A DNA stretch of 64,000 nucleotides. It comes from Chloroflexota bacterium. GTDB lineage: Bacteria > Chloroflexota > Anaerolineae > Anaerolineales > UBA11858. Both the position numbers and the translations under genes were made by a program. Within the stretch, counting starts at the first letter, position 1. Each line of letters opens with the position of its first letter. Shown here in pieces: positions 1-64,000 of the stretch. The DNA lies in contig JBDRGC010000023.1 of the NCBI GenBank assembly GCA_043818215.1, positions 1,976-65,975 of the forward strand. Reading direction: 5' to 3'. The notes beneath the pieces were generated by a model. The model made no database searches, was not told the origin of the DNA, and was given only the letters and a program-made list of their open reading frames with translations.

Positions 1-1587
1 GGCGCGGTACTGCTGCCCGGTCTCGATGGCTTCGACATTGATATTGGTTTGCTTGTCCACGTAGAGAGTCAGAGTCTCGCCAGCCTCGTCCATCAAGTCG
101 AGTTCGTAGCTGTAAGTGAACTCATCTACGCGCGTCACCAGACCTGCGACCTGTACGAGCAGCCCGGGGATGGTCGCGTCGGTGACAGCCTCGGCGATGC
201 TCACCGGTGTGGGCGGCCAACCGTCCTCGCCTGCGGGGGTGATGATCTCTACATCTTGCGGCGTATTGGAGATGAACTCGACCGCGCCGCGATACATCTC
301 GATAGTGCCGAAGACCCGCACGCGCGCCCCCAATGCCACGTTCACGATTCCCTCCCCATTGGGAATCCACACCTGGATGCCGCCAGATTCATCGGCCAGA
401 TATATTTTGGTGTGGCCTGCTCCGGCAAAGTACCCGCCGGTGTACATGGTCGCTATGCCTTCGATGCTCAGTTTCGGGCCGATGATAGTACGCGCAGTGC
501 CGATGGGGATAGTCCCACCTTCGATGGCCGTGCGCACCGGGCCGCCGAAAGCGGGCGCGGCCCAATCCTCGGCCTGAACGGAGTAATTGGCGGCCAGAGC
601 GGTGAGATACGTCCACGGGGTGCTGACTGTAATTTCAGTGGTGACCGTTTCCCCGGCGGCCAGCGAACCCAGTGACCAGAGAGCCACCTGATGCGTCTCG
701 CCGATATGCCCCATCCCCCAATAGGCGTCCTGGCCGCTGATTTCTACGTTGCTGTCGGTGACGATAATTTCCAAATCCAGCATGATAGGGAACTGGACCA
801 CCACGCCGCTGAGAGCCTGCCCGGTTTCGTTGGTGACCGAGAGCAGGTAGTCGAACTGGCTGCCCGGCGAGACGGTTTGCGGCGCTTCCGCGGAGAGAAT
901 CAGTTTTGCGCCCGCGTCGGGGGTGGCGAGGCTGCCGGTGTTCTGCGGGTTGGGTGCCGAGTTGAGGGCGAAGTCCGCGGCATTGTCGCCGCTATCGGCC
1001 CAGTTGCCCGCCTCGCCGCCGGGAGCGCGCTCTAACGCGATGCCGTTTTCCATTGCAAGCGCGGGCGAGCCTTCGGCGAAGTCAACCGTGCCGCCGCCCC
1101 ACGAGATGCTGTCCACAACACTGCCATCGGTCAGGCGCAGTTGCAGGCTGCCCTTTGGCCCGACCAGCGGCTGCTCGAAGAGAGCGTCGGGAGAGATGCC
1201 CAGGTCTTGCCCGGCGCGGCCCAGCAGATAGTGTCCCTGGGGCGGGATCAGGGCGTGCTCGCTCCAGCGGTAGACCAGGGTTTCGTCCTGCCCATCGGCC
1301 AGTTTGTACCATATCGACCAGCCTTTGATATCGAAGGGGGTCTGGCTGCCGATGTTGCAAAGTTCGATGAATTCAAAATTATTGTTGCCATCGACACCGG
1401 TCAATACCTCGCTGATTAGTACCGCCGGTTCCGTTGGGGCTGCGAGGACGGGTTCTGCCGCCGGCTCCGCGCTTGGCTCAACTGGGGGTGCTGCTGTGGG
1501 CGCGGGGGACTCAGTTGCTCCACCCCCGCAGGCGGCGAGAATCAAGGCGATGAGGGCTAATATTATAAAGATGTGTCTTTTTTGCAT
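1..1587 (-). CDS. Secreted lipoprotein with lamin-tail (LTD) domain, DUF11/CARDB-like segment and OB-fold; resembles the N-terminal part of ExeM/NucH-type extracellular nucleases (3' end lies outside the window)
   Basis: Absent from the ORF track because it runs off the window. Hand translation from the ATG (complement of 1585-1587) gives MQKRHIFIILALIALILAACGGG (lipobox LAAC). It continues ISEVLTGVDGNNNFEFIELCNIGSQTPFDIKGWSIWY...ERAPGGEAGNWADSGDNAADF (LTD signature), and later IGTARTI...GARVRVFGTIEMYRGAVEFIS (OB-like). The frame stayed open in the stretch I translated (about nt 241-1587), and the last 240 nt were not hand-checked. The plus-strand ORFs at 49-1612 are short overlapping shadow ORFs. 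Confidence 0.8.
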   Translation of the reverse strand, partial: MQKRHIFIILALIALILAACGGGATESPAPTAAPPVEPSAEPAAEPVLAAPTEPAVLISEVLTGVDGNNNFEFIELCNIGSQTPFDIKGWSIWYKLADGQDETLVYRWSEHALIPPQGHYLLGRAGQDLGISPDALFEQPLVGPKGSLQLRLTDGSVVDSISWGGGTVDFAEGSPALAMENGIALERAPGGEAGNWADSGDNAADFALNSAPNPQNTGSLATPDAGAKLILSAEAPQTVSPGSQFDYLLSVTNETGQALSGVVVQFPIMLDLEIIVTDSNVEISGQDAYWGMGHIGETHQVALWSLGSLAAGETVTTEITVSTPWTYLTALAANYSVQAEDWAAPAFGGPVRTAIEGGTIPIGTARTIIGPKLSIEGIATMYTGGYFAGAGHTKIYLADESGGIQVWIPNGEGIVNVALGARVRVFGTIEMYRGAVEFISNTPQDVEIITPAGEDGWPPTPVSIAEAVTDATIPGLLVQVAGLVTRVDEFTYSYELDLMDEAGETLTLYVDKQTNINVEAIETGQQYRA

Positions 1588-1627
1588 TGGGGTGTACTCC
1601 TGGTTTTTATAGATAGGATTTACGCAA

Positions 1628-1760
1628 GTGCAGAGCAAGCCCCCCCAGCCCCCCAATTCTGGGGGGAGCAGAAGGGTTCCCCCCAAGGTTGGGGGGTTAG
1701 GGGGGCGACTGCGTCCTATTAGCTTATTTGACGGTGGTCGGCGGTCGGCGGTCGGCGGTC
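1628..1760. repeat. G/C-run tetraloop-type hairpins (ccccccaATTCtgggggg, ccccccaaGGttgggggg) followed by (GGTCGGC)x4
   Basis: Read directly. It lies between the methyltransferase stop (1805) and the lipoprotein start (1587). Confidence 0.7.
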
Positions 1761-1804
1761 AATTATCCTTTTTTGCGGGTGTTCATGGTTTTATGTTTTA
1801 CGGC

Positions 1805-2764
1805 TCAATGCCAATGAGAGTCTTGTGATGGCTTATACACCGGTTTGTCAGATCTAATTTCCAATTCGCCCGACATGGCCTTTTTTACTCTCTGTACGGC
1901 TAATTTGTAATATGGCTCCATAATTTCAGATCCCGCTGCTCTTCGTTTATTGATTACGGCTGCAATGGCGGATGTGCCAATACCCATAAAAGGGTCGAAT
2001 ACAATATCGTCCTCGTTTGTCATAGACCACACCAGGCGTTGTACAAGAGCTACTGGAAACTGGCAGGGATGTTCCGTCTTTTCGACATGATTCGCCTTTA
2101 CGTTAGGTATATCCCAAACATCCGATGGATTCTTCCCCTTTGGATTGCCAGAAAGTTTACCCTTGTTAGGCCCTTTGAAATGCCTTTTACCGGGATACTT
2201 TTGAGGTACTCGAACAGGGTCGAGGTTGAAGATATACTCATCAGACTTTGTGAACCAGTTGATAGTTTCGTATCGTCCAGAAAAGCGATTTGCACAGTGT
2301 AATCCGTGCCCAAAATGCCAAACAATCCTGTTTCTAAGCTTTAGCCCCAATTCTTTGAAGTAGCCGTAGAGAAGGATATCAAGTGGAATTATTTCGCCAT
2401 TATCCACATAATTGCCTACTTGCCAACAAATGCTTCCTTCGGGCTTAAGTATGCGGACACATTGTTCAATGACATCAAGTTGCTGTGCCTTGTATACATC
2501 GATATCTGAAATGTCTTCATATTCTTTGCCAATGTTGTAGGGAGGGGATGTAACCACCAATTGAACACTTTCCTTGGGAATTGATTGCATGAAATCCAAG
2601 CAATCGCCATGATACAACGTAACTTGATTTTCGATAGAAAATGTGGATGAGATCACAATGTCCGGCTGACTCGACAAACCTTTCTGTTGAAAACTTTCCC
2701 TGTATTTGTGTTCAGGTATATATGCGTCCAGGCTTTTAAAGAGTGGTAAATCTCTTGTGGTCAC
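1805..2764 (-). CDS. Beta-class N4-cytosine/N6-adenine DNA methyltransferase (N6_N4_Mtase family), apparently orphan
   Basis: 319-aa ORF. Motif IV (SPPYNIGKEY) precedes motif I (FDPFMGIGTSAIAA), which is the beta permutation. SPPY favours m4C. A sampled line has about 43 % G+C. No nuclease-like ORF is adjacent. Confidence 0.85.
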   Translation of the reverse strand: MTTRDLPLFKSLDAYIPEHKYRESFQQKGLSSQPDIVISSTFSIENQVTLYHGDCLDFMQSIPKESVQLVVTSPPYNIGKEYEDISDIDVYKAQQLDVIEQCVRILKPEGSICWQVGNYVDNGEIIPLDILLYGYFKELGLKLRNRIVWHFGHGLHCANRFSGRYETINWFTKSDEYIFNLDPVRVPQKYPGKRHFKGPNKGKLSGNPKGKNPSDVWDIPNVKANHVEKTEHPCQFPVALVQRLVWSMTNEDDIVFDPFMGIGTSAIAAVINKRRAAGSEIMEPYYKLAVQRVKKAMSGELEIRSDKPVYKPSQDSHWH

Positions 2765-2950
2765 GGTATTCTCCAGTAGCTCTGTTCAATTATCGCCAAG
2801 TTATTTCTTCGATTTGCCGGCAGCTTCCGTCCGCGGGATTATTATATCGCCGGGCTGCTGGTTTCGACAAGTTCCTCGATTATTTCGAACACCCAGGGTT
2901 GAAGGCTGGGATCGCGCTCAACAAAATCGACCAGAGCCTGCGCAGAGCTT

Positions 2951-3118
2951 GTCGAAGCTTCGGCTGAACCAGTCCACACTTCGACAAACTCTGTGCAAGC
3001 TCCGGTGGACTTTGTGCATTTTGTTGCTGCTGAAACTTTCGTGAAGCATCCCGTGCGTAGCTCTGCGTAGCGTCCCCTTGGGGGATACCCGCAGGGTGCG
3101 AAGGGGGAAGTCGCCGGA
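2951..3118 (+). repeat. Dispersed element of about 150-170 nt, copy A (core tcggctgaaccagtccacacttcgacaaRctctgtgcaagctccggtggact ... agcatcccgtgcgtagc ... acccgcagggtgcgaaggggga)
   Basis: Near-identical to 10709-10850 in the same orientation. Copy A carries an extra 25-nt internal insert. It contains the stem agtccac/gtggact. Confidence 0.8.
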
Positions 3119-3187
3119 TGCCAAGACGAGACAGACTCAAAAAAAATTTAGAACTGAACAGCTCTACTACTTCTCCTTTATCGAAAA

Positions 3188-3544
3188 CTACACAGCCAGT
3201 GAACGAACTCTAATCTTGTTTACTTCTAACACCACAAATGCCCCCGGCAACCGTTGAGTTTCATATTCCAGCAAATCGCGTAAGTGTGGGATTTTAAGGG
3301 CACGGTCAACTACATCAAACCGCAGCAGAATTACACCTCGCGCAGGTCGCTGAAGCCTGTAAACCAATTCCCCAAAGTCTTTGTCTTCAGTGATCAGCAG
3401 ACGGTTTTCGGAGTAGGCACATGCAAGAATTTCGTCATCAGGCGCGCCATTCAGCGATTCGGCGGCGTACAATATATCATAGCCATCGGAGCGCAAGGCC
3501 TCGACCATTGCCTCATCACAACACTCGTCTGCCAGGAATTTCAT
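3188..3544 (-). CDS. DUF5615 (Mut7-C/PIN-like) putative toxin
   Basis: 118 aa: MKFLADECCD...LLITEDKDFGELV. Its start overlaps the stop of the upstream DUF433 gene, which is the classic DUF433/DUF5615 pairing. Confidence 0.7.
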   Translation of the reverse strand: MKFLADECCDEAMVEALRSDGYDILYAAESLNGAPDDEILACAYSENRLLITEDKDFGELVYRLQRPARGVILLRFDVVDRALKIPHLRDLLEYETQRLPGAFVVLEVNKIRVRSLAV

Positions 3545-3777
3545 AAGCGTTGTCCGCCCGCAAAAATAATCTCTTCCTGGGCCAGATGGTCAGCAGCAAA
3601 CGCGGCGGCGGCATATACATCATCCGGTGTAAGGCGCGGATGATCGTCCAAAATTTCCCCAACCATCATCCCTCCAGCCAACTTGCGCAGAAGGTGCTCT
3701 ACAGTAATTCGCGTACCTGTGATCACAGGCTTGCCAAACATGATGGCGGGATTGATCTCAATGCGATCATGAATCAT
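3541..3777 (-). CDS. DUF433 antitoxin-like protein
   Basis: MIHDRIEINPAIMFGKPVITGTRITVEHLL. I chose the internal ATG at 3777 because AAGGAG lies 6 nt upstream. The ORF track begins at 3813. Confidence 0.7.
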   Translation of the reverse strand: MIHDRIEINPAIMFGKPVITGTRITVEHLLRKLAGGMMVGEILDDHPRLTPDDVYAAAAFAADHLAQEEIIFAGGQRL

Positions 3778-3937
3778 AGGTGACTCCTTCGTTTTATTCT
3801 CGAGTTGTATCAATTCTCAAGCCATTTTATCACGATGCGACCAGAGCGGTCACTCTATCTACCCTACTCCATATACGGGTATGGAAAACGAAACTGGTTT
3901 AATGGTATCATCTCCATATTGTAGGGTAAAAACCATT

Positions 3938-4128
3938 GGGGTTTGACAATGGCACATTTCCAGCAACACTACAACGAATTTGGAAAGGAGCGAATTTTTC
4001 CGTCGCTCGTGGTGATATAAGCCAATTTTGCTATAAACTCGGTAGAAACGGTGTGCCCCGATTCGTTTTTTTCTAAATTCGCTGTAGTGTTGCGCCTAAT
4101 CTGCCATTGTCAAGGTAGGCGGGGTTTC
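3938..4128. mobile_element. MITE-like element of about 190 bp with terminal inverted repeats of about 44 bp
   Basis: The left arm ggggtttgacaatggcacatttccagcaacactacaacgaattt pairs with the right arm aaattcgctgtagtgttgcgcctaatctgccattgtcaagg. The motif TGACAATGGCA recurs at 46110 and 46284. Confidence 0.5.
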
Positions 4129-4264
4129 AATTCACCGTGCGAGCGAGATATAGAAATCTCGGCTACAGACCATCACTCTCGAAGAGGATACGTATTTTTT
4201 TTACAAACCCAAACAGCTATTATCATTAGTGCGCGTGATATGAGTAAAAGAGAACGGAAAACCT

Positions 4265-4519
4265 ATGGACGCAAACACAAATAAATTGAGTAGTATTTCG
4301 AAGGCAGATACGCTTGAGAAGATGGGGGAATTTTGGGACACGCACGACTTTACGGATTATGACACTGGGGCCCCCGATGTCGAGTTCAACGTTATTTGTG
4401 CTGTACCAGTAGAATTGGACCTCTTGTATTCAATCGAAAAGCAGGCACGTTTACGGGGTGTAAGGGTTGAAACATTGGTTAATCTTTGGTTGCATCAGAA
4501 GCTGGTTGAGCAAACCTGA
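4265..4519 (+). CDS. CopG/RHH-type antitoxin-like protein, solitary
   Basis: 84 aa with EFWDTHDFTDYDTGAPDVEF ... RGVRVETLVNLWLHQKL, a pattern typical of small antitoxins. No toxin ORF lies downstream. Confidence 0.55.
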   Translation: MDANTNKLSSISKADTLEKMGEFWDTHDFTDYDTGAPDVEFNVICAVPVELDLLYSIEKQARLRGVRVETLVNLWLHQKLVEQT

Positions 4520-4667
4520 GTTTCAATAGATGGACAGTATTTGAGCAATAACTCGACTCTACCGCCCTTTTGGCACGTCAACCGCCGCCGGTAAAATAGC
4601 ATACAGGTATACAAGGTAGCTGATTGACTGACAAAACTTTCTTGCTTCCTAATTAGGATCGGAAATT

Positions 4668-4755
4668 GGACACGGATTTACCCTTCGGGCACGATGTCAC
4701 GGATTCAACGGATTTTCATGATTTTACATCCATGAAATCCGTTGAATCCGTGTCC
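4668..4755. repeat. Palindromic 'gtacacggat' element, copy 1
   Basis: ggacacggatttacccttcgggcacgatgtcacggattcaacggat...atccgttgaatccgtgtcc. Related copies are at 23651-23718 and 43130-43227. It is nested inside another inverted repeat (ctgacaaaac / gatttgtcag). Confidence 0.8.
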
Positions 4756-4777
4756 GAAAAAGATTTGTCAGCCAACC

Positions 4778-4843
4778 AGACAAGGTAGACAAAGTAGACA
4801 CGGTTTGTCTACCCTGTCTACCCTGTATACTCTGTCTACTCTG
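4778..4843. repeat. Hairpin of 7-8-nt units (GGTAGAC / GTCTACC)
   Basis: agacaaggtagacaaagtagacacggtttgtctaccctgtctaccctgtatactctgtctactctg. The TAG stop of the 4836 gene lies inside the last unit. Confidence 0.8.
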
Positions 4844-5987
4844 CTCCCCAAACCTTCTCCCACTCATCCCTCAACAGATTCCCTAAAACCTGATTGACAC
4901 CCTGCGCGGGCAGCACGTCCCCGTCCGGCTCGACGTACAGCCAGGCGCGGCCGGCGCCATCGGGAGGCGCGTCTTCCTCGGTTTCCAGGGCGATGGGGTT
5001 GCGGGTGGAATAGGGAACGGGCAGGTCCCAGACGAGCGATAAACCCAACTCGGCAGCTAATTCCCCTGCGGTTTGCACGGTCTCACTGACTTCAGTTGTA
5101 GTTCCGCTGAGGGAGAGAGCGTTGGCCCCCATGTCAGCCAATCGTTCCAACAATTCGGGGATTCGGGCCGCGTTTTCAGGGGTCACGGTCAGGTGAACGG
5201 TGGTATGCAAATCTTCGAGCAGCACAGTTCTCAAAGCTTGCCAGGCCTGCTCATTTTCGGGTTGGAGAACGAGCATCAGGTGGTCGAGGCCGGTTTGCAG
5301 CAGCGTGTTCAGGTAATCGGCGTCGGCCAGCCGCAAGCCATCAGTGAGCAGCCCGGTGACCTGCCCGAGGGCATCGGCGTGGGCGATCAGTTCGGGGAGA
5401 TCGTCCCGCAGAGTGGGTTCGCCGCCCGTGAAGCTGATATGGGGGATACCCGCGTCCCAGGCCTTGTCGAGGATGGTCTGCCACTCGCCGGTGGTGAGTT
5501 CGCGGTCGACGCGCCTGGTGGGGGCGGCCTCGGGGTCGGCATCCTCCGGCAAGCGGTAGGTCAGGGCACAGTCGAGACGGTAGGGGGCCGCGATCTCTCC
5601 CGAATAGGGGGCCTGCCTCTCGAAGCCCAGGTAAGTGACCGGGTCCAAATCGGGAATGTCGATCAGGGTTATAAGCCTTTCTTTCAAATCCCGGAAATCT
5701 TGCAGGGCTTGTTTTGCGGAGACTCGATACCGCTGGGCAAATTCACTGGCGATCTGATCGTCAGGCGTATCCTGCACCAGGTGGTAGGCATACTCAGCGG
5801 CGGTTTGATTAAGGTGCAGCACGGTAGAGGCGTTGACGATCAACAAACCGTTGCCGTCCGGTTCGAGACGCAAGTGCAGGCGGTATGGATACTCGGCATC
5901 GGGCGGGGCCTGATAATGGTAAACGCCCACAGGCAAGGGTTCTTTCTGGGTGAAAATACGGCGGATGCTTTCTTGGATAGTTGTCAT
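4836..5987 (-). CDS. Pseudo-radical-SAM/SPASM paralogue (all cluster cysteines lost), with a PqqD/RRE-like N-terminal domain
   Basis: Collinear with the 8545-9984 protein (YRLHLRLEPDGNGLLIVNA..; FTGGEPTLRDDLPELIAHA; YVEPDGDVLPAQG..LGNLL). RCNNDCAHCYN is replaced by RLPEDADPEAA, and the SPASM Cys residues are absent; the whole protein has a single Cys. Start set at MTTIQ (ATG at 5987, preceded by AAAGGAA). Confidence 0.7.
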   Translation of the reverse strand: MTTIQESIRRIFTQKEPLPVGVYHYQAPPDAEYPYRLHLRLEPDGNGLLIVNASTVLHLNQTAAEYAYHLVQDTPDDQIASEFAQRYRVSAKQALQDFRDLKERLITLIDIPDLDPVTYLGFERQAPYSGEIAAPYRLDCALTYRLPEDADPEAAPTRRVDRELTTGEWQTILDKAWDAGIPHISFTGGEPTLRDDLPELIAHADALGQVTGLLTDGLRLADADYLNTLLQTGLDHLMLVLQPENEQAWQALRTVLLEDLHTTVHLTVTPENAARIPELLERLADMGANALSLSGTTTEVSETVQTAGELAAELGLSLVWDLPVPYSTRNPIALETEEDAPPDGAGRAWLYVEPDGDVLPAQGVNQVLGNLLRDEWEKVWGAE

Positions 5988-6221
5988 AGCGGATTCCTTT
6001 CTTACTAATCGGTAATAAGCTGTCAGTGGTCGGTTTGTAGTCGCGCACGAGAGTGCGCCCACCACCGCACCCACTCGCTAAATAGCTACACGAGAGATCA
6101 CTAATTATTGCTCGTTTTTCTGTTGACTACACACCAAATCCGCGCTCGTCCGCGTCCATTTCGGAATGATGTCGGGTAGCGAAAGTCTTTATCAGCATAT
6201 CTGAGCAAAAACGCCTTGGGT

Positions 6222-6551
6222 TCAAGGGGATGAAGCAATTAATGAACGGAGTGCGTCATTCACGGATTCCGAATCAGGGAAATACTTTCGCACGTCTGGC
6301 TCTAACACTATTGTGCCATCTTCTAATCGGAACTGTCGAATGAGTGTTGTTCCATCCTCGTTATGGACTGTGACCGTATGACCTTCGTGATACGCTTTGT
6401 AGTGTTTGCTACGAACCCCGCCACTGAAATCATATTCGGGGCGCATATCATTGAAAATCATCTTTCCTTCGTCAAAGCTGACTTTGTGCTTTCTGAGATT
6501 ATCTTCGGCTTTTTCTTCGTCCCATTCAAATTCGAGTTCCATTATGCTCAT
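6222..6551 (-). CDS. Fusion of the first ~30 aa of a BrnT (DUF497) toxin to a BrnA-like antitoxin; a toxin-antitoxin remnant
   Basis: ELEFEWDEEKAEDNLRKHKVSFDEG is the BrnT N-terminal signature. It is followed directly by RPEYDFSGG...LEPDVRKYFPDSESVNDALRSLI, an antitoxin-type sequence. Confidence 0.5.
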   Translation of the reverse strand: MSIMELEFEWDEEKAEDNLRKHKVSFDEGKMIFNDMRPEYDFSGGVRSKHYKAYHEGHTVTVHNEDGTTLIRQFRLEDGTIVLEPDVRKYFPDSESVNDALRSLIASSP

Positions 6552-6602
6552 TCCTGATTAAGAGTTTACCGCACTTTTGCGCTTTTTTCAACAAGCGGCC
6601 TT

Positions 6603-6672
6603 CCGCCACTCGCCACTCGCCACTCGCTACCCGCCACCCACCACCCGCCACCCGCTATTCGCCATTCGCTAT
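6603..6672. repeat. Heptamer array (GCCACTC/GCCACCC family, complement of GAGTGGC)
   Basis: ccgccactcgccactcgccactcgctacccgccacccaccacccgccacccgctattcgccattcgct. It encodes the last residues (IANGE) and the TAG stop of the acyltransferase. Confidence 0.85.
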
Positions 6673-7557
6673 TATATCGGGCCACGCCGGATAATACATC
6701 AACCACTGCTCCGGGGCCTGACGAATAAAGCCCTCGATGACTTTCAGCACGGCCTCACCGTTGATACGGATTTCTTCCGCCGGGTCGTCGTGCCGTTGCA
6801 TGGGGATGAGATCGGAGAGCAGTAATTCGTAGCGCCCATCTGTGCGTAAGTGGGCCGCACCTACAACCACCGGTACATCAGCTTCGAGCGCCATGCGGAT
6901 ATGTCCCGCGGGCAGGGGGCTGGGATGCCCGAAAAATCTCAGGGTGTGCGCCTTTCTGCGGATGGGACGGTCAACCGCGGTGGCGACCAGTCCGCCGTTG
7001 CGCATGAGTTCGATGGCTTTTTGGTGGGTCGTGTCGCTTACGGGGGTGATGTCCAGCCCGGTAGTGGCCCGGATATCGTTTTGAATCTTATATCCGCCGG
7101 TGGGCTGCCCGTAAGTCAATACCTGCCCGTGCAAACCCCGGTACGCCAGGGATAGCAAAACCATATCGAAGTTGCTCAAATGGGGCGCAGCCAGGAAAAC
7201 GCCCTGTTTTTCAGCCTGGCTTATTTGGATCAATCTCTGCGCAGCGGGGTTATCCACCACCAGCTTTAGCAGCCCATCCCGATTTTGGAGATTATGATAG
7301 AGATCGACGAAGCAGCGCCCTGCGTGTTGGAACACAGCCCGGACAGCATTGTCCAGTTCTTCGGGGGATGACTTTTCCCCGCGCACGACCCACTGGTTGG
7401 CACGCACCGCCTGTACCATCGGTGAGGACTGATTCCCCGCCAGACGACCAGCGACCAGGCCTGAAAGTTGGTAGCCCAGACTGGTGGGCATCATCCGCCC
7501 CAAAAAGAGCCCCAGCCCCACTCCAAAGCGGCTGTTGGTAAATTTTTGTAGGTTCAT
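6655..7557 (-). CDS. Lysophospholipid/lipid-A-type acyltransferase (HtrB/PatA-like LPLAT)
   Basis: 300 aa. HX4D motif is HLSNFD. The overall layout matches the Lip_A_acyltrans family, as recalled from memory. Confidence 0.75.
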   Translation of the reverse strand: MNLQKFTNSRFGVGLGLFLGRMMPTSLGYQLSGLVAGRLAGNQSSPMVQAVRANQWVVRGEKSSPEELDNAVRAVFQHAGRCFVDLYHNLQNRDGLLKLVVDNPAAQRLIQISQAEKQGVFLAAPHLSNFDMVLLSLAYRGLHGQVLTYGQPTGGYKIQNDIRATTGLDITPVSDTTHQKAIELMRNGGLVATAVDRPIRRKAHTLRFFGHPSPLPAGHIRMALEADVPVVVGAAHLRTDGRYELLLSDLIPMQRHDDPAEEIRINGEAVLKVIEGFIRQAPEQWLMYYPAWPDIIANGE

Positions 7558-7566
7558 CTTTAATTC

Positions 7567-7680
7567 AGCATGAATGAATTCATGCTCTGATATGCGAAGT
7601 CCGTTAAAACGGACTGACGGCCATTGGAACGGGTTTGACCAGTTTTGTGCCAGACATCGATTTCAATCGGTGGGCATGTT
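7567..7680. repeat. Cluster of short tetraloop hairpins
   Basis: agcatgaaTGAAttcatgct and agtccgtTAAAacggact. The same hairpin style appears in the 49079-49440 module. Confidence 0.7.
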
Positions 7681-7720
7681 CTCTTCACTCTTCAATCTTC
7701 TCGAATCATTTAGCCGGGGG

Positions 7721-8311
7721 TCAATCCTTGAATAACCTGTAACTCTCTATCAATACGGGCATCCCGCGCAGGATGGTCATTGTGATTGCCAGCCAGGAGA
7801 TGATCAAGGCGATGATATGAATCCAGCCCGCCCAAGCATGATTCAAAATGCGAAATCCCAAAGAGATGGTGACAAATGCAAAAGCAAATCCTTTAACGGT
7901 CCCGTAAAAATCACGCATGAACCGGGATGAGACCAGGGCGCGGCTGATGGGGTGTTTGACTTGATCGAAGGCGGCCTCGCCAGCGCTCATCCCCACGGCC
8001 CGGACAGCATCTGTCAGCGTGCCGCGGGTGATCACGATGATGGGAATGACGATGGGTATCAGCCCCAAATGAGCATACACTACCCATAAAATGATCTCTA
8101 ATGCCCGGTCTACGGCTATATCCAGGGTGCTGCCCAACAGACTGACTTCGCCAAATTTTCTTGCAATGAAGCCGTCAAGCGTATCCATCAAGATAATAAT
8201 CACGATGAAGGGCACACAAAAAAAGATCGCCGTAGCGTTACCGGTGTACAGCAATGCCACGTAAACAAACAACAGCGGAAAACGAAACAAGGTGATTGCG
8301 TTAGCCATCAT
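7721..8311 (-). CDS. CDP-alcohol phosphatidyltransferase (PgsA/PI-synthase-like)
   Basis: DTLDGFIARKFGEVSLLGSTLDIAVD fits D-x2-DG-x2-AR-x8-G-x3-D-x3-D. The protein is polytopic and hydrophobic. Confidence 0.85.
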   Translation of the reverse strand: MMANAITLFRFPLLFVYVALLYTGNATAIFFCVPFIVIIILMDTLDGFIARKFGEVSLLGSTLDIAVDRALEIILWVVYAHLGLIPIVIPIIVITRGTLTDAVRAVGMSAGEAAFDQVKHPISRALVSSRFMRDFYGTVKGFAFAFVTISLGFRILNHAWAGWIHIIALIISWLAITMTILRGMPVLIESYRLFKD

Positions 8312-8318
8312 TAGTGAC

Positions 8319-8564
8319 TTGGTAGATTGGTAGATTGGTAGATTGGTATTTTGGTAGTTGGTAAACAGGTAGATTGGTAATTGGTGATTGGTTACTTGGT
8401 GTTCAGGCAGTGGTCAGCGGTCAGCAGTCGGCGGTCAGCAGTCAACGGTCAGCGGTCAGCGGTCGGCGGTCAGCAGTCAACGGTCGGCGGTCAGCGGTCG
8501 GCGGTCAGCGGTCAGGCGGTCAACCGACCCCTAACTCCTAACCCCTAACCCCTAACTCCCAACC
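8319..8564. repeat. Three concatenated 7-8-nt arrays: GGTAGATT-type, then GGTCAGC/GGTCGGC/AGTCAAC-type, then CCCTAAC-type
   Basis: Read directly. It fills the whole spacer between the rSAM stop and the phosphatidyltransferase start. The rSAM C-terminus (GLGVRG) and its TAG stop are encoded by the CCCTAAC units. Confidence 0.9.
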
Positions 8565-9984
8565 CATGAGCCTCCATCGCCAACGGGCACCCGCCCCCAC
8601 ACTCAGGCAGCATGTCGCACTCGTGGCACTCGTCGGGGACGTATTTCCGCTCCCGCAAGCTGACGGCCAACTCGTGGTTCCAGATCGAGTCCCAGGGATC
8701 TTGCAAAATATTGCCAAGCTGCTGGTAGTACGACTGGCAGGGTATCACGCCGCCGTCCGGTTCCACGCACATATTGTATAGCGCGGCAGTGCAGCCTTTG
8801 ACGCCCAGTTCGAGTTGCATGGGGTCGAATTTGCAGTATTGGGTGGGCGTGTACCAGATCAGGCGTTGGTTGTGAGCAGCGGTTTTTTCGCGGGCCAGTT
8901 CGAGCAGCGCAGGCAATTCGCTCTCACGCAAGCCAGTGCCTACCGTCAGTCCGCGGCCAGAGTAGATCAAGGCGTTCAATCCGAGGGTGGGGACGCCCTC
9001 CTCGGCCAGAAAGTCGAGTGTCTCTCCCAGGGTAGAATAATTATCTTGCAGCATGGTCGTGTTGGTCATCACGTAGAGCGGGCTGTCGAGCACATTGCGC
9101 AGCCCGGCGATAGTTTGCTTCCAGGCGCCAGATTTGCCCACCATTTGATCGTGGATTTGGGCATCGTGGGATTCGACCGTGATTTGAACATGATCCAGCC
9201 CGGCCTCGACCAGAGCATCCAAAAAGCGGCCGTCGCTCAACCTGCGGGCGTTGGTGTTGAGTCCCGTGATCTGTCCGTTGGCCTCGGCGTGAGCCACCAA
9301 CTCGGGGAGATCGTCCCGCAGAGTTGGTTCGCCGCCGGTGAAGATGATGTGCGGGATGCTCAAGTCCCAGGCCCGGTCGATGACGCGCTTCCAACGGGCG
9401 GTGGGCATTTCGGGGTAATCCCGCGGGCGGGCGTTGTAGCAGTGAGCGCAATCGTTGTTGCAGCGGTAGGTTAAGGCCAGATCCATGCGGTAGGGAGCCG
9501 TGGGCCGGGCGCTGAAGGGGGCTGCAATTTCCAGGTCATCCAGATTGCAGGCCGGACAGCCGTCCGGGCGGATGATCTCATCGAAGTCGGCCAGAAATTG
9601 GGTGTAATCGCTTTGGGCCTGGGTTTTCGAGACCCGGTAGCCGCGGGTGACAGCGCGCACCGCCTGGGGTTCGGGAGTCTCTTCCAATATCAGGTAAGCC
9701 ATCATCGCGGCGGTGGGATTGAAGTGCATCACCCGGTTGGCGTTGACGATCAGCGTCCCGTGACCGTCAGGGTCGATGCGCAGGTGGATGCGCGAGCGGT
9801 AGCTGGCGGTCTGACGCGTGTAGTGGTGCAGGCCGGGGGGAACGAGTGGCGAGTGGCGAGTAGCGGGTGGCGGGTGGCGAGTAGCGTCCCTTACAGGGAT
9901 GATAAGTGGCGAATGGCGACCGCCGACCGCTGAGTGGAGATTAGAGATTAGTGATTGGATACCGGCAAGGGGTGACTTTGACAT
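8545..9984 (-). CDS. Radical SAM/SPASM-domain enzyme with a PqqD/RRE-like N-terminal domain
   Basis: CNNDCAHCYN is the CxxxCxxC motif. FTGGEPTLR is present. The C-terminal Cys-rich SPASM region reads CVEPDGGVIPC...CHECDMLPECGGGCP. The first ~50 codons are repeat-derived, so the true start is uncertain. Confidence 0.85.
   Translation of the reverse strand: MSKSPLAGIQSLISNLHSAVGGRHSPLIIPVRDATRHPPPATRHSPLVPPGLHHYTRQTASYRSRIHLRIDPDGHGTLIVNANRVMHFNPTAAMMAYLILEETPEPQAVRAVTRGYRVSKTQAQSDYTQFLADFDEIIRPDGCPACNLDDLEIAAPFSARPTAPYRMDLALTYRCNNDCAHCYNARPRDYPEMPTARWKRVIDRAWDLSIPHIIFTGGEPTLRDDLPELVAHAEANGQITGLNTNARRLSDGRFLDALVEAGLDHVQITVESHDAQIHDQMVGKSGAWKQTIAGLRNVLDSPLYVMTNTTMLQDNYSTLGETLDFLAEEGVPTLGLNALIYSGRGLTVGTGLRESELPALLELAREKTAAHNQRLIWYTPTQYCKFDPMQLELGVKGCTAALYNMCVEPDGGVIPCQSYYQQLGNILQDPWDSIWNHELAVSLRERKYVPDECHECDMLPECGGGCPLAMEAHGLGVRG
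9844..9958. repeat. Composite heptamer arrays (GAGTGGC, GGTCGGC complement, AATCTCT complement) inside the annotated 5' end of the rSAM ORF
   Basis: gagtggcgagtggcgagtagcgggtggcgggtggcgagtagc ... cgaccgccgaccgctga ... gagattagagattagtgattgg. It translates as GGRHSPL..ATRHPPPATRHSPL. Confidence 0.85.
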
Positions 9985-10032
9985 GGTTTTTGCGTGGGGC
10001 GTTGGAGCGCGGTCCGAACAATGATTACCGGG

Positions 10033-10245
10033 TCACTTGATTGGTCCAAACTCACGGCGGCTGATTCCCAGGTCGCGAAGGATGCGGCGTAGGGTACCGG
10101 TCTTGATGTCTCTGGAACCCCAGTTTGGGATAGTTGTGTAGTGATCCAATACAGGATTCCACCAGATGCAGTGTGAGCCAGCACCGGGACGAATGTACTC
10201 GCAACCCAGTTTGCGGAGACGTTTAGCTGCTTCGCGGTATTTCAT
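10033..10245 (-). CDS. hicA: HicA-family mRNA interferase toxin
   Basis: 70 aa: KYREAAKRLRKLGCEYIRPGAGSHCIWWN. It has a 4-nt overlap with the upstream hicB. Confidence 0.85.
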   Translation of the reverse strand: MKYREAAKRLRKLGCEYIRPGAGSHCIWWNPVLDHYTTIPNWGSRDIKTGTLRRILRDLGISRREFGPIK

Positions 10246-10508
10246 GCGAACGCCATCCGCAGCGTGAAGGGAAATTGAAGATTGATCTGCTCCAGATCGG
10301 GATGCAGGGGAGAACCGTTGTCCTGTCGGGCCTGGATCATTGCCCGGACGTTACCGGGGATAGCGCGCATGGCTTCGTCTAGCGTTTCGCCCCAGGCGTG
10401 ACAACCCTGTAGCCAGGGACAGCTTACCTGGTAAACCTGATCCTCTTCCAAATAATCCACGCTAATGGGGATGACGATTTCGTCAATCACAATTGTATTG
10501 TCCATCAC
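10242..10508 (-). CDS. hicB: HicB-family antitoxin (UPF0150 fold)
   Basis: 88 aa: YQVSCPWLQGCHAWGETLDEAMRAI. It is coupled to hicA. Confidence 0.75.
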   Translation of the reverse strand: MMDNTIVIDEIVIPISVDYLEEDQVYQVSCPWLQGCHAWGETLDEAMRAIPGNVRAMIQARQDNGSPLHPDLEQINLQFPFTLRMAFA

Positions 10509-10708
10509 ACGCTCCTATTACATCAATTCCCGGTATGGGAATTTGTTTCGTGAATTATAACCACGTAGCGGGGATTTCAGTATCCCGCAGCGGCGAGATT
10601 TCCTGGCACCACCTGCCATACTATACTGGTACAGGGCATCGTCCCGACCCCAAGTACCATCGTTCTGGGGTGGTATGTCCTTCGGGAGGACAAGTTATCG
10701 GCTACATA

Positions 10709-10850
10709 TCGAAGTGTCGGCTGAACCAGTCCACACTTCGACAAGCTCTGTGCAAGCTCCGGTGGACTTCGTGCATTTCGTTGCTGTGACTTTCGCGCAG
10801 CATCCCGTGCGTAGCCTACCCGCAGGGTGCGAAGGGGGACAGTCGCCGGA
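10709..10850 (+). repeat. Dispersed ~150-nt element, copy B
   Basis: Aligns base-for-base with 2951-3118 apart from a few substitutions and one indel. Confidence 0.8.
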
Positions 10851-10894
10851 GATCGTGATGCAGGGAAGCACCATTGTCCTGGCGGGCCTGGATC

Positions 10895-10933
10895 ACTGAA
10901 TACTACTGAATACTGAATACTGAATACTGAAAA
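10895..10933. repeat. Heptamer array (ACTGAAT)n
   Basis: actgaatactactgaatactgaatactgaatactgaaaacta. It abuts the TAG stop at 10934-10936. Confidence 0.85.
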
Positions 10934-12610
10934 CTACCTACCTCCCCCCGCACAGGCGCAGGCGCACCCGGCGCAGGCGCAGGCGCAACTGGAACCACCG
11001 CTGCTGCTCCGGTACCCGCCGCTGCTGGACGATTTGGGGACCGGGTTGGTCTTATTGGTGATGCTGCTGGTGAAATCGGTGACACTGCCGACCACATCGC
11101 TGCTGAATCCCTGAATGCCGGTGACCATCGAGGCGGCAAACTCTCCGCCGGGCAGACTGGGCATAGAAGTCGCCGAGCGGCCTCCACCAATGCTGGCGGG
11201 GACTACCTTGGGGGCAGTCTTCACCGACCCTGACCGTGACCACCCGGGGTCGTAGCGTCCCCACCACATCGGGACGAAAACCGGGCCGGTGCGGAAGACA
11301 TTTTGCGTGCGGTCGTCGAAGTCTTTGTCGAGCATTGTCCACCCCATGTTTTCATCGAATTGCTGGCTTTTGACCTCGGGGGTATCGGCGGCTTCGACCT
11401 GCTGCCAGGCGCGCTCCATGATTTTGCGATAGTAAGCCACGCTCTCTTTGTGGCTGAAGCCTTTCATCTTTTTGCTTACGCCCTTGATCAGTTTGATCAT
11501 CACCTCGCGCAGTTGTTTGCGCCGCGAGTCTTTTCGTTTGGCAGCGAAGGCCTGGATGAATTCTTCTTCGTAGGGGCGCAGATTCTCCGGCAGGGGGTCG
11601 GCAATTTCTAGTGTAAGTGGGTCACGCTTGATCACGGTGGCGGCTTCTTTTTTTAGCACGGCAAACAAAATCATAGTCAGAATTTTGTCCATGGGCCGTT
11701 CCATCAAAATGGCTGCTTCTATGGCTGTCAGGCCGCGTTTGATGCCGTGCCCCTCGATGCGAATCTTGGGGGGCAGGTATTTCATCTTGCGTTTACGGGT
11801 GCTGACGACACTACCCCATGTAACGAAGGCGATTAGGCCGATAATGCCTCCACAGCACATCAAGCCCATTAGATCTTCTTCGTCGATACCGAGGCGTTCG
11901 AGAAAGCCGGGTGAGTAGATGGCGCTCTCTGGCACATAGGATTTGGGGAACGAAGCCCCAAATTTATACTGAGTGTGCCCATTGGCGTCAGGGTTGTGCC
12001 AGATATAAGCAATGCGCCCTTCGCTATCGAGTTTGGTGTCTGGTTCGGAGGGCCAGTCTCCCGAGGGTGATTCATGCCAGCGGGGTTCGTCGGGCTGCAC
12101 ACCGGGTGGCAGGTGGAAAACTACGGTCATATCTGTGCTGCCATAGACATACGCGGAACCAAACCAACTGGTACCGAAAACCGCACTGGCGTATTTGCTG
12201 TCGGTGGTGTCGGTGTAGAGCACGTTAGAGACGGTGCTCACGTAGACATGGACTGTCCCCGTTTGCCCGGCTGGGATGGCGCGGCCCCCCAAAACGACAG
12301 CCACGCCGCTTCCCGATCCTTCGTAGTCGGAACTAGAGACCGAAACCGAATGCCCGTTTACGTCAGCCTGAATGCTGAACAAATCATAGGAATAATTTGG
12401 CAGGCCCAGATCGACATATTCGATGGAGTGCCCGCTGGGATCATTGTAGAATTCCATCACATAATCCAGGGACATACTGCCATCTTCATTCCAGTAGACG
12501 TGAATAACTTCTTTATCCAGCCGGAAGTAATAATCCTGTGCCAGAGCGCTGCCGGGAATGGACAGTAGAATGGCTATCAAAACCAGAGTAGAGAATATTT
12601 TGTATTTCAT
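10934..12610 (-). CDS. DUF2207-like membrane protein with a C-terminal (Cys-Ala)n tail
   Basis: Signal peptide MKYKIFSTLVLIAILLSIPGSALA. An ectodomain of about 235 aa. Transmembrane segment LMCCGGIIGLIAFVTWGSVV. Basic juxtamembrane stretch. The tail is SSSSGGYRSSSGGSSCACACAGCACACAGGGR. Confidence 0.6.
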   Translation of the reverse strand: MKYKIFSTLVLIAILLSIPGSALAQDYYFRLDKEVIHVYWNEDGSMSLDYVMEFYNDPSGHSIEYVDLGLPNYSYDLFSIQADVNGHSVSVSSSDYEGSGSGVAVVLGGRAIPAGQTGTVHVYVSTVSNVLYTDTTDSKYASAVFGTSWFGSAYVYGSTDMTVVFHLPPGVQPDEPRWHESPSGDWPSEPDTKLDSEGRIAYIWHNPDANGHTQYKFGASFPKSYVPESAIYSPGFLERLGIDEEDLMGLMCCGGIIGLIAFVTWGSVVSTRKRKMKYLPPKIRIEGHGIKRGLTAIEAAILMERPMDKILTMILFAVLKKEAATVIKRDPLTLEIADPLPENLRPYEEEFIQAFAAKRKDSRRKQLREVMIKLIKGVSKKMKGFSHKESVAYYRKIMERAWQQVEAADTPEVKSQQFDENMGWTMLDKDFDDRTQNVFRTGPVFVPMWWGRYDPGWSRSGSVKTAPKVVPASIGGGRSATSMPSLPGGEFAASMVTGIQGFSSDVVGSVTDFTSSITNKTNPVPKSSSSGGYRSSSGGSSCACACAGCACACAGGGR

Positions 12611-12867
12611 AGAGGCCTCCGTGAAGACGTGAAACGTGATCCCGAAAGAACATCGGGACGATGTGCGTGACGAGTGAAGCGTGGGGCGTGGAGCGTGAAG
12701 TGGCGACTCATATTGTAATCATTCAGTCCGTGGTGAAAGCTACTTGAATAGAACACGGACACTTGCACCTGCGGCATACTTATGCAGGCACTGCGCACTT
12801 GCACCTGCGGCAAGTGTCCGCGTTCTATTTTACCAGGGAACTGAATGCTTACCTCACATTTCACGCA

Positions 12868-13239
12868 TTACCATTTCGGTTCTTCCGTCAATTGATAGGT
12901 CGTGTTGCAGTAAGGGCAGCTGACTACCGGGGCGCCGGCCACCATTTTGATATTGTCCAGGGTGAGTGCGCCCCCGCAGGATTGACATTTCATTGTGTCC
13001 AGGCTGACATCGCCGGGCAAGTCGATTTTCAGGGTCACGTCGCCCCCCTCCCCCCCCGCGGCGGTTGGCTGGCGGCGGCTGGCGAACCAGATCACGCCGA
13101 AGCCGATCCCCACGCTGATGACACCAACCACTAGCCACCCAAGCTGCCCATCAGGGCTGAATGTAGCCCAGATGAACAGCACGCCAAAGAATATCAGAAT
13201 AGCTGCAAAAATATAAGCGATGATTTTTCCTGCTGACAT
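12868..13239 (-). CDS. Small membrane protein with a C-terminal zinc ribbon
   Basis: Two hydrophobic helices, then CQSCGG...CPYCN. Confidence 0.5.
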   Translation of the reverse strand: MSAGKIIAYIFAAILIFFGVLFIWATFSPDGQLGWLVVGVISVGIGFGVIWFASRRQPTAAGGEGGDVTLKIDLPGDVSLDTMKCQSCGGALTLDNIKMVAGAPVVSCPYCNTTYQLTEEPKW

Positions 13240-13278
13240 AAGAACCTCCGTTGATTGCTAAACAAATCGAAAATGCTG

Positions 13279-13974
13279 TTAAAAAATTCCTGAAATTTGA
13301 CTCTGAGTTTCGTCGTCCGAGGCGCTGATTTCGATCAGTTCTCCGGTGGCGACGAACACCGTGCGCTCGCAGATATTGGTGACCCGGTCGGCGGCGCGTT
13401 CCAGGTTGTGTGCCACCCACAAAAGGTAAGTTGCCCGGTCGATTGTGGATGGATCGGAAATCATAAAAGTCAGCAGATCTCGGTATACCTGGTTGTACAG
13501 GGCATCAACTTCGTCGTCTTCTTTGGGGATAGCCAGAGCCGACTCTGCGTCCCCAGCCACGAAAGCGCCCAGGGCACGGTGAAGCATATCGGTGGTGAGT
13601 TCTGCCATGCGCGGCACGTCGATTAGTGGTTTGATGAGGGGATCATCTCCCATGCGGATATTGATCAACGCAATCCCTTTGGCGTAGTCGCCCATACGTT
13701 CCAGTTCGCTGGCGATATCCAATACAGATGCCAAAATGCGCAGGTCGCGGGCCATGGGCTGCTGGGTTGCGATGATTATCAAGGCGTCATTTTCGATCTC
13801 GAATCGCTTTTCGTTGATTTGTTTGTCACCTGCGTAAATGCGGCGGGCTGCTTTCAGGTCGCGGCGTTCGAGTGACTCAACGGCGTCCAGAATGGCCTGC
13901 TCGACCATGCTTCCCAGCGCGAGAACTTCGTCGAGCAGTTTTTGTATCTGGCGGTCTAAAGTTTCTCTTGTCAT
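13279..13974 (-). CDS. phoU: Phosphate-uptake regulator PhoU
   Basis: MTRETLDRQIQKLLDEVLALGSMVE...DKQINEKRFEIEND...ELERMGDYAKGIA...LERAADRVTNICE shows the duplicated PhoU repeats. Start set at the ATG at 13974; the ORF-track extension to 14067 has no support. Confidence 0.9.
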   Translation of the reverse strand: MTRETLDRQIQKLLDEVLALGSMVEQAILDAVESLERRDLKAARRIYAGDKQINEKRFEIENDALIIIATQQPMARDLRILASVLDIASELERMGDYAKGIALINIRMGDDPLIKPLIDVPRMAELTTDMLHRALGAFVAGDAESALAIPKEDDEVDALYNQVYRDLLTFMISDPSTIDRATYLLWVAHNLERAADRVTNICERTVFVATGELIEISASDDETQSQISGIF

Positions 13975-14047
13975 ACAGTTTTCCTTCGGTGTGCAGGTTC
14001 TACTAACTGAAACTTCCGACTGTAATAATCTATCGATTTGACTTACT

Positions 14048-14220
14048 CTACCAGGTTTCCTTTCCAACCGGCGCGCCCCAGTTTACTTCTGCCACCTGAT
14101 AATCAGCAGGCATCCGGTGTACCAGGTCTTCAATGCGTACCCGTCTGTGTCTGTGTGGTGAACAGGCTTAGGGAAACGCAGGCCCTGGTTGTGGCCCCAT
14201 TTTTGCACTTTGGTTATCAT
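14048..14220 (-). pseudogene. MazE/AbrB (SpoVT-AbrB) antitoxin remnant, internally deleted and frameshifted
   Basis: Hand translation from the ATG at 14220 (AGGAGA upstream) gives MITKVQKWGHNQGLRFPKPV. A second frame gives RIEDLVHRMPADYQVAEVNWGAPVGKETW*, a typical MazE C-terminus. The span is only about 57 codons and no toxin gene is present. Confidence 0.55.
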
Positions 14221-14496
14221 TGTTTGTCTCCTGGTGTTGGGTGCGCATCCATAGTATATCTTCCATGTATCAAAAATTCAATGCCTTTAATTGCAATCCC
14301 GCTTAAGTCACGCATTACCTGACCGTCGACCACCGACCGCAGACCTTGTGGCGACATATATCTTCAGCTACCCAGTTTTGGCTGTCCGCCCTGCTGTCAA
14401 ATCAAGTGCGACTTTTTCGGTACTGTCTTTATCCTTGATACACAGCAGTATCTTACGCTCTCCGCTCCACCCTCCACACTCCCCGCTCCACTTGAA

Positions 14497-15252
14497 CTAC
14501 CCAAACCGCCCCTCGACGTAATCCTCTGTGCGCTGGTCTTGGGGATTGGTGAAGATATCTTTACCCGGCGCGTATTCGATCAATTCTCCTTGCAGTAAGA
14601 AGGCCGCGCTATCGGCGGTGCGGGCAGCTTGCTGAACTGAGTGTGGAACCAGCACGATGGTGTAATCTTTTTTCAATTCTTGCAGCGACTCTTCGACTTT
14701 GCCGGTGGAGATCGGGTCCAGCCCGGAGGTGGGCTCGTCCAGCAGAATCACCTCCGGCTCCAGGGCCAGGACGCGCGCCAGACACACTCGCTGCTGCTGT
14801 CCGCCGGAGAGGGCCACCGCGGGGTCGTCCAGCCGGTCGTTGACCTCGTCCCACAGAGCGGCCTGTTTCAAACTGCGCTCCACAGCTTCGTCCAAGCGGT
14901 ATCTGTCTCGCTCACCGGCCACTTCCAGCCCGTAAGTCAGGTTTTGGCGGATGCTCATCGGCAGCACCACCGGTCGAGCGAAAACCATGCCCACCCGGCG
15001 GCGCAGGGCGATGACATCGGTTTCGGGATCGAGAATATTCTCACCATCCAGCAGCACGCGCCCATCCAGGCGAACCACATCCGCTAAGTCATTCAAGCGA
15101 TTCAGAACCCGCAGCAGGCTGGATTTACCGCCCCCCGCCGGGCCGAACAGCACCGTGATCTCATTGGCCGGAATCGCCATGCTGATATTTTGCAGGGATT
15201 CAGTGCCGTCGGAGTAGTGGAGAGTGAGGTGTTCGATAGTGATTTTGTTCAT
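14497..15252 (-). CDS. pstB: Divergent PstB-like phosphate ABC ATPase
   Basis: MNKITIEHLTLHY..GPAGGGKSSLLRVLNRLNDL..LSGGQQQRVCLARVLA..ILLDEPTSGLD. Start is the ATG at 15252. The 526-aa ORF in the track is an artefactual extension running through pstA. Confidence 0.85.
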   Translation of the reverse strand: MNKITIEHLTLHYSDGTESLQNISMAIPANEITVLFGPAGGGKSSLLRVLNRLNDLADVVRLDGRVLLDGENILDPETDVIALRRRVGMVFARPVVLPMSIRQNLTYGLEVAGERDRYRLDEAVERSLKQAALWDEVNDRLDDPAVALSGGQQQRVCLARVLALEPEVILLDEPTSGLDPISTGKVEESLQELKKDYTIVLVPHSVQQAARTADSAAFLLQGELIEYAPGKDIFTNPQDQRTEDYVEGRFG

Positions 15253-15261
15253 GGATAATTG

Positions 15262-15349
15262 ACCACTGACCGCCGACAGCCGACCGCTGACCGGCCGACC
15301 ACCGACCGCTGTCGGCTGTCGGCCGTCGGCCGTCGGCTGTCGGCGGTCA
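15262..15349. repeat. Heptamer hairpin (GCCGACC-type arm paired with GGTCGGC-type arm) filling the pstA-pstB spacer
   Basis: gaccgccgacagccgac ... gtcggctgtcggcggtc form perfect 17-bp outer arms. The array ends 4 nt from the pstA stop. Confidence 0.9.
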
Positions 15350-15353
15350 TATT

Positions 15354-16214
15354 TCACCACTGCCTGCGCGCCCGCGCCCGCGAGCGAATACTCGAGGCGA
15401 TGAAATTCATACTCAACACAAAGCCAAGCAGCACCAAAGCCGTGCCGTACTGAATTTTGATGGGCATCCCCGGCACCTGGGTGGAGATCACGAAGAGGTG
15501 GTAGGGCAAGGCCATGGTCGCGTCCAGCGGGGAGTTGGGCAGTCGTGGCAAGAAGAAAGCTGCCACCGTGAACAGGATAGGGGCGGTCTCGCCAGCGGCC
15601 CGTTCCAACCCCAAAATCACACCTGTCAGGATGCCGGGCAACGCTTGGGGCAGCACAATCCGGCGGATGGTTTGCCAGCGCGTGGCCCCCACGGAGATGC
15701 TCACGGTGCGAAAAGCCTGCGGGACTGCTCGCAAGGCTTCCTCCGCGGTGCTGATGATTATCGGCAGAGTCATGATCGACAGAGTCAATGATCCAGCTAG
15801 AATGCTGGTGCCAAATTGCAGGAATAGCACAAACAATCCCAACCCGAACAAACCGTATACCACTGATGGAATTCCAGCCAGACTGATGATGGCGATGCGG
15901 ATCAGGCGTGTCCAGCGGTTTTCGGGGGCGTATTCCGAGAGATAGATGGCAGCCCCGATTCCCAGGGGGACTGCGAAGATCGCTGTGCCCAGGGTCAGGT
16001 AGAAGGTTCCTACGATGGCCGGCCAGATACCGCCGGCGCGCATACCCTCGCGGGGGTAGCCAGTGATGAACTCCCACGAAATCGCCGGCGCCCCCAGCAC
16101 GAGGATATAGATCACCACCGCCACAATGGGGATAACAGTCAGCAATGTCGTCACAGTCAACAGGCTGAAACCGATGCGTTGGGTGAGGTGGCGGGATGTG
16201 GAAGTTTTTGTCAT
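15354..16214 (-). CDS. pstA: Phosphate ABC transporter permease PstA
   Basis: 286 aa, polytopic, with an EAA-type loop. Its position follows pstC. Confidence 0.9.
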   Translation of the reverse strand: MTKTSTSRHLTQRIGFSLLTVTTLLTVIPIVAVVIYILVLGAPAISWEFITGYPREGMRAGGIWPAIVGTFYLTLGTAIFAVPLGIGAAIYLSEYAPENRWTRLIRIAIISLAGIPSVVYGLFGLGLFVLFLQFGTSILAGSLTLSIMTLPIIISTAEEALRAVPQAFRTVSISVGATRWQTIRRIVLPQALPGILTGVILGLERAAGETAPILFTVAAFFLPRLPNSPLDATMALPYHLFVISTQVPGMPIKIQYGTALVLLGFVLSMNFIASSIRSRARARRQW

Positions 16215-16239
16215 TAAAGTTTCTCGAGAGTGATGCGTG

Positions 16240-16430
16240 AAAGTCAGTAGATCAGTAGATCAGTAAATCAGTAGATCAGTAAACCAGTAGATCAGTAAAC
16301 CAGTAGATCAGTAAACCAGTAGATCAGTAAACCAGTAAACCAGTTCTCCTGATCCCTAGTCCCTGATCCCTGATTTACTGATTCCTGATCTACTGATTTA
16401 CTGATTCCTGGTTTCCTGATTCCTGATTCC
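16240..16430. repeat. Octamer/heptamer hairpin (CAGTAGAT/CAGTAAAC arm against CTGATTTA/CTGATCC arm) filling the pstC-pstA spacer
   Basis: The left arm has about 12 units of 8 nt. The right arm is partly complementary (aatcagtaaatcagtagatcagg). It ends 1 nt before the pstC TAA. Confidence 0.9.
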
Positions 16431-16431
16431 T

Positions 16432-17328
16432 TTACGAAAGTATGCGCTCCGCTCGCTTGCGCTGCTTGAAAACTACTGCCGAAGCTGTCACGTTGACGAA
16501 CAACGAAATCAAGAATAGCACCACGCCAATGAAGAAAAGCACGTGGTAGTGGACGCTGCCACTGGCGACCTCGCCCATTTCGGCGGCGATGGTGGCTGTC
16601 ATCGTGCGGGCGGGGGCGAACAGCGCGCCCAATCCCGTGGGCAGCATAGCCGCGTTGCCTGTGACCATCATCACGGTCATGGTCTCGCCGATGGCGCGGC
16701 CGACACCCAGCATGACTGCGGTCAGCACCCCGGAGCGGGCCGCGGGCAGTGTCACCCGCCAGATGGTCTGCCACTCGGTGGCTCCCAGCGCCAGGGCAGC
16801 ATCCCGGTAGGATTTGGGCACCGCGTCCAGGGCATCTTCGGCCACGGAAACAACGGTCGGGATGGCAATTCCCCCCAGGAGGATGGCCCCCGCCAAAGCT
16901 GTCAGGCCAGTGGGTAAATCCAGTAGAATCCGCAGGTAAGGGGAGAGCACCAGAATCCCCAAAAATCCCAGCACCACTGAAGGGAGTCCTCCCAGCACTT
17001 CGACCAGGGGTTTGAGCACATCCCGCATCCAGCGGGGCGCAATCTCCGAGATATAAACCGCGCCCCCGATGCCGAAGGGCACTGCGATCAGCGTTGCTCC
17101 AATGGTCACGATCAGCGAGCCGCCGATCAGGGGCAGGATGCCGAAATAGTCTTCGATGGGATACCAGCGGCTGCTGAACAGGGTGCCAAACGAGACCTCG
17201 CCCAGGGTGGGCAGTCCCTCACGGAGCAGGAAATAGAAGATCATCCCCACGAAGACGATGGCGGAATAGCCCGATGCCTTGATCAGGCGGGTGATGATGT
17301 ATTCGCGCCAGTTGAGAGAGCTTTCCAT
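16432..17328 (-). CDS. pstC: Phosphate ABC transporter permease PstC
   Basis: 298 aa: ...GILPLIGGSLIVTIGATLIAVPFGIGGAVYISEIAP... Confidence 0.9.
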   Translation of the reverse strand: MESSLNWREYIITRLIKASGYSAIVFVGMIFYFLLREGLPTLGEVSFGTLFSSRWYPIEDYFGILPLIGGSLIVTIGATLIAVPFGIGGAVYISEIAPRWMRDVLKPLVEVLGGLPSVVLGFLGILVLSPYLRILLDLPTGLTALAGAILLGGIAIPTVVSVAEDALDAVPKSYRDAALALGATEWQTIWRVTLPAARSGVLTAVMLGVGRAIGETMTVMMVTGNAAMLPTGLGALFAPARTMTATIAAEMGEVASGSVHYHVLFFIGVVLFLISLFVNVTASAVVFKQRKRAERILS

Positions 17329-17336
17329 GAGAGCCT

Positions 17337-17650
17337 CGTGGAGCGTGGAGCGGGAAGCAGGAAGCGGGAAGCGGGAAGCAGGAAGCAGGAAGCGGGAAGC
17401 GGGAAGCAGGAAGCGGGAAGCGGGAAGCAGGAAGCGGGAAGCGGGAAGTGGGAAGCGGGAAGCAGGAAGCGGGAAGCGGGAAGCGGGAAGCGGGAAGCGG
17501 GAAGCGGGAAGCGGGAAGCGGGAAGCGGGAAGCGGGAAGCGGGAAGCGGATTTTATCCCACTCCGCTACGCTTCGTGGACTACGTTACGCATCACGTTTT
17601 CACGTTTTCACGTCTAACGTCTTCGCGCAGCATCCCCGAAGGGGGGCACG
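17337..17650. repeat. pstS-pstC spacer: (CGTGGAG)x2, (GGGAAGC/AGGAAGC)x28, core atcccactccgctacgcttcg, CGTGAAA-type units, and motif cttcgcgcagcatccccgaagggg
   Basis: The GGGAAGC array spans 17352-17547, which is 196 nt or exactly 28 units by hand count. Confidence 0.9.
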
Positions 17651-17652
17651 TT

Positions 17653-18543
17653 TCACCGAGTTTTTACCGGCACAAAACCTAACTCGGTGACAATCATCTG
17701 CGCCTCGGGGGAGAGAATCCAATTCAAGTATGCTTCGATGGCTCCGCTGGGTTCGCCGTCGGTGTACATATACAGATCGCGGGCGATGGGGTATGCGCCG
17801 CTGTCGACGGTCTCAGCCGCGGGGTAGATATAAGGGCCGCCGGCTTTTCGCGCTACGGCGACAACTTTCATATCGTGGGTGACGTAGCCCAGGCCGTCGT
17901 AGCCGATGGCGTTGGGGTTTTGCCGGATTTCGACGCTGATGCCCTCAGATGATGGCAGCAGCAATGTGCTTGGGGAAAACAGGGTCTGGTTCTCTTTATC
18001 GCCCAGGCGGAGCACCTGTTCGAGGAAATAAACGTGGGTGCCCGAATTGGTCTCGCGCGAGAGCCGCACAATGGGGCGGTCATCCCCGCCAACCTGACTC
18101 CAGTTGTCTATCTTGCCGCTGTAGATATCGGAAATCTGCTCAAGGGTGAGTTCGTCAACCGGATTGTCGAGATTGACGATCACCGCGATGGCGTCGCGGG
18201 CGATGACGAATTCCACCGGGTCTGTCCCGTTGGACTGGGCGGCTGCAATCTCTTCGGGCTTGATCTGCCGGGAGGCGTTGGCGATATCCACCGTGCCGTT
18301 GATCAGCGCAGCGATACCTGTCCCGGAGCCGCCCCCGGTGACCGAGATGCGCACTTCGGGGTGCAGTTCCTGATAGCGCTCAGCCCAGGCCAGCGCCAGG
18401 TTGACGATGGTATCGGAGCCTTTATTTTCGATTGTATCAACGGTGGAGGGGGAAACGTTCCCATCAGAGGAGGCTGACGGTGGGTTGCATCCTGCCAAAA
18501 ACAGGAGCAGTACTAACAGGATAACCAAACGAATTTGTTTCAT
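17653..18543 (-). CDS. pstS: Phosphate-binding lipoprotein PstS
   Basis: MKQIRLVILLVLLLFLAGC lipobox, and GSDTIVNLALAWAERY..VTGGGSGTGIAALINGTVDIANASR. Start taken at the ATG at 18543. Confidence 0.85.
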   Translation of the reverse strand: MKQIRLVILLVLLLFLAGCNPPSASSDGNVSPSTVDTIENKGSDTIVNLALAWAERYQELHPEVRISVTGGGSGTGIAALINGTVDIANASRQIKPEEIAAAQSNGTDPVEFVIARDAIAVIVNLDNPVDELTLEQISDIYSGKIDNWSQVGGDDRPIVRLSRETNSGTHVYFLEQVLRLGDKENQTLFSPSTLLLPSSEGISVEIRQNPNAIGYDGLGYVTHDMKVVAVARKAGGPYIYPAAETVDSGAYPIARDLYMYTDGEPSGAIEAYLNWILSPEAQMIVTELGFVPVKTR

Positions 18544-18597
18544 CAGCGCGGGATTATAGCCGTAAATCATGGCGTGGGCAAGTGTGGGAGGGCGGGG

Positions 18598-18773
18598 GCT
18601 AGAGGGTAGAGGGCAGAGGGTAGAGGGTAGAGGGGTTAGGGATCAGGGACTAGGGACAAGGGATCAGGCAGCCTAATATACTATATACTGGCTCCTGTCC
18701 TGGTTCCTGGTTCCTAGTCCCTGGTTCCTGGTTTCCTAGCCCCTGGTTCCTAGCCCCTAGTTCCTGGTTCCTG
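18598..18773. repeat. Large imperfect palindrome of heptamers (TAGAGGG, TCAGGGA/CTAGGGA against CCTGGTT/CCTAGTC) with the AT-rich loop taatatactatatact
   Basis: It occupies nearly the whole divergent pstS / pstB2 control region. Confidence 0.85.
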
Positions 18774-18775
18774 AG

Positions 18776-18781
18776 TATAAT
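18776..18781 (+). promoter_or_regulatory. Candidate -10 hexamer TATAAT, 7 nt upstream of the pstB2 ATG (possible leaderless mRNA)
   Basis: Sequence is gagTATAATcagtgccATG. There is no SD and no convincing -35. Confidence 0.3.
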
Positions 18782-18788
18782 CAGTGCC

Positions 18789-19556
18789 ATGAGCGATACA
18801 CACCCCATCTTCACCATCCGAGACCTGGACTTTTACTATGGCGATTTCCTGGCCCTGAGCCAGATCAATATGGACATCCAGCCCCAAAGAGTGACCGCAC
18901 TGATCGGCCCCTCTGGATGCGGCAAATCTACATTTTTGCGCTGCCTGAACCGCATGAATGATACTATCCCAGGGACGCGCGTAGAGGGGCAGATTCTGCT
19001 GGATGGGGATGATATCTACGCCCCCGATGTGGACCTGGCCTCCCTGCGCCAACGGGTGGGGATGGTGTTCCAGAAGCCCAATCCCTTCCCCCAGTCGATC
19101 TATGATAATGTAGCCTTCGGCCCGCGAGTGCTGGGTCTGACCCGCGAGCGCACCGAATTGGACGCCATCGTCGAGCGCAGCCTGCGCCGCGCCGCGGTGT
19201 GGGAGGATGTCAAAGACCTGTTGCGCGAAGACGCCTTGAGCATTTCACTGGGGCAGCAGCAACGACTGTGCATCGCGCGCGTATTGGCTGTCGAAGCTGA
19301 AGTCATCCTGATGGACGAGCCAGCCTCGGCTTTAGACCCCATCGCTACCGGCCAGATCGAAGAATTGATCCACGAGTTGAAACAGCGCTACACCATCGTC
19401 ATCGTTACTCACAATATGCAGCAAGCCGCGCGCGTTTCTGATCTCACCGGATTATTCTGGCTGGGGAAGTTGGTGGAGTTCAATCCTACAGAGCAGTTAT
19501 TTACTAATCCCGAGAGTGATCTGACGGAGGCCTACATCACAGGGAGGATGGGGTGA
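18789..19556 (+). CDS. pstB: Canonical phosphate import ATPase PstB
   Basis: [73 protein letters not shown]. Confidence 0.9.
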
Positions 19557-19712
19557 TTCTTGAGCAGGGGAGCGGGGGGGCTGGGAGACACAAAAACAGA
19601 AATATCTCCCCCAGACTTGTCCTGCGAAGTCCCCGACCAAAGGGAGTGGGGAGCGTGTCGAAGGGATTGGGGGCCGGGGGGCTTTCCCAGGCAAGCCTGA
19701 ATACTTACCCGG

Positions 19713-19752
19713 AGGCAGACCTCCGAGGTCTTCGGAGACCTCGGAGGTCTGC
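19713..19752. repeat. Perfect 17-bp stem hairpin ggcagacctccgaggtc-ttcgga-gacctcggaggtctgcc
   Basis: Read directly. It lies in a 350-nt repeat-rich spacer that also holds a ctctgcg..ccgcggt inverted repeat (19803-19878). Relatives of that inverted repeat are at 45988-46052 and 46318-46352. Confidence 0.8.
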
Positions 19753-19920
19753 CCAAAACGAAGTAGGAGTTACGCACTTAGACAGAACCAGGTCAATTTT
19801 TACCGCAGAGCACGCCAAGAACGCTGAGTTTTGCGCTGTTTTAGTATTTCTCTGCGCTCTTCGCGTTCTCCGCGGTAAATTTGATCTCAACTACGTAAGT
19901 CCTGACGAAGGATGCGCCCT

Positions 19921-21372
19921 ATGAAACGCCTGCATTGGTACGACTATATCACGATCAATATTTACTGGCTGGGCCTGGCAACGGTATCTCAAACCAACGG
20001 CTTGATCCAACCCCTGATGATCCAAAGATTCGTCGGCCCTGAGGGGCAGGGAACCGCGTATGGCAATTTGCGCCTCTACACCCTGATGGCCGCTTTGCTG
20101 GCTCAGGCACTGGCAGGTATGCTCTCGGATCGCAGCACACTTCGACTGGGGCGGCGGCGGCCTTTCATTATAGTGGGCACCCTGCTGAACATGGGCTGCA
20201 TCATCGCCATTGGGGCTTCCCCAACATATTGGTTCCTCTTTCTGGCGGCGGTGTTCTCACAGATGGCCTCCAATATTGCCCACGGCGCCGAGCAGGGTCT
20301 CATCCCCGATTTAGTGCCAGAAGACCGCCGCGGCCGCTTTTCTGGTGTGAAGTCGGTTATGGAGTTGCTGCCAGTCATCATCGTTGCGCTCACGGTTGGC
20401 AGCCTGATAGCCAAAGGCATGATGTGGGCCGGCATCCTGGTAGCCATCGGCATTCTGTTTGTCAGTATGTTGATAACAATGCTCGTGCGTGAAGAGCCGT
20501 TAAAAGAAGCCCCTGAACCATTAGATTGGCAATCCTTTGGACGACTGGTAGCCATGACCCTGGTCTTTTTGGCGGTTATCCTGGGGTCGGGAGCACTTGT
20601 TAGATCGGTGGGTAACTTGCTCACCGGCGTAAGCTCTTTATCCGTTCACCTGGTCGTGATGGGCATTGTCGGACTGCTGGGGATGGTGATCGCCGTTGTT
20701 GTCGGCGTATGGGGCAGCGTGCGCATCGGCCTCGGGGGAGATGCAGCCCGGCGGCATCCGTCTTTCTCGTGGTGGGTGATCAACCGGCTGGCATTTCTCG
20801 TCGGGGCCACGAACCTCGCCGCTTTTGCGATTTACTTCCTCCAGGCCCGGCTGGGGCTGGAAGGCGACGCAGCCGCGGGGCCAGCTTCGAAATTATTGAT
20901 GATTGTAGGCGTTCTGGTCTTATTATTCGCCCTGCCCAGCGGATGGCTGGCGGACAAGATTGGCCGCAAGCGATTGGTAGCCCTAAGCGGAATTGTGGCC
21001 GCCATCGGTACGCTGGTGCTCATCCTATCGCCTGACATGACTATGATCTACGTTGGCGGGTGTATCGTCGGCGCCGCCATTGGTACATTCTTCACGACCA
21101 ACTGGGCGCTGGGCACGGATATAGTCCCCAAAGCGGAAGCTGGCCGCTACTTGGGCGTCTCCAACCTGGCCGGAGCGGGAGCCGGCGCCGTAGGAGCTTA
21201 TATCGGAGGCCCCATCGCCGATTACTTCACCGCCCACGTCCCCCAGGCGCCAGAGACAGGATATTTACTCATCTTTGGGATTTACGGCGTTTTGTTCCTG
21301 CTCTCCTCGATTGTGTTGATGCGAGTGCAAGAGCCAGAGCGATTACTCGAAAAAATATGCCCACAAAACTAA
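19921..21372 (+). CDS. MFS transporter (GPH-like)
   Basis: About 12 hydrophobic segments, and LSDRSTLRLGRRRPF after TM2. The ATG at 19921 has GAAGGA 11 nt upstream. The ORF track starts at 19912. Confidence 0.75.
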   Translation: MKRLHWYDYITINIYWLGLATVSQTNGLIQPLMIQRFVGPEGQGTAYGNLRLYTLMAALLAQALAGMLSDRSTLRLGRRRPFIIVGTLLNMGCIIAIGASPTYWFLFLAAVFSQMASNIAHGAEQGLIPDLVPEDRRGRFSGVKSVMELLPVIIVALTVGSLIAKGMMWAGILVAIGILFVSMLITMLVREEPLKEAPEPLDWQSFGRLVAMTLVFLAVILGSGALVRSVGNLLTGVSSLSVHLVVMGIVGLLGMVIAVVVGVWGSVRIGLGGDAARRHPSFSWWVINRLAFLVGATNLAAFAIYFLQARLGLEGDAAAGPASKLLMIVGVLVLLFALPSGWLADKIGRKRLVALSGIVAAIGTLVLILSPDMTMIYVGGCIVGAAIGTFFTTNWALGTDIVPKAEAGRYLGVSNLAGAGAGAVGAYIGGPIADYFTAHVPQAPETGYLLIFGIYGVLFLLSSIVLMRVQEPERLLEKICPQN

Positions 21373-22139
21373 CTCCCCGCCTGCAAACGAATCTCGCCCC
21401 CGGAGCCGCCGTGACTCAGTTGGAAGGTGGCGCGTGGCGACTGAAGATTCCCCCCGGCCCCGCGGGACGCTACCGTCTCGCCCAACTGGACGATTACGCC
21501 AACCTGCCCCGCCGCGCCCTCCCCTGGCTCCCTCCGCTGACTCTCAGTCTGCGCGCCCGCGTCTCTGCGCCGGATCTGCCCGGCACCTGGGGTTTCGGCC
21601 TGTGGAACGACCCTTTCAGCCTCTCGCTGGGTTTCGGCGGCGGCACACGTCGTTTGCCTACCCTGCCCAACGCCGCCTGGTTCTTCTGCGCTTCGCCGCC
21701 CAATTATCTCTCCCTGCGCGATGACCTCCCTGCTCAAGGATTTTTGGCGCAAACTTTTCGCTCACCCTCGCTGCCCGCGCCTGTGCTGGCATTGGGACTG
21801 CCTGCCTTGCCGCTGCTGGCCTGGCCCTGGGCGGCGCGCTGGCTGCGCTCCCTCGGCAGACGCGTTATCACCCAAGATGCCGCTGCGGTGAAAGTGGATG
21901 CCACTCAATGGCATACGTATACTCTGAAATGGGGGCTAGACCGGGTCACTTTCGGGGTAGATGACCAAACCATCTTCGAGACCAAAATCACCCCCCACGG
22001 CCCGTTAGGACTTGTCCTGTGGATCGATAATCAATACGCCTCCTTCCCCCCAAATGGGCGATTATCTTATGGTACATTGCAAAACCAGGAATCGGCCTGG
22101 CTTGAAATTAAGGATATTGATGTGGTGCGTGAAACGTGA
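21357..22139 (+). CDS. Hypothetical protein, probably a ConA-like lectin/glucanase fold
   Basis: The in-frame ATG at 21357 overlaps the MFS stop by 16 nt. WGFGLWNDPF ... WHTYTLKW..DRVTFGVDD...LGLVLWIDNQY resembles a beta-sandwich glycanase pattern. The upstream 99 codons of the track ORF overlap the MFS gene. Confidence 0.5.
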   Translation: MPTKLTPRLQTNLAPGAAVTQLEGGAWRLKIPPGPAGRYRLAQLDDYANLPRRALPWLPPLTLSLRARVSAPDLPGTWGFGLWNDPFSLSLGFGGGTRRLPTLPNAAWFFCASPPNYLSLRDDLPAQGFLAQTFRSPSLPAPVLALGLPALPLLAWPWAARWLRSLGRRVITQDAAAVKVDATQWHTYTLKWGLDRVTFGVDDQTIFETKITPHGPLGLVLWIDNQYASFPPNGRLSYGTLQNQESAWLEIKDIDVVRET

Positions 22140-22280
22140 AACGGTTTTTATCCCACTCCGCTACGCTTCGGGGACGGTGTCACGCATCACGCATCACGCC
22201 TCACCCTCCACGCTCCACCCCTCCCCCCTCCACGCTCCACCCCTCCCCCCTCCCCCCTCCCCCCTCCACGCTTCACCTCA
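22127..22280. repeat. CGTGAAA units, core atcccactccgctacgcttcgggga, then CTCCACG/CCCTCCC arrays between convergent genes
   Basis: Read directly. The stop of the 21357 gene (VRET*) lies inside the cgtgaaacgtgaaacg units. Confidence 0.85.
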
Positions 22281-22601
22281 CTTATACTCCTCCCGCACCG
22301 GGCTGAAAACGTCCATTACTTTGACGGGCTGGCCAAAGGTTTGGGCGCCGTGCTTCACTCCGCCGGGGATGACGTATACGTCGCCGGGTTTCAGGTTGCG
22401 GGTCTCTTCGCCGATGGTGAATTCGATCTCCCCCTCGATGACGATGCCTACCTGCTCGTGAGGGTGGCTGTGCATGGGCATGAGCGTGTTGGGGTCGAGA
22501 TCAACGAGGGCCATGAGCATTTTCTGGCCCCACAATGTGCGGGCAACGATGCCAGGGATTAGTTCTTTGGGGGTGCGGCTAATGGGGTTGTGGAAGTACA
22601 T
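22278..22601 (-). CDS. Cupin_2 domain protein
   Basis: HSHPHEQVGIVIEGEIEF...GDVYVIPGGVKH matches the two cupin motifs. Confidence 0.8.
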   Translation of the reverse strand: MYFHNPISRTPKELIPGIVARTLWGQKMLMALVDLDPNTLMPMHSHPHEQVGIVIEGEIEFTIGEETRNLKPGDVYVIPGGVKHGAQTFGQPVKVMDVFSPVREEYK

Positions 22602-22750
22602 GGTTTTGGTCCTTTGCTAAATCGTGGACATGATAAAAAGGTATACAGGGTAAACAGGGTATAAAGGCAATACCGCAAAAGTCACTTTTGACTTGACAAA
22701 AGGGGTTCTCAGGGCATACTGTAACTTGAATATCAAACAAGGAGCAGAAG

Positions 22751-23631
22751 ATGAGAACCCCAAGCAGATTATACCGGACGACCCCGCTTATCTACAAATG
22801 CGAGTTGAGCCACTGTCCACAATGTAAGCAAGAATTGGTAGAAATGAACTATCTCAATGGTCTCAAAACGGTGCAGACAATGAGCCAGGTATCCACGATA
22901 GCCTACCGGCCGAAGCGCTGCACAGAACCAGGCTGTACCAGTTCCGAGGTTAGGTGGCCGTCTGCGACGTGGCAGCAAATTGCGCCGAAATACAGTATCT
23001 ATGGGTACGATGTGATTGCGCAGATCGGTTGGGAACGCCAAAAGGGTCGGGTGCATTTCGAGACGATTTACAAAAACCTGAGTGAACGGATACAGATCAG
23101 GGACTCGCAAGTGCGTCATCTGTATCATCAGCGTTATTTGCCCTTACTGGCCTGCCACACCTGCACTCACCGCAGGTGCAGTGTGAGCGTCAGCATTTCA
23201 GCGAACTCGAGGCATTGGCTCAGCGGTGCGGCTTGTTGCTGACCCTGGACGGTTTGATGCCGGAAGGGGGTGAACCGCAATTGTGGGTCATCCGCGAATT
23301 ACAGACAGGCTGGACACTGCGAAGCGGTTGGATGAATTGCCAGGATGAAAAGGCATTCATCGAGTTCCTGCAACCGATTGCGGCCTTGAATCTCCCCGTC
23401 AAGGCGGTGATGAGCGACAAACAACGTGCGTTGCTGCTGGCCGTGCAGGAGGTGTTTCCGAATGGGTTACATGGCTTTTGCCAGTTCCATTACTTGAACA
23501 ATGCTGCTGAACCCATCGCACAAGCTGATGAACAGATGAAAATCGAACTGCTTCAGACAGTGCGGGGGGAAGTTGGAGACCTGATCCGGCAAAATATCAC
23601 TCACTCTCAAACGGGCGTATACAGAAGTTAG
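22751..23631 (+). pseudogene. DDE-type transposase gene, frameshifted and 3'-truncated (IS remnant)
   Basis: N-terminal zinc finger CPQCK...CTEPGC. The second frame reads LLLTLDGLMPEGG...AVMSDKQRALL...FCQFHYLNN. The frame break coincides with a 26-nt palindromic insert (23159-23184). The ORF ends at a 'gtacacggat'-type element. Confidence 0.6.
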
Positions 23632-23650
23632 GGGAGCACAGCAAAGCAAC

Positions 23651-23718
23651 CACAGATTTACCCAAAGGGCACGATGTCACGGATTGCACCGATAAAACAT
23701 ATAAAAAAATCCGTGTAC
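23651..23718. repeat. 'gtacacggat' palindromic element, degenerate copy 2
   Basis: cacagatttacccaaagggcacgatgtcacggattgcaccg...atccgtgtac. Confidence 0.7.
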
Positions 23719-23995
23719 AAAATTCCTTGCCGACTTATTCGGGAACAAGTTTAATGAAATTTCGGCTCTTTGGGATTGTATCGAAAGGGAATTAATGATA
23801 ATATTTTAAATGAGCCATAAAGCATAACCTTTTTCGTTTTCACAGGTCGGGATTGGTTGTTTCTCCTATGAAACCCCTATCTGAGTGAGCCACCGCCGGG
23901 GTTTCATTTGGGGCGTGTGACGGCAAAATGCCGTCATAAGCGGCTCCTTACTGGTGTTCAATCCCGAAAACCATTGAATAACAGGAGACCATACT

Positions 23996-25618
23996 ATGGA
24001 ACCCCATTCAGGTCCGTTTCGTTGGTTCAAGATTTTCACTATTTGTCTCCTATCCCTATTTTTATTCAGTCCGATATTTCAAATTCCTTCCCAGGCCGCG
24101 CCTGAACCATCTCCAGAACAGGCTGTCCAGGCCGTCCAACACGCCTGGGAACTGGCCCAGGAAATCGGGATTTACCACTTCACCACCGATGTGGAGCAGA
24201 CCACATATCCAGCCCCCGCGATTGCCAATGTCGGACGCAGCAGCAGCATCCAAACCTATTATTTAGAGGGGGATGTGGATAGCCCGGCCCAAGCGTTTTA
24301 CATGACCCTGTGGCAGGGAGGCGGCAACGCAGCCACCCAAAAGGACGGGATCGAAATCCGCATGGAGGGTGGTGAAGCCTACGGACGGCCTATCGGCGGT
24401 CTCTGGCAGGAAATCGATGATTTCTCGGGCCTTTTCGCGCCAGGTAGCGACCCGATGGCGTATCTGGCAGGGGCGAAAAATATCACACTCGTTTCAAGCC
24501 ATACACAATACGCATTACGCTATATGTTCGACCTGGACGGCCCGGCCTTCGCGGCCCATATGCGCGATCTGCTTGAAGACCAGCTTCGCCGCTCAGGCGA
24601 ACTACCTCCAGGGTTGAGTCTGGATTCATCCATCCTTTATCGTGAAATGACTGGGCTGGGTGAAATCTGGCTGGATGCCCAGGGTTTGCCGCTGCGCTTG
24701 CTCGTGGACCTGGAAATGCCTGACCCCAAAACCGGGGAGCGAGTCAGCGCCAGGATCAAAACTGATTTTTCCAATTTTGCCCAGCAGCCCGAAACCGCAA
24801 TCGGGTTTATCGCTGAAATCCCCACCTGGGATTGGGGCCTCATCCTGCCCCAGGTTGCATTCTGGGGTCTCTTTTGCAGCGGGATCATCGTATTCGTTCT
24901 TTTCCGCCATTCGCAAAAAGTTTATGCCGCTCTGGTGATTGCACTCATTTTTTCGATGGTGGGCACGCCGCTGCTGCAGAGCGCGCAGGTGGCCGCGTTT
25001 TACGAGACCCAGGAGCAGAAACAACTCGAATTTGAGTCCGCTCAAAATGAACGCGCCGCCAACCAAGAAGCCAGGGATGAGTTGCTTACTTCGAGTTGGG
25101 ATCCGCATCAAAATCCAGTGTTCAGTGATCAGTCTTCAGTCTTCAGTCTCCAGTCTTCAGTCCCCAATCCCCAATCACAAATCTTCAATCTCTCGCGCAG
25201 CATCCCCGACAGGGGGCAATCTCTAATCTCCAATCTCCAAGTCTCGACACCGACCTGGACGGGATTGCCGATGCGGTCGAGCAGGCCCTGGGAACCGAGA
25301 TCAATGACCCGGATACCGATGGTGATACCCTCAACGATGGGGTGGAGTTCTTGCGCCTGGGGACCGATCCGCTCTCCAAAGACAGCGATGGTGACGGGAT
25401 TTTTGATAATGTGGAAGTCACCGGTTTTATGGACGTCAACGGCCTGCACTGGTATTTGGACCCCAACTCGCCTGATACGAACAAGGACAGCCGTATCGAT
25501 ACAGAAGAATGCCATCAACTGGTGGGCCGGAATACTGTTGGCGACCGCAAATGTTCGGATACGGATGGCGACAGCACGCCGGATATTTTTGACCGTGATG
25601 ATGACGGGGATGACGTAG
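23996..25618 (+). CDS. Giant surface protein, segment 1 (signal peptide, globular domain, 2 TM helices); meaningful only to about 25128, then runs out of frame
   Basis: AGGAG lies 7 nt before the ATG. Signal peptide FKIFTICLLSLFLFSPIFQIPSQA. After the heptamer array at 25115 the translation becomes low-complexity, while the next frame carries the TSP3 repeats. Confidence 0.7.
   Translation: MEPHSGPFRWFKIFTICLLSLFLFSPIFQIPSQAAPEPSPEQAVQAVQHAWELAQEIGIYHFTTDVEQTTYPAPAIANVGRSSSIQTYYLEGDVDSPAQAFYMTLWQGGGNAATQKDGIEIRMEGGEAYGRPIGGLWQEIDDFSGLFAPGSDPMAYLAGAKNITLVSSHTQYALRYMFDLDGPAFAAHMRDLLEDQLRRSGELPPGLSLDSSILYREMTGLGEIWLDAQGLPLRLLVDLEMPDPKTGERVSARIKTDFSNFAQQPETAIGFIAEIPTWDWGLILPQVAFWGLFCSGIIVFVLFRHSQKVYAALVIALIFSMVGTPLLQSAQVAAFYETQEQKQLEFESAQNERAANQEARDELLTSSWDPHQNPVFSDQSSVFSLQSSVPNPQSQIFNLSRSIPDRGQSLISNLQVSTPTWTGLPMRSSRPWEPRSMTRIPMVIPSTMGWSSCAWGPIRSPKTAMVTGFLIMWKSPVLWTSTACTGIWTPTRLIRTRTAVSIQKNAINWWAGILLATANVRIRMATARRIFLTVMMTGMT
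25115..25245 (+). repeat. Intragenic array 1: 11 heptamers (TCAGTCT/CCAATCC), a 26-nt core ctcgcgcagcatccccgacagggggc, then 3-4 heptamers (AATCTCC)
   Basis: Hand-indexed. The total is about 128 nt, not a multiple of 3. The break from the frame of 23996 to the frame of 25342 lies here. Confidence 0.85.
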
Positions 25619-28600
25619 CCGACCCGGTTGACATCTACCCAATGGGGATGGTGGATCGAGACGGCCAGCATACTAATGGCAGCAACCCCAATGCGTTTAC
25701 AGATGATCACCCTTTCGAACTCAAGATCGAATCATTGCAAACCGGACTACCGGTCTTCGTTGATTTTCAGCTTCGTCCAGAAAACCCAGACCACCTGACC
25801 TACGCCTTGAATGTCCTGGATTGGCCCAGCGAAGACATCGAGGGCCAGATTCAACATGTCAAACACACGACTTTTGCCAGCGATTTTACCGATGAACAAT
25901 TAACAGGCAATCCCTCCGCGGCCAATGGGGATATGCGCCTGATCCCGATGCTGGAGTTGACGATCTCTGGGGATCATGTTCCTTTTGCCCGCACGAATCC
26001 TGCCATTGATGTGGCAGTCCGCGGGGTAATTTCTGGCACCATTCAACTCGAACAGGCCAGCAGCAACCGGGATAACACCAGCCTCGATTTTTCCTTTGAT
26101 GATCCAGGCCAGGATTACACCGTTAAGATTTACGAGGGCGGTTGTCCTGTCTCAGGCACGCCCGTCAAAACTTACACCAATAGATCGGATGGCGATTCAA
26201 GCACCTGGACTGGCAAAAAAGTCGTTGATTTGGCGAATGGTACTTATGCCCTGACCGTGTCGAATGGCACAGATACCGTTTGTGCTGCGATTGGCAATAT
26301 CATCAACGGCCCTTATATCTACGCCATGATTGATCCGGAACCCCTGCGGCCTTATGGAATCTCGGTTCGGGAGGCCGACCAAAATGGAACCCTGATCGCA
26401 TATATCCCCCTCAACATGGTTCCCGACGAAACCGGGGGCGGGCGAGTAGCCTTCTCGGCCCGGATGGCCTATGAACTGGGAACCGATGCCACCTGGGATC
26501 AGGCCCAGCAGGTCCGCATGGTCTGGATGCTGGAAATGCTGACCGATAGCTGCGATTCGAATGGCTTCGAAGAAGATTGGGCCGCCATGACCCTCAGCGA
26601 CCCCACTTTGGGCATGAAAGCCGGTTCAAAAGACGCCGCCTTCCGCACCTGGTGCAGCCTGCCCGAACACCGCACCCCAGACACCTCTCGGATTGTGCAT
26701 ACTTATGACGATTCCTGGATTCTAACCGGGTTGGCGGTACGGGAAGATCATGGCCTGGATGTGGCCGTGGTTTATGAAGACCCCGCCCAGGGGGATGTGG
26801 CTACCAGCGAAAACCTGTGGCAACTCTCCCGCGGGCTGGCCGCCACCTTCCTGGTGGGCCGTGATTGTGAAGACAACGATGTTACCACTTATCCCGATTA
26901 CGACCCGGATACGGGCAGTTGCAATGATGATACGTATCGCGATATTTCAGTCTACACCAATGGCCCGGATGGGAACACGATCGGGAATACCAATATCTAC
27001 AACCGCTTCGATGCATCCGGCAGCGCGGCCGATGGCGATGACCAGCGCTGGGGCATCCCCAAAGCAGCCTTGCAGGTGGCTCGTTTTCGCTACGACAGCC
27101 AGGATTACGCCACCTATCTGGCGATGACCGAAACCCCGGACATTTTGGAAGCCAACTTCGCCCATACCGACGAACCCACCTTGCTTTTTGCCCGTGAAGA
27201 GCATTACCGCAGCGCCGACCTGGGTGCAGCCTCCAAAAGCGGAAGCGTGTTCACCGTAAATATGGTTTCCAGTAATCAACCGCTGCAAACCGTCACCGGC
27301 CTCAAATGGATGCCTTACGCCTATGATGATGATACCGGCTGGTCGCCTATCCCCATTCGAGAACTTTGGGATGATCTCATCATCCAATATGAAGACACCT
27401 TTGCCCAAACCTACCCGGAGGATACCGAAGCCGCCAACCTGGGGCGGGCCGTGGTGGCCCGTTCTTATTATGTATCCCTGATTCAGGGCCTGGTCCAACA
27501 AGTAGAAATTGGCAGTGACCTGCTCTGGCAACCCGACCTGGAAGGAGAAGCCGACGATTGGGTTTACAGCGTCGAAACTCAATTAGAGTACATCTCATTC
27601 TTTGGTTGGATTTTGGCGGACGTACTCAAGGAGGCCTTTGACACTTATGGAACAAAGTGGCGGTTTATCAACATTAGCGGCTTTTCGGTAGATTCGGGTG
27701 TGCTTAAACCCTGGCAAAGCTTGCTGCCGGTGGAAGAATTTCACGGGGCGCTAGAATCGATTGGCGAGGGGATCAAATCGGCCACCTGGGGGCCGTGGGC
27801 CAGCCTCTTCTCCGGTGGGGTTAAATCCAAAATCGGGGCCGGAATAGCCCTGGCTGGTGCTGTGGCGGTGGTTGGGTTGACGATTTATGGCATCACCCAG
27901 CAGAGCAACGCCCTGGATATCGTCTCGATGGTCATGACAGGCCTGTGGGTCATCCTGGCTATCCAGAATCTAGTCAGCACCGCGGTGCAAGTCATCAAAG
28001 CCGTACAAGAGGCTGGCAGTATGGCGGCCGCGGTCAGCAAAGGCTTATCAGAGGCTACCAGTAATATCAAATCGACCTTCAAAAGCGCCGCGGTCGTCGG
28101 GTTGATCATCAGCGTGGTTGCCACCTGGGCTGCCTTAGGCGCCCAGATTGGCCTGTCGTATGGCCTGGGGGGCGGGATGTCGAGCATTGCCCTGGGGACC
28201 GCCATCGCGGGGGCCATCGCGGCAACTGTGGTCATGGTGATTATGTTCGTTATCGCGGCCATTCCCATCGTGGGACAGATCATCGCCGCTATCATCATGC
28301 TGATCGATGCCGTCGTCAGTCTTTTTTGCACCATCTTTCTGGATGAGGAACAAGCCGAACACCCCGCGGCCGAATGGTTCTGCGGCGGTCTGCAAGGCAT
28401 TGTCACCAAAGCGTTGACCGTGTTGATTTACAGCGGCAATGTGATGGTCGAACTTTACCCCGAAGATTACGACCGGTTAGAGTTTTACGACTTTTTAGCC
28501 GATGATCTGGTTGATCCTGATTTAGGGATTTCAGTGGGGAACAAGGTCAAATACAGCCTCTCGATCACCAACACCATCGATATTGCCCCCTTGCCCGATG

Positions 28601-31600
28601 ATCTCGGAGCGGCCTATCGCTACCAATATAACGATAAACAATTACGCAGTTCTGCTTTCAGTTACGATCTATCGATTACCAATACGGTTGAATTGCACGA
28701 AAATTTAGACCGCTACACCACCACCACCGATTGGGAATACGTGGACGGCGGCAGCGAGGCAGATTGGGGCGATTTCGGCCACACCTGGCACAAAGCTGAA
28801 CCGGTTTACATCAACCGCACCGTCCAGCACCCGGATGGAGTCCCCTTTGAGGTTGCCGGGATCAACCAGAGCGTCCCGCTTTACCTCCTGGAGGGCTGGG
28901 CCGTCCCTTCCCAGAACTGCATCCTGGGGATTTGCACCATCTGGACAGATCGCGGCACCGAAAATTTCAACCTGGGCAGCGGCCTGAAATTCGACGTTTT
29001 CCCGGTCACCCTGGATGAATTCTATACCCTGACATCCAAAGATGGGGGTTACGCTCTCGCCTGGTCACAATCTGGCGATGTCACTTTCCCTCGCCTGGTC
29101 GATGGTGATGGAGACGGCATTCCCTACCCTGTCGATGCCCACGACAATGTTTGGGACAATGACGGCGACGGCCTCTCGGATAGTTTCGAGGTCAAGCTGG
29201 GTTCCAACCCGGATAATAAAGACAGCGACGGGGACGGCCTGCCCGACAACCTGGAATTGATCTCTGAAACCAACCCCCTGCGCACCGACAGCGACGGGGA
29301 TGGATTATCGGATGGTGCAGAAGTCTATCATCAAGATATTACCGATCATGACTCAGATGGCAATTTCACTGAATGGTTGGGGGGCTGGGAATATGGCTAC
29401 AATTTAAAACCCGATGGAACCCTGCAAACCACCTGGGTTTCATCATCCCCAATGAGTACAGACAGTGATGGCGATAGCCTCACAGATTTCCAGGAAAAAA
29501 CCTTTGGATTCAACCCCACCTGGATGTCAAATCCCACTATTTTGACCTTTGAATCCACCATTTCTGAGTCCGATGGGAGCGGCGGTTACACCGATTCGGA
29601 CGGTTTCGCCCTGCCGGGGGATACCCTTTATTACGCCGCCTCCGTGGAGAACGAACTCTACAACCGCTGGGCGCACGGCCTGCTGGATACCGATTTTCCC
29701 GGCGTGCTCGATGATGACGCCATTGACCCTCAACCCTTCCTGCTCTATCCTTTGGAGCAGCAGGTCATCGAGGGTCAGGTGCCCGTGGCGAACACTGCGG
29801 CCTCCGGCGTCTACAACCTGACCCAGACCGCCGGCGCCCTGATCTCCGATTGGGCCGAGCTGGCTTCGGGGGCTGCCCTGTGGTATCCCTTCGAGGATGA
29901 CGCCGCCGCAACCACTTACGCTGACCGCTCCGGGTCGATCCCTCCCGACGACGGCACCTGCTCGAACGCCACTCCGGGGGCGGGCTGCGTCCCCATTAAA
30001 AATGACGGCGTTTATGGCGGAAGCCTCAACTTCGATGGGACTGCCCGCGTTGCCTCAGACTACGATCCTGCGGACAACGCGTTCGCAATTTCATTGTGGT
30101 TCAAAACCACTGAGCCTAATGGCGGCCTGTTAGATACCCAAGGGTTCTGGGATCGCTGGTTGTATCTGTATGGTGGCAACGTCAAGGCCAGAATGTACAA
30201 CGGAGTTTCTCACCAAATCCTGACCAGCGCGCAGACCTACAACGATGGGGATTGGCATCATGTGGTGCATACCTTTGGCGGGTCAGCCGGTGGACAGAAA
30301 CTGTATGTGGACGGGCAGCGGGTCGACAGCGGGAGCTACACCACGGCCAGAGCCAGCACAAACGGGATCCGCCTCGGCTATGCCAATATCAGCGGCATTG
30401 GCTACTTCGACGGCAAAATCGATGATGTTCGACTTTTCGAGCGCGGCCTGACCTTCACAGAAGTGCAGGCAATCTTCGATACGCCCATCCTCGACCTGCG
30501 TTTCAACGAAAGTTCGGGATGGCAGGATTCCTCGCCTTTCGCAAACGATGCCTCTTGCACCGGAACCTGTCCCGATCACGTTGACGGCATCGATGGGCGG
30601 GGGGCCAATTTCAGTGGCAGTCACTATATCACTGTGCCCTCCGATGACAGCCTGAAACTCAACCAGGGCGGCTTTACCATTGGCGTCTGGATTTATCCGA
30701 CCGAATCCCCGGAGTATTGTTACCAGCGTGAGTTTTACAGCCCGCCCTGCGATATCTGGAAACCCCAGCCCCAGGGCATTTTGGGATTCGGCAGCGGGGA
30801 AGACAACGCTTACCCTACCTTACAGCGGGTGGGAAACGCGCTGCGCTTTACCTACGGGGACAAACCCTATTTCACCACCGGCGATGTCCTCCAGCCCAAC
30901 AAATGGAACCATGTGGCCGTGTCCTATGATGGCAGTGCTGTACTCATCTACGTTAACGGTGTGAAAGTCGCCGAAGATTCCACCACCTTCACCACGCCCC
31001 CGCCAGGGACCAAAACCCTGACAGTTGGCCGCAGTGGGACAGCCGGGACCTTCGAAGTCAAGAAAGTTCGCGTTGATGAAGAGGGCGACGGCATCGGGAA
31101 GGCCGAAATGTGTATCGCCTTTCGATCCTACGGCGGTGATTGGCAAACGGTCTTCGACCAGCAGGTGGATGGCGGACTGGTGGATGCATCTTATTTCCCC
31201 CTGCTTTACAATGTCGCCGCTGGCCCCTTCGAGTTCAATACCCTCGCGGATTTACGAGTCTGGGAGGATGATGGCGGGGAACACTGCGTCACGGTTAATA
31301 ATAAAAGTGATTCCGACCCCATAGATGACGGGGATGATGGCATGGGATTCTGGTCATTCCGCACGACGGATGTCAGCAAAGGGTTCGACAAGCTCTATTC
31401 CACCGACCCCACCACGGATCCCTACCGCCACTATGGGTTGATGGGATATTCCGGCGATTCTTCCGGTCATTTCTACATGGTCTACCACAACGACTCGATA
31501 CCCTTCTACGGCAAAATTGATGAGTTGCTGATCTACAACCGCCCCTTCGATGCTGACTCGGTTCTGGATATGTACCAGGCCCAGCGGCTTTCCCTGCACC

Positions 31601-34600
31601 TGAAATTCGACGACCCCCCCGGCGAGACCAGCTTCGTCGATTCGAGCTTTGGGCATCACAACGCCTCGTGCGGCGGCGCAGCCTGCCCTGTGGCTGGCGT
31701 TGCCGGCCGCGTTAACCAGGCCGCCATCTTCGATGGGAATGATCACCTGACCCTCGCCAACAGCGGGATCAACCGCCTGACCAACGAATTCAGCGTCGCG
31801 GCCTGGATCAGGCCGGAGAGCGTCAGCGGCTACCACCGTATTCTTTCTACGGCACGTACCAACAGCCACAACGGGTTTGCATTTGGCACTTACAACGACG
31901 GCCTGAGCTTCACAACCTTTGGGAAAAAGGATTACGCCCTGACCGGATTGGGCCTTGTGACCGGGAAATGGACTCACGTCGCCGCGGTGATGGACGAAAA
32001 CAACGCTGTCAGTTTCTACGTCAATGGCGTATTCCAGGACATCGTCGCCGGGTCATCCCCCGCGAGCGCGGATACCGACGATGCCCTCCTGGTGGGCGCG
32101 ACCACCGATAGCGGAAGCAGCGTCCGGATTCAGACCTTCAATGGCCGCATCGATGACCTCTACGTCTTCTCGAACGCCCTCAGCGAAGCCGGGATTCTAA
32201 ATCTTTACCAGAATGCCCCCGCCTTCCAACTCCACCTCGATGAAACCCAGAGCGCAACCGGTTTTTCAGATGATGCCAACCCCTCCCGAATGGTCTCCTG
32301 CACTGGCAGCCATTGCCCGCAGGTTGGTTTTGGTGTAGACGGCCAACTGGGGACCGCTGCCCAGTTTGATGGGGTCGATGATTATATCTACACGCCATAC
32401 AGTCAACAAACCACTGGAGATTTCTCCATCTCTGCCTGGGTGCGGCCCACCGCAATCCGGGACGGTCAGCAACCCATCTTTGTTCACTATGCCACATCCT
32501 ACGCAAACTTTGGGTTATTCATCAAGCCAGATTCGATGATTCCCCAGTTCCTGGCCCACGGTTGTGCTGGGGGGAGCGAGACAGTTCTCGATTCAGGATC
32601 CGCACTCATTATGAATTCCTGGAACCACATCGTAGGCACTTATAGCGGCGGGACGATGACGATCTATATCAACGGTGCCCCCCAAGGCAGCCAGAATTGG
32701 AACCGGTGCCAAAACCCTGGCCCGTTCTGGGTTGGCGGGAATGTGCCTGATACGGTGCCTTTTGCCGGTCAACTGGATGAAGTCACCCTCTACAATCACG
32801 CCCTCTCACGGCAAATGATCGCCGAGATTTTCAACTACCAGGGCAAATGGGTTCAAGAACGTCAGAGCCACAATATCGCCATCGATGACGATAACCCCAC
32901 CGTGACCCTGGAAACCACCGGCGACCGCCTGCCGGACACCGATGTCCAGATGCTGGTCATCGCCAGCGACCCCACTTCGGGCATCCAAAGTGTCCAGTTC
33001 GGCGTACAGGCTCCTGGGCAGAGCAGCTACACCTGGAGCGACGCGCCTCCCTGTCAGGATGCCGCCGCCGAGACCGCCTGGTGTCCCACCTTCAACCCCG
33101 CTGGCGAAGGGGCTTATAGCCTGCGCGCCAAAGTCACCGATTTGGTCGGCCATATTTCCACAACCGATGCCACCGTTTATGTGGACAATCAATCGCCCAC
33201 CGCCACTTTCGATTTCACCGCCAACGCACTCCTGCTCCCCACCCTCTCGGATACCCAGCCCAACACCTGGGAACTTGCTCTTTCAGGGATGATCAGCGAT
33301 CCGGATATCGGTTCGGAGGCGGGCAGCGGGGTGGCCGCCAGCAGCCTCCAGGTAAGCGTTTTCAATGAAAATGGAACCCTGGTCGGCCCAGCACCGCAGC
33401 CCCCGACTTTGAACGGGGACAATTGGAGCCTGGATTACGATATCGCCGAACCCTACCCCAGCGGCATTTTCACCGTCACCCTGACTGCCACGGATAAGAT
33501 CGTTTTACGGGCTGGATTGGATGATTCTCAACTAGATCGACATTCCCTTGAGACCTCCCGGTTGATTCAGATCGATGCCACACCCGCGGCGGGGTACCTG
33601 GATTTGGGAGGGGTTACAGCTCTCATCACGGACACTCAAACCCTGGAAGGGCAGGCCACCGAGCGTCCCGTTCACCTGCGCGTGGCATGGAATACCGACG
33701 CCCACGCCGACCAACTTGGGCTGGCAATCACCTGCAATGGCTTGATCCAGCACCAATTCCAGCCGGGGACTCTCCAACCTTTAGCCGATTCTTACTCCTG
33801 GAGCGGCGACGTCCACCGCGGCGCGGCCTGTCAGATCCATCTCACCGATACCGGCGGGGATGGCGGCACCAGTGGGACTATCGAGGCCTGCGGAGAAGAA
33901 ATCGCCGACTGGGATGCGAGTTTCGGCGGGGGGCAGGTAGTCAACTTTACGGCAGTTGCCGATGCCTGCGGCCCCTCCCTGGATGTGGCCGGGGTCGCGG
34001 GGGTCGAAACGGCCCTCGTCTCGGTGCTGCCCGGTTCGCCGTTTTACAACCAGGAACCCATCCCTGGGGCAACCCTACACCTGCCCTTTGACGATGTTCC
34101 CACAGCCAACGGAACACTTAGTTTCCGCGATATCTCTGGCGAAAACCGCAACGGCACCTGTACCGGGATCGCCTGTCCAACATGGGGACAGCCCGGCCAC
34201 GTTGGCAGAGCGGTGTCCTTTTCTGGGGCGCAATGGATCGATAGCACCAACTTCGATATCGACGATGACTTCACCCTGTCCCTGTGGATCAACCCGCTCG
34301 CGACCAGCGATGGACAGTCTTTCATCGGAAAACACACCTACGGAGGTTCCAACCTGATCGTTTTCGGTTTTTGGAACGGTGGTTATAGCTTCCGCATCCG
34401 CAGTGATTCTTACGATGCGGGCACAAAAACAACCGGCTGGCAGCATCTCGTTGTGGTCGGCCAAAAGACCTCCGCCACCACTACCCTCGTGACGGTCTAT
34501 AAAGACAACCAACTTCTCTGGCAGCATACTTTGAATGCTGTGGTGGGGAATGTATCTGGCAAACCCTGGAGCTTCGGCCAGGAATGGGATGGTAATACCC

Positions 34601-37600
34601 GCAGCGATTATTTCTCCGGCCTGATGGATGAGGCGCGTTTCTTCGACCGGGCCATGGACGCCGCCGAAATTAGCGAACTTAATATGGGAGCCAACCCGGT
34701 GCTGCACCTGCCCCTGGACGAATCCTGGGCCAGCAACGGAACGGCCCTCCCAGATCAATCAGGCTGGGCGCATGACGGCTGGCTCTCTGCCGGCATAGGT
34801 GACATGGTCAATAAGGCCGCCCCAGGCGGGGTTGGCCCCTACGCCCTCGATTTCGACGGGAGCGACGACCACATCACCATCCCGGATAGCAACGCCCTGG
34901 ATTTGGAACAGTTCAGCGTTGGGTTGTGGGTCAGGCCGGACACGTGGTCATATTCCGTGGATAACCCCCTGATTCTGAAGGGCAACCAAAGCGGGAATAA
35001 CCTCAACTATGGCATTTATATCACCGCTCAAGGGAAGCTCAGTTTCCGTTTTTATGATGCTTCTTGCACGACCCTGCACGCGGTAGAAGACGGCGTTGCC
35101 CCTCTCCATCAATGGAGCCACATCCTAGCAACTTACGATGGGACACAAGTGAGCATTTATCGAAATGGTCAGGTTGTCAAAACAGAAGCGGTTTCTGGGG
35201 GAGTCTGTCAAAATAATGATCCGGTGTGGATTGGCGAAACCCCAGGTGGGGTGACCACATACGAGGGCCTGATTGACGATGTGATCCTTTACCCGCGAGT
35301 GATTTCTGAACCTGAAGTGGAGAGTCTCTACGCGGCTGGTTGGCAATCGACTACCACAACACCGACAGGGGTCGGGGTGGAACTTTCCGATTGGAACACG
35401 AGCATCCCCGCCGGGCTAGAAGGAACTTTCCGATTAGATTTACGCGGCGAGGACATGAACGCTTTGGTCAGCAAACCCGAGGCGGCTTGGCAGGGCGAGA
35501 TCGACACTCTGGATCCACGAGTGACGCTGGATGCCCAGGTCAGCGGCGACACCGTCCAATACACCACCATCGCCGCCGACTGGAACCTGACCGAAAGTGG
35601 CTATAACACGCCCTGCGGTGCGGGGATCATCGACCAGCGGGAATATTTCGAGTCTCCCTGGTATCAGGCCTTGGGCACTGGCGAGCAGCGTGTTTATCAG
35701 CTAACGACACAATGCGAACACTCCATCGCGGAATTATCCGGCGAAGTTGGGGCCTACGATACCCCCGGACTATCTTATGGCGTTGCCGTCAGTTCCACTC
35801 TGTCGTATATCGCCGATGGGGAGGGTGGTCTGCAAATCGTGGACGTCTCTAACCCCGTTCAGCCCCAATTCGTCGGTTCTCTGGGTGGGATATATCCCTG
35901 GGCCGTGGCAGTCGCACCCGGGGGGGCAGTGTTGATACCTGATCTGATGGTCGACAGCATTGCCGTAGAACCGGCTTCCCCGGAGATCAACCAGGCCTTC
36001 ATCGTCAGTGTGACGGTCCGCAACCAGGGGGCTGGCACGGCCTGGAATTTCACCACTGCAATTTATCAGGATGCCCAACCCGCGGCCTGTGAGGGGTCGA
36101 TCCCCCAATGGACGGCTGCCATCCCGCGGCTGGATGCCGGTCAATCCGCGGTGGTGGCCTTCTCCCACTCCGGGTTTTCGTCTTTCACCCCCCACACCCT
36201 CTACGCCCAGGCGGATTCCGGCTGCATGGTCGCCGAGTCCGACGAAGCGAACAATATCGCCGGCCCGCTGTACATCACCGCTGTCCAATCGGACCTGGTG
36301 GTCGAAAGTTTGAGTTTCGATCCGGTTTCCCCGTTTGAAAACCAGCCCTTCACCATTACCGCGGTGATCTCCAATACGGGCACCGGGGCAGCGGCGACTT
36401 TTAGCACCACGATCTATATTGACCAGGCAATTGGATTCACAGACTGCAACGTTCCTGGCTGGGCTACTATGTCCGTATCATCGTTAGCGGCAGGCACTTC
36501 TACGGAGGTGGTCTTTAACCATTCTGGGCTCTCAGCCACGGGGGATTACGAAGTGATTGCTTATGCCGATTCGGGCTGCGATGTGGCCGAAAGCCAGGAA
36601 CTGAATAACCTTGCCGGCGATTGGGTCACTGTAGTCACAGCACCTAAACCGGATTTACTTATCACGCTTATTACCTCAGAAACCAACTCTCCCATCATCA
36701 ATCAGCCCTTTGTCGTCACTACCACCGTCCACAACCAGGGAACTGCGGCCAGTGGTGCTTTTACAACGACGGTCTTTTTGGACGAACAACCGTTAGCATG
36801 CCCGAATCTGACAGGACAGTTTGATGCCACCCGCATCACCAACCTCGATCCGGGCGAATCGGCCACCATCACATTCACCCATCCTGGGATATCAACGTAT
36901 GGCGGGCACTTTATCACATCTCAGGCTGACAGCCATTGTGAGGTGATTGAATCAATCGAGACCAACAACACTTCCACCAGGCTTAATTTGAACGTAGTTG
37001 ATCCTAACAAGCCAGACTTAACGATAGAAAACATCGTCACCCATCCGATAACCCCCACGATTAACCAATCCTTTATCATCAGTGTAACTTTGAAGAACCA
37101 GGGGCTGGGAATTGCTGTAGATTTCTATGGATACATTATGACTGCCATCTATCAGGATAAAGTACCTTCGAATTGTGATGAAGGTACTCTATGGATCTAT
37201 ACCGGTCCGCTCAACCCTGGTGAAACCAGGATCATTACCAGGACGCTGGCTGGGATATCCACGCCAGGGCCACACCAGTTTTATGCAAATGTCGATTCCG
37301 CATGTGAAATCTCAGAATCTAACGAAGACAATAACATCTTTGGGCCGATCACTGTAACAGCAAGAGCACCCGATCTCATCGTCGAAGAAATCGCCACCCA
37401 ACCCATCACGCCAACAATCAACCAATCTCTGGTGGTCAGTGTCACGATCAAAAATCAGGGGTTGGAGGCAGCTCAAAACTTCGATACAACTTTCTACTTC
37501 GACCATATCCCCTCCCAATGTGATGAGGGCGCGCCGGACTGGTATTTTGCTCATACCGATTACCTGACCGCTGGCGTTTCCACCGTGGTCACAATGACGT

Positions 37601-40449
37601 ATCCCGGTTTCAACAGTACCGGAACGCATCAGATTTACGCTCAGGCGGATGGCGCTTGCCAGGTGACTGAGGCCGACGAGGACAATAATATCTATGGCCC
37701 CCATGATGTTACCGTTTCCAGCTCGGGACCAGCCCCCGACCTGATCATCGAGGCCCTGGATACCCAGCCCGCCGCGCCGGGCGTCAACCAGCCTTTCAGC
37801 ATTACCGTACTCGTCAAGAACCAGGGCTTGCTGGGAACCGGCTCGTTCGACACCGGTGTCTTCATCAACGAGCAGCCCACAGGCGGATGCCATGATATAC
37901 CCTGGGATTACCAGATGATCTCGCTTGCAGCGGGGATCTCGACTACCCTGACGTTCGAACACCCCGGATTGATCGAGGGCGGCCCGAACGACATCTATGC
38001 CATGGCCGATGTATGGTGTACTGAAATAGAATCGAACGAATCCAACAATATCTTCGGCCCAATCACAATCGATGTGGCCGCATTGGATGGAAACCGCCGC
38101 CAGTCCTACGCCGGAGACTTCGCCTGGCCAGGGAAACCCCTCCTGGCGGTTTTCTCTCGGCTGGTATTTCGCCCAGGGTCGGGACAGCCCGTTGCGGGTC
38201 AGGTTGAGCCGTCCATGCAAGCATCAACCCCAACACTAACCAGCGTCTATACGTACACCTACGCTTATATCGCCGATGTCAGCTATGGGCTGAGGATCGT
38301 CGATGTCAGCGATCCGGCTTCCCCTGCACAGGTGGGCGCGCTGCCACTCCCCGGCCCAATGCGGAACATCGTCGTGGCGGGCGATTATGCCTATCTGGTC
38401 AGTCAATTCAACGGGTTATTTGTGGTCGATATCTCCAATCCGGGTTATCCGGGTCTGCTGGATTCTTACGCTACCCCGGGCCACACCGAAGGTCTGGATG
38501 TCAGCGGCGGATACGCCTACGTGGCCGACAGGTTGGCGGGCTTGCAGGTGATCGATGTCAGCGACCCCAACGCCCTGCAATGGAAAGCCGTTTACAACAC
38601 GCCGGGATACGCCTATGGTGTGGATATGGTTGGCGGGTACGCTTATGTAGCCGATGGCAGCGGTGGTTTGCAGGTGCTCGATATCTCGAATCCGTCGAGT
38701 CCCCAGTTTGTGGGAGAACTCGATTCTATATACGCTGTTGACATAGATGTGAACGGCAACACTGCCTATATTGTGACCGGCTCGCAGGGGCTGGCCGTGG
38801 TCGATATCTCCGATCCGGCTAATCCTGAACTCGAACGCTGGTTCAACACCCCCGGTTACGCGCAAGATGTGGTCTTCTCGGGGGAACTGGCCTATATTGC
38901 GGATCAAGACAGCGGGCTGCGGGTGATCAACCCTACCGAACACATACCCGAAGCCACGGCTTGCGACACCGCCGGGCATTGCACCACAGTGGAAATGACT
39001 CACTCCGCGGCCGATTTGGTGCAAGTTGCCCTGGATCGAAATCCGCAGGCCGAGATACATTTCCCATTGGCCGCGCCGCCGCTCTCGGTGGAAATTCTCA
39101 ACCTGCCGTCTGTCCTGGACAGCACCGCTCCCTTCACCATCACCGGCCATGCCACCAGCACCCTGACCACCCTGGAGTTGATCACGGTCACAGTGGATGG
39201 CACGGCGTTGATGGTTACAGGCTGGGTCAGCGGCACGCAAGAGAGTGATTGGAATGCCGGTTGGACTCCCGCCGGGGATGGGCCGCACCTCGTCCGGGCT
39301 GATGTTTTGGGTGCCTATGGCAGCACGGCCAGCGAGACCGTCACGGTGACGGTGGATACCCTGGCGCCAACCGTCAATATCTCACCGACGGTTTACACTA
39401 GTGCGGATTATTACGAGCCGCGCACCATCAACCTGCGCGGGGAGTATGCGGATGCGGGCGGGGTGGCGAGTGTCGAGTGGCGAGTGGCGGATGGCGAGTG
39501 GCGGGTGGCGAGTGGCGAGTGGCGGGTGGCGGGTGGCGAATGGCGGGGGGGCTGGTCGTTGGATGCTGGGCCGCTGCCGGATAATGAGACTTTCACCGTT
39601 TATGCACGCGCCACCGATATCGCCGGACATACTACTGAGATTAGCGAAACCGTCACCGTGGATGTGCTGCCGCCGGAGGCCGTTACCCTGACCCTGACCG
39701 GGAACGGCAGCCCTCTCGCCCCCGGCGAAATCCTGCCAACTGCGGCGGCCAACTTCGTCCTGACCTGGGATGCCAGCAGCGACGGCAGCGGGCTGGACGA
39801 CTATCAAGTCCGCTGGACGACCCAGGTCACGGACACGATCTCGGCGGAATTCACGCACACGGTTCCCACAACCGGCCCGTTGACCTCTGTCTACGCGGCT
39901 GTGGATGGGCAAAAGGTCTCTGTTGAGTTGGGCAGCCGGGATACACTCGGTAACCAGCGCTGGCAGAGTTTCGGCAGCGTGTTTGTGGACAGCCAGCTTG
40001 CGCTAGATTACATCGCCATGAATGTAGGGGATGAGGGTATGTACCGCGGCTGGATGGAGTCAGACTGCACCGATCTGGGGATTGACCGGCGGGCCAACCG
40101 CATTTATGGCAATATCCCCGCACAAGAACTCTTCGCCTCTTGGAATGCGGGAGCTTTGCGTCTGGCCTGGATTGGCGGCAACTGGTACGCCGATGGCGAC
40201 CTGTTCCTCTACCTGGATACAGCCGCAGGCGGTACGAACCAGGTCTATGATCCCTTCGGCGCTACCTACGACATCACCCTGCCCGATGGGATGCTGGCGG
40301 ATTACCTCGTGTGGGTGCAGGACGGGGAGACAGCCAGTTTGCTCCACTGGGAGGGGGGTTGGGTGGTTGCCAGTGATCAGTTACCAGTAAGCAGTTTTCA
40401 GTTTTCAGTGGTCAGTGGTTGGCGGTTACGGATTTGTATTTGCCTTTAG
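25129..40449 (+). CDS. Giant surface protein, segment 2 (TSP3 repeats, TM bundle, 6 LamG, Ig-like, 6 CARDB, LVIVD propeller)
   Basis: The frame is open from 25129 (TGA at 25126-25128). Recognisable sequence starts at 25243 (LDTDLDGIADAVE). The ORF track begins at GTG 25342. There is no SD and no ATG of its own. Confidence 0.75.
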   Translation, partial: SVFSLQSPVFSPQSPITNLQSLAQHPRQGAISNLQSPSLDTDLDGIADAVEQALGTEINDPDTDGDTLNDGVEFLRLGTDPLSKDSDGDGIFDNVEVTGFMDVNGLHWYLDPNSPDTNKDSRIDTEECHQLVGRNTVGDRKCSDTDGDSTPDIFDRDDDGDDVADPVDIYPMGMVDRDGQHTNGSNPNAFTDDHPFELKIESLQTGLPVFVDFQLRPENPDHLTYALNVLDWPSEDIEGQIQHVKHTTFASDFTDEQLTGNPSAANGDMRLIPMLELTISGDHVPFARTNPAIDVAVRGVISGTIQLEQASSNRDNTSLDFSFDDPGQDYTVKIYEGGCPVSGTPVKTYTNRSDGDSSTWTGKKVVDLANGTYALTVSNGTDTVCAAIGNIINGPYIYAMIDPEPLRPYGISVREADQNGTLIAYIPLNMVPDETGGGRVAFSARMAYELGTDATWDQAQQVRMVWMLEMLTDSCDSNGFEEDWAAMTLSDPTLGMKAGSKDAAFRTWCSLPEHRTPDTSRIVHTYDDSWILTGLAVREDHGLDVAVVYEDPAQGDVATSENLWQLSRGLAATFLVGRDCEDNDVTTYPDYDPDTGSCNDDTYRDISVYTNGPDGNTIGNTNIYNRFDASGSAADGDDQRWGIPKAALQVARFRYDSQDYATYLAMTETPDILEANFAHTDEPTLLFAREEHYRSADLGAASKSGSVFTVNMVSSNQPLQTVTGLKWMPYAYDDDTGWSPIPIRELWDDLIIQYEDTFAQTYPEDTEAANLGRAVVARSYYVSLIQGLVQQVEIGSDLLWQPDLEGEADDWVYSVETQLEYISFFGWILADVLKEAFDTYGTKWRFINISGFSVDSGVLKPWQSLLPVEEFHGALESIGEGIKSATWGPWASLFSGGVKSKIGAGIALAGAVAVVGLTIYGITQQSNALDIVSMVMTGLWVILAIQNLVSTAVQVIKAVQEAGSMAAAVSKGLSEATSNIKSTFKSAAVVGLIISVVATWAALGAQIGLSYGLGGGMSSIALGTAIAGAIAATVVMVIMFVIAAIPIVGQIIAAIIMLIDAVVSLFCTIFLDEEQAEHPAAEWFCGGLQGIVTKALTVLIYSGNVMVELYPEDYDRLEFYDFLADDLVDPDLGISVGNKVKYSLSITNTIDIAPLPDDLGAAYRYQYNDKQLRSSAFSYDLSITNTVELHENLDRYTTTTDWEYVDGGSEADWGDFGHTWHKAEPVYINRTVQHPDGVPFEVAGINQSVPLYLLEGWAVPSQNCILGICTIWTDRGTENFNLGSGLKFDVFPVTLDEFYTLTSKDGGYALAWSQSGDVTFPRLVDGDGDGIPYPVDAHDNVWDNDGDGLSDSFEVKLGSNPDNKDSDGDGLPDNLELISETNPLRTDSDGDGLSDGAEVYHQDITDHDSDGNFTEWLGGWEYGYNLKPDGTLQTTWVSSSPMSTDSDGDSLTDFQEKTFGFNPTWMSNPTILTFESTISESDGSGGYTDSDGFALPGDTLYYAASVENELYNRWAHGLLDTDFPGVLDDDAIDPQPFLLYPLEQQVIEGQVPVANTAASGVYNLTQTAGALISDWAELASGAALWYPFEDDAAATTYADRSGSIPPDDGTCSNATPGAGCVPIKNDGVYGGSLNFDGTARVASDYDPADNAFAISLWFKTTEPNGGLLDTQGFWDRWLYLYGGNVKARMYNGVSHQILTSAQTYNDGDWHHVVHTFGGSAGGQKLYVDGQRVDSGSYTTARASTNGIRLGYANISGIGYFDGKIDDVRLFERGLTFTEVQAIFDTPILDLRFNESSGWQDSSPFANDASCTGTCPDHVDGIDGRGANFSGSHYITVPSDDSLKLNQGGFTIGVWIYPTESPEYCYQREFYSPPCDIWKPQPQGILGFGSGEDNAYPTLQRVGNALRFTYGDKPYFTTGDVLQPNKWNHVAVSYDGSAVLIYVNGVKVAEDSTTFTTPPPGTKTLTVGRSGTAGTFEVKKVRVDEEGDGIGKAEMCIAFRSYGGDWQTVFDQQVDGGLVDASYFPLLYNVAAGPFEFNTLADLRVWEDDGGEHCVTVNNKSDSDPIDDGDDGMGFWSFRTTDVSKGFDKLYSTDPTTDPYRHYGLMGYSGDSSGHFYMVYHNDSIPFYGKIDELLIYNRPFDADSVLDMYQAQRLSLHLKFDDPPGETSFVDSSFGHHNASCGGAACPVAGVAGRVNQAAIFDGNDHLTLANSGINRLTNEFSVAAWIRPESVSGYHRILSTARTNSHNGFAFGTYNDGLSFTTFGKKDYALTGLGLVTGKWTHVAAVMDENNAVSFYVNGVFQDIVAGSSPASADTDDALLVGATTDSGSSVRIQTFNGRIDDLYVFSNALSEAGILNLYQNAPAFQLHLDETQSATGFSDDANPSRMVSCTGSHCPQVGFGVDGQLGTAAQFDGVDDYIYTPYSQQTTGDFSISAWVRPTAIRDGQQPIFVHYATSYANFGLFIKPDSMIPQFLAHGCAGGSETVLDSGSALIMNSWNHIVGTYSGGTMTIYINGAPQGSQNWNRCQNPGPFWVGGNVPDTVPFAGQLDEVTLYNHALSRQMIAEIFNYQGKWVQERQSHNIAIDDDNPTVTLETTGDRLPDTDVQMLVIASDPTSGIQSVQFGVQAPGQSSYTWSDAPPCQDAAAETAWCPTFNPAGEGAYSLRAKVTDLVGHISTTDATVYVDNQSPTATFDFTANALLLPTLSDTQPNTWELALSGMISDPDIGSEAGSGVAASSLQVSVFNENGTLVGPAPQPPTLNGDNWSLDYDIAEPYPSGIFTVTLTATDKIVLRAGLDDSQLDRHSLETSRLIQIDATPAAGYLDLGGVTALITDTQTLEGQATERPVHLRVAWNTDAHADQLGLAITCNGLIQHQFQPGTLQPLADSYSWSGDVHRGAACQIHLTDTGGDGGTSGTIEACGEEIADWDASFGGGQVVNFTAVADACGPSLDVAGVAGVETALVSVLPGSPFYNQEPIPGATLHLPFDDVPTANGTLSFRDISGENRNGTCTGIACPTWGQPGHVGRAVSFSGAQWIDSTNFDIDDDFTLSLWINPLATSDGQSFIGKHTYGGSNLIVFGFWNGGYSFRIRSDSYDAGTKTTGWQHLVVVGQKTSATTTLVTVYKDNQLLWQHTLNAVVGNVSGKPWSFGQEWDGNTRSDYFSGLMDEARFFDRAMDAAEISELNMGANPVLHLPLDESWASNGTALPDQSGWAHDGWLSAGIGDMVNKAAPGGVGPYALDFDGSDDHITIPDSNALDLEQFSVGLWVRPDTWSYSVDNPLILKGNQSGNNLNYGIYITAQGKLSFRFYDASCTTLHAVEDGVAPLHQWSHILATYDGTQVSIYRNGQVVKTEAVSGGVCQNNDPVWIGETPGGVTTYEGLIDDVILYPRVISEPEVESLYAAGWQSTTTTPTGVGVELSDWNTSIPAGLEGTFRLDLRGEDMNALVSKPEAAWQGEIDTLDPRVTLDAQVSGDTVQYTTIAADWNLTESGYNTPCGAGIIDQREYFESPWYQALGTGEQRVYQLTTQCEHSIAELSGEVGAYDTPGLSYGVAVSSTLSYIADGEGGLQIVDVSNPVQPQFVGSLGGIYPWAVAVAPGGAVLIPDLMVDSIAVEPASPEINQAFIVSVTVRNQGAGTAWNFTTAIYQDAQPAACEGSIPQWTAAIPRLDAGQSAVVAFSHSGFSSFTPHTLYAQADSGCMVAESDEANNIAGPLYITAVQSDLVVESLSFDPVSPFENQPFTITAVISNTGTGAAATFSTTIYIDQAIGFTDCNVPGWATMSVSSLAAGTSTEVVFNHSGLSATGDYEVIAYADSGCDVAESQELNNLAGDWVTVVTAPKPDLLITLITSETNSPIINQPFVVTTTVHNQGTAASGAFTTTVFLDEQPLACPNLTGQFDATRITNLDPGESATITFTHPGISTYGGHFITSQADSHCEVIESIETNNTSTRLNLNVVDPNKPDLTIENIVTHPITPTINQSFIISVTLKNQGLGIAVDFYGYIMTAIYQDKVPSNCDEGTLWIYTGPLNPGETRIITRTLAGISTPGPHQFYANVDSACEISESNEDNNIFGPITVTARAPDLIVEEIATQPITPTINQSLVVSVTIKNQGLEAAQNFDTTFYFDHIPSQCDEGAPDWYFAHTDYLTAGVSTVVTMTYPGFNSTGTHQIYAQADGACQVTEADEDNNIYGPHDVTVSSSGPAPDLIIEALDTQPAAPGVNQPFSITVLVKNQGLLGTGSFDTGVFINEQPTGGCHDIPWDYQMISLAAGISTTLTFEHPGLIEGGPNDIYAMADVWCTEIESNESNNIFGPITIDVAALDGNRRQSYAGDFAWPGKPLLAVFSRLVFRPGSGQPVAGQVEPSMQASTPTLTSVYTYTYAYIADVSYGLRIVDVSDPASPAQVGALPLPGPMRNIVVAGDYAYLVSQFNGLFVVDISNPGYPGLLDSYATPGHTEGLDVSGGYAYVADRLAGLQVIDVSDPNALQWKAVYNTPGYAYGVDMVGGYAYVADGSGGLQVLDISNPSSPQFVGELDSIYAVDIDVNGNTAYIVTGSQGLAVVDISDPANPELERWFNTPGYAQDVVFSGELAYIADQDSGLRVINPTEHIPEATACDTAGHCTTVEMTHSAADLVQVALDRNPQAEIHFPLAAPPLSVEILNLPSVLDSTAPFTITGHATSTLTTLELITVTVDGTALMVTGWVSGTQESDWNAGWTPAGDGPHLVRADVLGAYGSTASETVTVTVDTLAPTVNISPTVYTSADYYEPRTINLRGEYADAGGVASVEWRVADGEWRVASGEWRVAGGEWRGGWSLDAGPLPDNETFTVYARATDIAGHTTEISETVTVDVLPPEAVTLTLTGNGSPLAPGEILPTAAANFVLTWDASSDGSGLDDYQVRWTTQVTDTISAEFTHTVPTTGPLTSVYAAVDGQKVSVELGSRDTLGNQRWQSFGSVFVDSQLALDYIAMNVGDEGMYRGWMESDCTDLGIDRRANRIYGNIPAQELFASWNAGALRLAWIGGNWYADGDLFLYLDTAAGGTNQVYDPFGATYDITLPDGMLADYLVWVQDGETASLLHWEGGWVVASDQLPVSSFQFSVVSGWRLRICICL
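27830..28345 (+). other. Internal cluster of about 5-6 predicted transmembrane helices in the giant protein
   Basis: IGAGIALAGAVAVVGLTIYGI; LDIVSMVMTGLWVILAIQNLV; AAVVGLIISVVATWAALGAQIGL; IALGTAIAGAIAATVVMVIMFVIAAIPIVGQIIAAIIMLIDAVVSLF. Confidence 0.6.
29095..29520 (+). other. Thrombospondin type-3-like Ca-binding repeats (a second cluster; the first is at 25243-25640)
   Basis: DGDGDGIPYPVD, DNDGDGLSDSFE, DSDGDGLPDNLE, DSDGDGLSDGAE, DSDGDSLTDFQE. Confidence 0.8.
29878..35343 (+). other. Six LamG/ConA-like (Laminin_G_3-type) modules separated by an Ig-like stretch (32870-34030)
   Basis: Each module begins L(H/W)LPxDE... and ends like F.G.IDDVRLF.RAL...E(I/V)..L(Y/F). Example: YFDGKIDDVRLFERGLTFTEVQAIF. 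The second module carries a nested insert of about 150 aa (about 31040-31490). Confidence 0.75.
35938..38080 (+). other. Six tandem CARDB-like modules (about 120 aa each)
   Basis: Starts are PDLMVDSIAVEP, SDLVVESLSFDP, PDLLITLITSE, PDLTIENIVTHP, PDLIVEEIATQP and PDLIIEALDTQP. Each has V.N.G and ES(D/N)E.NN. Confidence 0.8.
38250..38935 (+). other. LVIVD-repeat beta-propeller (6 repeats, plus one isolated repeat near 35790)
   Basis: YAYIADVSYGLRIVDVSDP, YAYLVSQFNGLFVVDISNP, YAYVADRLAGLQVIDVSDP, YAYVADGSGGLQVLDISNP and further repeats. Confidence 0.8.
39461..39544 (+). repeat. Intragenic array 2: 12 heptamers (GAGTGGC/GGGTGGC), 84 nt, in frame
   Basis: Hand-indexed units. Translated as VASVEWRVADGEWRVASGEWRVAGGEW inside an Ig-like region. 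Confidence 0.9.
40371..40426 (+). repeat. Intragenic array 3: 7-8 heptamers (CAGTGAT CAGTTAC CAGTAAG CAGTTTT x2 CAGTGGT x2)
   Basis: Hand-indexed at 49-56 nt. The break between the 25342 frame and the 40419 frame lies here. Confidence 0.85.
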
Positions 40450-43091
40450 ATATGATTGGACTGCACGCCGGGGATAGCTTCAGCCTGCTGGGAATTGCCA
40501 CCGAGAACGATTCGCTCAACATCTGGGCGACTCTGCCAAATGCAAATCCGGTCAACAGCAAAAAGGCCCTGGGGCGATTGTTCACCCTGGACGAAGAGAA
40601 CGACTTCCAACTCAGCCATGCTTACCACTGGGATGCCCTGAGCGCTGGGATTTGCCCGAATGGGAGCATCACACCGGCCGCAGGCGCTTACCTGGATACG
40701 GAGGTGCAGGTCAATCTCTCGGCTGACCCGGCTGGAGCCAGCTTCAACCTGATGGGGGATGGTCTCTTCTGGCTGCAAAACCTGCTTTTGGGCAGTCCGC
40801 CCGCCGATGTGACCACCCAACTGGATTTCCTGGCGGGCGATCAAACCCCGCTCCATCACGAGCAAACCGTCACGTATACCCTCTCTTATCGCAATCGCGG
40901 TTCAGACATAGCTTACGGCGTTTTTGCAAATGTTGAAGCTCTATTTGCCATGACACTGCCGGGCGGGAATTCGGTACCCATCGGAGATATTCCTCCCGGT
41001 GCGGATGGTGAGGTCACTTTCACGGGCGTGGTGGATACCAACATCAGCGCTGAACCCTGGGCAGGGGTAGCCATAGAAATCTTCGACGCCGCCCATCCGG
41101 ATTCGGGGAACCCCATCGAGTGGTTGTGGACCCATCACCGGGTGGACAACACCGGGCCGGAATTCTTCGGCGCCCAGCAGCCGGCCTATCTCCTGGGGCC
41201 AGGGATGAATACCCTGCGAGGTTACGCCTACGATCCTGCCGGGGTCAAGGATCTGACGGTACAGGTTCAGGGCAGCGGCCAGACTTTCGACTGTCCAGAT
41301 TCCACACCAATGGATGGAACCTGGTCGTGTGATTGGGAAGTCAGCGGTCAAAATAACGACCTGTTCACCCTACAACTCCAGGCCACAGATGGCTTCGGCC
41401 TGACCAGCGGCTGGAGTCCGGGACAAACTTTCTTGCTGGATAAGCAGGCCCCCATCGTCACTCTGGATATTAGCGTTACGAGTGTGTTTTCCGGCAGCCT
41501 CGTTCACGGATCACGTTTCACGCTTTACGGGGATGTCGAGGACAACGGCGGATTGGGCCGGGTGGATGTCTGCGTTGATGGGGATTGCCAGCAGGCCGAC
41601 CTGCGCTTGCAGCCTGGTCAGGGAGCGGTGACGGTTGCGGATACCCCCGGGACGCCGGTCGCTATCAATAACGGGACCCCCTGCAATGGTAGCGAGATAC
41701 TGGTCACTTTTGGGGTGGCAGAATCCTTCGCGGTTGGTAACGTCCAACTCGGCTTCGTCGCAGAACACGAGCGGCGGGATGATCTGCGGGTCACTTTGAT
41801 ATCCCCGTTGGGGACGGCTGTCCAGTTGCTGACTGACGATGGCATCTCCGGGACGGATTTCCGGCATGCCGATTTCTGGTTCGCTGATGCCGCCCCCCTT
41901 GATTTCAGCCAGGCACTTGGCGATCACGATCCGGGCGCGCCGGATTATGAACATTTCGCCCGGCCAGACCAGCCTTTGAGCGCGTTTTGGGGCCAGGCAG
42001 CGCAGGGAGATTGGACGCTAGAGATTTGCGACTTGAATCCGAACACGGACGACGGGGCTTACTTGAGCAGCCAGTTGACTTTGATACCTCAAGAAACGCA
42101 TAGCAAATCCGGGCGTTGGTCTCAACAAGTTCAAATTTCAGATACAGATGGCCTAGATTACGTCACCAAAGAGATCAGGGTTTATGGGCAGGATTTGGTC
42201 GGCAACCGCACGGGGAACCCGCTGGCGTTGGATTTGATCATCGACAGTGTGGCGCCGGTCATCACGGTGACAGCGGAAATTACGCAAGGTACGTTGGGTG
42301 ACACGGTTGTGGTGTTGGGCGGAGTTGTGACCGATGGCGGGCCGGCGACGAATCTCAGCGTGCATGTCTACCCGCCGGAAGGAACGCCATACAGCGTTCG
42401 GGCCGCTCGAAATGGGGACGGCTGGGAATTCGAGTTGGACTTCACACTCGTGGGGACGTACACGCTGTGGGTCAATGCCAGCGACCTGGCGGGGAACGCT
42501 GCCACGACCGGGCCGTTCGAAGTGGTTGTCCGACCACCCACACAGGTTTTCTTGCCGTTGGTCTTGAGTAATTCCGCCGCCGGGCAGGGTGTGCATGGCC
42601 CCGATCTGGTCGTCGAGCATATCCTGGTCACCCAAAACAATGTCCAAATTATCATTGCCAACCACGGCAATGCGCCCGTAGCAGACGCCTTCTGGGTTGA
42701 TCTGTATATCGACCCAGACCCGATTCCGACTGCTGTCAACCAGACCTGGGACATGCTGTGCTATGAGGGATTGGCTTGGGGTGTGACCGATGTGTCCTCG
42801 CTGATTCCAGGAGGCACACTTACAATAGACATGAATCACCCCAGCTTCAGGCCGGATTACAGCCTGCTCTATGACGATTTTGATCCGGCGATGGCGATCT
42901 ACGTTCAGGTAGACTCTTATGCCAGCACGACCTACGGCGGGGTTCTGGAAAGCCACGAGGTCGAGGGCACGGCTTATAACAATATTTCTGGGCCGACTTT
43001 CCCCTTGCCCATCAGCCTGGATCAGGATATTCTGCAATTTATGCAATCATCCCCAACACAGGATGAGATCAACTTGCTTCCTGAGCGTTAA
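40377..43091 (+). CDS. Giant surface protein, segment 3 (Ig-like repeats, proprotein-convertase P-domain at about 41702-42090, terminal CARDB-like domain)
   Basis: The frame is open from 40377. The track start is TTG 40419, with no SD. P-domain pattern: GNVQLGFVAEHERRDDLRVTLISPLGTAVQLL...GDWTLEICD. The C-terminal module starts PDLVVEHILV. Confidence 0.75.
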   Translation, partial: SVTSKQFSVFSGQWLAVTDLYLPLDMIGLHAGDSFSLLGIATENDSLNIWATLPNANPVNSKKALGRLFTLDEENDFQLSHAYHWDALSAGICPNGSITPAAGAYLDTEVQVNLSADPAGASFNLMGDGLFWLQNLLLGSPPADVTTQLDFLAGDQTPLHHEQTVTYTLSYRNRGSDIAYGVFANVEALFAMTLPGGNSVPIGDIPPGADGEVTFTGVVDTNISAEPWAGVAIEIFDAAHPDSGNPIEWLWTHHRVDNTGPEFFGAQQPAYLLGPGMNTLRGYAYDPAGVKDLTVQVQGSGQTFDCPDSTPMDGTWSCDWEVSGQNNDLFTLQLQATDGFGLTSGWSPGQTFLLDKQAPIVTLDISVTSVFSGSLVHGSRFTLYGDVEDNGGLGRVDVCVDGDCQQADLRLQPGQGAVTVADTPGTPVAINNGTPCNGSEILVTFGVAESFAVGNVQLGFVAEHERRDDLRVTLISPLGTAVQLLTDDGISGTDFRHADFWFADAAPLDFSQALGDHDPGAPDYEHFARPDQPLSAFWGQAAQGDWTLEICDLNPNTDDGAYLSSQLTLIPQETHSKSGRWSQQVQISDTDGLDYVTKEIRVYGQDLVGNRTGNPLALDLIIDSVAPVITVTAEITQGTLGDTVVVLGGVVTDGGPATNLSVHVYPPEGTPYSVRAARNGDGWEFELDFTLVGTYTLWVNASDLAGNAATTGPFEVVVRPPTQVFLPLVLSNSAAGQGVHGPDLVVEHILVTQNNVQIIIANHGNAPVADAFWVDLYIDPDPIPTAVNQTWDMLCYEGLAWGVTDVSSLIPGGTLTIDMNHPSFRPDYSLLYDDFDPAMAIYVQVDSYASTTYGGVLESHEVEGTAYNNISGPTFPLPISLDQDILQFMQSSPTQDEINLLPER

Positions 43092-43129
43092 TCAAAGGAC
43101 TTGTTGCTCAATAAAAAAAGTAAGCTTTT

Positions 43130-43227
43130 GTACACGGATTCCACGGAGCAACACGGATCTATCTTTGTTTTGTATAAAAATATCCGTGGAATCCGTGACA
43201 TCGTGCCCGAAGGGTAAATCCGTGTAC
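43130..43227. repeat. 'gtacacggat' palindromic element, copy 3
   Basis: gtacacggattccacggagcaacacggat ... atccgtggaatccgtgacatcgtgcccgaagggtaaatccgtgtac. Confidence 0.8.
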
Positions 43228-43276
43228 AAAAAAACCGTCATCGTTATTGGGGAATAACTCTAAAGGATAAACAGCC

Positions 43277-43849
43277 ATGAAACGGAACTTTATTATTGCC
43301 CTGCTTATTGCTTTGTTCTTGCTTGCAAGCGTTGGCGGCGTTGGATACATGACCAGCTACGCTCGCGATAGCGTTTCCATTGGGGACGTTGTTCTACCAC
43401 CGCGCCCCTCACCCAATCCTAAAATCACACCTGCTCCTCCTGCCTCTCCACTTCCCGATCTTCCCGATCTTAGCATTGGATTAATCGCTTACCCCTCAGA
43501 AGCAATAATCGGTGACAGAGTGATGTTCACGATCAACCTGGTCAATCCAGAGAAAATCAAGGCCAGGGGAGTGGATGTTTTGGGGTTGATCCCTGATGTG
43601 TTCGATGTTCTGGATATCACTACCACGCATGGGGATGCTAGTTTCAATTCCAGGTCTCATAATGTCAAAACCAGTATCCGGCCGTTGCCACCTGAGACAA
43701 GTGTCACAATTATCATTTCCGCGCGAGTAAATCCCCAGGCTGTCATTGGAACAACGTATTACACGGCTGCCAGGGTATTCTATGGAAAGCAACCCGACAC
43801 CAGGCAATTTTTCTCGAATTGGGTAGCGGTCAGTATCAGTGGGGAATGA
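43277..43849 (+). CDS. Small secreted DUF11/CARDB-like protein
   Basis: N-terminal signal/anchor MKRNFIIALLIALFLLASVGG, a Pro-rich linker, then a beta-sandwich-like segment PDLSIGLIAYPSEAIIGDRVMFTINLVN. Confidence 0.55.
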   Translation: MKRNFIIALLIALFLLASVGGVGYMTSYARDSVSIGDVVLPPRPSPNPKITPAPPASPLPDLPDLSIGLIAYPSEAIIGDRVMFTINLVNPEKIKARGVDVLGLIPDVFDVLDITTTHGDASFNSRSHNVKTSIRPLPPETSVTIIISARVNPQAVIGTTYYTAARVFYGKQPDTRQFFSNWVAVSISGE

Positions 43850-43964
43850 GGATCGGGTTTTTATGTGCGCAGTATCTCTCACTTCAGTAGTGACCCGTTC
43901 ACGTCTTGCATCCTTCCACGGCAAATCCCAGAGACCCAATAGTCCTTGAAAATGAGCAGCATTT

Positions 43965-45269
43965 TTAGCCTATGATCTGACGAATGTGCGGGGGCAGCGT
44001 TATCGGCTCATCGCTCCAGGCTACGGCGGCCAACAAACGTTCGCGGGCGGCAGCCAGCGTCTCAGCACTGTTGGCGTGTATGGTCAGCAAAGGCTGGCCT
44101 TGGTTCACTCGATCGCCGACCTTGGCATGATGGACTATGCCCACGCTGTAGTCGATGGAGTCGCTCTTTTTGGTGCGTCCGCCGCCGAGCATAACGCTGG
44201 TCTTGCCCACTTCGATGGCGTCTAGCGCGGCGATATAACCGCTTTGCGGCGCGGGCACGGTCTCGACCAGGGGGGCTTGGGGCAGCAGATCGGGATCATG
44301 AATAACGGCCGGATCGCCGCCTTGTGCCGTGATCCATTCCACAAACTTCACCCAGGCGGAACCGTCATCCAGTGCCCGGGCCAGCATGGTTTTGGCCTCG
44401 TCCAGACTTGATGCTTTGCCCGAAAGCTGCACCATCTTCCCGGCCACAGTGAGGCAGTGCTGGCGGAAATCTTCCGGCCCCCTGCCGTGCAAAGTCTCGA
44501 TTGCTTCCTTCACCTCAAGAGCATTGCCCACAGCATTACCCAGGGGCTGATCCATATCGGCGATAACGGCCGCGACCTGGCGATCCACGCCGCGCCCGAT
44601 CTCCATCATGAGATTCGCCAGCGCCACTGCCTCTGCCTCGGTCTTCATAAAAGCGCCGCGCCCGACCTTCACATCCAGGACGATAGCATTTGCGCCAGAA
44701 GCGATCTTCTTGCTCATGATGCTACCGGCGATAAGGGGCAGGCTCTCGACGGTGGCGGTGACATCCCGCAAGGCATAGAGCTTGCCATCCGCCGGGGCTA
44801 GATCGACGCTTTGGCCGGATACGACGATGCCGTGTTCAGCCAGCATCTCCAAGAATTCCCTGGTAGTGAGGTTGGCATTGAAGCCGCGGATCGATTCCAA
44901 TTTATCGACCGTGCCGCCCGAAAAGCCCAGCCCCCGCCCGCTCACTTTGCCCACCGGCAGGCCGCAGCTAGCGACCAAAGGTGCCACAACCAACGTCGTT
45001 TTATCGCCTACACCGCCCGTAGAGTGTTTGTCTACTACCATGGGCGCGATGTCATGTAGATCGAGCATATCGCCGCTTTGGGCTATGTGCATGGTGTAAG
45101 CGGTTGCCTCCTCATCTGTCATGCCCCGCAGCACCACGGCCATACACCAGGCGCTGGCCTGGTAATCGGGGATGTCTCCATTGGTATAGCCTTCGACGAA
45201 ATACTTGATTTCCTCGTTGCTGAGTTCTTTGCCGTCTCGTTTTTTGGCGATGATTTCGACGATATTCAT
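43965..45269 (-). CDS. pdp: Pyrimidine-nucleoside (thymidine) phosphorylase
   Basis: Collinear with my recollection of B. subtilis Pdp: IIAKKRDGKELSNEEIKYFVEGYTNGDIPDYQASAW..DKHSTGGVGDKTTLVVAPLVA..SGRGLGFSGGTVDKLE..LYALRDVT. Confidence 0.9.
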   Translation of the reverse strand: MNIVEIIAKKRDGKELSNEEIKYFVEGYTNGDIPDYQASAWCMAVVLRGMTDEEATAYTMHIAQSGDMLDLHDIAPMVVDKHSTGGVGDKTTLVVAPLVASCGLPVGKVSGRGLGFSGGTVDKLESIRGFNANLTTREFLEMLAEHGIVVSGQSVDLAPADGKLYALRDVTATVESLPLIAGSIMSKKIASGANAIVLDVKVGRGAFMKTEAEAVALANLMMEIGRGVDRQVAAVIADMDQPLGNAVGNALEVKEAIETLHGRGPEDFRQHCLTVAGKMVQLSGKASSLDEAKTMLARALDDGSAWVKFVEWITAQGGDPAVIHDPDLLPQAPLVETVPAPQSGYIAALDAIEVGKTSVMLGGGRTKKSDSIDYSVGIVHHAKVGDRVNQGQPLLTIHANSAETLAAARERLLAAVAWSDEPITLPPHIRQIIG

Positions 45270-45317
45270 GGTTATTATTCCTTGCCACGATGTTGTGTCG
45301 GAGATCTTGGAGTAGGA

Positions 45318-45866
45318 CTATTCGCGCTGAGTGAACATGGCCGCATTTTGCCGTACTAAAGCAAAAGGTGCGCGCATGCCCTTTAGAGAAGGCATTACCG
45401 GGCAGGACATGAGCACATCGAAAATGGGCAGAAAATCCCCTTTTGCGACTCCCAAAAAAATGTCGAGTTTCGATTGTTGTGCTATGCGTATTGTGCAGTC
45501 AAAACGAAAGACGCCGACAAACGCAGTTGTGGGATACATCTTTCGGTTAGGTTCGTTGACATCATAATACGGCGCTTCGCTGGCCGGGGGCAGAAGATGA
45601 TAGGCAATGATCTGCCTGGTTTGGATATGCAAAACGGAAGATTTGAAGGTTTTCGTAGATTGTCCGGCGCCAAATATCATGGTTTGTGCATCCGTGATGC
45701 TCATATATGTAGGCGTCATTCCTGTTTGCATCCAGGTGCTGACGCGAATGGCCTGTTTGGAAATAAGCTGTCCCCAAATTAATTTCTGCGGGGTGTATAT
45801 CATCACCGGTGAGAGTTTTTCATCCTCCGTGGGAATGTATGCCTGGACAGTCGGTTGTGGGGTCAT
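45318..45866 (-). CDS. Hypothetical protein
   Basis: ATG at 45866, preceded by GAGGAAACC. I recognise no family. Confidence 0.45.
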   Translation of the reverse strand: MTPQPTVQAYIPTEDEKLSPVMIYTPQKLIWGQLISKQAIRVSTWMQTGMTPTYMSITDAQTMIFGAGQSTKTFKSSVLHIQTRQIIAYHLLPPASEAPYYDVNEPNRKMYPTTAFVGVFRFDCTIRIAQQSKLDIFLGVAKGDFLPIFDVLMSCPVMPSLKGMRAPFALVRQNAAMFTQRE

Positions 45867-45987
45867 GGTTTCCTCTTGATTATTAATAGAGTTGTTACAG
45901 AATAAGAATTTGAGCTCTTGAAATTCATATCTGGACACAGATTCAAACAGATTTACTCTTCGGGCACTATAGATGACTGCACTGAAA

Positions 45988-46352
45988 AAACTCTCTTACC
46001 GCGGAGAACGCAGTACCCCTTCGGGTATGCTTCGCGAAGAACGCAGAGAAAAACCTAAAACCAAGTTTAGGAATTCATGCCAGAATCTGAGCAAAGTTCC
46101 GAAATCTTAATTTGACAATGGCACATTAAACATTTGTTCTATCAAAACAAGCTAGTTCGCTGGTTGAGTAGGCATCTTTTCGCCGTATCGAAACCAAGAA
46201 CGGGTTCTGCGTATGCCGCTCCGCCTTGATTTCGATACGCTCTGCTACTCAATCAGCGGCTCCGCTTTTTACTATACGAAAATGTGACAATGTCACATTA
46301 AACTGATTTTCAATAATCTCAGCGATCTCCGCGTGCTCTGCGGTGAAATAAC
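45988..46352. repeat. Repeat-packed spacer: ccgcggagaacgc/ccccttcgggtatgcttcgcgaag motif, direct repeats of tgacaatgNcacattaaac flanking a long gagtag...gtatcgaaa // tttcgatac...ctactc hairpin, and a ctccgcgtgctctgcggt motif
   Basis: Read directly. It lies between the hypothetical gene and prs. Confidence 0.7.
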
Positions 46353-46429
46353 CTTTTTTCAGTGGACTCATCCACTTAATCCGCAAAATCTGCGTTCTAT
46401 TCAACGCCGGTTGATTACTAACTGCAAAT

Positions 46430-47383
46430 CTAAGTCAAAACGAGCAGCGGCGAGATGCTTTCGCACTTGTGAATGCGTTGAATGATTTCAGCCAAAAGTG
46501 GAGCAATGGAAAGCACTACCAACTTAGGGTGCTGCTTTTCTATGGGCACGGGAATTGAGTTGGTGACCACCAATTTTTCGATGCGCTCGCCGGCGTCTAG
46601 ATATTCCAACGCTGAAGGCAGCAATACCGGGTGGGTGATGGCAAAGCAGGTCTTGCCCGTGGCTCCTTTGGCGTACAGTGCGTCAATCTGTTTCAGCACA
46701 CTGCCCCCCGCGATCAAGTCGTCGATTACAATGGGACGGCGTCCCCGGATATCGCCCACCACGTGGACAGTTTCCGTCTCCGAGAAGCTGGTGCGCCGTT
46801 TATGCATCACCACCAGGGGCAGGTGAAGGGATTCGGCGTATTTCCCGGCCAGACTGGCACGTCCCACGTCGGGGCTGACAATGGCGGCGTTCTCGAATTC
46901 AGGCTTGCGGAAATAATCGGCCAGCAGATTCACCGCCGAGAGTGGATCAACGGGGATATTGAAAAAGCCTTGAATCGCCCGGCTGTGGATGTCTACGAAG
47001 ATCACCCGGCTGGCACCCTGGTTTTCGAGCAGGTTGGCAACCACGCGGGCGCTGATCGCCTCCCGCCCGCGAGCCATGCGTTCCTGCCGGGCATACGGAA
47101 AATAGGGCATCACCACACTGACGCTGTTGGCGCTGGCCCGCCGGAAAGCATCCAGAAGCAGCAGTAATTCCACCAGATTATCATTGACCGGCACAGAACA
47201 GGGCTGTATCAGGAAGATATCTTGTCCCCGCACAACCTCGTCGATCATAACGTGGATTTCGCTGTCCGGCAAAATTTGAGTTGAGCATTTGCTCAAAGGA
47301 ACCTTGAGTATGGCTGCAATTTCTTGCGCCAGTTCCGGGTGCGCGGACCCCGAAAAGATGCGCAAGGTTTTATTTTCCGTCAT
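46430..47383 (-). CDS. prs: Ribose-phosphate pyrophosphokinase
   Basis: [48 protein letters not shown] at 47383 with GAGGAGG upstream. Confidence 0.9.
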
Positions 47384-47646
47384 TGGTTGCCTCCTCGGTT
47401 TATGCTCAGTTTTGGTGGTGGTTAGATGGTAAGTGATGACCAAATTACAAAATGCTCTAGGCCGCCGTCCTTTGCGAAGCATCCCTGTGGGACAGCGGCG
47501 GGGACGCCGCTGGGAGCATCTTGAAATAGCCCGTCACAAAACTTTTTTACCACTGACTCAGTTTTTAGTCATACGCAGTTTGTAGTAGCGCACGGGAGTG
47601 CGCCCTCCCCAGACACAAATCCGCCAATTCTGCAAATCCGTGCAAT

Positions 47647-48954
47647 TCACACCGCCGCTCGAATGGCACGCTCGTAGTCAGCGCGCTCCTGCAATTGTTG
47701 GCGCAGCGTTTGGATATCGCCGGGGAGGAACCTGATGGCGAACAAATAGAAAACGAAGCACAACAGCCAAGTCGTAATGCAAATTGTCAATATTGCGGTG
47801 TGCAGGTTGCTGGCATCCGCGATGATGCCTGCCAGCAAGGGTGCCAGGGCTGCTCCGCCGTTTTCGATGAAATACTGGATGGACAGCGCGGTGCTGCGCA
47901 CTTCCGGCAGGGTGACATCGTAAACAGTGGAGATGACATTGGGAGATGATAGTGGTATGAATAGCGCTGTGAGGCACAGTAATATGAAGAACAGCGTGCG
48001 ATTTTCTACCGGCACACTCATGGTGAAGAACAAGAAGATCGCGCCGGTCAGCACGCCGACCATGGCAACGATAATGCGTCCATTGAGCGTCCGCTTGAAC
48101 ATATAATCGCCCAGCGCCCCGCCAAGAAAATAACCGCCCGCCAGTATCAAGACTGCTGGTGCCATAGTTAGCAGGACGCTGTTCTCGTCGTAGCCGCGCT
48201 CCTCGGCCAGATAAGTGAAGAACCAATAGGTGATCACATTCCACGGGAACACACCGGCAAAACCTTGCAGGAACATGAACCATAGGCTGCGTTTCTTGAA
48301 CAATCCTAAGGCCTGTTCTTTGCTGAAGCGGTAAACCCCCATTTCCTCGAGATTCTCGAGCGCGGGTTCGCTTTTCCCGCGCGGCACATCGCGTACCCCG
48401 AAGAAAATGACGATTGCCAGCAAGATGCCCAACCCGCCTGTAATGTAGAACACGTTGCGCCAATCCCAGCCCAGCATCGGCGCGACCATCAAGGCCAGGA
48501 TCATCCCCAGTAAATAGCCAAGCGGTTGCGACAATTGAAGCAATCCATAGATTCGCCCTCGAATGTTGGGGGCGAAGTAATCGGCAATCAGGCTAAAGAG
48601 GCCGGGGTAAGATGAGTCGTCGATGCCGGTGGATGCACGCGTCGCCAGGAACGAGCCATAACTGGGAGCGATAGCGCTCAACCATGTTGTAGCCCCCCAG
48701 ATGAACGAAGCCAACGCCAGCAACTTCGCGCGCGCGTACCGGTCATATAGATAGCCCCAGAGCGGATACAACACTGTCCCAACAAGCAGAGCGCCAGTGA
48801 CCACCGCTCCCATTTGGGTTTTGGTGATATCGAACGACTTCATGATTTCCGGCGTCAGCGGTCCGATCAGCAGCTTGTCGCTTTGATGGAGCAGCATAAA
48901 TGTAAAGAATATACCTACTACAAACCAGCGGTACTTGCTATTGGATGGCTTCAT
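47647..48954 (-). CDS. MFS transporter
   Basis: 435 aa with about 12 TM segments, and a GYLYDRYARAKLL loop after TM2. Confidence 0.75.
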   Translation of the reverse strand: MKPSNSKYRWFVVGIFFTFMLLHQSDKLLIGPLTPEIMKSFDITKTQMGAVVTGALLVGTVLYPLWGYLYDRYARAKLLALASFIWGATTWLSAIAPSYGSFLATRASTGIDDSSYPGLFSLIADYFAPNIRGRIYGLLQLSQPLGYLLGMILALMVAPMLGWDWRNVFYITGGLGILLAIVIFFGVRDVPRGKSEPALENLEEMGVYRFSKEQALGLFKKRSLWFMFLQGFAGVFPWNVITYWFFTYLAEERGYDENSVLLTMAPAVLILAGGYFLGGALGDYMFKRTLNGRIIVAMVGVLTGAIFLFFTMSVPVENRTLFFILLCLTALFIPLSSPNVISTVYDVTLPEVRSTALSIQYFIENGGAALAPLLAGIIADASNLHTAILTICITTWLLCFVFYLFAIRFLPGDIQTLRQQLQERADYERAIRAAV

Positions 48955-49019
48955 GGGGGATCTCCTCTTTGTTTGCTAAATGTGAGGTGAGTCTAATATA
49001 ATTGCACGGGGGCGTCAAC

Positions 49020-49612
49020 GATTCAGCGAGTCTGCGAGTCAACGAGTCTGCGAGTCAGCGAGTCAGCGAGTCAACGAGCAAATCAGCCCCCCGAATGAAT
49101 TCGGGGTCTGGTATTGGAAACATGCTAAAGCATGTTGCGGCACGCCCTGAACCTGCTTTAGCAGGTTTCTCGTAGCAGCATCGAACACCTGCACTTGCGT
49201 TTAGGTGCAAGTGTTCATTCGATGTCGGTCAGCGAGTCAACGAGTCAACGAGTCAACGATCAAATCACCCCCCGAATGAATTCGGGGTCTGGTATTGGAA
49301 ACATGCTAAAGCATGTTGCGGTACGCCTTGAACCTGTTTTAACAGATTTCTCGTAGCAGCATCGAACACCTGCACTTGCGTTTAGGTGCAAGTGTTCATT
49401 CGATGTCGGTCAACGAGTCGACGAGTCTGCAACTCGCCGACTCGCAAACTCACCGACTCGCCGACCTACCAACTCGCCAACTCGCCGACCCTGACTCGCC
49501 GACTCGCTGACTTGCTGACTCCCCAACTTGACACCCCCCACCCAAATCTGCTATACTATCCCCGACTGGTCAGACCACTTACCAGTGAAACAAACTCGCC
49601 ACTCGCCACTCG
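49020..49612. repeat. Composite palindromic region: CGAGTCA-type arrays, two tandem copies of a 182-nt four-hairpin module (49079-49260, 49261-about 49440), and inverse GACTCGC-type arrays
   Basis: Module hairpins are ccccgaaTGAAttcgggg, aacatgcTAAAgcatgtt, aacctgcTTTAgcaggtt and catcgaacacctgcacttgcg..gtgcaagtgttcattcgatg. The period is 49261-49079 = 182. Confidence 0.85.
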
Positions 49613-49615
49613 CCC

Positions 49616-50299
49616 ATGAACAACTGGTCCGCCCCACAACGCCCCATAGAGCATGCAGAACAATCGCTCGTGCGCGCCATTTTGGATGGGGACTATCCCT
49701 CGGGCACGACACTGCCAGGAGAGCGCCAATTGGCAGATCAATTGGGAGTCACCCGGCCCACGCTGCGTGAAGCCTTACGCCGTATGGAACGCGATGGCTG
49801 GCTCACCATCCGGCAGGGCAAATCGACAGTGGTCAATGATATCTGGCGCGATGGGGGTTTGAATGTGCTCAGTGCCCTGGCGCGTTTCAGCGATGAAATG
49901 TCCACCGAATTTGCAACCAATCTGTTGAAAGTGCGCCTCGACTTAGCTCCATCATACACCCGTCTCGCAGTGGAACACAACCCGGAGACTGTCATCACAT
50001 ACCTGGAGGCCGCCGCTGATTTGGACGCGCAGCCGGATGCTTTCGCGGCTTTCGATTGGGGGCTACATCGCTGTTTGACCATCGCGTCTGGCAACCCCAT
50101 TTACACTTTGATCCTCAATGGTTTTATCAGTTTTTATGAGCAAAGCGCACGCATATACTTTGCGCATTCAGATGCCCGCGCCAGCTCGAAATCGTTTTAC
50201 GCTGCGCTCCTGACCGCTGCTCAACGCCGCAATGCAGAGGCAGCCGAGAGCATCACCCGCTCCGTCATGCGGGAAAGCATCGAGTTGTGGCAGCGGTAA
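49616..50299 (+). CDS. fadR: FadR-type (GntR family) fatty-acid-responsive regulator
   Basis: Full-length collinearity with my recollection of E. coli FadR: LPGERQLADQLGVTRPTLREALRRMERDGWLTIRQGKSTVVNDIW..GLNVL..LAR; ASGNPIYTLILNGF..Y...YF. Confidence 0.75.
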   Translation: MNNWSAPQRPIEHAEQSLVRAILDGDYPSGTTLPGERQLADQLGVTRPTLREALRRMERDGWLTIRQGKSTVVNDIWRDGGLNVLSALARFSDEMSTEFATNLLKVRLDLAPSYTRLAVEHNPETVITYLEAAADLDAQPDAFAAFDWGLHRCLTIASGNPIYTLILNGFISFYEQSARIYFAHSDARASSKSFYAALLTAAQRRNAEAAESITRSVMRESIELWQR

Positions 50300-50310
50300 C
50301 AGAACGATAT

Positions 50311-50527
50311 GTCATTGCGAGCCGACGCTTTCCGGCGAAGCAATCTCCTTCTCGCCAAGGACGAGATTGCTTCACTCCGCTACTAAGAAGCATAATGCCA
50401 TGTCATTGCGAGCCGACGCTTTCCAGCGAAGCAATCTCCTTCTCGCCAAGGATGAAATTGCTCACCTGCACTGCACCAAACGCAGTGCGGTGCAAGTGTC
50501 AGCGGTAAAGCTGCTTCGCAATGACAG
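50311..50527. repeat. Two tandem copies of the gtcattgcgagccgacgctttccRgcgaagcaatctccttctcgccaagga element, plus an inverted partial copy and a cactgcac hairpin
   Basis: Copies at 50311-50380 and 50402-50465. The inverted fragment gctgcttcgcaatgacag is at 50509-50527. Confidence 0.8.
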
Positions 50528-50551
50528 AATTAATTTGATTTGGAGGTTAAC

Positions 50552-52153
50552 ATGCGACGATGGAATGGCTGGGGAGATGACACCATAACGTACCCGCTGC
50601 CCGATTCGGCGGGCCGATTCCTGGAATTGTTGGTGGGGCCGGGAACCCCGCCGCGGGACGCCGCCCTGGAAGCTGTGACCGCTACAGTCCCTGAATCCCG
50701 GCTGCCGGCTCACGCGTTGGTGGATCCCGATCCCCTTGAGCGACTCCGCCACGCCCGCGGGCAAAGCTTCCCTGACTGGCTGGCCCTGCGCAGCGGGCGC
50801 CGACTCGCATTCCCCGACGGAATCGCCCGTCCGACCACCGACGCCGATGTGCGCAGCCTGATCGACTATGCCCAAACGACCGGCGCGCGCTTGATCCCTT
50901 ACGGGGGCGGCACCAGCGTGGTGGGGCATATCAACCCCGCACCCGGCGATGCCCCCATCCTGACTGTGGATATGGGACGGTTGAACCGCTTGCGCCGCTT
51001 CGATGAAACCAGCCACCTGGCAACCTTCGGCGCCGGTATCATCGGCCCCGATCTGGAAGCCCAACTCCGGGCACGCGGCTGCACCCTGGGGCATTTTCCG
51101 CAATCCTTCGAGTTGTCCACGCTGGGGGGCTGGGTGGTCACTCGTTCCAGCGGGCAGCAATCTCTGAGGTACGGGCGCATCGAGCGCATGTTCTCCGGCG
51201 GGGTGCTGGAATCTCCCGCGGGCAGGTTGACACTTCCAAATTTCCCGGCCTCTGCCGCGGGGCCTGATCTGCGGGAAATCGTTTTGGGATCCGAGGGACG
51301 CCTGGGGGTACTCACCGAGGTCACAGTGCGCGTCACCCCTCTCCCGGAGCGGGAAGATTTTCACGCTATCTTCTTCCCAGATTGGGAGCGCGGTCTGGTC
51401 GCAGTCCGCCAGATCAGCCAATCCTGCTTGCCGCTTTCGATGCTGCGCTACAGCACGCCCACTGAAACCGAAACCACGCTGCGATTGGCGGGTCACGAGC
51501 GGCTGATTGGCACGCTGGAGCGGTTACTGTCCGCCCGGAGTGCGGGGGCTGAGAAGTGCATGTTGCTGGTAGGTTTTACAGGCCAGGACGCGCTTGTCAA
51601 AATGGCCCGCAAAGAAGTGCTGGGCATCACCCGCAAACACAATGGCATACATGTCGGGCGGACATTTGGCAGCCAGTGGCACAAGGGACGTTTCAAGTCT
51701 CCGTACCTGCGCAATACTCTTTGGGAGTTGGGCTACGGGGTGGACACTCTCGAAACCGCCACCGATTGGGGGGCTGTGCCCGCGATGGTGGAGGCGGTTG
51801 AATCTGCGCTGCGGGGGGCTATGGCGGCTTTCGATGAGCGCATTCACGTTTTCACTCACCTATCGCATTTTTATCCCTATGGCAGCAGTATCTACACCAC
51901 CTATCTCTTTCGACTGTCGCCGGACCCCGATGAAACCCTGGAACGCTGGCAGGCGATGAAAGCGGCTGCCAGTCAGGCCGTTGTCGGGCATGGCGGAACC
52001 ATCAGCCACCAGCACGGCGTAGGAGTGGATCACAAACCGTACCTGCCCGCCGAGAAAGGCGAATTGGGCATGGCCGCGATTGGTGATTTGTGTAAACGCT
52101 TCGACCCGGAGGGAATTATGAATCCGGGGAAGTTGCTGGATCGTGAAGCGTGA
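50552..52153 (+). CDS. FAD-linked oxidase, alkyl-dihydroxyacetone-phosphate-synthase-like
   Basis: MRRWNGWGDD..., PYGGGTSVVGH, GHFPQSFELSTLGGWVVTRSSGQ, GSEGRLGVLTEVTVRV, ISHQHGVGVDH. GGAGG lies 5 nt before the ATG at 50552. Confidence 0.8.
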   Translation: MRRWNGWGDDTITYPLPDSAGRFLELLVGPGTPPRDAALEAVTATVPESRLPAHALVDPDPLERLRHARGQSFPDWLALRSGRRLAFPDGIARPTTDADVRSLIDYAQTTGARLIPYGGGTSVVGHINPAPGDAPILTVDMGRLNRLRRFDETSHLATFGAGIIGPDLEAQLRARGCTLGHFPQSFELSTLGGWVVTRSSGQQSLRYGRIERMFSGGVLESPAGRLTLPNFPASAAGPDLREIVLGSEGRLGVLTEVTVRVTPLPEREDFHAIFFPDWERGLVAVRQISQSCLPLSMLRYSTPTETETTLRLAGHERLIGTLERLLSARSAGAEKCMLLVGFTGQDALVKMARKEVLGITRKHNGIHVGRTFGSQWHKGRFKSPYLRNTLWELGYGVDTLETATDWGAVPAMVEAVESALRGAMAAFDERIHVFTHLSHFYPYGSSIYTTYLFRLSPDPDETLERWQAMKAAASQAVVGHGGTISHQHGVGVDHKPYLPAEKGELGMAAIGDLCKRFDPEGIMNPGKLLDREA

Positions 52154-52213
52154 AGCGGAGAGCGTGGAGCGGAGAGATGACTCGCTCCACCCTCCACGCT
52201 ATACGGAGGCAAT

Positions 52214-53959
52214 ATGTGGCAAAAAAATTGGCGCACAGAAATCTGGCCTCAACTTGACCAATCATGGGATATCATCATCGTTGGCGGCGGGATCACTGGC
52301 GCAGGAATCTTGCGGGAAGCAACCCGTTTGGGGCTGCGGGTCTTGCTCGTCGAACAGCGCGATTTCGCCTGGGGAACATCGAGTCGTTCGTCCAAGCTGG
52401 TACACGGCGGCCTGCGCTATCTCAAAGAAGGAAAAATCCGGCTGACCCGTGCCTCGGTGTTGGAGCGCGACCGTCTGATCGAAGAAGGGCCGGGGTTGAT
52501 CGATCCCCTGGGATTCCTGCTGTCAATATACAAAGGCGACCATCCTGGCCGCTGGACTTTCAAAGCCGGTCTCTCGATATACGATTTGCTGGCCCTTCAG
52601 TGGGGTCATCAATATTACAGCGCTGCCGATTTCAAAATGCTGGCCCCCCATATCGAACAGAGCGGTCTCGAAGGCGGCTTCCGCTACGGCGACGCCCAGA
52701 CCGACGATGCCCGGCTGGTGCTGCGGGTCATACGCGAGGCCGTGGCGGAGGGCGGTGTGGCCCTGAATTACGTCACCGCGGCAGAAGTGCTGAAAGAAGA
52801 TGGGCACGTTGTTGGCTTGCGCCTGCGGGATAACGAAACCGGCTCCACCTGCGAAGTCCGCGCCAGAGTGGTTGTCAACGCCACCGGGGCCTGGGCAGAC
52901 CGGCTCCGGGGGTATGTGGGGGCCTCGCCCCGTATCCGCCCTCTGCGCGGCAGTCACCTGTTATTTTCGGCCTGGCGGCTGCCCGTGGCGCAGGCGGTCA
53001 GTTTCCTGCACCCTATCGACCGCCGCCCGGTGTTCATTTTTCCGTGGGAAGGTGTCACCATCATCGGCACCACCGACGTGGATCACGAGGCCTCCCTGGA
53101 CACCGAGCCGGGCATCGACCCCGACGAAGTGGCTTATCTGATGGCCGCAGCCGAGTCCCAATTCCCGTCGCTGGGGCTGACGCTCGATGACGTGGTTGCC
53201 ACTTTTGCAGGCGTGCGCCCGGTGATTGGCACCGGCAAAACTGACCCATCCCAGGAATCCCGCGACCATGTAGTTTGGGAGGATGCCGGTCTGCTGACGG
53301 TCACGGGCGGCAAATTGACCACCTTCCGGCTGATTGCGTTGGATGTGCTCAAAGCCATCCGCCACCACTTGCCGGAAACGCCCCCCCTGTCTGATAATGT
53401 GCCCATGTTGAATCGGGTGGATGCGGATTTGCCGGCGCTTGCCCACTTGGACGAGATCATCCGGCGCCGCCTGTCAGGTCGATATGGGGTGGATGCCTCC
53501 GCCCTGGCGTCGGCATCCGGCCCCGGGGAGTTGACCTTAATCCCCGGAACCCAAACCCTATGGGCGGAATTGCGCTGGGCGGCCCGATCCGAGGCCGTCA
53601 GCCACCTCGAAGATTTACTCTTGCGCCGCGTGCGATTGGGATTGCTCCTGCCCCAGGGAGGCGAACTGCTCCTGCCCCAAATCCGAGCCATCTGCCAACC
53701 CGAACTGGGCTGGGATGACGCCCGTTGGGAAGCTGAGCAGGCCGCCTACCTCCAACTGTGGCGGGAGCATTACCACCTGCCCGCCCGCGCCTCGATCCCA
53801 GATTGGCGCGCCATGCTGGCTGAGGCCAGAGCCAGACACGCAGCCGCCCAGCCTTCGCCCCGCCGCAAACTCATCAAACGCTCGGCGCTGGCCGCTGGAT
53901 TGCTGGCGTTGGCCGCTGCGGGTATGTGTCTGTTCTGGCGGCGCAGGCAGGTTGAGTGA
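52214..53959 (+). CDS. glpD: FAD-dependent glycerol-3-phosphate dehydrogenase
   Basis: [46 protein letters not shown]; C-terminal hydrophobic tail. Confidence 0.85.
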
Positions 53960-53974
53960 CGACCGAAGACAGCC

Positions 53975-54057
53975 GGTTTGTAGTAGGGCACGAGAGTGCC
54001 CGTGAGCCCCCATCAGCCGCCACTCTCGTGGCGTACTACAAACGGCACTACAAACGG
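53975..54057. repeat. 'tacaaac' hairpin element (gtagtagggcacgagagtgccc ... gccactctcgtggcgtactacaaac)
   Basis: Copies at 55932-56000. Partial copies at about 6025-6075 and 47578-47612. Confidence 0.85.
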
Positions 54058-54264
54058 CCCGTGGCGAACCCACCGCATAGTCGCTCTCCGCCTTGGGACG
54101 TAGAACGTCCTTGCAAGCGTTCCACCGCGGAGCAGTGGAACGAGCCGTCACAGTGGAGCAGTGGAACGAGCCATTGGAGTTGTGCGGGGTACAATTCGCT
54201 CCATATCCGCACTTGCCGCGGTCGGCCGTCAGCGGTCGCCGGTCGGCTCTCGAAGGAGACAGAA

Positions 54265-55827
54265 ATGAACAAAGACATCATCCTCGCCATCGACAATGGC
54301 ACTCAAAGCGTGCGGGCGCTGCTGTTTGACCTGCGCGGCAATCTGATCGATAAGGTCCAGGTTCCAATCGAGCCGTATTTCTCGGATCAACCGGGCTGGG
54401 CGGAGCAAAAACCTGAGTATTATTGGGAGTCGCTGTGTCAGGCCTGTCAGCAGCTCTGGCAACAAACCGAGGTTCCCAAAGACGCTATTGCAGGCGTAGC
54501 ACTCACTACCCAGCGGGCTACGGTGGTCAATGTCGACCGCGCAGGACGACCTCTGCGCCCGGCGATTGTGTGGTTGGATCAGCGCCGTACTGAGGGACTC
54601 AAACCCGTTGGGGGGCTGTGGGGTTTGGCGTTCAAGCTGGCCGGCATGAGCGAGACGGTCGCCTATCTTCAGGCCGAGGCCGAGGCTAACTGGATTAACA
54701 CCCAACAGCCCGAAATCTGGGAGCGCACCCATAAATATCTTTATCTCTCCGGGTATTTGACACACCAGTTGACCGGCCGCTTTGTAGACTCGGTGGCCTG
54801 TCAGGTTGGGTATATGCCCCTCGATTACAAGAATTTGGATTGGGCCGCGAGCTGGGATTGGAAGTGGCTGGCTATCCCCATGGATGCCGGGCTGCTCCCA
54901 GAGCTGGTGCCCCCGGGAAGTCCTTTGGGGGAGATCACGCCTCAGGCCGCTGAATCAACCGGAATTCCCGTTGGTTTACCCCTCATTGCCGCCGCCGCCG
55001 ACAAGGCCTGCGAAGTCATCGGGGCTGGCTGTCTGGCTCCGCATATCGGATGTCTGAGCTACGGGACTGCCGCCACGATCAACACGACGCATACTAAATA
55101 CGTCGAGGTCATTCCGTTGATTCCCCCGTATCCAGCAGCGGTGCCGGGTGCGTATAGCCTTGAGTTTCAGGTGTACCGGGGCTATTGGATGGTCAGTTGG
55201 TTCAAGAATGAATTTGCCCACCGCGAGCAGCGTATTGCCAGGGAGCGCGGCATCCAACCAGAAGAATTGTTCGATGAATTGGTGAACCAGGTTCCGCCCG
55301 GCTCGATGGGCCTGGTTTTGCAGCCCTATTGGTCGCCGGGGTTGAAAGTGCCGGGGCCGGAAGCCAAAGGGGCCATCATCGGCTTTGGGGATGTGCATAC
55401 CCGCGCCCACGTTTATCGGGCTATTTTGGAGGGGCTGGCTTACTCCTTGCGGGAGGGCAAAGAGCGCACCGAACGCCGCAGCCGGGTGCCGATCACCGAG
55501 TTGCGCGTCTCCGGGGGCGGATCGCAGAGTGACGCCGCCATGCAGCTCACCGCCGATATTTTTGGCCTGTCCACCGCCCGCCCGCATATTTACGAGACAT
55601 CGGGCCTGGGAGCCGCCATTGACGCCGCCGTGGGCCTGGGTCTGCATCCCGATTTCGAGACCGCTGTGCGGGAAATGACCCGCGTGGGCCGCGTCTTCGA
55701 ACCCGACCCCGCGGCGAGCGAGATTTACGAGAGCCTGTACCAGCGCGTCTACAAGCAGATGTATCGCAAGCTAAAGCCGTTGTACGATGAGATTCGGGAG
55801 ATTACGGGGTATCCGGGGCGGGTGTGA
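54265..55827 (+). CDS. FGGY-family carbohydrate kinase
   Basis: [22 protein letters not shown]...; GAAGGAG lies upstream of the ATG at 54265. The 103 upstream codons in the track ORF are repeat-encoded. Confidence 0.85.
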
Positions 55828-55857
55828 AGCGTGGAGGGTGGAGCGCGGAGGGTGATG

Positions 55858-55910
55858 CGTGAAACGTGATGCGTGAATCTACGTTTTCACGTTTCACGGA
55901 ACTTTGTTTT
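55858..55910 (+). terminator. Candidate intrinsic terminator built from CGTGAAA heptamers
   Basis: Perfect 12-bp stem cgtgaaacgtga / tcacgtttcacg (55858-55869 and 55887-55898), followed by gaactTTGTTTT. Confidence 0.5.
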
Positions 55911-55931
55911 GCCGCGTCCCTAAAAGGGGCT

Positions 55932-56000
55932 GGTTCGTAGTAGGGCACGAGAGTGCCCGTGAGTACCCATCATGCGCCACTCTCGTGGCGCACTACAAAC
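55932..56000. repeat. 'tacaaac' hairpin element, second full copy
   Basis: ggttcgtagtagggcacgagagtgcccgtgagtacccatcatgcgccactctcgtggcgcactacaaac. Confidence 0.85.
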
Positions 56001-56011
56001 AAGAGGAAACC

Positions 56012-57358
56012 ATGTCTACAAAAAACATTCCATATTTACTGTTGGTCATCATCGCCTTGACGCTGGCGGCCTGCGCGCCAGCCGCGGCAATTGACCCGAC
56101 ACACACCCCCGTTCCGCCGACCGCCACCCCCATTCCACACACTGTGACGGCGCCCCCGACGACCACCCCCACAGCGACCGCTACCGCCATCCCGGCTACG
56201 CCAGAATATGATGGTGAACTGACGTATAACCCGGCAGATCAAACTCTGTATAATGCCCAGGCCATGCCAGTCTTCGTGATGGACGAGAGCGGCGGCTGGG
56301 TGGCTATGGCTGGTGAAGCGGAACTGCCTGCAGAGATCCAGGTAATTGATGGTGTTGTATATCAGTGGGATGGAAGTGAGTATAGTAAGCAGGTCACGGA
56401 TCTTAGGGGTAGGAAAGTAGAGGCGGATTTTGTGGTTCAGACGGAAAAAGGTTTTGTGGCCATTGAGCGGGATGATAATGGTGTAGAGCGGGCTAAAGTA
56501 TGGATTAATCCGGAGAGCGGTGAGGCAAAATTGTTTAAACCCGGAAGTGTGGCGGAGGTTGACGGCCAGTGGTATCGATATGTGGAGGGTGAAATGGTGG
56601 AGTGGGATATATGGGAGCCGGGGTTTTCAATAGATTTAGTGGGCACAATAGACGAACAAGCAGGCAAAGAGCCGATTGTGATCCCTTTTTCTTTGGGATT
56701 GATGCCGGATATTATGGAACGAGATGAACTGCCTATTATTGAGATATACCAGAATCCTGACAGGCCTGACGGGCCGGATAAGTTGGCGCGAATGTTTTTG
56801 AGAACTTGTTGGTATAACTATAATCGTGAGCATGAAGATGGCCAGGTGAACTGGGATCAGTATTTGGATATGGTGAGAGACGGAGAAGGAAAATATAAGG
56901 TAGTGGTAGTCAATCCTGAAGATCAAACTTGGAATGGGGTAATACCTAAAACTTTGGAGATTATTGAGAAATCGCCTTTAGACGGGTTTGCTATATATAA
57001 TGCGGATGGGTTTTATAATAGAGATAGGGAAAGTTCGTTTGGGGAAATTGTGACTATGAATGATGATGGTGAATTAGTTATTTTACGAGCTCATGGTGAT
57101 CCAAGATGGTTGCATAAATATGCAGAGAAAAATGGTAATCAATTAGTTGGCTATGGTTATTATTATTCTCTACTCGGGCTTCCACTATATAATGTGAATA
57201 TATTAAAGACGATTGACGACGCACTAGATTGTGGTGGATATGCTAATTATGCTCAATCAGGTAGGGTACAGCTTACTGCTGAAGCTAGGGAAGAATATTA
57301 TGCCTATGAGAATGATATGATAAATAATGGGCCGTATTTTTTAGTGGGGACAAAATAG
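56012..57358 (+). CDS. Lipoprotein of unknown function (AT-rich body)
   Basis: AGAGGAAACC before the ATG at 56012. MSTKNIPYLLLVIIALTLAAC lipobox, then a Pro/Thr linker. The body samples at about 35-40 % G+C. Confidence 0.6.
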   Translation: MSTKNIPYLLLVIIALTLAACAPAAAIDPTHTPVPPTATPIPHTVTAPPTTTPTATATAIPATPEYDGELTYNPADQTLYNAQAMPVFVMDESGGWVAMAGEAELPAEIQVIDGVVYQWDGSEYSKQVTDLRGRKVEADFVVQTEKGFVAIERDDNGVERAKVWINPESGEAKLFKPGSVAEVDGQWYRYVEGEMVEWDIWEPGFSIDLVGTIDEQAGKEPIVIPFSLGLMPDIMERDELPIIEIYQNPDRPDGPDKLARMFLRTCWYNYNREHEDGQVNWDQYLDMVRDGEGKYKVVVVNPEDQTWNGVIPKTLEIIEKSPLDGFAIYNADGFYNRDRESSFGEIVTMNDDGELVILRAHGDPRWLHKYAEKNGNQLVGYGYYYSLLGLPLYNVNILKTIDDALDCGGYANYAQSGRVQLTAEAREEYYAYENDMINNGPYFLVGTK

Positions 57359-57382
57359 GCTTAGTCCTAGTATAGTGGATGC

Positions 57383-58243
57383 ATGAGTAGGTTTAATAAA
57401 GGTTTGGCGTTAGTGCTGATGGTTATGGTTTTTGTGGTGGCGATTTTGATGGTGACATATAGACAGCAGAAAGTGGGTGAGGGAAAAACTGTTAGCGCAA
57501 AAAGCGAGATGTCTGGTTATACTCTTGAAGTAAGCGATATCAAAGCAGTTGAGTCTTGGATAAACAAGCAACCTTATACTTACGCCCGGCATAAAGATAA
57601 AGGGGCTAGTGGTGAGATAAATGGAGTAGAGGTGGTGCTTTCTGATGATACTGAGAAAGCTCATGTGGTGGGGGATGGATCTGGAGGTACGCTTCAGACG
57701 GGTGGGTTTGAGTATAAAAAATTTGCCAACCAAATTCAGGTGCGGGTGCAAATAGAACCTGATCATTTAGATAAAATTATTGTTGGCAATCAGCGGCTTT
57801 TTTCTCAGTGGGTGCTGACCTATCTTTGTATGGGGGCGGATAGTTATAGCGGGGATTTTGATTATTGCTGGCAAGAAGCAGACCACGCTATTGCTAAAAA
57901 CAGTGATGGCTGGTTTTGGCTAGCTAAAAAAACTGGTTGGGATTTTAGTTTGGTAAAGAAAGCTTATGCGGCTTGTGGGACTTCTAATTGCTGTAGTGTA
58001 GGAACGAGCTATAATTGCGGATGTGATCCGCTGGGGGCGAGTTGCATTCCAGAGGATGGTACATGTGATATTGATTGTACGACTTGCACGGTTAATATTG
58101 TTCGAGAAACTAATGATTGTGTGGGGGATGTTGATGATTGTTCGCCGAATTCCTGTAGTACTGGGGCGTATTTCCCCTGCAGTTTGTGTACGGCTGCGCC
58201 GGTGCCAACGCCAACGCCAGTGCCGGGGGGTGGGGGTGGATAA
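57383..58243 (+). CDS. Membrane-anchored protein with a Cys-rich C-terminal module
   Basis: N-terminal TM LALVLMVMVFVVAILMV. The last ~80 aa hold about 18 Cys (CGTSNCCSVGTSYNCGCD..CDIDCTTC..CSPNSCS..CSLC). It ends PTPTPVPGGGGG. Confidence 0.55.
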   Translation: MSRFNKGLALVLMVMVFVVAILMVTYRQQKVGEGKTVSAKSEMSGYTLEVSDIKAVESWINKQPYTYARHKDKGASGEINGVEVVLSDDTEKAHVVGDGSGGTLQTGGFEYKKFANQIQVRVQIEPDHLDKIIVGNQRLFSQWVLTYLCMGADSYSGDFDYCWQEADHAIAKNSDGWFWLAKKTGWDFSLVKKAYAACGTSNCCSVGTSYNCGCDPLGASCIPEDGTCDIDCTTCTVNIVRETNDCVGDVDDCSPNSCSTGAYFPCSLCTAAPVPTPTPVPGGGGG

Positions 58244-58337
58244 TAAGACGTGTTCGGTGAGTTTGTCGAGTAAAAGTATTGAATAGGGCGGTACGGTAAC
58301 GATTGATTATTCCTCATCACCCATTACCCCGAGTCGT

Positions 58338-60158
58338 TCAACTCGCCGCCACAGCAACCATCTCGAAGGGGGCGTATTTGCGCTCTAGTTTCTGGCGGAA
58401 TTGCTGCGTGTACAACTTGTAATAGTGCCCGCGCTGGCGCAGCAACTCGGCGTGGCTGCCCATTTCCGCAATTTTTCCAGCCTCGATCACGATGATCCGG
58501 TCGGCTCGCTTGACCGTGGAAAGCCGGTGGGCGATGACGAAACTGGTGCGGCCTTCCATCAAATTCTCCATTCCCTTTTGAATCAAGTCTTCGGTGAGAG
58601 TGTCCACAGAGCTGGTGGCCTCGTCCATGATGAAAAGTTCCGGTTTGCGCAGCACAGCCCGCGCCAGACTGATAAGCTGCTTTTGCCCAACCGAGAGCAG
58701 ATTGCCGCCCTCGCCGACTTCATCCTCGTAGCCTTTTTCGATATTGACGATGAAATCATGCGCGCCAGCCAATTTTGCGGCTGCCTCTATTTCTTCGTCG
58801 CTGGCACCCAATTTGCCGTAGCGGATGTTTTCGCGAATCGTGCCGGAGAACAAGTGCGGGGTCTGGAGCACCATTCCAATGCGGGATTGGATGGCGTGCA
58901 ACGAGAGTTCTTTGTAATCCCTGCCGCCAATGCAAATCGTCCCGCCCCGGGGTTCGAAAAAGCGGCATAGCAGGTTAACGATAGTTGTCTTGCCGCCGCC
59001 AGTGGGGCCAACCAGGGCGATGGTTTCGCCGCGTTTCACGTGCAGGCTGAAGTTTTCCAGCACCGGTTCGGCATCTTCGTAGTAGAAATCGACTTGATCG
59101 AATATGATGTCACCCTGGATGGTTCCGGGGTCGATTGCTCCAGGTTGGTCGGCAATATCGGGTACCGCGTCGATCAATGAGAAGATGCGCTCCGCCGAAG
59201 CGATAGCGCGCTGCATTTCGGCGTATACGCGGGCCATCTCTTGAATGGGCCAAATCATAAAGACCACGTAAGAGACAAAGGCCTGGATACCGCCTATGCT
59301 CAAGCTGCCGATTTGGACCTGGTAGCCGCCGTACCAGATAATGCTCGCCAGGGCAAAGGAACTGATCAGCAGCACTGTAGGCAGAAAGAGGGCCGAAAGC
59401 CAGGCCGCCCGGTAACCGGCGCGGTACATCTCGCCGGTCAATTCGCCGAATTCGTTCAGGTTGGTGTCCTCGCGTCCGAAAGCCTTGACCACCCGGACGC
59501 CGGTGATATTCTCGTTGTACGCCCCCGTGATCTTGGAATTGATCTTGCGCACTTCGCGATACTCGACGATGATCTTTTTCTTGAATTGGGCTGCCACGAC
59601 AACCAGGATCGGGATGATGGTCAGGACGATCAGCGCCAGCCGCCAGTTGATGATCATCATAAAATAAGTGGCAGCGATGATATTCGTCACGCTCCAGGTC
59701 ATGTCCAGGAATCCCCAGGTGACCAGTTCGGAGACGCGCTCTGAGTCGGATGTCACCCGTGACATGATCCACCCAACAGGCGTGCGGTTGTAATAAGACA
59801 GGGACAAATCTTGCAGGTGGTTGAACATTTTCTTGCGCAGGTCGTAGCGGATGCGCTCGCTGAGAACCCCGACCATATAGATGAATCCGAATACAGCCGC
59901 GGCCTGCACGAGAATCAGTATTCCATATTGGGTGACGATCTCCCGCAGCACGAGTTTATCCCCTGCCAGAATGCCCTCGTCAACGATCCGTTTGCTGAGA
60001 AATGTGAAATATGAATCCAGTGCCGACACTGACGATATCATCAGGATGAACCCTAGCATCCATTGCCAGTGCGGTTTTGTCTGGGCCAGTATCCGTAGGA
60101 TGGTTTTGCCGGTAAATTGAGTAGTAAATTCTTCTTCTTCGAATGCGATATTTGACAT
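58338..60158 (-). CDS. ABC exporter half-transporter (TMD-NBD), consensus ATP site
   Basis: GPTGGGKTT, LSVGQKQLISLARA, and Walker B plus catalytic Glu LFIMDEATSSVD. Confidence 0.85.
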   Translation of the reverse strand: MSNIAFEEEEFTTQFTGKTILRILAQTKPHWQWMLGFILMISSVSALDSYFTFLSKRIVDEGILAGDKLVLREIVTQYGILILVQAAAVFGFIYMVGVLSERIRYDLRKKMFNHLQDLSLSYYNRTPVGWIMSRVTSDSERVSELVTWGFLDMTWSVTNIIAATYFMMIINWRLALIVLTIIPILVVVAAQFKKKIIVEYREVRKINSKITGAYNENITGVRVVKAFGREDTNLNEFGELTGEMYRAGYRAAWLSALFLPTVLLISSFALASIIWYGGYQVQIGSLSIGGIQAFVSYVVFMIWPIQEMARVYAEMQRAIASAERIFSLIDAVPDIADQPGAIDPGTIQGDIIFDQVDFYYEDAEPVLENFSLHVKRGETIALVGPTGGGKTTIVNLLCRFFEPRGGTICIGGRDYKELSLHAIQSRIGMVLQTPHLFSGTIRENIRYGKLGASDEEIEAAAKLAGAHDFIVNIEKGYEDEVGEGGNLLSVGQKQLISLARAVLRKPELFIMDEATSSVDTLTEDLIQKGMENLMEGRTSFVIAHRLSTVKRADRIIVIEAGKIAEMGSHAELLRQRGHYYKLYTQQFRQKLERKYAPFEMVAVAAS

Positions 60159-60161
60159 GAG

Positions 60162-60596
60162 TTATTGCTCTCGGTTTTCAGGTGGGTGCCAGCCCCCCTC
60201 CACCCAACGGCTTCTGGCTCTGACGATTACGTCTCGGTTCATACGTAGAGCAAGAACGGTTGCGCGGCCTATGGATGTCAACCCTTCGATACGTGTACCC
60301 TCGTTGCTCCACCTGAAGTGGAAGTCCCACTGTTGAGCGCGTGGATCGAATAATGGGACACTGTCGCCTGTCAGCGGATCTGTTGCGCTGGTCAAACTGG
60401 CTTTGAATTCGTTGCACGAGCAGCAGGCTAGACAAAGATTCTCAAAACACGTTGAACCACCTTTTGAAATGGGCTGGATGTGGTCAACCGTCAGGGGAAT
60501 GCCGCTGTTTGCTTCGTTGGTCAGGCAATAGACACAATGACTGTGATCCGCATGACGGACGCGATTACGTAAGTTTTTTGAAATATGTGTGGACAT
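60162..60596 (-). CDS. HNH endonuclease
   Basis: CVYC...TVDHIQPISKGGSTCFENLCLACCSCNEFK. Confidence 0.8.
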   Translation of the reverse strand: MSTHISKNLRNRVRHADHSHCVYCLTNEANSGIPLTVDHIQPISKGGSTCFENLCLACCSCNEFKASLTSATDPLTGDSVPLFDPRAQQWDFHFRWSNEGTRIEGLTSIGRATVLALRMNRDVIVRARSRWVEGGWHPPENREQ

Positions 60597-60600
60597 GGAA

Positions 60601-61005
60601 TCACGGGGCAGGTATTGAGTGCCCGCGCCAGCGAAGCAGCACCGCCGCGTGGGCTTTGCGGAGCATGAAACGATCAGCTTCGATTCGCAGGTTTGTCAAT
60701 TCCAGTCGCTCGGTTTCATTTAACTCACCTTGCTTGTTTTTCTCGAGTAATTCGTCGTAGCGTGCCATATCAGCCTGAGTTTTATGACTGCGAGCGATGC
60801 CCCATAAAGTGTTGTCATCAAGATAATCCATCCCAGCAAGATCAGCTTGAAATTCGGCCGGCACGTCATCCCATCTGGGAGGGCTGCCAACGCGCAAAGC
60901 ATGGAGCATTACATCTTCAAGTGAACGTTTCGTCACCCGCGCATTGTTGGCTAAACGCAAATATAACATTTCGGGGAGTTGGAGTGTTACGGTTTCTGCA
61001 AGCAT
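60601..61005 (-). CDS. Small helical protein partnered with the HNH gene
   Basis: MLAETVTLQLPEMLYLRL...ELNETERLELTNLRIEADRFMLRKAHAAVLLRWRG. It ends 4 nt before the HNH start. The ATG at 61005 is preferred because the longer ORF overlaps the ABC gene. Confidence 0.5.
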   Translation of the reverse strand: MLAETVTLQLPEMLYLRLANNARVTKRSLEDVMLHALRVGSPPRWDDVPAEFQADLAGMDYLDDNTLWGIARSHKTQADMARYDELLEKNKQGELNETERLELTNLRIEADRFMLRKAHAAVLLRWRGHSIPAP

Positions 61006-61063
61006 GGTAGACCTACCTTTCGTTTTTACTGGAATCAGGTGCGTCGCACCTTGACTCTTTTTC

Positions 61064-62887
61064 CTAATTTCCAACACTGCCTATTTCTTGCTCTACTTCA
61101 GCATCGATACGAGTTTGAATATCGAATATCTGCCGGTATACGCCATCTTGACTCAGAAGTTCGGCGTGTTTACCCATCTGCACGATCTGCCCGTGGTCAA
61201 GCACCACGATCAAGTCGGCGTTCATCACGCTTTGGATGCGGTGGGCAATGATGAAGGTGGTCCGGTTCTCCATCAAGCGTTCCAGGGCTGCGCGGATATC
61301 GGCCTCGGTTTCGACATCCACCGAGGAGGTGGCGTCATCCAAAATCAGGATGCTCGGGTTTTTGATGATCGTGCGGGCTATGGCGACACGTTGCTTTTGC
61401 CCACCCGACAAAGTAACACCTTTCTCTCCGACCAGGGTGTGGTACCCATCGGGGAAGCCTGCTATGGCCTCGTGAACCGAGGCCATCCGGGCGGCGTTTT
61501 CTATTTCTTCGTCCGAGACATCCCGGTCAACTCCGTAGACGATATTCCCGCTGATAGAGCGGGAGAACAAGAAAGGTTCCTGCTCCACGGTGCCGATCTG
61601 GCTGCGCAGATATTTTCTCGGATAGTGTTCGAGTTCTACGCCGTCCAGTGTGATGCTGCCGCCGGTGTACTCGTAGAATCGCGGGATCAAATTGGCGAGT
61701 GTTGTTTTGCCGGAGCCGGTGGAGCCTAGCAGCGCGATCACCTGGCCAGGCTGGCATTCGAAACTGATGTTTTGTAAGACGGGGGTGTCCGGCGCGTCAG
61801 CGTACGCAAATCCTACGTTGTCGAATACAATTGCGCCGCGCAGGCCATCTTTCGGAGTGTAGTCGCCGGCGTCTAGCGCTTCGCGCTCTTGTTTGATCAC
61901 ATCGGTGAGACGTTTGTACGAGACCAGCCCAGATGACATCTGCACGATCAGCCGTCCCATATTGCGGATCGGCCAGATGATCCAGATTAGCATCCCGGCG
62001 TAAGACAGGTACATGCCGACCGAGATCGTGCCATTGATAGCCATCACAGCTCCGATGAAGAATCCGGCCAGCATCTGTCCACCGGTCATAATGTCAGAAA
62101 TAGGCCAGAAGAGGGAGTGCATCAGCAGCAGCCGGCGGCCGCGCAAGAACTTTTCCCAGTTTTCGATCTCGAATTTGTCTATTTCGTGGGATTGCCGGGC
62201 GAAAGCCTTGACCACTCGCACGCCTGTCAGATTCTCTTGAAGCCTGTTCGATAGTATGGCTTCCTGTTCCTGATAAGCTTCATAGGCCTTGGATACGCGC
62301 TGGAAGAAGAAGAACGATAGCAGTACGGTGAACGGCACGATGATGATCGAGTACAGCGCTAATTGCCAGTTTAGTATCAACAGGGCAGTCAGGTTGACGA
62401 TGAAAAGCGATAGAATGCGGCCTACGCCGATAGCCTGATCGGCGAAGAAGCTGCGGATGGCGTCAACGTCGGATGTGGCACGCTGGATGAGTTCCCCGGT
62501 TTGTGTCTGGTCGTGATATGTGAATGTCAAGCGTTGAATATGGTCGAAGAGATATTCGCGCACTCGCTGGGCGACTCCCTCGGACGTGCGGGCTGCCAGG
62601 GTGCCGCTGAAGAATGTGAATGCGCCGGTGACAACAGCCACCCCGATGAATCCCAGGGCAATGAGTGGCAGTGCGCTAGGAGATGCATCCCCGTTGAGCA
62701 CGTTATCGACAAAATAGCCTAACAGCAGGTAGCTGCCAGACCTGGCTGCCGCCGAGACCCCCAGGCTGAGTGCCGCGCCCAGATATATCAGGCGGAAACC
62801 GCGCATCAGCCGCCATAGTCCAACCAGGCGGTTCTCTGCGATGGTTTCCTGTAAATTCATGCTTTCGTGAGCGGTGATCGTGGTCAA
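61064..62887 (-). CDS. ABC exporter half-transporter (TMD-NBD), degenerate ATP site
   Basis: GSTGSGKTT, LSGGQKQRVAIART, and Walker B ILILDDATSSVD (Asp replaces the catalytic Glu). Confidence 0.85.
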   Translation of the reverse strand: MTTITAHESMNLQETIAENRLVGLWRLMRGFRLIYLGAALSLGVSAAARSGSYLLLGYFVDNVLNGDASPSALPLIALGFIGVAVVTGAFTFFSGTLAARTSEGVAQRVREYLFDHIQRLTFTYHDQTQTGELIQRATSDVDAIRSFFADQAIGVGRILSLFIVNLTALLILNWQLALYSIIIVPFTVLLSFFFFQRVSKAYEAYQEQEAILSNRLQENLTGVRVVKAFARQSHEIDKFEIENWEKFLRGRRLLLMHSLFWPISDIMTGGQMLAGFFIGAVMAINGTISVGMYLSYAGMLIWIIWPIRNMGRLIVQMSSGLVSYKRLTDVIKQEREALDAGDYTPKDGLRGAIVFDNVGFAYADAPDTPVLQNISFECQPGQVIALLGSTGSGKTTLANLIPRFYEYTGGSITLDGVELEHYPRKYLRSQIGTVEQEPFLFSRSISGNIVYGVDRDVSDEEIENAARMASVHEAIAGFPDGYHTLVGEKGVTLSGGQKQRVAIARTIIKNPSILILDDATSSVDVETEADIRAALERLMENRTTFIIAHRIQSVMNADLIVVLDHGQIVQMGKHAELLSQDGVYRQIFDIQTRIDAEVEQEIGSVGN

Positions 62888-63459
62888 GTTTCACTCTCTT
62901 CTTCCGGAGCTTCTGGCTCCGGGATCTCATCTTTGCTGACTTTATCTATCGGCAGGCGGCCTGCCAGCCAGACGACCATCAGACTCATATCGTCGATGCT
63001 GGCTTCGCCGTCTGGGTGCGCTTCGGTGTAAGCCGTGTACAGAACCTCGAAATCATCTTCCGCCGGCCAGCGGGTCAGGAAACCGGGCACCCTGGTGCGG
63101 TCAACCTCTAAGGGGAGAATTTTCCATTCCCGTGCTGTAAGTATATCGTAAATCTGCTGACGCAATTCGGACTTGGATTCCGCCCAGGCCGCCAGGATCG
63201 CAGCCACAAGTTTAGGGCTTTGCTCGAAGGGTTTAACCATCGCCACGGCCTTGACGCTGGCAGGAGCTTTGACGCTGTTGCGGAACCCGGGCACTCTGAC
63301 CAGCTTTTTGGTCAACTGGTCGATGGGCGCGCTCAATCCCCGGTCAAGCTTGGGCAGCGCGAGCAGTGCATTGCGGATCACCATCAGGCGGTAATCACTG
63401 CGCATAAATTCGTTGATGGCGTGAAAAGGGATGAATTCGGCTTGTGTTTTATCGTTCAT
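62884..63459 (-). CDS. Hypothetical acidic-tailed protein, translationally coupled to the ABC operon
   Basis: ATG at 63459. 4-nt overlap with the ABC start. I recognise no family. Confidence 0.45.
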   Translation of the reverse strand: MNDKTQAEFIPFHAINEFMRSDYRLMVIRNALLALPKLDRGLSAPIDQLTKKLVRVPGFRNSVKAPASVKAVAMVKPFEQSPKLVAAILAAWAESKSELRQQIYDILTAREWKILPLEVDRTRVPGFLTRWPAEDDFEVLYTAYTEAHPDGEASIDDMSLMVVWLAGRLPIDKVSKDEIPEPEAPEEESET

Positions 63460-63474
63460 GAGGGGGGGATCCTT

Positions 63475-63795
63475 TGTGGAGGGTGGAGGGGGGAGCGTGG
63501 GGCGTGGAGGGTGAAGCGTGATGCGTGAAGCGTAATTGCTCAAAATCCTGTTGATAGAACTGCATTGCACTTGAAAAGTGCGTACCCCAAGGGCATGATA
63601 TTGCAGTTCGGGTCTCTATGGCAGACTCGTGGTGCAACGCATCCTTGGGGATGCAATGCACCACCAACATTGAGCAACTACCGTGAAGCGTTGTGCGTCA
63701 AATCACTTGTCACGTTTCCCACTCCGCTACGCTTCGGGGACTGTGTCACGCTTCCCACTCCGCTACGCTTCGGGGACTGCGTCACGCATCACGTT
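63475..63795. repeat. CGTGGAG/CGTGAAG arrays (63475-63533) and a 35-nt tandem duplication of cacgYttcccactccgctacgcttcggggactgYgt (63711-63782)
   Basis: Read directly. The same core occurs at 17549 and 22148. Confidence 0.8.
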
Positions 63796-64000
63796 GGTTT
63801 CGATGATTTCCGCATCCAAGCTCCCGTGTGACATATCTTTCAGAGCAGCTAGAAAATCTGGAAATTCTTCCACGGCGAGGCGGCAAGTGATGGTCACGTC
63901 GGTGGCGAAGTCTTCATCTAGTATTTTACCGTGATGGGCCGAAATTAGCAGACGAATACGCTCGAAAGATGAGTACGGCATGGCGATCATGACCGTGTGG
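63763..64000 (-). CDS. C-terminal part of an unidentified protein; the 5' end is probably beyond the window
   Basis: ORF-track Met at 63990, but the frame may continue upstream. The last residues (VMRDAVPEA) are repeat-encoded. Confidence 0.25.
   Translation of the reverse strand, partial: HTVMIAMPYSSFERIRLLISAHHGKILDEDFATDVTITCRLAVEEFPDFLAALKDMSHGSLDAEIIETNVMRDAVPEA

Follow-up and report, generated by a model that had tools for sequence, protein, structure and literature searches.

The window, a 64-kb stretch of DNA from an uncultivated Anaerolineae-type Chloroflexota bacterium found in groundwater, contains three successive ORFs on the plus strand (23996-25618, 25342-40449 and 40419-43091), each in a different frame (position mod 3 = 2, 1 and 0). 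In the deposited annotation they appear as a hypothetical protein of 540 aa, a middle piece and a "P-domain protein" of 883 aa. The original prediction was that all three are parts of one surface-protein gene whose junctions (here J1 and J2) sit on heptamer arrays; its ORF coordinates, strand and start codons were exact on recheck, and our analysis supports a single gene with its reading frame broken twice inside 7-nt arrays. The features of the locus are as follows.

23983..23987, plus strand: Shine-Dalgarno sequence AGGAG, 8 nt 5' of the sole credible start, ATG 23996
23996..25111, plus strand: segment 1, frame 2, 372 codons, 31-53% identity in 60+ homologues; signal/anchor helix (aa 10-32), conserved domain of ~250 aa, transmembrane (TM) hairpin (aa 281-330)
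25115..25245, plus strand: J1 heptamer-array linker, with a frame-1 TGA at 25126-25128
25243..40377, plus strand: segment 2, frame 1, ~5,045 stop-free codons
25243..25660, plus strand: Asp-rich, TSP3-like calcium-binding repeats with DxDxDG motifs, directly 3' of the J1 linker; weak match to the CglD TSP3 region
27826..28348, plus strand: hydrophobic bundle, about 4-6 predicted TM helices (Kyte-Doolittle)
29155..29400 (end approximate), plus strand: three stretches of bacterial TSP3 repeats, PF18884 (TSP3_bac; Pfam)
30061..35319, plus strand: six Laminin_G_3 (ConA-like lectin) modules with Ig-like spacers (Pfam)
35773-35880, plus strand: single LVIVD repeat ahead of the CARDB tandem (Pfam)
35938..38060, plus strand: six CARDB modules in tandem (Pfam)
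38200..39000 (approximate boundaries), plus strand: LVIVD beta-propeller repeats (Pfam)
39461..39547, plus strand: in-frame array of 12 GTGGCGA units inside ORF2, translated as GEWRVAS-type 7-aa repeats
40372..40427, plus strand: J2 array, seven CAGTNNN units and one degenerate unit (TGGCGGT), with a frame-0 TGA at 40374-40376
40428..43091, plus strand: segment 3, frame 0, 887 codons and stop, containing Ig-like modules
40447..40449, plus strand: TAG closing the ORF2 frame, 20 nt past the start of the genuine segment-3 coding region
41736-42068, plus strand: P_proprotein, in segment 3 (Pfam)
42357-42530, plus strand: Big_13, in segment 3 (Pfam)
42600-43000, plus strand: weak CARDB-like terminal module of segment 3

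Among the three ORFs, only ORF1 has a Shine-Dalgarno sequence, an ATG and an N-terminal hydrophobic helix, as had been proposed; inspection of all candidate starts downstream of J1 or J2 found no Shine-Dalgarno sequence before any of them. ORF2 has no internal stop in 5,107 codons (~185 expected from its composition) and ORF3 none in 890 (~32 expected), which argues for frame breaks that are recent or reversible. The frame stops noted earlier, TGA at 25126 and at 40374, do lie inside repeat arrays, each within a CAGTGAT unit, and both frame changes fall in arrays of the CAGTNNN type. When both breaks are mended the gene retains its predicted size of ~19 kb, while the 6,360 codons first given become ~6,370.

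The conserved domain of segment 1 has no Pfam match, and the segment finishes in a charged helix ending WDPHQ. Most of the predicted modules further downstream were recovered with Pfam (six Laminin_G_3, six CARDB, TSP3_bac, P_proprotein, Big_13, and LVIVD in a total of 7-8 copies), and the hydrophobic bundle is likewise present. The terminal CARDB is the exception: the module has no Pfam match to CARDB (PF07705) at E <= 0.1 and resembles the internal CARDBs only through a weak in-register BLASTP match (E = 0.004), so that it can be called CARDB-like at most. An uncharacterised stretch of ~1,200 aa between the TSP3 repeats and the LamG modules includes the TM bundle. The ~6,370-aa product would thus be a membrane-anchored, mostly extracellular, multidomain protein, in which the signal/anchor helix, conserved N-terminal domain and TM hairpin would be followed by a heptamer-encoded linker, the TSP3 calcium-binding repeats, the ~1,200-aa stretch, six lectin-like LamG modules, six CARDBs, an LVIVD propeller, Ig-like modules, the P-domain and the CARDB-like end. 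Anchoring appears to involve the N-terminal helix, the TM hairpin and the internal predicted TM bundle. The domain content suggests a function in cell-surface adhesion or as a matrix scaffold.

The original prediction regarded this mosaic as unusual, but its domain set is the standard architecture of a family that is widespread in the lineage; the genome collection has 222 such loci, and genomes often carry several paralogues. Members of this Anaerolineae family are as a rule encoded by one giant ORF. In the 53%-identity orthologue (contig_60858), both ends lie in one same-strand locus of ~18 kb, with the Pfam order TSP3, LamG, CARDB, LVIVD, P-domain as in the window. In relatives the frame continues across J2, mostly with at least 10 kb open upstream, whereas the window itself is out of frame across J2. 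The question of whether the orthologues are three independent genes was therefore answered in the negative, and the reading of one gene written as three ORFs is supported both by homologues continuous over J1 and J2 and by the fusion of ORF1 and ORF2 in sister assemblies.

J1 consists of CCAGTGT, TCAGTGA, three TCAGTCT, CCAGTCT, TCAGTCC and CCAATCx units, a 25-nt non-repeat core and four CAATCTC units. Two sister assemblies, L001 and L002, which are 99.9% identical to the window, differ from it at 22277-27665 by 3-4 SNPs and one additional TCAGTCT and are otherwise equal; their four TCAGTCT units, against three in the window, fuse ORF1 and ORF2. This change is the only repeat-unit difference in the ~18 kb compared (99.8-99.9% identity), which include 25 SNPs and about 12 arrays. 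Homologues likewise pass J1 unbroken, in agreement with the proposal that protein sense continues there: about 60 of 66 span it in frame, with the N-terminal module continuous with the TSP3 region and the window off by one heptamer, and about 4-6 of 66 are truncated nearby. A sister protein with 95% identity (P0001) aligns with the repaired J1 query over its full length (100%), and in one relative (L003) the J1 position is occupied by a CCAATCT array that is in frame.

J2 is crossed in frame and stop-free in all 80 related genomic loci, and the 10 kb upstream are fully open in 48 of the 56 loci that have the full flank. The frame of the window is restored here if either perfect pair (CAGTTTT or CAGTGGT) gains one unit, if two units are lost, or if one nucleotide is added; all three slippage repairs produce an open frame, and P0122 and P0123 align with 98% of the J2 query after repair. 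The claim that sense continues across J2 stands in that homologues are in frame, but the reading skips a conserved segment of ~16-21 aa for which the array is substituted in the window. The conserved flanks are separated by 5 aa and 50 nt in the window versus about 21 aa in orthologues. In an AF2 model, J2 (residues 82|83) lies within one beta domain with a pLDDT of 70-89. Because the array replaces a moderately conserved segment of a folded domain rather than a free linker, a frame-restored allele may still be impaired. We infer that the J2 break arose, like that at J1, by heptamer slippage, with one more unit restoring the frame; however, the flank spacing fits a single-nucleotide indel as well as a 7-nt slip, and the J2 break may be fixed, polymorphic or an error.

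Heptamer arrays are not peculiar to the giant gene. Their density across the genome is 0.52 per kb, and the window has about 33 (period 7 or 8, three or more copies), most of them at the borders of genes. In the giant genes of relatives, arrays are normally translated, in frame, in linkers and loops: about 30 in-frame arrays occur at recurrent linker positions, and arrays with different units occupy the position of the 39461-39547 array in L004 and L011. Within the gene of the window, arrays make up just 1.46% of the sequence, so it is improbable that two random breaks would both land in them (P about 2e-4). The best reading, to which we assign a probability of about 75%, is that the window carries a real slipped-strand frameshift allele, null or OFF, of a member of this widespread giant-protein family. 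Both breaks lie in short 7-nt arrays within a linker or loop of the protein. Since 7 cannot be divided by 3, replication slippage that adds or removes a single unit shifts the frame. As written, the window copy would encode only a 540-aa stub, comprising 372 native residues and an out-of-frame tail, and would therefore be a null or OFF allele. Judging from the assemblies, groundwater populations that are nearly identical differ by one heptamer unit, a copy-number polymorphism that probably toggles a surface protein of 6,000 aa.

A further-reaching possibility, which we consider doubtful, is that the heptamer tracts, especially that of the J1 linker, are maintained as slipped-strand switches, J1 acting within the population as an on/off switch and J2 as a point of truncation, with the window in the OFF/OFF state. 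The repeat units inside the ORFs (J1, 39461-39547 and J2) are not a multiple of 3 nt, J1 exists in frame-toggling forms of 3 and 4 TCAGTCT in close genomes, and neuO is a proven precedent for a 7-nt repeat switch within an ORF (PMC13001214). That J1 provides the sole unit change beside 25 SNPs in such similar assemblies, and that the ORFs remain stop-free past the breaks, also fit such switching. In 35 orthologues, the linkers at the matching 5'-proximal position are heptamer-derived, with a lag-7 peptide periodicity (z = 8.2). Relatives provide more 5'-proximal frame breaks, firmly in P0050 (match to the -1 frame of the TSP3-coding DNA, E = 3e-10) and suggestively in P0054. However, OFF states are rare, with none of the about 30 in-ORF arrays near J2 in the 80 relatives out of frame and most homologues in frame over J1, while neuO is OFF in about 66% of genomes. 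The tracts are also short and degenerate and, having 2-4 perfect copies, are expected to slip only at low rates, and the remaining arrays (about 9) are stable between sister assemblies. It is thus only tentatively that we envisage the tracts, rather than as mutational debris, as a device maintained throughout the family, in which the linker after the N-terminal membrane module and tracts at domain boundaries would stochastically switch off or truncate giant proteins in populations of filamentous subsurface Chloroflexota. If it exists, this would be the first simple-sequence contingency system described in the phylum Chloroflexota, and its several switches would all lie within one 19-kb gene. 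If switching proved frequent, contingency-locus biology would reach beyond host-associated pathogens into uncultivated environmental Chloroflexota, and there would be a clue to the role of the giant proteins, for example in evading phage or grazers or in controlling attachment.

It is unlikely that the real ORF is intact and that assembly or consensus calling gave J1 a wrong repeat count and lost or inserted bases at J2. The source is a MAG contig, for which a consensus of a mixed population is conceivable, and sister and Logan contigs often stop at arrays or dispersed repeats (22277, 49063, 43189-43225), indicating that such sequences trouble assemblers. However, the variable tract of J1 is merely 21-28 nt of perfect repeat, below typical read or k-mer length, the difference there is exactly one clean unit, and about 9 further arrays within 12.6 kb do not differ between the independent assemblies. 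Long-read assemblies of relatives are full of frame breaks (L054, L055, L080, L003/L089), but these lie outside arrays, whereas both breaks of the window lie inside them. The breaks are therefore probably real DNA alleles rather than assembly errors.

Three separately translated genes, perhaps coupled by termination-reinitiation and with the arrays as ordinary intergenic spacers, are very improbable. Window arrays do lie mostly at gene boundaries, and the ORF2 stop (TAG 40447) is followed only 2 nt on by a frame-0 ATG (40452), but this idea is largely refuted by the single-ORF orthologues, the ORF1-ORF2 fusion in sister assemblies and the missing Shine-Dalgarno sequences; moreover, segments 2 and 3 would be extracellular domains without a signal peptide, and J2 would cut through one predicted domain. 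Programmed -1 frameshifting or ribosomal bypass over the arrays, which would produce a full-length protein from the window DNA, is less credible still: although the same shift is required at both junctions and a 50-nt gap separates the conserved flanks at J2, the only X XXY YYZ motif, GGGGGGT at 40353, is unusable upstream of the frame-0 TGA, and orthologues and sister assemblies are in frame in their DNA, so there is no conserved recoding signal.

With the slipped-allele reading, the three ORFs are better annotated as a single frameshifted giant gene, and other genes in such genomes will probably also be split by similar heptamer tracts.

Several known systems share features with this locus. 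Like Myxococcus CglD and MtsD, the protein combines a surface or cohesion context with calcium-binding repeats of the bacterial thrombospondin type 3; we rejected membership in either family, since its scores against the NCBIfam equivalogs (27.7 bits for CglD and 15.8 bits for MtsD) are far under the cut-offs of 400 and 800 and the similarity is confined to the repeats. The "giant genes" of bacteria were reportedly treated by Reva and Tummler in 2008. Giant surface proteins and adhesins differ from the window protein in that we saw no RTX/T1SS or LPXTG features in it and ~1,600 aa had no match in Pfam and family searches. They share with it a length above 5,000 aa, repetitive Ig-like, CARDB and lectin-like extracellular modules and calcium-binding repeats, and its lineage is known for aggregates and biofilms. 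Giant genes have been noted as prevalent in Anaerolineae (PMC10608941).

The dispersed tandem arrays are similar to the STRR heptamer repeats of cyanobacteria and to heptamer-derived satellites of bacteria, which are likewise 7-nt, mostly intergenic and found in filamentous bacteria; the CAGT-containing units recall STRR1 and STRR3. The phylum and units are different, and here arrays also lie in frame in coding linkers. Throughout this family of giant Anaerolineae proteins, linkers are recurrently built from translated heptamer arrays. Heptamer-derived satellite families and a Chloroflexus-specific 14-nt family have been described in bacteria (PMC6749651), and the density here of about 0.5 arrays per kb is far above the 14 satellites per Mb reported for Chloroflexus, although the thresholds differ (PMC6749651).

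A further parallel is neuO, the O-acetyltransferase gene of the E. coli K1 prophage CUS-3, which phase-varies by a heptanucleotide VNTR (PMC13001214). In both cases tandem 7-nt units lie in the coding sequence, slippage shifts (or here would shift) the frame, a full-length product depends on an unbroken frame, and in-frame arrays are translated into 7-aa repeats (PMC13001214). The neuO gene has one long, perfect 5' array of 3-53 units, its switching frequency is high, and about two thirds of genomes carry it in the OFF state (PMC13001214), whereas the 19-kb gene described here, a candidate switch at most, has several short, degenerate arrays in internal linkers, and OFF states are rare among its relatives.

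The giant surface-protein gene had been predicted to be written as three contiguous ORFs on one strand with junctions on heptamer arrays, and the three ORFs lie exactly where predicted, in frames 2, 1 and 0.

Segments and junction features of the giant gene (window positions)
23996-25618, + strand: ORF1, frame 2, ATG start
25342-40449, + strand: ORF2, frame 1, GTG start
40419-43091, + strand: ORF3, frame 0, TTG start
25115-25245, + strand: composite heptamer array at the ORF1/ORF2 junction (J1), from Tandem Repeats Finder and direct reading
27826-28348, + strand: hydrophobic bundle, from hydrophobicity
40372-40420, + strand: CAGTNNN array of seven units at the ORF2/ORF3 junction (J2), plus one degenerate unit (to 40427), from Tandem Repeats Finder and direct reading

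A Shine-Dalgarno sequence (AGGAG), an ATG and an N-terminal hydrophobic helix are found in ORF1 only, as anticipated, and no Shine-Dalgarno sequence precedes any candidate start 3' of J1 or J2. The upstream open limits of the ORF2 and ORF3 frames are TGA codons at 25126-25128 and 40374-40376, each within a CAGTGAT unit, and by Tandem Repeats Finder and direct reading both frame changes fall inside the arrays. Heptamer arrays make up 1.46% of the gene, so that the chance of two random frame breaks both landing within them is P ~2e-4. ORF2 is open for 5,107 codons, against ~185 stops predicted from composition. Translated as it stands, this copy of the gene would yield no more than a stub of 540 aa; the frames beyond the breaks are still intact, which indicates that the frame-broken state is recent or reversible.

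Continuity of the gene was assessed with "repaired" queries, in which the window protein is put back in frame across J1 or J2. The J1 query is matched over 100% of its length, at 95% identity, by P0001, a 1,225-aa partial protein of another Chloroflexota MAG, and ~60 further homologues span the junction at 31-53% identity; two proteins (P0122 and P0123) cover 98% of the J2 query. With each GTDB species represented by a single genome, the scan yielded 222 related loci and 80 were kept, all from MAGs titled Chloroflexota and commonly with several paralogues per genome. They are mostly Anaerolineae/Anaerolineales, with some Thermoflexales/Thermoflexia, Ardenticatenaceae, Promineifilaceae and Chloroflexia. 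The J2 position is in frame and stop-free in 80/80 of the kept loci, and 48 of the 56 loci with a full 10-kb upstream flank are open throughout, ending 2-4.5 kb downstream. One orthologue, with 53% identity, carries a J1-type N-terminus and a J2-type C-terminus on a single ~18-kb same-strand locus with identical Pfam order. When the repaired J2 region was modelled with AlphaFold2, the junction (residues 82|83) fell midway through a predicted beta domain of pLDDT 70-89; a fold search with this model returned only generic tandem Ig-like extracellular modules, at low TM-scores. The original prediction of a single gene is therefore supported: comparison with orthologues, where three independent genes would have counted against it, came out against independent genes, as relatives are continuous over J1 and J2, one orthologue holds both ends at one locus, and J2 lies within one domain model. 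The gene adds a further member to a widespread family of giant proteins.

The protein homologue search listed no match longer than ~1,530 aa, though relatives of 4,000-6,000 aa exist in the genome collection; it seemingly overlooks very long proteins, and its negatives on sister copies are limited accordingly. ORF2 (5,035 aa) was not returned by this search and is not in the protein collection with any of four candidate starts, and no contigs are on record for the exact proteins of ORF1 (P0003) or ORF3 (P0121). Two homologues have unusual architectures. In P0023 (75% identity, from a 3.3-kb ENA contig), N-terminal residues 1-280 are joined directly to the LamG-4/Ig region, skipping ~2,900 aa, and in P0046 the N-module is fused to a TPR protein immediately after WDPHRDPL; both are either genuine variants, arisen by deletion or fusion, or chimeras of the assembly.

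Pfam identifies Laminin_G_3 (six copies), CARDB (six), LVIVD (seven to eight), TSP3_bac, P_proprotein and Big_13. Among the modules originally proposed, the six LamG and six CARDB copies, LVIVD, TSP3 and the P-domain are thus confirmed; the terminal CARDB is CARDB-like only, as it lacks a Pfam match and aligns weakly, though in register, with the internal CARDB copies by BLASTP (E = 0.004). The N-domain and the surroundings of the TM bundle (~1,600 aa) have no family match in Pfam, NCBIfam or PDB, and a PDB sequence search with 1,286 aa of this family-less region gave zero matches. The combination of TSP3 calcium-binding repeats, ConA-like lectin, CARDB, Ig-like, LVIVD propeller and P-domain modules with a membrane anchor suggests a role in adhesion at the cell surface or as a matrix scaffold, judged from domain content and context. 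The class Anaerolineae is known for its giant genes and for aggregates and biofilms (PMC10608941).

The J1 array begins with CCAGTGT, TCAGTGA, three TCAGTCT, CCAGTCT, TCAGTCC and CCAATCx units, followed by a 25-nt core without repeats and four CAATCTC units. The coding DNA of P0001 was recovered from two sister assemblies, GCA_018812425.1 and GCA_018822265.1, which are both 99.8% identical to window 22277-27665. Over this interval they differ from the window by 3-4 SNPs, all 5' of the gene, and by exactly one extra TCAGTCT unit, positioned after window 25128. With four TCAGTCT units, as in the sisters, rather than the three of the window, ORF1 and ORF2 form a single frame, and the array translates to a 45-aa low-complexity linker, NPVFSDQSSVFSLQSPVFSPQSPITNLQSLAQHPRQGAISNLQSPS; SLQSPVFSPQSPITNLQ is an example of a peptide that would cross a junction. 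A further sister contig, L087, spans window 46370-58954 with 21 SNPs and one 1-nt indel, and shows no difference within the approximately nine heptamer/octamer arrays of that interval. Taken together, the sister contigs and L087 indicate that the array toggling the giant gene is the only one to differ in unit number over the ~18 kb compared. Look-ups of other array-flanked genes gave no match in four cases, and L087 in one. SRR2540949, a metagenome of a deep-groundwater biofilm (PMC5364579), contains this organism too. L087 departs from the window at 46370, its final 62 nt (L087 12585-12710 region) match window 50466-50527, and SNPs between assemblies bunch at 50327-50456 and 46374-46391, a pattern suggestive of a repeated element or of local rearrangement between populations.

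At J2, orthologues have a moderately conserved segment of ~16-21 aa (LSDxQYRFDPxxxxGQ) ahead of TDLYLPF, and the window has the 50-nt array in its place, at nearly equal length. The site is not a free linker; it looks as if CAGTNNN units overwrote native sequence. The frame would be restored without a new stop by one additional CAGTTTT or CAGTGGT unit, by removal of two units, or by one additional base. Two scans of JGI metagenome contigs, each requiring exact flanks around a gap of variable length, gave no match for J2. Exact-protein look-ups with the downstream genes retrieved sister and Logan contigs that start at 43189 or 43225, past ORF3. These contig ends coincide with a dispersed small inverted repeat rich in CACGGAT/ATCCGTG, found at 43150-43230 just 3' of the giant gene and, inverted, at 4670-4705.

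The window holds 33 period-7 or period-8 arrays with at least three copies in 64 kb (0.52 per kb), mostly at gene boundaries, with a few in frame within ORFs. Their units are many and different, two or three distinct arrays often lie side by side, and the longest is AGCGGGA x28.7.

Examples of tandem period-7/8 arrays (window positions)
6604-6669
8319-8565
16244-16431
17349-17549
18588-18773
22180-22277
49014-49614
55789-55876
63476-63533

Within the giant gene, an array of GTGGCGA units at 39461-39547 lies in frame in an Ig-like module and is translated as GEWRVAS x4. Two relatives (L004 3403-3436 and L011 9295-9326) have arrays of other units at exactly this protein position, the units at the shared site being GTGGCGA, TGGCAAA and GCAACAC, which suggests repeated local array birth or a common permissive loop. 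Elsewhere, an in-frame pair of arrays (GACCGCC and GCTGTCG, 15268-15348; 81 nt, or 27 codons) lies within the open frame 14497-16251 (- strand; a 526-585-aa ORF). A subset of relatives carry arrays, and within giant ORFs these are always in frame, translating to 7-aa repeats such as TQYAIRN and SAIRNPN; recurrent positions relative to J2 are about -1200/-1140, -700, -285, +650 and +3400 nt. The 53% orthologue has a CCAATCT array in frame at the J1 position. Across the J1 linkers of 35 orthologues, lag-7 amino-acid periodicity is 0.148 versus 0.089 in shuffled sequences (z = 8.2), with other lags not significant, indicating translated heptamer arrays family-wide in the linker just past the N-terminal membrane module. 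We found no paper on heptamer arrays in giant genes of Anaerolineae, and Rfam matched no families over the window.

Several features of the neighbourhood were also observed. Upstream, two overlapping ORFs (22751-23631) resemble MULE-type transposase fragments (a weak PF10551 match of the gene called on the sister contig). The giant gene is followed by a small gene (43277-43849, 190 aa) with a DUF11/CLIPPER-type match; in four relatives (L026, at 13984-14634, L048, L047 and L069) a conserved ~220-aa gene lies just 3' of the giant ORFs, and its N-terminal ~57 aa resembles a segment near the C-terminus of the giant protein. At 49046-49427 a 181-nt direct repeat (x2.1, 94% identity) lies between octamer arrays GTCAGCGA/GTCAACGA and ACTCGCCG and holds a GC-rich hairpin-like core, CCCCCCGAATGAATTCGGGG. 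The stretch 56001-58000 is anomalous in composition (GC 0.45 versus ~0.55-0.60 nearby; GC skew +0.29) and covers ORFs 55904-57358 and 57383-58243, neither with a Pfam match on the sister contig.

No other array-associated split emerged when all retrieved loci were scanned for long frames that abut; splits in long-read assemblies lie outside arrays. An apparent second case in L011 was rejected, as homology starts only past the stop of the giant ORF and the downstream ORF is a separate conserved gene. The breaks in the 53% orthologue are likewise outside arrays and are probably long-read indels. Near J1, a few homologues on long contigs end early. The tail of P0050 matches the -1 frame of TSP3-coding DNA (E = 3e-10), and that of P0054, following a heptamer-rich linker, does so suggestively at best (E = 0.02); as a control, the window ORF1 tail matched the +1 frame of orthologue DNA (E = 1e-15). 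Frame breaks proximal to the 5' end therefore recur, yet in a minority of homologues, roughly 4-6/66.

The best-supported explanation of the breaks is slipped-strand mispairing in 7-nt tracts inside coding linkers. Gain or loss of one 7-nt unit would shift the reading frame; the window copy is one unit short at J1, as the sister comparison shows, and presumably off by the same phase at J2. Whether such slippage has been shaped into an evolved contingency switch is a narrower and tentative proposition: it is favored by conservation of the heptamer linker near the 5' end and by the unit polymorphism at J1, but OFF states are rare, the tracts are short and degenerate, and the remaining arrays are stable. 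That the breaks arose in assembly is unlikely, given a J1 tract of merely 21-28 nt and the identity of other arrays between assemblies. Three separately translated genes are contradicted by the comparative data and highly improbable; programmed recoding, which conflicts with the same data and lacks its signals (a scan for -1 slippery sites gave no usable site), is more improbable still.

Of note are the heptamer linkers translated throughout the family and the clean polymorphism of one unit, the more so if genuine switching occurs. The interruption is best read as a heptamer-slippage frameshift allele, an event of known kind. The principle that we propose for the giant gene is established for neuO of E. 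coli K1, in which slippage of a heptanucleotide repeat at the 5' end sets the frame and the full-length protein is translated only at repeat numbers divisible by three (PMC13001214).

Follow-up and report, generated by a model that had tools for sequence, protein, structure and literature searches.

A giant, predicted surface-protein gene of an uncultured Chloroflexota interrupted at two heptamer repeat tracts, probably by recent frameshift inactivation

The locus described here raises the question of why an open reading frame of 540 codons gives way, within an array of heptamer repeats, to an open run of 5,106 codons that is read in another frame. The locus lies in a window, i.e., the whole analysed stretch of DNA, of 64 kb from an uncultured Chloroflexota bacterium, and all positions refer to this window. 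The original prediction, made from the letters alone, described at positions 25115–25245 an insert of 11 heptamers, a 26-nt core and several further units that shifts a giant gene by one nucleotide, and it proposed a phase-variable contingency locus, with an assembly error or a pseudogenising insertion as alternatives. The composition of the tract (11 heptamers, the 26-nt segment and four units) was confirmed by sequence reading and TRF, and the ORFs and the relatives bear out a net −1 offset, from frame 2 upstream to frame 1 downstream, within the heptamer tract of one gene. The features of the locus are collected in Table 1.

Table 1. Features of the interrupted gene, its repeat tracts and the copies of the hairpin core in the window.
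Feature	Coordinates	Strand	Remarks
N-terminal module	23996..25114	+	frame 2; translation, homologues
Upstream ORF (annotated P0001, 540 aa)	23996..25618	+	frame 2
5′ heptamer array, 11 imperfect units	25115..25191	+	TCAGTCT-type grading to CCAATCN-type; sequence reading, TRF
26-nt segment CTCGCGCAGCATCCCCGACAGGGGGC	25192..25217	+	sequence reading
Core copy 1, CGCGCAGCATCCCCGACAGGGGGC	25194..25217	+	24 nt; nested in one heptamer unit (CT^AATCT)
3′ heptamer array, ~4 units (AATCTCT, AATCTCC x2, AAGTCTC)	25218..25245	+	sequence reading, TRF
Out-of-frame tail of the upstream ORF	25246..25618	+	TSP3-repeat DNA in frame-2 reading
Ectodomain open run, 5,106 codons	25129..40446	+	frame 1; TSP3, LamG, CARDB, LVIVD
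In-frame GTGGCGA x12 array	39461..39547	+	encodes VEWRVADGEWRVASGEWRVAGGEWR; TRF, comparison with relatives
Junction 2 heptamer tract (NCAGTNN x8, incl. CAGTTTT x2, CAGTGGT x2)	40366..40427	+	net −1, frame 1 to frame 0
C-terminal piece	40419..43091	+	frame 0; P_proprotein and Big domains
Core copy 2	17624..17647	+	intergenic, within the TCACGTTT array
Core copy 3, degenerate (4 mismatches incl. a compensatory stem change)	46013..46036	−	flanked by the direct repeat TGCGTTCT

The upstream ORF, the ectodomain run and the C-terminal piece are parts of a single ancestral gene of ~6,370 codons. They are assigned to one frameshifted gene because the orthologues are uninterrupted, the ORFs of the window are colinear with them, and the downstream piece lacks both a start codon and a signal peptide. 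In translation the N-terminal module comprises a signal-peptide-like start, a conserved domain of ~220 aa, two hydrophobic helices, a Q/E-rich coil and the motif 'WDPHQNP'; its signal peptide and transmembrane helices are putative, recognised by eye, and a Pfam search with the module returned no family. The last ~124 aa of P0001 correspond to the out-of-frame tail. The ectodomain run contains no stop codon. According to the ORF scan and translation the first start codon available to it, GTG 25342, falls within a TSP3 repeat and a signal peptide of its own is lacking; the candidate reading that it is translated independently was rejected on these grounds. The product of the ancestral gene is predicted to be a membrane-anchored, multi-domain surface protein of ~6,400 residues. 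No tRNA genes occur in the 64-kb window.

Related genome loci (n = 26) were found with a trimmed six-sequence alignment. In about 20 of the 26, from Anaerolineae, the N-terminal module shares an open frame with 3,000–3,700 aa or more, and in the full-length relatives of the representative library, of 5,600–6,430 aa, one ORF covers anchor module and giant ectodomain alike. Three of them, P0055 (6,429 aa), P0057 and P0061, hold both gene ends in one protein, and LVIVD and P_proprotein occur in one product in relatives. After repair in silico of both junctions (+7 nt at junction 1, +1 nt at junction 2) the gene of the window becomes a single ORF of 6,367 aa, colinear with residues 1–5,975 of P0055; the relatives extend 700–1,200 aa beyond the position of junction 2. 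The protein search yielded 52 homologues of the N-terminal module, all of the matches being 640 aa or less, and the only near relative in the protein collection, 75% identical, lacks the junction region. The conclusion suggested by these short matches, that every relative is split, is wrong, since full-length proteins exist and the match list is biased to short products.

The 5′ array of junction 1 consists, in order, of CCAGTGT, TCAGTGA, three copies of TCAGTCT, CCAGTCT, TCAGTCC, CCAATCC, CCAATCA, CAAATCT and TCAATCT, the TCAGTCT copies at 25129–25149 forming its only perfect triple. TRF delimits period-7 arrays at 25116–25162, 25161–25176 and 25217–25245, with matches of 87% or lower. Altogether the tract places 15 heptamer units in the linker over 131 nt, a length of the form 3n+2; no more than three consecutive units are identical, and exact repeats within the tract reach 14 nt at most. 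As 7 cannot be divided by 3, the frame downstream depends on how many units there are, and at the present length translation from the sole start and signal peptide therefore stops at the 540-aa product. As predicted, frame 2 crosses the whole tract stop-free, and one unit gained or two lost fuses the frames: edits of +7, −14 or −26 nt made in silico each join the upstream and downstream frames, with +7 or −14, whether made before or after the core, leaving an ORF open to ~aa 5,480, while after −7 or +14 translation ends at aa 407 or 414. Heptamer arrays have the property of encoding the same 7-aa peptide in all three frames.

The term insert used in the original prediction has to be qualified. 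An array is indeed present, but its left edge is fuzzy and the 'WDPHQNP' that precedes it is native; moreover, all relatives carry a variable linker of 25–60 aa at the site of junction 1, and in several of them this linker is itself an in-frame heptamer array, so the wording is imprecise. Heptamer-coded linker peptides read in frame at this site are found in L002 (PISNLQSPISTIQ x3), L005, L007 and L003, and several relatives have CCAATCT-type arrays in frame in this linker. In L001, L002 and L005, the N-terminal domains of which are 76–81% identical, the in-frame linker arrays are wholly different. The ~26 intragenic arrays of the relatives sit in ORFs that stay open. One locus, L030, is also broken within its linker array, frame breaks close to the 5′ end recur among relatives, and in P0009 the same 1-nt indel is found in seven contigs from at least four samples. 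These recurring 5′ breaks might point to selection favouring OFF states or to expression, in some form, of split genes.

A true contingency locus would be a reversible slipped-strand ON/OFF switch of the giant surface protein that the assembly happened to catch at an OFF length. The ORF of a surface protein here contains units whose length is no multiple of 3, one in three length states being ON; divergent relatives have arrays in the same linker, and these change fast between genomes as similar as the three just mentioned, at 76–81% identity; L030 can be taken for another out-of-frame allele; the 5,106 downstream codons are intact, and both lesions of the gene fall in heptamer tracts. Known contingency tracts, however, are long runs of identical units with a high slippage rate, and in comparison the tract at junction 1 is a poor substrate for slippage. 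Furthermore, the second break, 15 kb downstream, is an independent out-of-frame tract that would also have to revert for the two to be in phase, some 20 relatives are in frame, and the L030 contig is at 5.7x and its break concerns a unit of 6 nt. The contingency locus in the form originally proposed is not supported by these observations, and we regard a switch of this kind as unlikely.

The second element of junction 1, the 26-nt segment, recurs at 17622–17647, with 0 copies expected by chance. Its extent has to be corrected, as the conserved core, CGCGCAGCATCCCCGANNGGGGGC, common to six copies (three in the window and three in metagenome or viral contigs), measures 24 nt. The one viral-contig match is on the same contig as L028. 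The core was absent from all 26 related loci in which it was looked for. In L027 it is inserted at CT^AATC of a CCAATCN array, as at window position 25194, and is read in frame as SAASPTGG in a lipoprotein linker; in L028 it is read in frame as SRSIPERG, and the copies in L028 and L029 stand outside arrays. The stem is CCCC/GGGG, with a variable loop and one compensatory change of C-G to A-T, the single compensatory pair among the six copies; in the alignment 97% of the cells are paired, and 69 of 500 shuffles do as well. The core is a small dispersed repeat of the SDR-like kind with a putative hairpin.

The core might itself have broken the gene if a hairpin mini-element of 26 or 29 nt with a T-rich 5′ edge had been inserted into an in-frame array. 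The two lengths are both 3n+2, deletion of 25192–25217 in silico gives a stop-free frame reading '...QIFNLISNLQSPSLDTDLDG', the element is dispersed and presumably mobile, a T precedes it in all six copies, and GTCTT stands upstream in the window copy W2 and in L028. Nevertheless, the copies have only the 24 nt in common, and removal of 24 nt restores the exact heptamer phase in the array-embedded copies that can be tested in this way, W1 in the window and L027, while at junction 1 the reading frame still remains broken. Because the core is read in frame elsewhere, in L027 and L028, it appears to be frame-neutral, the shift arising from the length of the array, and the 26-nt core was demoted as its cause. 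An insertion of the element as the origin of the frameshift is thus quite improbable.

A further role for the hairpin would be in decoding. The offset could be resolved by recoding (a −1 or +2 frameshift, or a hop over the hairpin), or else the pieces could truly be separate genes. The hairpin lies within the overlap zone, and a CUC codon of frame 2 at 25190 is matched by CUC codons of frame 1 at 25192 and 25228, providing take-off and landing sites, and at junction 2 an ATG (40452) is found 2 nt after the stop 40447–40449. Yet no X XXY YYZ site is present in frame in 25129–25615, the hairpin folds no better than shuffled sequences (z = −0.9), the take-off codon is followed by UCG and by no stop or obvious pause codon, the same core lies in the intergenic array at 17624, junction 2 has no hairpin, no Rfam match was obtained, the frame-1 piece lacks a start codon and signal peptide, and the relatives have a single ORF. 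Programmed −1 frameshifting was rejected for want of a slippery heptamer in that interval, a strong hairpin and an Rfam family, and a terminator, a promoter or a known RNA at junction 1 was rejected after searches including Rfam. Translational bypass elements are known from T4 gene 60 and from the mitochondrial 'byps' of Magnusiomyces. Junction 1 resembles them in having a short GC-hairpin insert within coding sequence, flanked on each side by the same codon, but differs in that no stop or hungry codon follows take-off, the 24-nt element is read in frame elsewhere, and the second break has no hairpin. Recoding or separate genes are therefore extremely unlikely. Hardly any more credible is the bolder reading in which arrays and hairpin together are decoding devices that reset the frame or, in a milder version, reversible switches; the route may be +2 re-pairing on CUCUC at 25190–25194 or a hop from CUC 25190 to CUC 25228, and if such devices existed the 3n+2 length would still allow a low, tunable output of the giant protein.

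Junction 2, ~15 kb downstream of junction 1, is the second site at which the gene is broken. Between 'QF' and 'TDLY' it measures 23 nt here vs. 24 in the relatives, and its longest internal exact repeat is 11 nt. A third intragenic array, of GTGGCGA units, is in frame and equals in length an Ig-like-domain segment of the relatives. The two frame lesions in 19.1 kb both fall within ~280 nt of heptamer tract, for which ~2e-4 would be expected, by our own estimate, were they placed uniformly.

The coincidence of both breaks with tandem repeats, which are error-prone for assemblers and polishers, is also what an assembly, sequencing or consensus artefact would look like, with the real tract in frame at one junction or at both; no other flaw is seen in the 19-kb gene, and the contig comes from a MAG. 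A degenerate tract with no more than three identical units, however, argues against both repeat-collapse misassembly and high-rate phase variation, and this weakens the assembly-error alternative of the original prediction. Any k of at least 21 resolves both tracts, and junction 1 is shorter, at 131 nt, than a typical sequencing read. In addition, a much longer perfect array at 17349–17549 was assembled, and junction 2 differs by a net 1 nt, which is not a miscount of units. A mixed population or a consensus or sequencing error may lie behind the offset, but an artefact as the explanation of the locus is rather doubtful.

The pseudogenising lesion, which the original prediction named as an alternative, is the best-supported reading: a recent frameshift inactivation (OFF state) at heptamer indel hot spots and not a demonstrated switch, to which we give a probability of about 0.58. 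The variable linker between the anchor module and the first TSP3 repeats is taken up by an imperfect heptamer array of the type seen in almost all intergenic spacers of this genome, with the 24-nt hairpin mini-repeat nested in one of its units. In this scheme both lesions would be recent slipped-strand-type indels at heptamer tracts, a candidate event being a +14 expansion that created the sole perfect TCAGTCT triple. The hot-spot reading follows from the position of both lesions in heptamer tracts and from the break of L030 in its linker array; that the lesions are recent is suggested by the 5,106 downstream codons without a stop, although the intact 15-kb frame would fit a still-used, switchable gene equally well. 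The gene is probably OFF in the consensus of the sequenced population, either as a newly pseudogenised or as a non-expressing variant. Reversion through a further change in unit number is putative, though arithmetically possible, and with degenerate tracts and two sites to correct it would proceed slowly.

The arrays of the gene are part of a wider feature of the window, in which 21 merged period-7/8 arrays were counted, whereas 20 first-order Markov surrogates each had none. Several unit families are represented, and nearly all intergenic spacers have arrays, also within a pst-like ABC operon; an AGCGGGA x28 array adjoins the array that holds the second core copy. The system is best read as belonging to known kinds, namely STRR/LSSR arrays, SDR-like mini-repeats and SSR frameshifts. 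SSR contingency loci include the tetranucleotide tracts of Haemophilus and the CTCTT repeats of Neisseria opa. As in those loci, a repeat unit not divisible by 3 lies in a surface-protein ORF, and a change of one unit cycles through three frames, one of which is ON; unlike them, the tract here is degenerate and mixed (two unit families and the nested 24-nt element), a second broken tract lies in the same gene, and the host is a free-living uncultured Chloroflexota. Slipped-strand phase variation at such loci has recently been treated in PMC12721329.

With respect to the arrays, the resemblance is to STRR and other heptanucleotide repeats, in that many families of 7–8-nt units fill intergenic spacers, also within an operon, and occasional copies lie inside ORFs at tolerated peripheral or linker positions. 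The heptanucleotide STRR repeats of cyanobacteria were reportedly described by Mazel et al. in 1990, and the recurrence of CAGT-containing units (TCAGTCT, TCAGTAAA, CAGTTTT) is, we presume, a resemblance to the STRR families. In marine Beggiatoaceae the repeats are of the TAACTGA type (MacGregor 2015, PMC4679880), and heptamer-dominated long SSRs were treated by Mrazek et al. in 2007, as summarised in PMC4679880. In contrast to cyanobacterial STRR1–3 and the Beggiatoaceae TAACTGA repeats, the units here are TCAGTCT and CCAATCT in an Anaerolineae-like Chloroflexota, and in contrast to such arrays in general, they sit in several genomes at conserved hot spots inside a giant gene, and of the three in the gene described here two put it out of frame. 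No account of such heptamer arrays in Chloroflexota turned up in the literature searched. The small dispersed repeats (SDR) of Nostoc punctiforme, attributed to Elhai et al. in 2008, are said to be 21–27 nt long and often nested in tandem heptamer repeats. The 24-nt element is similar in being dispersed, in its short GC hairpin with a variable loop, and in its nesting in heptamer or octamer arrays (window 25194, 17624, L027) as well as outside them (L028, L029). It differs in its sequence and phylum, in having six known copies with a single compensatory pair, and in that two copies are translated in frame; its mobility is putative. The Nostoc work (Genome Res 18:1484) is among the references of PMC3116915.

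For annotation, these results mean that one frameshifted gene should be entered in place of the 540-aa 'hypothetical protein' and the giant ORF without a start. An Anaerolineae-like lineage of Chloroflexota has a 'heptamer-array genome' phenotype, with a nested 24-nt hairpin mini-repeat, which so far has mainly been a matter of cyanobacteria and giant sulfur bacteria. Its arrays colonise conserved hot spots in a giant surface-protein gene, where they are usually in frame and able to break the gene. Should reads show length ladders in 7-nt steps, the locus would rank among the few examples of SSR phase variation beyond host-associated bacteria, and its target would be one of the largest proteins of bacteria.

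The ORF 23996..25618 (frame 2), which encodes the N-terminal module, and the giant frame downstream of it are, judged by their sequence, one gene and not two. The latter is a 5,106-codon open run in frame 1 (25129..40446), encoding the TSP3, LamG, CARDB and LVIVD part of an ectodomain that continues with P-domain and Big in the frame-0 piece beyond it. In the window the frame-1 run contains no ATG, GTG or TTG from 25129 up to the GTG at 25342, which lies within a TSP3 repeat, and no signal peptide could be read after this GTG; the upstream ORF thus has to supply the ectodomain's start, and also the signal peptide and membrane helices predicted there by reading the sequence. A natural split of the gene, or its recoding across the frames, is most improbable, since the downstream frame lacks any independent start and the zone of frame overlap contains no X XXY YYZ slippery site. 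A profile scan of species-representative genomes matched 26 Anaerolineae or Ardenticatenales loci, of which about 20 have the N-terminal module and at least 3,000-3,700 further codons in one open frame, usually up to where the retrieved DNA stops. The full-length relatives, which came from a full HMMER search using the C-terminal end of the giant ORF in the window as query, comprise 5,616-6,435 aa. They share with the window gene the N-terminal module and linker at the start, and extend 700-1,200 aa past the window stop at 40447. The 540-aa ORF is annotated as ABIG63_01060 in the NCBI Chloroflexota MAG to which the window belongs; among the homologues listed for the N-terminal query no protein exceeds 640 aa, although full-length relatives exist. 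In the public protein collection the giant ORF (P0053, 28444-40446, 4,001 aa) starts at an internal ATG at 28444, and the opening 1,100 codons of the frame-1 piece are absent.

Frames 2 and 1 meet at junction 1, a heptamer tract in the linker. Sequence reading and TRF on the window bore out the array-core-array structure originally predicted at 25115-25245, with period-7 arrays flanking the 26-mer on both sides. The window contains 21 merged period-7/8 arrays versus none in 20 Markov surrogates, so they are not due to chance. The expectation that one unit gained or two lost would fuse the frames also held: after in-silico edits of +7 or -14 nt on either side of the core the frame is open to about residue 5,480, as it is after deletion of the 26-mer, and after -7 or +14 stops appear at residue 407 or 414. 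Whichever of the three frames is read, a perfect heptamer array yields one and the same 7-aa peptide, which accounts for the stop-free read-through of the array noted in the original prediction and for the tolerance of such tracts in linkers. A known RNA, promoter or terminator was rejected for junction 1, as no Rfam family, promoter or terminator was found there.

Features of the window, with positions along it
Feature	Position	Strand	Remarks
5' array, eleven imperfect heptamers	25115-25191		CCAGTGT, TCAGTGA, TCAGTCT x3, CCAGTCT, TCAGTCC, CCAATCC, CCAATCA, CAAATCT, TCAATCT
26-mer CTCGCGCAGCATCCCCGACAGGGGGC	25192-25217		between two heptamer arrays
3' array, four further heptamer units	25218-25245		
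Core copy	25194		in junction 1 array
Core copy	17624		intergenic, within TCACGTTT array
Core copy, degenerate	46036	minus	direct repeat TGCGTTCT on flanks
Third array, GTGGCGA x12	39461-39547		in frame; encodes VEWRVADGEWRVASGEWRVAGGEWR
pst-like ABC operon	14497-18570	minus	PBP, two permeases, ATPase
PBP	17653-18570	minus	pst-like operon
Permease	16432-17328	minus	pst-like operon
Permease	15385-16214	minus	pst-like operon
ATPase	14497-15258	minus	pst-like operon

The gene is broken a second time at junction 2, where frame 1 passes to frame 0 within another heptamer tract (NCAGTNN x8, 40366-40427). Relatives are uninterrupted here ('...LLLHWTGAEWVVEQGLEAGQYQFHASLHQGHTDLYLPF...'), and the spacing from 'QF' to 'TDLY' is 23 nt in the window versus 24 nt in relatives. 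Addition of one base at junction 2 and one heptamer at junction 1 gives, in silico, a 6,367-aa ORF colinear with residues 1-5,975 of the full-length relative P0055 (43% identity), and no stop occurs in the remaining 6,000-plus codons. Heptamer tract makes up about 280 nt of the 19.1-kb gene and holds both lesions, a coincidence that by our own estimate has a chance of about 2/10,000 under uniform placement of lesions. The reading favoured here, with a probability of just under 60%, is that a giant surface-protein gene, normally intact, was recently and genuinely inactivated by frameshifts at heptamer tracts acting as indel hot spots. At junction 1 one simple history would be a +14 expansion producing the only perfect triple, TCAGTCT x3, proposed because deletion of 25136-25149 restores the frame in silico. 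The third array takes the place of an equal-length Ig-like-domain segment of three full-length relatives (P0055, P0057 and P0061), as though an array had been written over native sequence of identical length; junction 2 is likewise a near-equal-length replacement (56 vs 57 nt).

Two of the options originally put forward fared less well than the pseudogenising lesion, the best-supported account. No exact internal repeat is longer than 14 nt (junction 1) or 11 nt (junction 2), so that both repeat collapse and fast slipped-strand switching are unlikely. An assembly or consensus error is accordingly considered improbable, and reversible phase variation no less so: junction 1 resembles SSR contingency loci in its working logic, but lacks the long homogeneous tract that defines them.

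A frameshift caused by insertion of the core is less probable still. An element of 26 or 29 nt with a T-rich edge would alone break the frame, but the six copies found, three in the window and three in metagenome contigs, share exactly 24 nt (CGCGCAGCATCCCCGANNGGGGGC), a frame-neutral length. Excision of 24 nt restores perfect heptamer phase, not the reading frame, in both the window and the metagenome locus L027; the most fitting view of the core is thus a mini-insert of 8 codons that leaves the frame unchanged, with the arrays responsible for the 3n+2 length. In L027 it occupies the same unit position (CT^AATC) of a CCAATCN array as in the window, and a LysM lipoprotein there carries the whole array-core-array, read in frame, in the linker that follows its lipobox. 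The CCCC/GGGG stem with its variable loop and one compensatory change (C-G to A-T) is suggestive, not significant, and folding of the hairpin is no more stable than that of shuffled sequences. One of the three metagenome contigs, L028, is also in the viral collection, as L036 (IMG/VR UViG_3300027900_000536). Its core copy (4374-4395, minus strand) encodes 'SRSIPERG' in frame, close to the 5' end of an ORF that appears portal-like by eye, a hint that phages, too, may carry the mini-repeat. The core belongs with small dispersed repeats nested in heptamer arrays, such as Elhai et al. reportedly described in 2008 (a work cited in PMC3116915).

As a sequence feature, junction 1 belongs with the heptanucleotide arrays abundant in cyanobacteria and Beggiatoaceae (PMC4679880); literature searches found no report of this kind in Chloroflexota. 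Arrays of 7-8 nt occupy almost every spacer of the window, and among relatives their density ranges from 0 to about 4 per 10 kb. All three internal spacers of the pst-like operon are filled with heptamer or octamer arrays (15261-15382, 16244-16431 and 17337-17647). The first is stop-free and artificially joins two genes as a 526-aa ORF. The second is an inverted pair, TCAGTAAA x12 followed by its complement CTGATTTA, and the third contains a near-perfect AGCGGGA x28.7 (17349-17549) beginning 10 nt upstream of the minus-strand permease start codon, the sole window tract with a genuine capacity to slip (its exact internal repeat is 78 nt). At 49046-49427 a 181-nt unit that contains several hairpins is present twice, with 94% identity between the copies, and octamer arrays of GTCAACGA or GTCAGCGA border each copy; ACTCGCCG arrays then reach the next gene start. 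A C-rich block at 22180-22277 (TCACGCA, CACCCTC and 22-nt CCCTCCACGCTCCACCCCTCCC units) coincides only with a doubtful 149-aa ORF.

In all relatives a variable linker of 25-60 aa follows the conserved 'WDPH.DPL' motif, and in several it is an in-frame heptamer array, mostly CCAATCT-like, coding in L002 for PISNLQSPISTIQSPISTIQSPISTIQ; array remnants are present in the linkers of L003, L005, L007, L022 and L035. The N-terminal domains of L001, L002 and L005 share 76-81% identity, yet the linker arrays of the three are wholly different, all in frame. Two more array hot spots within the N-terminal module are occupied in some relatives. In L001, L002 and L022 an inverted pair, AACGTGA x5 then TCACGTT x6, about 345-425 nt past the match start, is coding, within the N-terminal domain ('KREDVKRE...HVSRFTF'); like the pair at 16244-16431, it would fold into a long hairpin.

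Pseudogenisation of this giant gene recurs among relatives. In L030 (5.7x coverage) a 6-nt unit disrupts the gene within the linker array, and in L035 three deletions outside arrays do so; L005 has an in-frame stop at 6337-6339, after 781 codons, and in L026 the frame changes once 2,751 codons have been read (about 16506-18091). At the locus of protein P0009 (L031-L034) a 1-nt indel after 'GWEV' (about 7330-7345 in L031) divides the orthologous gene into 513-aa and 4,980-aa products, and the identical split recurs in 7 contigs, which come from at least 4 JGI samples, indicating that it is fixed in that population.

Follow-up and report, generated by a model that had tools for sequence, protein, structure and literature searches.

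The giant gene that lies within a 64,000-nucleotide stretch of DNA from a Chloroflexota bacterium (hereafter, the window) changes reading frame at an array of seven-nucleotide repeats ahead of its last 890 codons, which raises the question whether this site, junction 2, reflects a change in the length of the DNA, an error of assembly, a recoding signal, or a boundary between separate genes. The junction 2 array (40371-40433, plus strand) comprises nine units, or 63 nt: seven CAGTNNN units between 40371 and 40419, which read exactly as given in the preliminary description (CAGTGAT, CAGTTAC, CAGTAAG, CAGTTTT, CAGTTTT, CAGTGGT, CAGTGGT), and two degenerate units, TGGCGGT and TACGGAT, that extend to 40433. 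Both perfect doublets noted there, CAGTTTT x2 and CAGTGGT x2, are present, and the only homopolymer runs are two TTTT. The array is beyond chance expectation: a period-7 pattern of five CAGT with at most one mismatch is matched eight times in the window, only at junction 1 (25116-25168), at junction 2 and at 10905-10936 on the minus strand, against 0.00 matches expected from dinucleotide-preserving shuffles (0/100). The codon frames on the two sides of the array also agree with those originally assigned, namely, 1 mod 3 for the 5' ORF (25342-40449; 5,035 codons) and 0 mod 3 for the 3' ORF (40419-43091; 890 codons). Frame 1 is closed by a TAG at 40447-40449, 28 nt beyond the array, and the 5' and 3' ORFs share 31 nt that they read in different frames. 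The claim that the downstream frame is closed only by the TGA of the first unit (40374-40376, plus strand) is correct within the array, where this is the last frame-0 stop ahead of the 3' piece, but frame 0 also contains a stop farther upstream, at about 40248. Addition of one CAGTGGT at junction 2 yields a single open ORF of 5,918 codons, and addition of 7 nt at both junctions yields one ORF of 6,369 codons.

The ORF at 23996, the 5,035-codon ORF and the 890-codon ORF are parts of one gene of ~6,370 codons (23996-43091), the predicted product of which is a giant secreted, membrane-anchored, adhesin-like surface protein. In the 5' piece (23996-25115, plus strand, frame 2; the mechanical ORF continues out of frame as far as 25618), the ORF translation includes, besides a signal peptide and a membrane-spanning stretch, a conserved N-terminal domain and an 'SWDPHxNP' motif. 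A search with this domain yielded 177 matches, and all the named ones belong to Chloroflexota, a group that includes intact homologues 5,400-6,400 aa long; in seven single proteins of this size (P0005, P0006, P0007, P0014, P0017, P0018 and P0020), the domain is N-terminal. The main piece (25129-40449, plus strand, frame 1, with a mechanical GTG start at 25342) encodes TSP3_bac, Laminin_G_3, CARDB, LVIVD and Big_13 domains, and the 3' piece (40377-43091, plus strand, frame 0, with a mechanical TTG start at 40419) encodes the remainder of the domain split at junction 2, followed by P_proprotein, Big_13 and a C-terminal CARDB-like region. Junction 1 (25116-25245, plus strand) consists of heptamer arrays in a variable linker (CAGTGTT, CAGTGAT, CAGTCTT, CAGTCTT, CAGTCTC, CAGTCTT, CAGTCCC, CAATCCC and, farther on, CAATCTC x4); there, frame 2 gives way to frame 1 at some point from 25129 to about 25262, that is, in the same direction as at junction 2, as had been stated. 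Frame 1 encodes TSP3-type repeats already from about 25262 and contains no start codon between the TGA at 25126-25128 and 25342, so that the main piece has to be joined to the 5' piece. Because the N-terminal domain and the remainder of the protein form one chain in the homologues, junction 1 is a second break in the same gene, in accord with the earlier proposal.

The sole orthologue with DNA spanning junction 2 is L001 (70% amino acid identity), in which the frame runs uninterrupted through 10 degenerate heptamer units, or 70 nt (TRF period 7, L001 803-843). Compared with these 10 units, the nine units of the window are exactly 7 nt shorter, a difference that forms a single 7-nt gap inside the array in the MAFFT alignment, and the window protein repaired by 7 nt aligns with L001 without gaps over junction 2 (alignment columns 261-297). 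The array encodes the stretch from a conserved 'W.G.W' to 'TDLYLP', in a domain without Pfam coverage. Altogether, 383 homologues were found, many of 4,000-6,600 aa, with the junction 2 region located 1,000-1,500 aa ahead of the C-terminus. In the 59 homologues measured, the segment from 'W..G..W' to 'TDLYLPF' is continuous, with a modal length of 21 aa (range 14-36), and it is 24 aa long both in L001 and in the window with 7 nt added. The break therefore interrupts a conserved domain within one protein, and the array itself is not an insertion but occupies a length-conserved segment of that domain. In L003, a more remote homologue, the DNA shows no 7-nt periodicity at the junction 2 site, so the microsatellite is lineage-specific and arose in the lineage of the window and L001.

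The dN/dS value relative to L001 is 0.126 upstream of junction 2 and 0.140-0.145 downstream, and there are no internal stops over the 890 codons of the 3' piece; this equal constraint on the two sides, together with the open frame, indicates that the break is recent. The perfect doublets must be younger than the split from L001 (dS of 1.2-1.8, which is saturated), implying ongoing gain and loss of units. The reading that we favor, and that we consider reasonably probable, is that slipped-strand mispairing removed one heptamer unit from junction 2, a lineage-specific microsatellite within the coding sequence of the giant gene. Mispairing during replication or repair in the window lineage would have caused the tract to drop one 7-nt unit, most simply by contraction of CAGTGGT x3 to x2; as 7 nt do not make a whole number of codons, the 3' 890 codons would have moved to the -1 frame, and translation of the main piece would end 28 nt past the tract. 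We infer that slippage caused the deficit and that the deficit is present in the cells, not just in the assembly; just the frame and the collinearity suggest that the change was a loss in the window rather than a gain in the distant L001. Perfect tracts of only two units are a weak slippage substrate by the standards of classical phase-variable loci, which counts against the slippage reading. Such a recent break could represent a standing unit-number polymorphism, an OFF state that can be reversed or the onset of gene decay. About 30 loci in the window carry period-7 arrays, and strict runs number 15 at period 7, four at period 8 and 0-1 at each of the other periods tested (4-12); heptamer arrays abound in this genome, and the dominance of period 7 indicates that heptamer slippage is active throughout it. 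Heptamer repeats are described as over-represented in bacteria, with a proposed link to polymerase slippage, in a passage of PMC4692102 that cites Mrazek et al. 2007. An array of about 12 GTGGCGA units that lies in frame within the main piece (39463-39545, plus strand; 84 nt, 28 aa, 'EWRVA.G' x4) shows that heptamer arrays are tolerated in the gene if the unit count preserves the frame; among 272 family proteins, just one other segment with 7-aa periodicity was found.

The alternative that survives best, although we regard it as unlikely, is that the organism carries an in-frame array of 10 units, from which the assembler or polisher dropped one heptamer unit at junction 2 and likewise at junction 1. 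Both breaks within 19 kb fall in tandem arrays, the likeliest places for consensus errors, and the 3' piece is intact and constrained to the same extent as the upstream part; furthermore, fragmentation of giant homologues is common in other assemblies (L003, L009, L010 and L011), and the L001 contig stops where the GTGGCGA array would start, suggesting that arrays disturb assembly. However, the junction 2 tract, at just 63 nt, is spanned by single short reads, so that collapse is not expected, and the absence of further frameshifts across the remaining ~19 kb of the gene, outside junctions 1 and 2, makes a long-read consensus that is error-prone throughout less likely. A natural population polymorphic in unit number would look identical.

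A special case of the slippage reading, which we find rather improbable, is that the tracts at both junctions are maintained as a contingency switch, with reversible gain and loss of units turning the full-length surface protein ON or OFF or producing truncated forms; both tracts would then happen to be OFF in the window. The signal peptide and adhesin-type domains of the predicted surface protein would suit such a role, as would the unit length that is not a multiple of 3 (one in three unit states being ON), the signs of recent unit turnover next to an intact and constrained 3' part, and the presence of two tracts in one gene, plus the third, in-frame one at 39463. However, low switching rates would be expected of perfect tracts only two units long. 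Moreover, the tract resides within a folded conserved domain, not in a leader or linker, so that even in-frame changes would alter a structural segment, and the giant gene plainly decays in relatives, with deletion remnants in L005 and L006 and an IS insertion in L007.

Programmed recoding, whereby ribosomes would shift by -1 (for example, by slippage of tRNA-Phe on UUUU at 40395 or 40402) or hop 14 nt from one CAG codon to a matching one, so that the 9-unit mRNA would still yield the full-length protein, is very improbable. The same -1 (or +2) shift is needed at both junctions, each of which begins with CAGTGATCAGT, the four-T runs would permit perfect re-pairing of one tRNA, and matching codons recur every 7 nt. 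Nevertheless, neither junction contains an in-frame X XXY YYZ heptamer, the preliminary description having already seen no such site at junction 2; the RNA of 40360-40480 folds no better than shuffled sequences (z = 0.28; 112/200 shuffles fold as well or better); L001 is in frame, so that the shift is not conserved; and a slip or hop would leave the product 2-5 aa short of L001, whereas addition of 7 nt makes the two exactly collinear. Programmed frameshifting at junction 2 was accordingly rejected, and the initial preference for a DNA-level length change or sequencing error is supported. Least probable of all is fission, with the main and 3' pieces as separate genes and the array in the role of the intergenic heptamer arrays ahead of many start codons in this genome: nearly all other arrays in the window are indeed intergenic or at gene ends, and candidate starts follow the array (TTG at 40419, TTG at 40440 and ATG at 40452), but the conserved motifs on either side of the split belong to one domain, which runs unbroken in the 59 measured homologues and L001, there is neither a Shine-Dalgarno-like sequence nor a promoter or terminator, and the 31-nt overlap is the pattern that a frameshift yields. 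Against the slippage reading, breaks of the same sign at both junctions might point to a systematic cause, but two events would agree in sign by chance in 50% of cases.

The break in the reading frame at junction 2 lies within a tandem array of 7-nt units inside the giant gene. Seven units at 40371-40419 (CAGTGAT CAGTTAC CAGTAAG CAGTTTT CAGTTTT CAGTGGT CAGTGGT) are followed by the degenerate units TGGCGGT and TACGGAT, which reach 40433, giving a total of nine units and 63 nt, with longest perfect runs of two units (CAGTTTT x2 and CAGTGGT x2). The upstream ORF (25342-40449) reads in frame 1 mod 3 up to the TAG at 40447-40449, and the downstream ORF (40419-43091) reads in frame 0, where the last stop ahead of it is the TGA at 40374-40376, within the first unit. 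The sequence and the ORFs bear out all that the preliminary description stated as fact on this junction, namely the unit sequence, the frames and the TGA in the first unit. A pattern of five CAGT motifs at 7-nt spacing, with at most one mismatch, has 8 matches in the window, whereas 100 dinucleotide-preserving shuffles give an expectation of 0.00; the matches fall only at 25116-25168, at junction 2 and at 10905-10936 (minus strand).

The three annotated ORFs, of 540, 5,035 and 890 codons, are best handled as one interrupted gene in which the break is a change in repeat number. Piece A (ORF 23996-25618, frame 2) encodes a signal peptide followed by a ~280-aa domain and a membrane segment; piece B (ORF from 25342 to 40449, frame 1) contains TSP3_bac, Laminin_G_3, CARDB, LVIVD and Big_13 domains; and piece C (ORF 40419-43091, frame 0) contains a proprotein-convertase P-domain and Big_13. 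The signal peptide and membrane segment of piece A, together with the TSP3, Laminin_G_3, CARDB, LVIVD, Big_13 and P-domains in the gene, identify the product as a surface protein. Junction 1 (25116-25245) is the second break of the giant gene. It consists of CAGTNNN/CAATCNN heptamer arrays in the linker that follows the membrane segment, and the frame changes there from 2 to 1; start codons are absent from frame 1 between the TGA at 25126-25128 and 25342, yet TSP3-type repeats are encoded from about 25262. Both junctions start with CAGTGATCAGT, and the TGA within CAGTGATCAGT shuts the downstream frame. Addition of one unit at junction 2 in silico yields an ORF of 5,918 codons, and addition of one unit (7 nt) at each junction yields an ORF of 6,369 codons (23996-43091), which is inside the size range of the intact homologues. 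Directly upstream of the gene, fragments of a Mutator/MULE-family transposase extend over two overlapping ORFs (22751-23631).

The giant homologues come from an exhaustive HMMER search for the 273 residues that precede the array; it yielded 383 homologues, many of them of 4,000-6,600 aa; in the giant ones, the matched region sits 1,000-1,500 aa ahead of the C-terminus. In the protein-homologue search, the longest matches listed were of 883 aa and 861 aa, and the window's own 4,001-aa product (100% identity over half of the query) was omitted, so this search appears to miss giant proteins. The N-terminal domain of piece A also opens the homologous proteins P0005, P0006, P0007, P0014, P0017, P0018 and P0020. 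The homologues that bear organism names belong to Chloroflexota (Anaerolineae, Caldilineaceae, Chloroflexia and Herpetosiphonaceae), and the window's proteins were found on one contig only in the collections searched. Relative to the intact homologues, which are single proteins of 5,400-6,400 aa, the frame in the window is disrupted by two breaks.

The nature of the break at junction 2 is clarified by comparison with L001, an ENA metagenome scaffold (70% aa identity) that is the only relative found with DNA across this junction; an apparent gene break in L001 is a scaffolding run of N. The L001 gene is in frame through the array region, which there consists of ten degenerate heptamer units (CAGCGAT CCGTTGC CAGTCAC CAATTAT CAGTGGT CCGCTGT TAGCGGT TCGTGGT CAGCGGT CAGCGAT), with TRF giving period 7 at L001 803-843. 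The MAFFT alignment contains one 7-nt gap in the window, within the array, and the window protein repaired by addition of CAGTGGT, WVVASDQLPVSSFQFSVVSGQWLAVTDLYLPL, aligns gaplessly to that of L001, WTVVSDPLPVTNYQWSAVSGSWSAVSDLYLPF; the peptide spanning the repaired junction includes FQFSVVSGQWLAVTDLYLPL. The window is thus one whole unit short of the in-frame state. A whole-unit change explains the frame difference: the window lacks exactly 7 nt relative to L001, which is in frame, and one added unit reopens the ORF. The simplest account of this deficit is slipped-strand mispairing, which would drop one unit, most simply by reducing CAGTGGT x3 to x2. Scans of genome contigs with the fused junction protein and with the window/L001 alignment as queries found no relative, the scan of metagenome contigs returned nothing beyond a weak match to an Ig domain (L002, 34% over 74 residues), and neither yielded a second orthologue with DNA across junction 2.

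The array occupies a segment of the protein that is also present in the homologues measured. Between the 'W..G..W' and 'TDLYLPF' motifs, the 59 homologues measured have a segment with a modal length of 21 aa (range 14-36) and the consensus '.....L....YRFD......GQ'; in the window (with 7 nt added) and in L001 this segment is 24 aa long and retains L....[FY]Q[FW]. In the DNA of L003, a 50%-identical homologue, 7-nt periodicity is absent at the array position. A foreign insertion is ruled out by the segment length conserved in the 59 homologues and by the retained 'L....[FY]Q[FW]' pattern. The conserved length, together with the lack of periodicity in L003, indicates that the array is, as judged by sequence comparison, a lineage-specific microsatellite in a stretch that is native to a conserved domain and constrained in length. 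This domain had no match in Pfam (E<=10) or in a PDB sequence search. Given that dS between the window and L001 is saturated (1.2-1.8), the perfect doublets must postdate the split from L001, which implies ongoing gain and loss of units under length constraint. The gene would then present a clean case of a 7-nt microsatellite that was born inside a conserved protein domain and later broke the frame by one unit.

The sequence beyond the break bears no sign of decay. The dN/dS values against L001 are 0.126 upstream of the break and 0.140-0.145 downstream, and the 890 downstream codons contain zero stops; relaxed constraint or extra lesions downstream of the break were not found, although dN/dS is insensitive to very recent inactivation. 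Values in the same range on both sides and a stop-free downstream ORF suggest that the break is recent, reversible or not real. The last of these, an assembly or consensus error, we regard as unlikely but far from negligible: both breaks in 19 kb fall at arrays and giant homologues are frequently fragmented in other assemblies, but the tract is just 63 nt long and the remainder of the gene is without a frameshift.

Reversibility would be expected if the array were an evolved switch for phase variation, which is possible but doubtful. The gene product is a surface protein and the units turn over; however, the perfect runs comprise two units only, and the relatives show plain gene decay, in the form of deletion remnants in two assemblies (L005 and L006) and an insertion sequence (L007). 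A broader candidate scenario, in which CAGT-core heptamers were recruited at two points of the giant gene as reversible switches among anchor-only, truncated and full-length forms, in a free-living filamentous host where a genome-wide heptamer process can overwrite coding segments at constant length, strikes us as distinctly improbable when taken as a whole. Heterogeneity in unit number, if true, would speak for ON/OFF variation, driven by an SSR, of a giant Chloroflexota adhesin, on which no report was found in the literature searched; without such heterogeneity, the break would reflect an assembly slip or a young pseudogene.

Piece C is unlikely to be expressed independently: the break interrupts a domain that every homologue measured has in one piece, and no promoter, terminator or Shine-Dalgarno-like signal was found near the junction. 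Programmed ribosomal frameshifting at junction 2 is not supported, and the junction fails the criteria tested for it: neither junction has an in-frame X XXY YYZ site, the RNA at 40360-40480, folded without pseudoknots, is no more stable than its shuffles (MFE -29.3 kcal/mol; mean of the shuffles -30.3; z = 0.28), L001 needs no shift and distant homologues are single ORFs, so the arrangement is unconserved, and a UUUU slip or a 14-nt hop would leave the product short of that of L001 by 2-5 aa, whereas addition of 7 nt is exactly collinear. The initial preference for a length change at the DNA level over programmed frameshifting is supported by L001, which is in frame and 7 nt longer, and by the absence of a slippery site. 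Scans of the window with Rfam and for tRNAs returned no matches.

The genes for homologous giant proteins in relatives are broken in diverse ways. In L011, a +1 shift (about 5300-5620) occurs in a TSP3 repeat without an array, with an identical 513-aa product on 7 contigs, and L003 likewise has a shift without an array. L009 shows a shift from frame 2 to 1 at a GCCAACC x4.7 heptamer array (5209-5241) and is the only case of a break at a heptamer array among the relatives checked for breaks at the junction 1 position; L009 and L010 each contain multiple shifts and look like long-read assemblies. The giant gene in L007 is interrupted by insertion of an IS encoding a DDE transposase. L005 (214-1716) and L006 (P0154) encode a 75%-identical relative of piece A with an in-frame 24-aa insertion coded by 8-mer plus 7-mer arrays (L005 708-819), after which the sequence jumps to mid-gene and ends, which marks it as a deletion remnant of a giant gene; the same product is found in these two independent assemblies. 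The breaks in relatives, which include shifts, an IS insertion and deletions, lend no support to a conserved recoding site.

Frameshifts caused by simple sequence repeats (SSRs) in surface-protein genes are known from contingency loci, such as the CTCTT repeats of the Neisseria opa genes and the tetranucleotide tracts of Haemophilus, and the hmw promoters of H. influenzae carry 7-bp repeats. Judged from sequence alone, junction 2 is an SSR-unit frameshift in a surface-protein gene, that is, a break of this known kind (for background, see PMC4692102, PMC12721329), in a less usual setting with respect to the heptamer unit, the folded domain and the chloroflexotal host. Similar to contingency loci, it involves a tandem repeat with a unit that is not a multiple of 3 inside the coding region of a surface protein, where one unit more or less alters the frame and truncates the product. 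Unlike in those loci, the tract is heterogeneous (a CAGT core plus 3 variable nt, with perfect runs of two units) and is located inside a conserved folded domain, and the host is an environmental member of the Chloroflexota rather than a host-adapted pathogen. Junction 2 accordingly shares only part of the features that define contingency loci. Frameshifted giant-adhesin pseudogenes in metagenome-assembled genomes are similarly multi-domain genes split into consecutive same-strand ORFs, and among the gene's own relatives (L003, L007, L009-L011, L005) the splits stem from 1-nt shifts, an IS insertion or deletions; in contrast, both breaks in the window are whole-unit microsatellite changes and the remaining gene shows no decay.

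Heptameric SSRs are over-represented in many bacteria, including the STRR heptamers of the cyanobacteria Calothrix and Nostoc and the (GGGANTN)n arrays of Xanthomonas, and a connection with polymerase slippage has been proposed (PMC4692102). The arrays in the window resemble these in the 7-nt unit, the abundance of copies per genome, the mostly intergenic location, the heterogeneity around a conserved core and the variation in length among relatives. They differ in the phylum and in the units (CAGTNNN, GTGGCGA, CAG[CT]GGT, GTGGAGG, AGCGGGA and others), and the junction 2 array is within coding sequence and breaks the frame. A cyanobacterial origin is rejected because HIP1 octamers are absent and the named homologues are from Chloroflexota; the units also are unlike STRR units. 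Another relevant group is the TAACTGA direct repeats of Beggiatoaceae, Cyanobacteria and Bacteroidetes, which form abundant heptamer arrays around an ACTGA core and are mostly intergenic, with occasional 'reverse' copies in ORFs encoding LSVISYQ-like peptides (MacGregor 2015, PMC4679880). The ACTGA/TCAGT core is shared at the sequence level: unit 2 of junction 2, taken with the base before it, reads TCAGTTA, which is exactly TAACTGA on the opposite strand, and the out-of-frame reading at junction 2 gives '...VISYQ'. In contrast to these repeats, junction 2 has only the TCAGT core in common, with the three other positions variable, the link to start codons is inapplicable and the phylum is different.

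Heptamer arrays are found in nearly every intergenic spacer of the host genome, and these genome-wide arrays, with their capacity to remodel coding segments, are the more interesting thread. Period 7 predominates among the tandem repeats of the window: of the periods from 4 to 12, a strict scan detected 15 runs at period 7, four at 8, a single run each at 4 and 6, and no run at any other, and the merged TRF calls comprise about 30 loci of period 7 (some of period 8) in 64 kb. Examples are located at 8408-8522, 15268-15348, 16244-16431, 17337-17549, 18588-18773, 22180-22277 and 49014-49614. Almost every locus lies between genes, as in the pst operon, or at the end of one, and in the window only the giant gene carries arrays internally. 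The recurring unit families are GTGGCGA, CAG[CT]GGT, GTGGAGG/CGTGAAG and G-rich units such as AGCGGGA x28.7. The abundance of period-7 arrays is a genome-wide property of this chloroflexotal organism; the literature search turned up no description of such arrays for Chloroflexota.

Within the giant gene, an in-frame array of about 12 GTGGCGA units (39463-39545, 84 nt) encodes EWRVA.G x4. In the homologues, a native segment of comparable length stands in its place (compare 'VEWRIAAGAWQ' in the homologous protein P0010), and the L001 contig stops just downstream of this position. Among 272 proteins of the family, 7-aa periodic segments were found only in the window's own protein and in one other, so that heptamer-coded segments are not a general trait of the family.

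The phosphate-transporter ATPase ORF at 14497-16077 (minus strand) has 526 codons, with the ABC domain beginning at residue 295; its N-terminal 'extension', which crosses the heptamer arrays at 15268-15348, is probably non-coding. Between two pst genes, the adjacent 8-mer arrays (TCAGTAAA)n at 16244-16344 and (CTGATTTA)n at 16370-16431 are mutual reverse complements and together form a long potential hairpin. A 181-nt unit occurs in 2.1 tandem copies (94% identity) at 49046-49427, embedded in 8-mer arrays (GTCAGCGA/GTCAACGA, then ACTCGCCG); the unit contains the palindrome CCCCCCGAATGAATTCGGGG, and the repeat could be a small mobile or RNA-coding element.

What the first reader, a model, noticed from the sequence alone, without database searches (positions are those of the whole stretch)
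49020..49612. 182-nt four-hairpin module duplicated in tandem inside a 600-nt palindromic spacer upstream of fadR
Two near-identical units (49079-49260 and 49261-about 49440) each contain four stem-loops, three with 7-8-bp stems and T/A-rich tetraloops. The pair is embedded between CGAGTCA-type arrays and their inverse GACTCGC-type arrays, so the whole divergent MFS/fadR control region can fold back on itself.

Similar tetraloop hairpins occur at 7567-7615. Candidates are a structured ncRNA family, a protein-binding array or a composite MITE.
Basis: seen in the sequence. Interest (0 to 1): 0.5.

Follow-up and report, generated by a model that had tools for sequence, protein, structure and literature searches.

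The report
REP-like four-hairpin mobile repeat, duplicated
The duplicated four-hairpin module upstream of fadR is one of about 90 copies of a small palindromic repeat that, in Chloroflexota and filamentous cyanobacteria, always sits beside one IS200-like single-strand-DNA transposase gene. It is therefore most likely that enzyme's mobile partner DNA and not a fadR control element.

Summary
A 181-nt unit occurs 2.1 times at 94% identity (49046-49427), each unit holds four hairpins, and complementary octamer arrays surround the pair.

It is not specific to fadR. The 148-nt core is one copy of a dispersed family with about 89 sites in this Anaerolineales draft genome, including a diverged copy at 7562-7678. 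All four stems covary across 13 species.

The only gene consistently linked to the family is a low-copy HUH/Y1 transposase. It carries the motifs of TnpA-Y1 subclass 1.2, which the literature lists as having no partner repeats. In this genome the gene lies between copies of the element. In 77 of 80 other species, the gene has such hairpins within 300 nt.

The likely fadR promoter and FadR operator (49528-49586) lie outside the repeat block and are conserved in relatives that lack the block.

Best reading: a REP/REPIN-like non-autonomous element, duplicated locally and carrying a nested 28-nt hairpin. Mobilisation by the Y1 enzyme is inferred, not shown.

The ncRNA and regulatory readings are not supported. 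The scan has noted the same gene-plus-repeat pairing on other DNA (e1-5245245, e1-3699439, e1-1447413).

The parts
47647..48954 (-). MFS transporter gene, left neighbour
   Evidence: ORF; Pfam MFS_1, E = 7.9e-47.
48990..49018 (-). Promoter-like site for the MFS gene. Its -35 hexamer is the first word of the left array.
   Evidence: Consensus scan, 9 of 12 matches with a 17-nt spacer. This is a consensus match only.
49014..49078 (.). Left octamer array (GAGTCARC type), about 8 units
   Evidence: TRF period 8, 8.1 copies. The word is abundant genome-wide.
49083..49230 (+). Copy 1 of the four-hairpin element. H1 49089-49106, H2 49119-49136, H3 49150-49167, H4 49179-49224.
   Evidence: Covariance model R1, 97.6 bits on the + strand and 86.6 on the - strand. 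ssDNA fold. Inverted repeats I21-I23.
49186..49213 (+). 28-nt hairpin nested in the centre of H4 of copy 1
   Evidence: The canonical family members lack it. It is identical in all six composite copies, and it also occurs in other repeat families and alone.
49228..49263 (.). Middle octamer array, which forms the junction of the duplication
   Evidence: TRF period 8, 4.6 copies.
49264..49411 (+). Copy 2 of the four-hairpin element. H1 49270-49287, H2 49300-49317, H3 49331-49348, H4 49360-49405, nested hairpin 49367-49394.
   Evidence: Model R1, 93.0 bits. It has 5 core differences from copy 1, against 11 or more from any other locus.
49409..49427 (.). Short same-sense octamer array
   Evidence: TRF.
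49432..49521 (.). Array of the complementary word (ACTCGCCG type), the right arm of the large palindrome
   Evidence: TRF period 8, 11.5 copies. It is 71-90% complementary to the left array.
49528..49557 (+). fadR promoter-like site, immediately outside the repeat block
   Evidence: 11 of 12 consensus matches, with an extended -10. A similar -35 and -10 at the same distance from the FadR box precede fadR in most of the relatives inspected.
49565..49586 (+). FadR-type operator, a 22-nt inverted repeat
   Evidence: Nearly the same word precedes fadR in 12 of the 14 loci inspected from relatives and metagenomes, most of which have short spacers. Its assignment as an operator is an inference.
49594..49614 (+). 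Three heptamers between the operator and the fadR start codon
   Evidence: TRF period 7, 3 copies, 100% matches. They are absent from the relatives' leaders.
49616..50299 (+). fadR (GntR family with a FadR C-terminal domain), right neighbour
   Evidence: Pfam FadR_C 2.3e-41, GntR 9.1e-21.
7562..7678 (+). Third, diverged copy of the element in the window
   Evidence: Model R1, 78.4 bits. The sequence shows an H1 with the same centre and an H2 of the cyanobacterial type.

Best explanation
The module is a copy of a REP/REPIN-like non-autonomous DNA element. The canonical element is about 112-124 nt long and two-fold symmetric. Each arm has an outer hairpin with a conserved centre (GAATGAATTC on the left, its complement on the right) and an inner 7-bp hairpin with a four-base loop.

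Its cognate enzyme is most likely a low-copy HUH/Y1 single-strand-DNA transposase of TnpA-Y1 subclass 1.2. That gene lies between copies of the element in this genome and in relatives. By analogy with IS200/IS605 TnpA and RAYT enzymes, the protein would recognise the hairpins in single-stranded DNA, then cut and rejoin beside or inside them to spread the element.

At this locus, one copy that already carried a nested 28-nt hairpin in its right-hand palindrome landed in, or became flanked by, an octamer-array palindrome between the two divergent promoters. It was then duplicated in place, with the duplication junction lying in the octamer array.

Shown:
- the repeat family and its copy number;
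- stem covariation;
- linkage to the gene;
- dispersal in four genomes;
- the local origin of the duplication;
- the position of the block outside the fadR promoter and operator.

Inferred:
- that the Y1 protein moves the element;
- that it acts on ssDNA;
- that the block has no specific regulatory role.
For: Family size: BLAST finds 84 matches to one unit, and hairpin modules keep a conserved order at about 100 loci. Model R1 gives about 89 distinct sites among the 150 best matches.

Symmetry: the same sites score on both strands, for example 115 versus 105 bits.

Covariation: across 15 elements from 13 species, 93.7% of cells are paired, against 26-41% when the partners are slid. 18 of 30 pairs change on both sides, and 0 of 500 shuffles reach this.

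Gene linkage in this genome: a Y1 gene is split over the end of contig C270 and the start of contig C129. About 2.5 element copies end 20 nt before its ATG, a half element with the same nested hairpin follows its stop codon, and another full copy lies 3.2 kb downstream.

Gene linkage in relatives: intact orthologues in G013 and G027 are flanked in the same way, and in G027 all four stems are changed compensatorily.

Gene linkage more widely: in 80 further species, 77 have a perfect hairpin (stem of 7 or more) within 300 nt of the gene, and 61 have two adjacent hairpins. Hairpin density is 8.0 per kb near the gene and 0.76 per kb farther away.

Co-occurrence: among 40 relatives, 11 of the 16 genomes with model matches have a Y1 hit, against 3 of the 24 without. 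A fuller profile also finds the gene in the repeat-rich G018 and G016.

Dispersal elsewhere: the gene-flanking element is dispersed in Ca. Amarolinea, a Nostoc and G013.

Local duplication: the tandem pairs are each other's nearest relatives.

fadR control region: the promoter and operator lie outside the block and are conserved without it.
Against: - No transposition event, empty site or target-site rule was demonstrated.
- The Y1 gene in this genome is read across a contig break, with about two codons missing.
- Covariation in DNA palindromes can arise from template-switch correction without selection on function.
- Five of the 16 repeat-bearing relatives showed no Y1 hit; a fuller profile later found a weak, stop-interrupted match in one of them (G001). 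All of these are draft genomes.
- An RNA-level role cannot be excluded without expression data.
- The duplication could also be a product of the enzyme itself and not of array-mediated recombination.
Confidence: 0.75

Rival explanations
1. The module is a structured non-coding RNA family. It would be an sRNA or a UTR element that stabilises or terminates transcripts, and the hairpins would be conserved for RNA function.
For: There is strong covariation in four helices and a stable fold. The nested hairpin followed by a T-rich stretch scores as terminator-like. REP elements in E. coli are known to affect mRNA stability (background in PMC6006769).
Against: - No Rfam family matches at E up to 1, in the window or in 16 related loci.
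- Both strands score almost equally.
- In tandem gene spacers, orientation relative to transcription is 7 versus 7. Copies are enriched in divergent, promoter-side spacers (10 of 26, against a 14% background) and not after genes.
- The one conserved genomic partner is a DNA transposase gene.
Confidence: 0.1
2. The module is a locus-specific control device for the divergent MFS and fadR genes. It would be a cruciform or a protein-binding array that sets the expression of both.
For: The block lies exactly between the two -35 hexamers. The whole spacer can fold back on itself. Copies favour divergent spacers.
Against: - The same element occurs at about 89 unrelated sites.
- fadR relatives have spacers with the same promoter and operator but no such block.
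- The FadR box at 49565-49586 is outside the block.
- The arrays are a genome-wide feature, with 1259 period-7 and 466 period-8 TRF rows.
Confidence: 0.03
3. The module is a classical MITE or insertion-sequence target. Either the element is moved by a DDE transposase through its inverted ends, or the Y1 gene is an IS that merely prefers to insert next to these hairpins.
For: The two arms are inverted repeats. Insertion sequences that target REP sequences are known (reference list of PMC3116915).
Against: - No target-site duplication is visible at copies that lack arrays.
- The Y1 gene is found once in this genome with this query.
- The gene keeps the same downstream neighbour in G000 and G013.
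- In each genome checked, the element beside the gene also occurs dispersed elsewhere in that genome.
- TnpB occurs only as two fragments on other contigs.
Confidence: 0.07
4. The tandem duplication is an assembly artefact of a metagenome bin, with two strain alleles joined head to tail.
For: The genome is a 529-contig draft, 80% complete. Repeats break its contigs, and many copies lie at contig ends.
Against: - The two copies differ at 5 core positions and have their own array junction.
- Tandem multimers of the family recur at C64, C7, C95, C248, C455 and C270.
- They also recur in other assemblies beside the Y1 gene, for example four copies in Ca. Amarolinea.
Confidence: 0.05

Closest known systems
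REP/REPIN elements with RAYT (TnpA-REP) genes, arranged as 'REPtrons' in E. coli and Pseudomonas
   Same: - Short extragenic palindromes are present in tens to hundreds of copies.
- The unit is an inverted doublet that can form one long hairpin or several short ones.
- Tandem clusters occur.
- One low-copy HUH/Y1 gene is flanked by its own repeats.
- Repeat stems differ between genomes, while the gene linkage is kept.
   Different: - The protein is not a class-2 RAYT. It carries the class-1 signature and matches IS200-type TnpA structures, not 4ER8.
- There is no conserved GT[AG]G foot.
- Each arm has two different hairpins, not one.
- The hosts are Chloroflexota and filamentous cyanobacteria.
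TnpA-Y1 subclass 1.2 (Quentin, Siguier, Chandler, Fichant 2018, PMC6006769)
   Same: - The motifs match: D/N-H-[IVL]-H, WQ and Y---Q--HH.
- There is a C-terminal tail beyond the core domain.
- Copy number is low.
- The subclass is present in cyanobacteria.
   Different: Table 1 of that paper lists 'REP: no' for this subclass and gives its taxa as Cyanobacteria and Bacteroidetes. Here the gene is flanked by a conserved multi-hairpin repeat that is dispersed in the genome, and it is common in Chloroflexota.
IS200/IS605 insertion sequences and their gene-less derivatives
   Same: The transposase fold and catalytic motifs are the same. The DNA ends are defined by hairpins, not by simple inverted repeats, and there are no target duplications.
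   Different: The gene is not multi-copy. No tnpB lies beside it. The gene sits among several whole elements and not between one left end and one right end.
STRR heptamer arrays and small nested dispersed repeats of heterocystous cyanobacteria (Elhai et al. 2008, not held in the library)
   Same: Intergenic tandem 7-8-nt word arrays surround the element. A very small hairpin element is nested inside another repeat.
   Different: The phylum is different. I could not compare sequences with the published families.

Membership tests
REP/REPIN-RAYT system (TnpA-Y1 class 2) | Short extragenic palindromic repeat in many dispersed copies | tested here: met
   84 BLAST matches and about 89 distinct model sites. 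Most copies are intergenic.
REP/REPIN-RAYT system (TnpA-Y1 class 2) | The replicating unit is an inverted doublet (REPIN) | tested here: met
   The arms are 79% complementary over 29 nt (I15). The same sites score on both strands with model R1. Half elements (H1-H2 only) also occur.
REP/REPIN-RAYT system (TnpA-Y1 class 2) | Low-copy Y1 gene flanked by its cognate repeats | tested here: met
   Seen in G000 at C270/C129, in G013 and G027, and in 77 of 80 other species.
REP/REPIN-RAYT system (TnpA-Y1 class 2) | Protein of the RAYT type (Y---NP signature, related to E. coli TnpA-REP, PDB 4ER8) | tested here: not met
   The signature is Y---Q--HH. The PDB search hits IS200-type TnpAs at about 1e-10 and does not hit 4ER8 at E up to 1.
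REP/REPIN-RAYT system (TnpA-Y1 class 2) | Conserved GT[AG]G at the 5' foot of the hairpin | tested here: not met
   GTAG lies a few bases 5' of H4 in the window copies. Other copies and species have ATAG, GTGC or nothing comparable.
TnpA-Y1 subclass 1.2 | HuH, WQ and Y---Q--HH motifs | tested here: met
   The orthologues carry DHVH, WQRGY and YVRDQKxHH. 78 of 80 relatives carry Y---Q--HH.
TnpA-Y1 subclass 1.2 | C-terminal tail beyond the core, and low copy number | tested here: met
   The Pfam domain ends about 50 residues before the C-terminus. This query gives one match in G000.
IS200/IS605 insertion sequence | Several near-identical tnpA copies, often with tnpB | tested here: not met
   There is a single copy of this subclass. 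The other Y1 hits in the genome are weak or different. TnpB occurs only as two fragments on other contigs.
TIR-type MITE | Target-site duplication at the ends | tested here: inconclusive
   None was seen by eye at copies with unique flanks. No empty site was available for comparison.
Any curated RNA family (Rfam 15) | Match to a covariance model | tested here: not met
There were no matches at E up to 1 in 48000-50500.
STRR-type tandem word arrays (for the flanks only) | Intergenic tandem 7-8-nt units | tested here: met
   TRF rows at this locus. Genome-wide there are 1259 period-7 and 466 period-8 rows.

The most novel reading that the evidence does not exclude
The Y1 enzyme nicks inside the conserved centre of the outer hairpins. 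Three observed features would then share one chemistry: the nested 28-nt insertion at that exact point, the head-to-tail multimers, and the 11-14-nt 'stutter' arrays that start at that point at element ends in several species. By extension, that activity would seed the genome-wide heptamer and octamer arrays (STRR type) shared by filamentous cyanobacteria and these Chloroflexota.
Probability: 0.1. Interest if true: 0.8.

Novelty: new variant of a known kind. Interest (0 to 1): 0.55.

Why it matters
REP-RAYT systems are the textbook case of a domesticated transposase kept together with its own population of mini-elements, and they are known mainly from Proteobacteria. This case gives a candidate DNA partner to subclass 1.2, an IS200-like enzyme branch that the literature describes as having no partner repeats. 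It also shows the pairing across Chloroflexota and filamentous cyanobacteria, with covarying stems and a conserved hairpin centre.

This gives biochemists defined substrates to test. It also warns annotators that such hairpin clusters upstream of regulators are mobile DNA, not riboswitches or operators.

For this locus, the practical message is that fadR control should be sought in the 90 nt next to the gene.

Tried and rejected
- **Rfam.** A scan of the locus and of 16 related loci found nothing relevant.
- **Near-identical strains.** The metagenome scan with FadR gave only relatives at 73% identity or less.
- **Orthologous empty site.** The nearest fadR relative has 54% protein identity, so the spacers are not alignable. 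Only the promoter and operator are shared.
- **Cyanobacterial origin.** This was rejected because the HIP1 octamer is not over-represented.
- **Link between the element and the arrays.** 52% of element blocks have an array within 60 nt, against 7.5% of random positions. Earlier notes report arrays in about two thirds of all gene gaps, so this shows only that both live in spacers.
- **omega-RNA/TnpB reading.** This was rejected because no tnpB lies near the gene.
- **Literature.** Searches for the hairpin words were uninformative. Elhai et al. 2008 is not held. The REP described for Nostoc punctiforme by Bertels and Rainey is a different sequence.

Full report
**Observation**

The stretch between the MFS gene (47647-48954, minus strand) and fadR (49616-50299) holds a 181-nt unit repeated 2.1 times at 94% identity (49046-49427, score 680). 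Octamer arrays lie at 49014-49078, 49228-49263 and 49409-49427, and an array of the complementary word lies at 49432-49521. The left and right arrays are 71-90% complementary.

One unit folds as single-stranded DNA with z = -4.95. The whole 541-nt block folds back on itself with z = -14.9.

**It is a dispersed family**

One unit finds 84 BLAST matches in the window's own genome, a 4.69-Mb, 529-contig draft that is 80% complete. Coverage of the spacer by genome-wide matches starts near 49010 and stops near 49535.

The four hairpins occur at about 100 loci in a fixed order and relative orientation. They appear as full elements, as halves (H1-H2 or H3-H4) and as tandem multimers at C7, C64, C95, C248, C455, C101 and C223.

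Reading the copies in register shows the canonical form:
- The element has two arms, and the arms are inverted copies of each other.
- Each arm has an outer hairpin whose centre is GAATGAATTC (left) or its complement (right).
- Each arm also has an inner 7-bp hairpin with a four-base loop.

The window copies differ from the canonical form in one respect. The right outer palindrome is split at its centre by a 28-nt hairpin (49186-49213 and 49367-49394). That small hairpin also sits inside at least three other repeat families in the genome. It is identical in all six composite copies, although their cores differ by up to about 20%.

**Structure is conserved**

A MAFFT alignment of 15 elements from 13 species supports all four helices:
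- 93.7% of cells are paired, against 26-41% when the partners are slid.
- 18 of 30 pairs have changes on both sides.
- None of 500 shuffles reaches the observed values.

A covariance model built from this alignment finds about 89 distinct sites among the 150 best matches in the genome. The same sites score almost equally on both strands, which shows the two-fold symmetry.

**The partner gene**

A search for Y1 transposases found a gene split between the end of contig C270 and the start of contig C129. The two halves fit the intact orthologues with about two codons missing.
- About 2.5 tandem copies of a compact variant of the element end 20 nt before the ATG.
- A half element follows the stop codon, and its outer palindrome carries the same nested 28-nt hairpin.
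- A further full copy lies 3.2 kb downstream.

Intact orthologues of 166-169 residues in G013 and G027 are flanked in the same way. In G027 all four stems are changed compensatorily.

The protein is an HUH/Y1 enzyme. Its best solved relatives are IS200-type TnpAs at about 1e-10, and the E. coli RAYT structure is not matched. Its motifs (DHVH, WQRGY, Y---Q--HH), its C-terminal tail and its low copy number are those of TnpA-Y1 subclass 1.2 of Quentin et al. 2018. Table 1 of that paper lists no associated REP and names Cyanobacteria and Bacteroidetes as hosts (PMC6006769).

**Generality**

A scan of one genome per species found 232 relatives of the protein. The best 80 come from Anaerolineales, Caldilineales, Ardenticatenaceae, Thermoflexales, Chloroflexus, Ca. 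Amarolinea and many filamentous cyanobacteria.
- 77 of the 80 loci have a perfect hairpin within 300 nt of the gene, and 61 have two adjacent hairpins.
- Hairpin density is 8.0 per kb near the gene and 0.76 per kb farther away.
- The hairpins keep the same two types, with species-specific stems.

The element next to the gene is also dispersed elsewhere in Ca. Amarolinea, in a Nostoc and in G013, at roughly 10-20 sites each.

Among 40 relatives, 16 have model matches. 11 of these have a Y1 hit, against 3 of the 24 without matches. These genomes are kin and not independent, so the Fisher value of 5e-4 overstates the case. A fuller profile also finds the gene in the repeat-rich G018 and G016. Weaker Y1 hits in G004, G023, G029 and G037 carry the same signature and have analogous flanking hairpins.

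**This locus**

Promoter-like sites bracket the block exactly. One lies on the plus strand at 49528-49557 (11 of 12 matches) and one on the minus strand at 49018-48990. A 22-nt inverted repeat at 49565-49586 recurs, together with a similar -35 and -10, in front of fadR in relatives and metagenome contigs that lack the block. The working fadR control region is therefore most likely 49528-49615, and the block is an insertion between the two promoters.

The two copies differ at 5 core positions, against 11 or more for any other locus. The C64 pair behaves the same way, so these are local duplications. Here the junction lies in the octamer array, which would fit unequal recombination or slippage between arrays. 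Elsewhere, copies abut without arrays, so the enzyme itself may also make multimers.

**Context and orientation**

With rough ORF calls, 26 loci could be classified. 10 are in divergent spacers, 2 are in convergent spacers and 14 are in tandem spacers, with orientation 7 versus 7. Divergent spacers make up 14% of the background. This does not fit an oriented RNA element placed after genes.

**What remains inferred**

No transposition event or empty site was seen. I found no near-identical strain. Palindrome self-correction can mimic selection for pairing. An RNA role is not excluded.

**Earlier notes**

I reached this reading before looking them up. Notes e1-5245245, e1-3699439 and e1-1447413 report the same enzyme subclass with hairpin repeats in other phyla. 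The suggested overlap with the Rfam family Acido-Lenti-1 was not found for these variants.

Noticed in passing
window 49186-49213 and 49367-49394; G000 C129:391-418, C129:3696-3723 and C67: A 28-nt hairpin is inserted at exactly the same point, the centre of the outer palindrome (between GAA and TTC), in diverged subfamilies of the element. The same hairpin sits inside at least three other repeat families and occurs at 90-93% identity in genomes of other families of the order (G027, G029). It looks like a very small, site-specific nested mobile element.
   Followed up: partly
G000 C248:4524-4595, C270:41076-41140, C503:5952-5989, C29:7314-7351, C145:11754-11786, C129:3725-3749; also L092, L095, L098 and L106: Short tandem arrays of 11-14-nt units are built from the 3' half of the element's outer palindrome plus a few flanking bases. 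They start within a base or two of the palindrome centre. The pattern recurs at element ends in several species, which suggests a shared breakage or slippage point.
   Followed up: partly
window 49594-49614: Three perfect heptamers lie between the FadR box and the fadR start codon. They lengthen a leader that is only about 8-15 nt in relatives, and no Shine-Dalgarno-like sequence is evident.
   Followed up: no
G000 C303:6028-6381 (L031:1450-3327, minus strand): A 625-residue ORF carries a complete Y1 transposase domain at its C-terminus (residues 491-609). The N-terminal 490 residues had no Pfam or NCBIfam match in the scans run.
   Followed up: no
G000 C270 end and C129 start: The assembly breaks inside the HUH motif of the Y1 gene, with about two codons missing. 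The G000 copy is separated from the shared downstream neighbour by a 3.2-kb segment bounded by two elements, and this segment is absent from G013.
   Followed up: partly
window 49014-49019 and 49525-49533: The outermost words of the left and right arrays coincide with the -35 hexamers of the two divergent promoter-like sites. The octamer word itself contains a -35-like core on the opposite strand.
   Followed up: no
L146:2239-2318 (Nostoc locus): A PsrR1 photosynthesis regulatory sRNA (68.9 bits, above the gathering score) lies about 300 nt downstream of the Y1 gene. This is probably coincidental.
   Followed up: no
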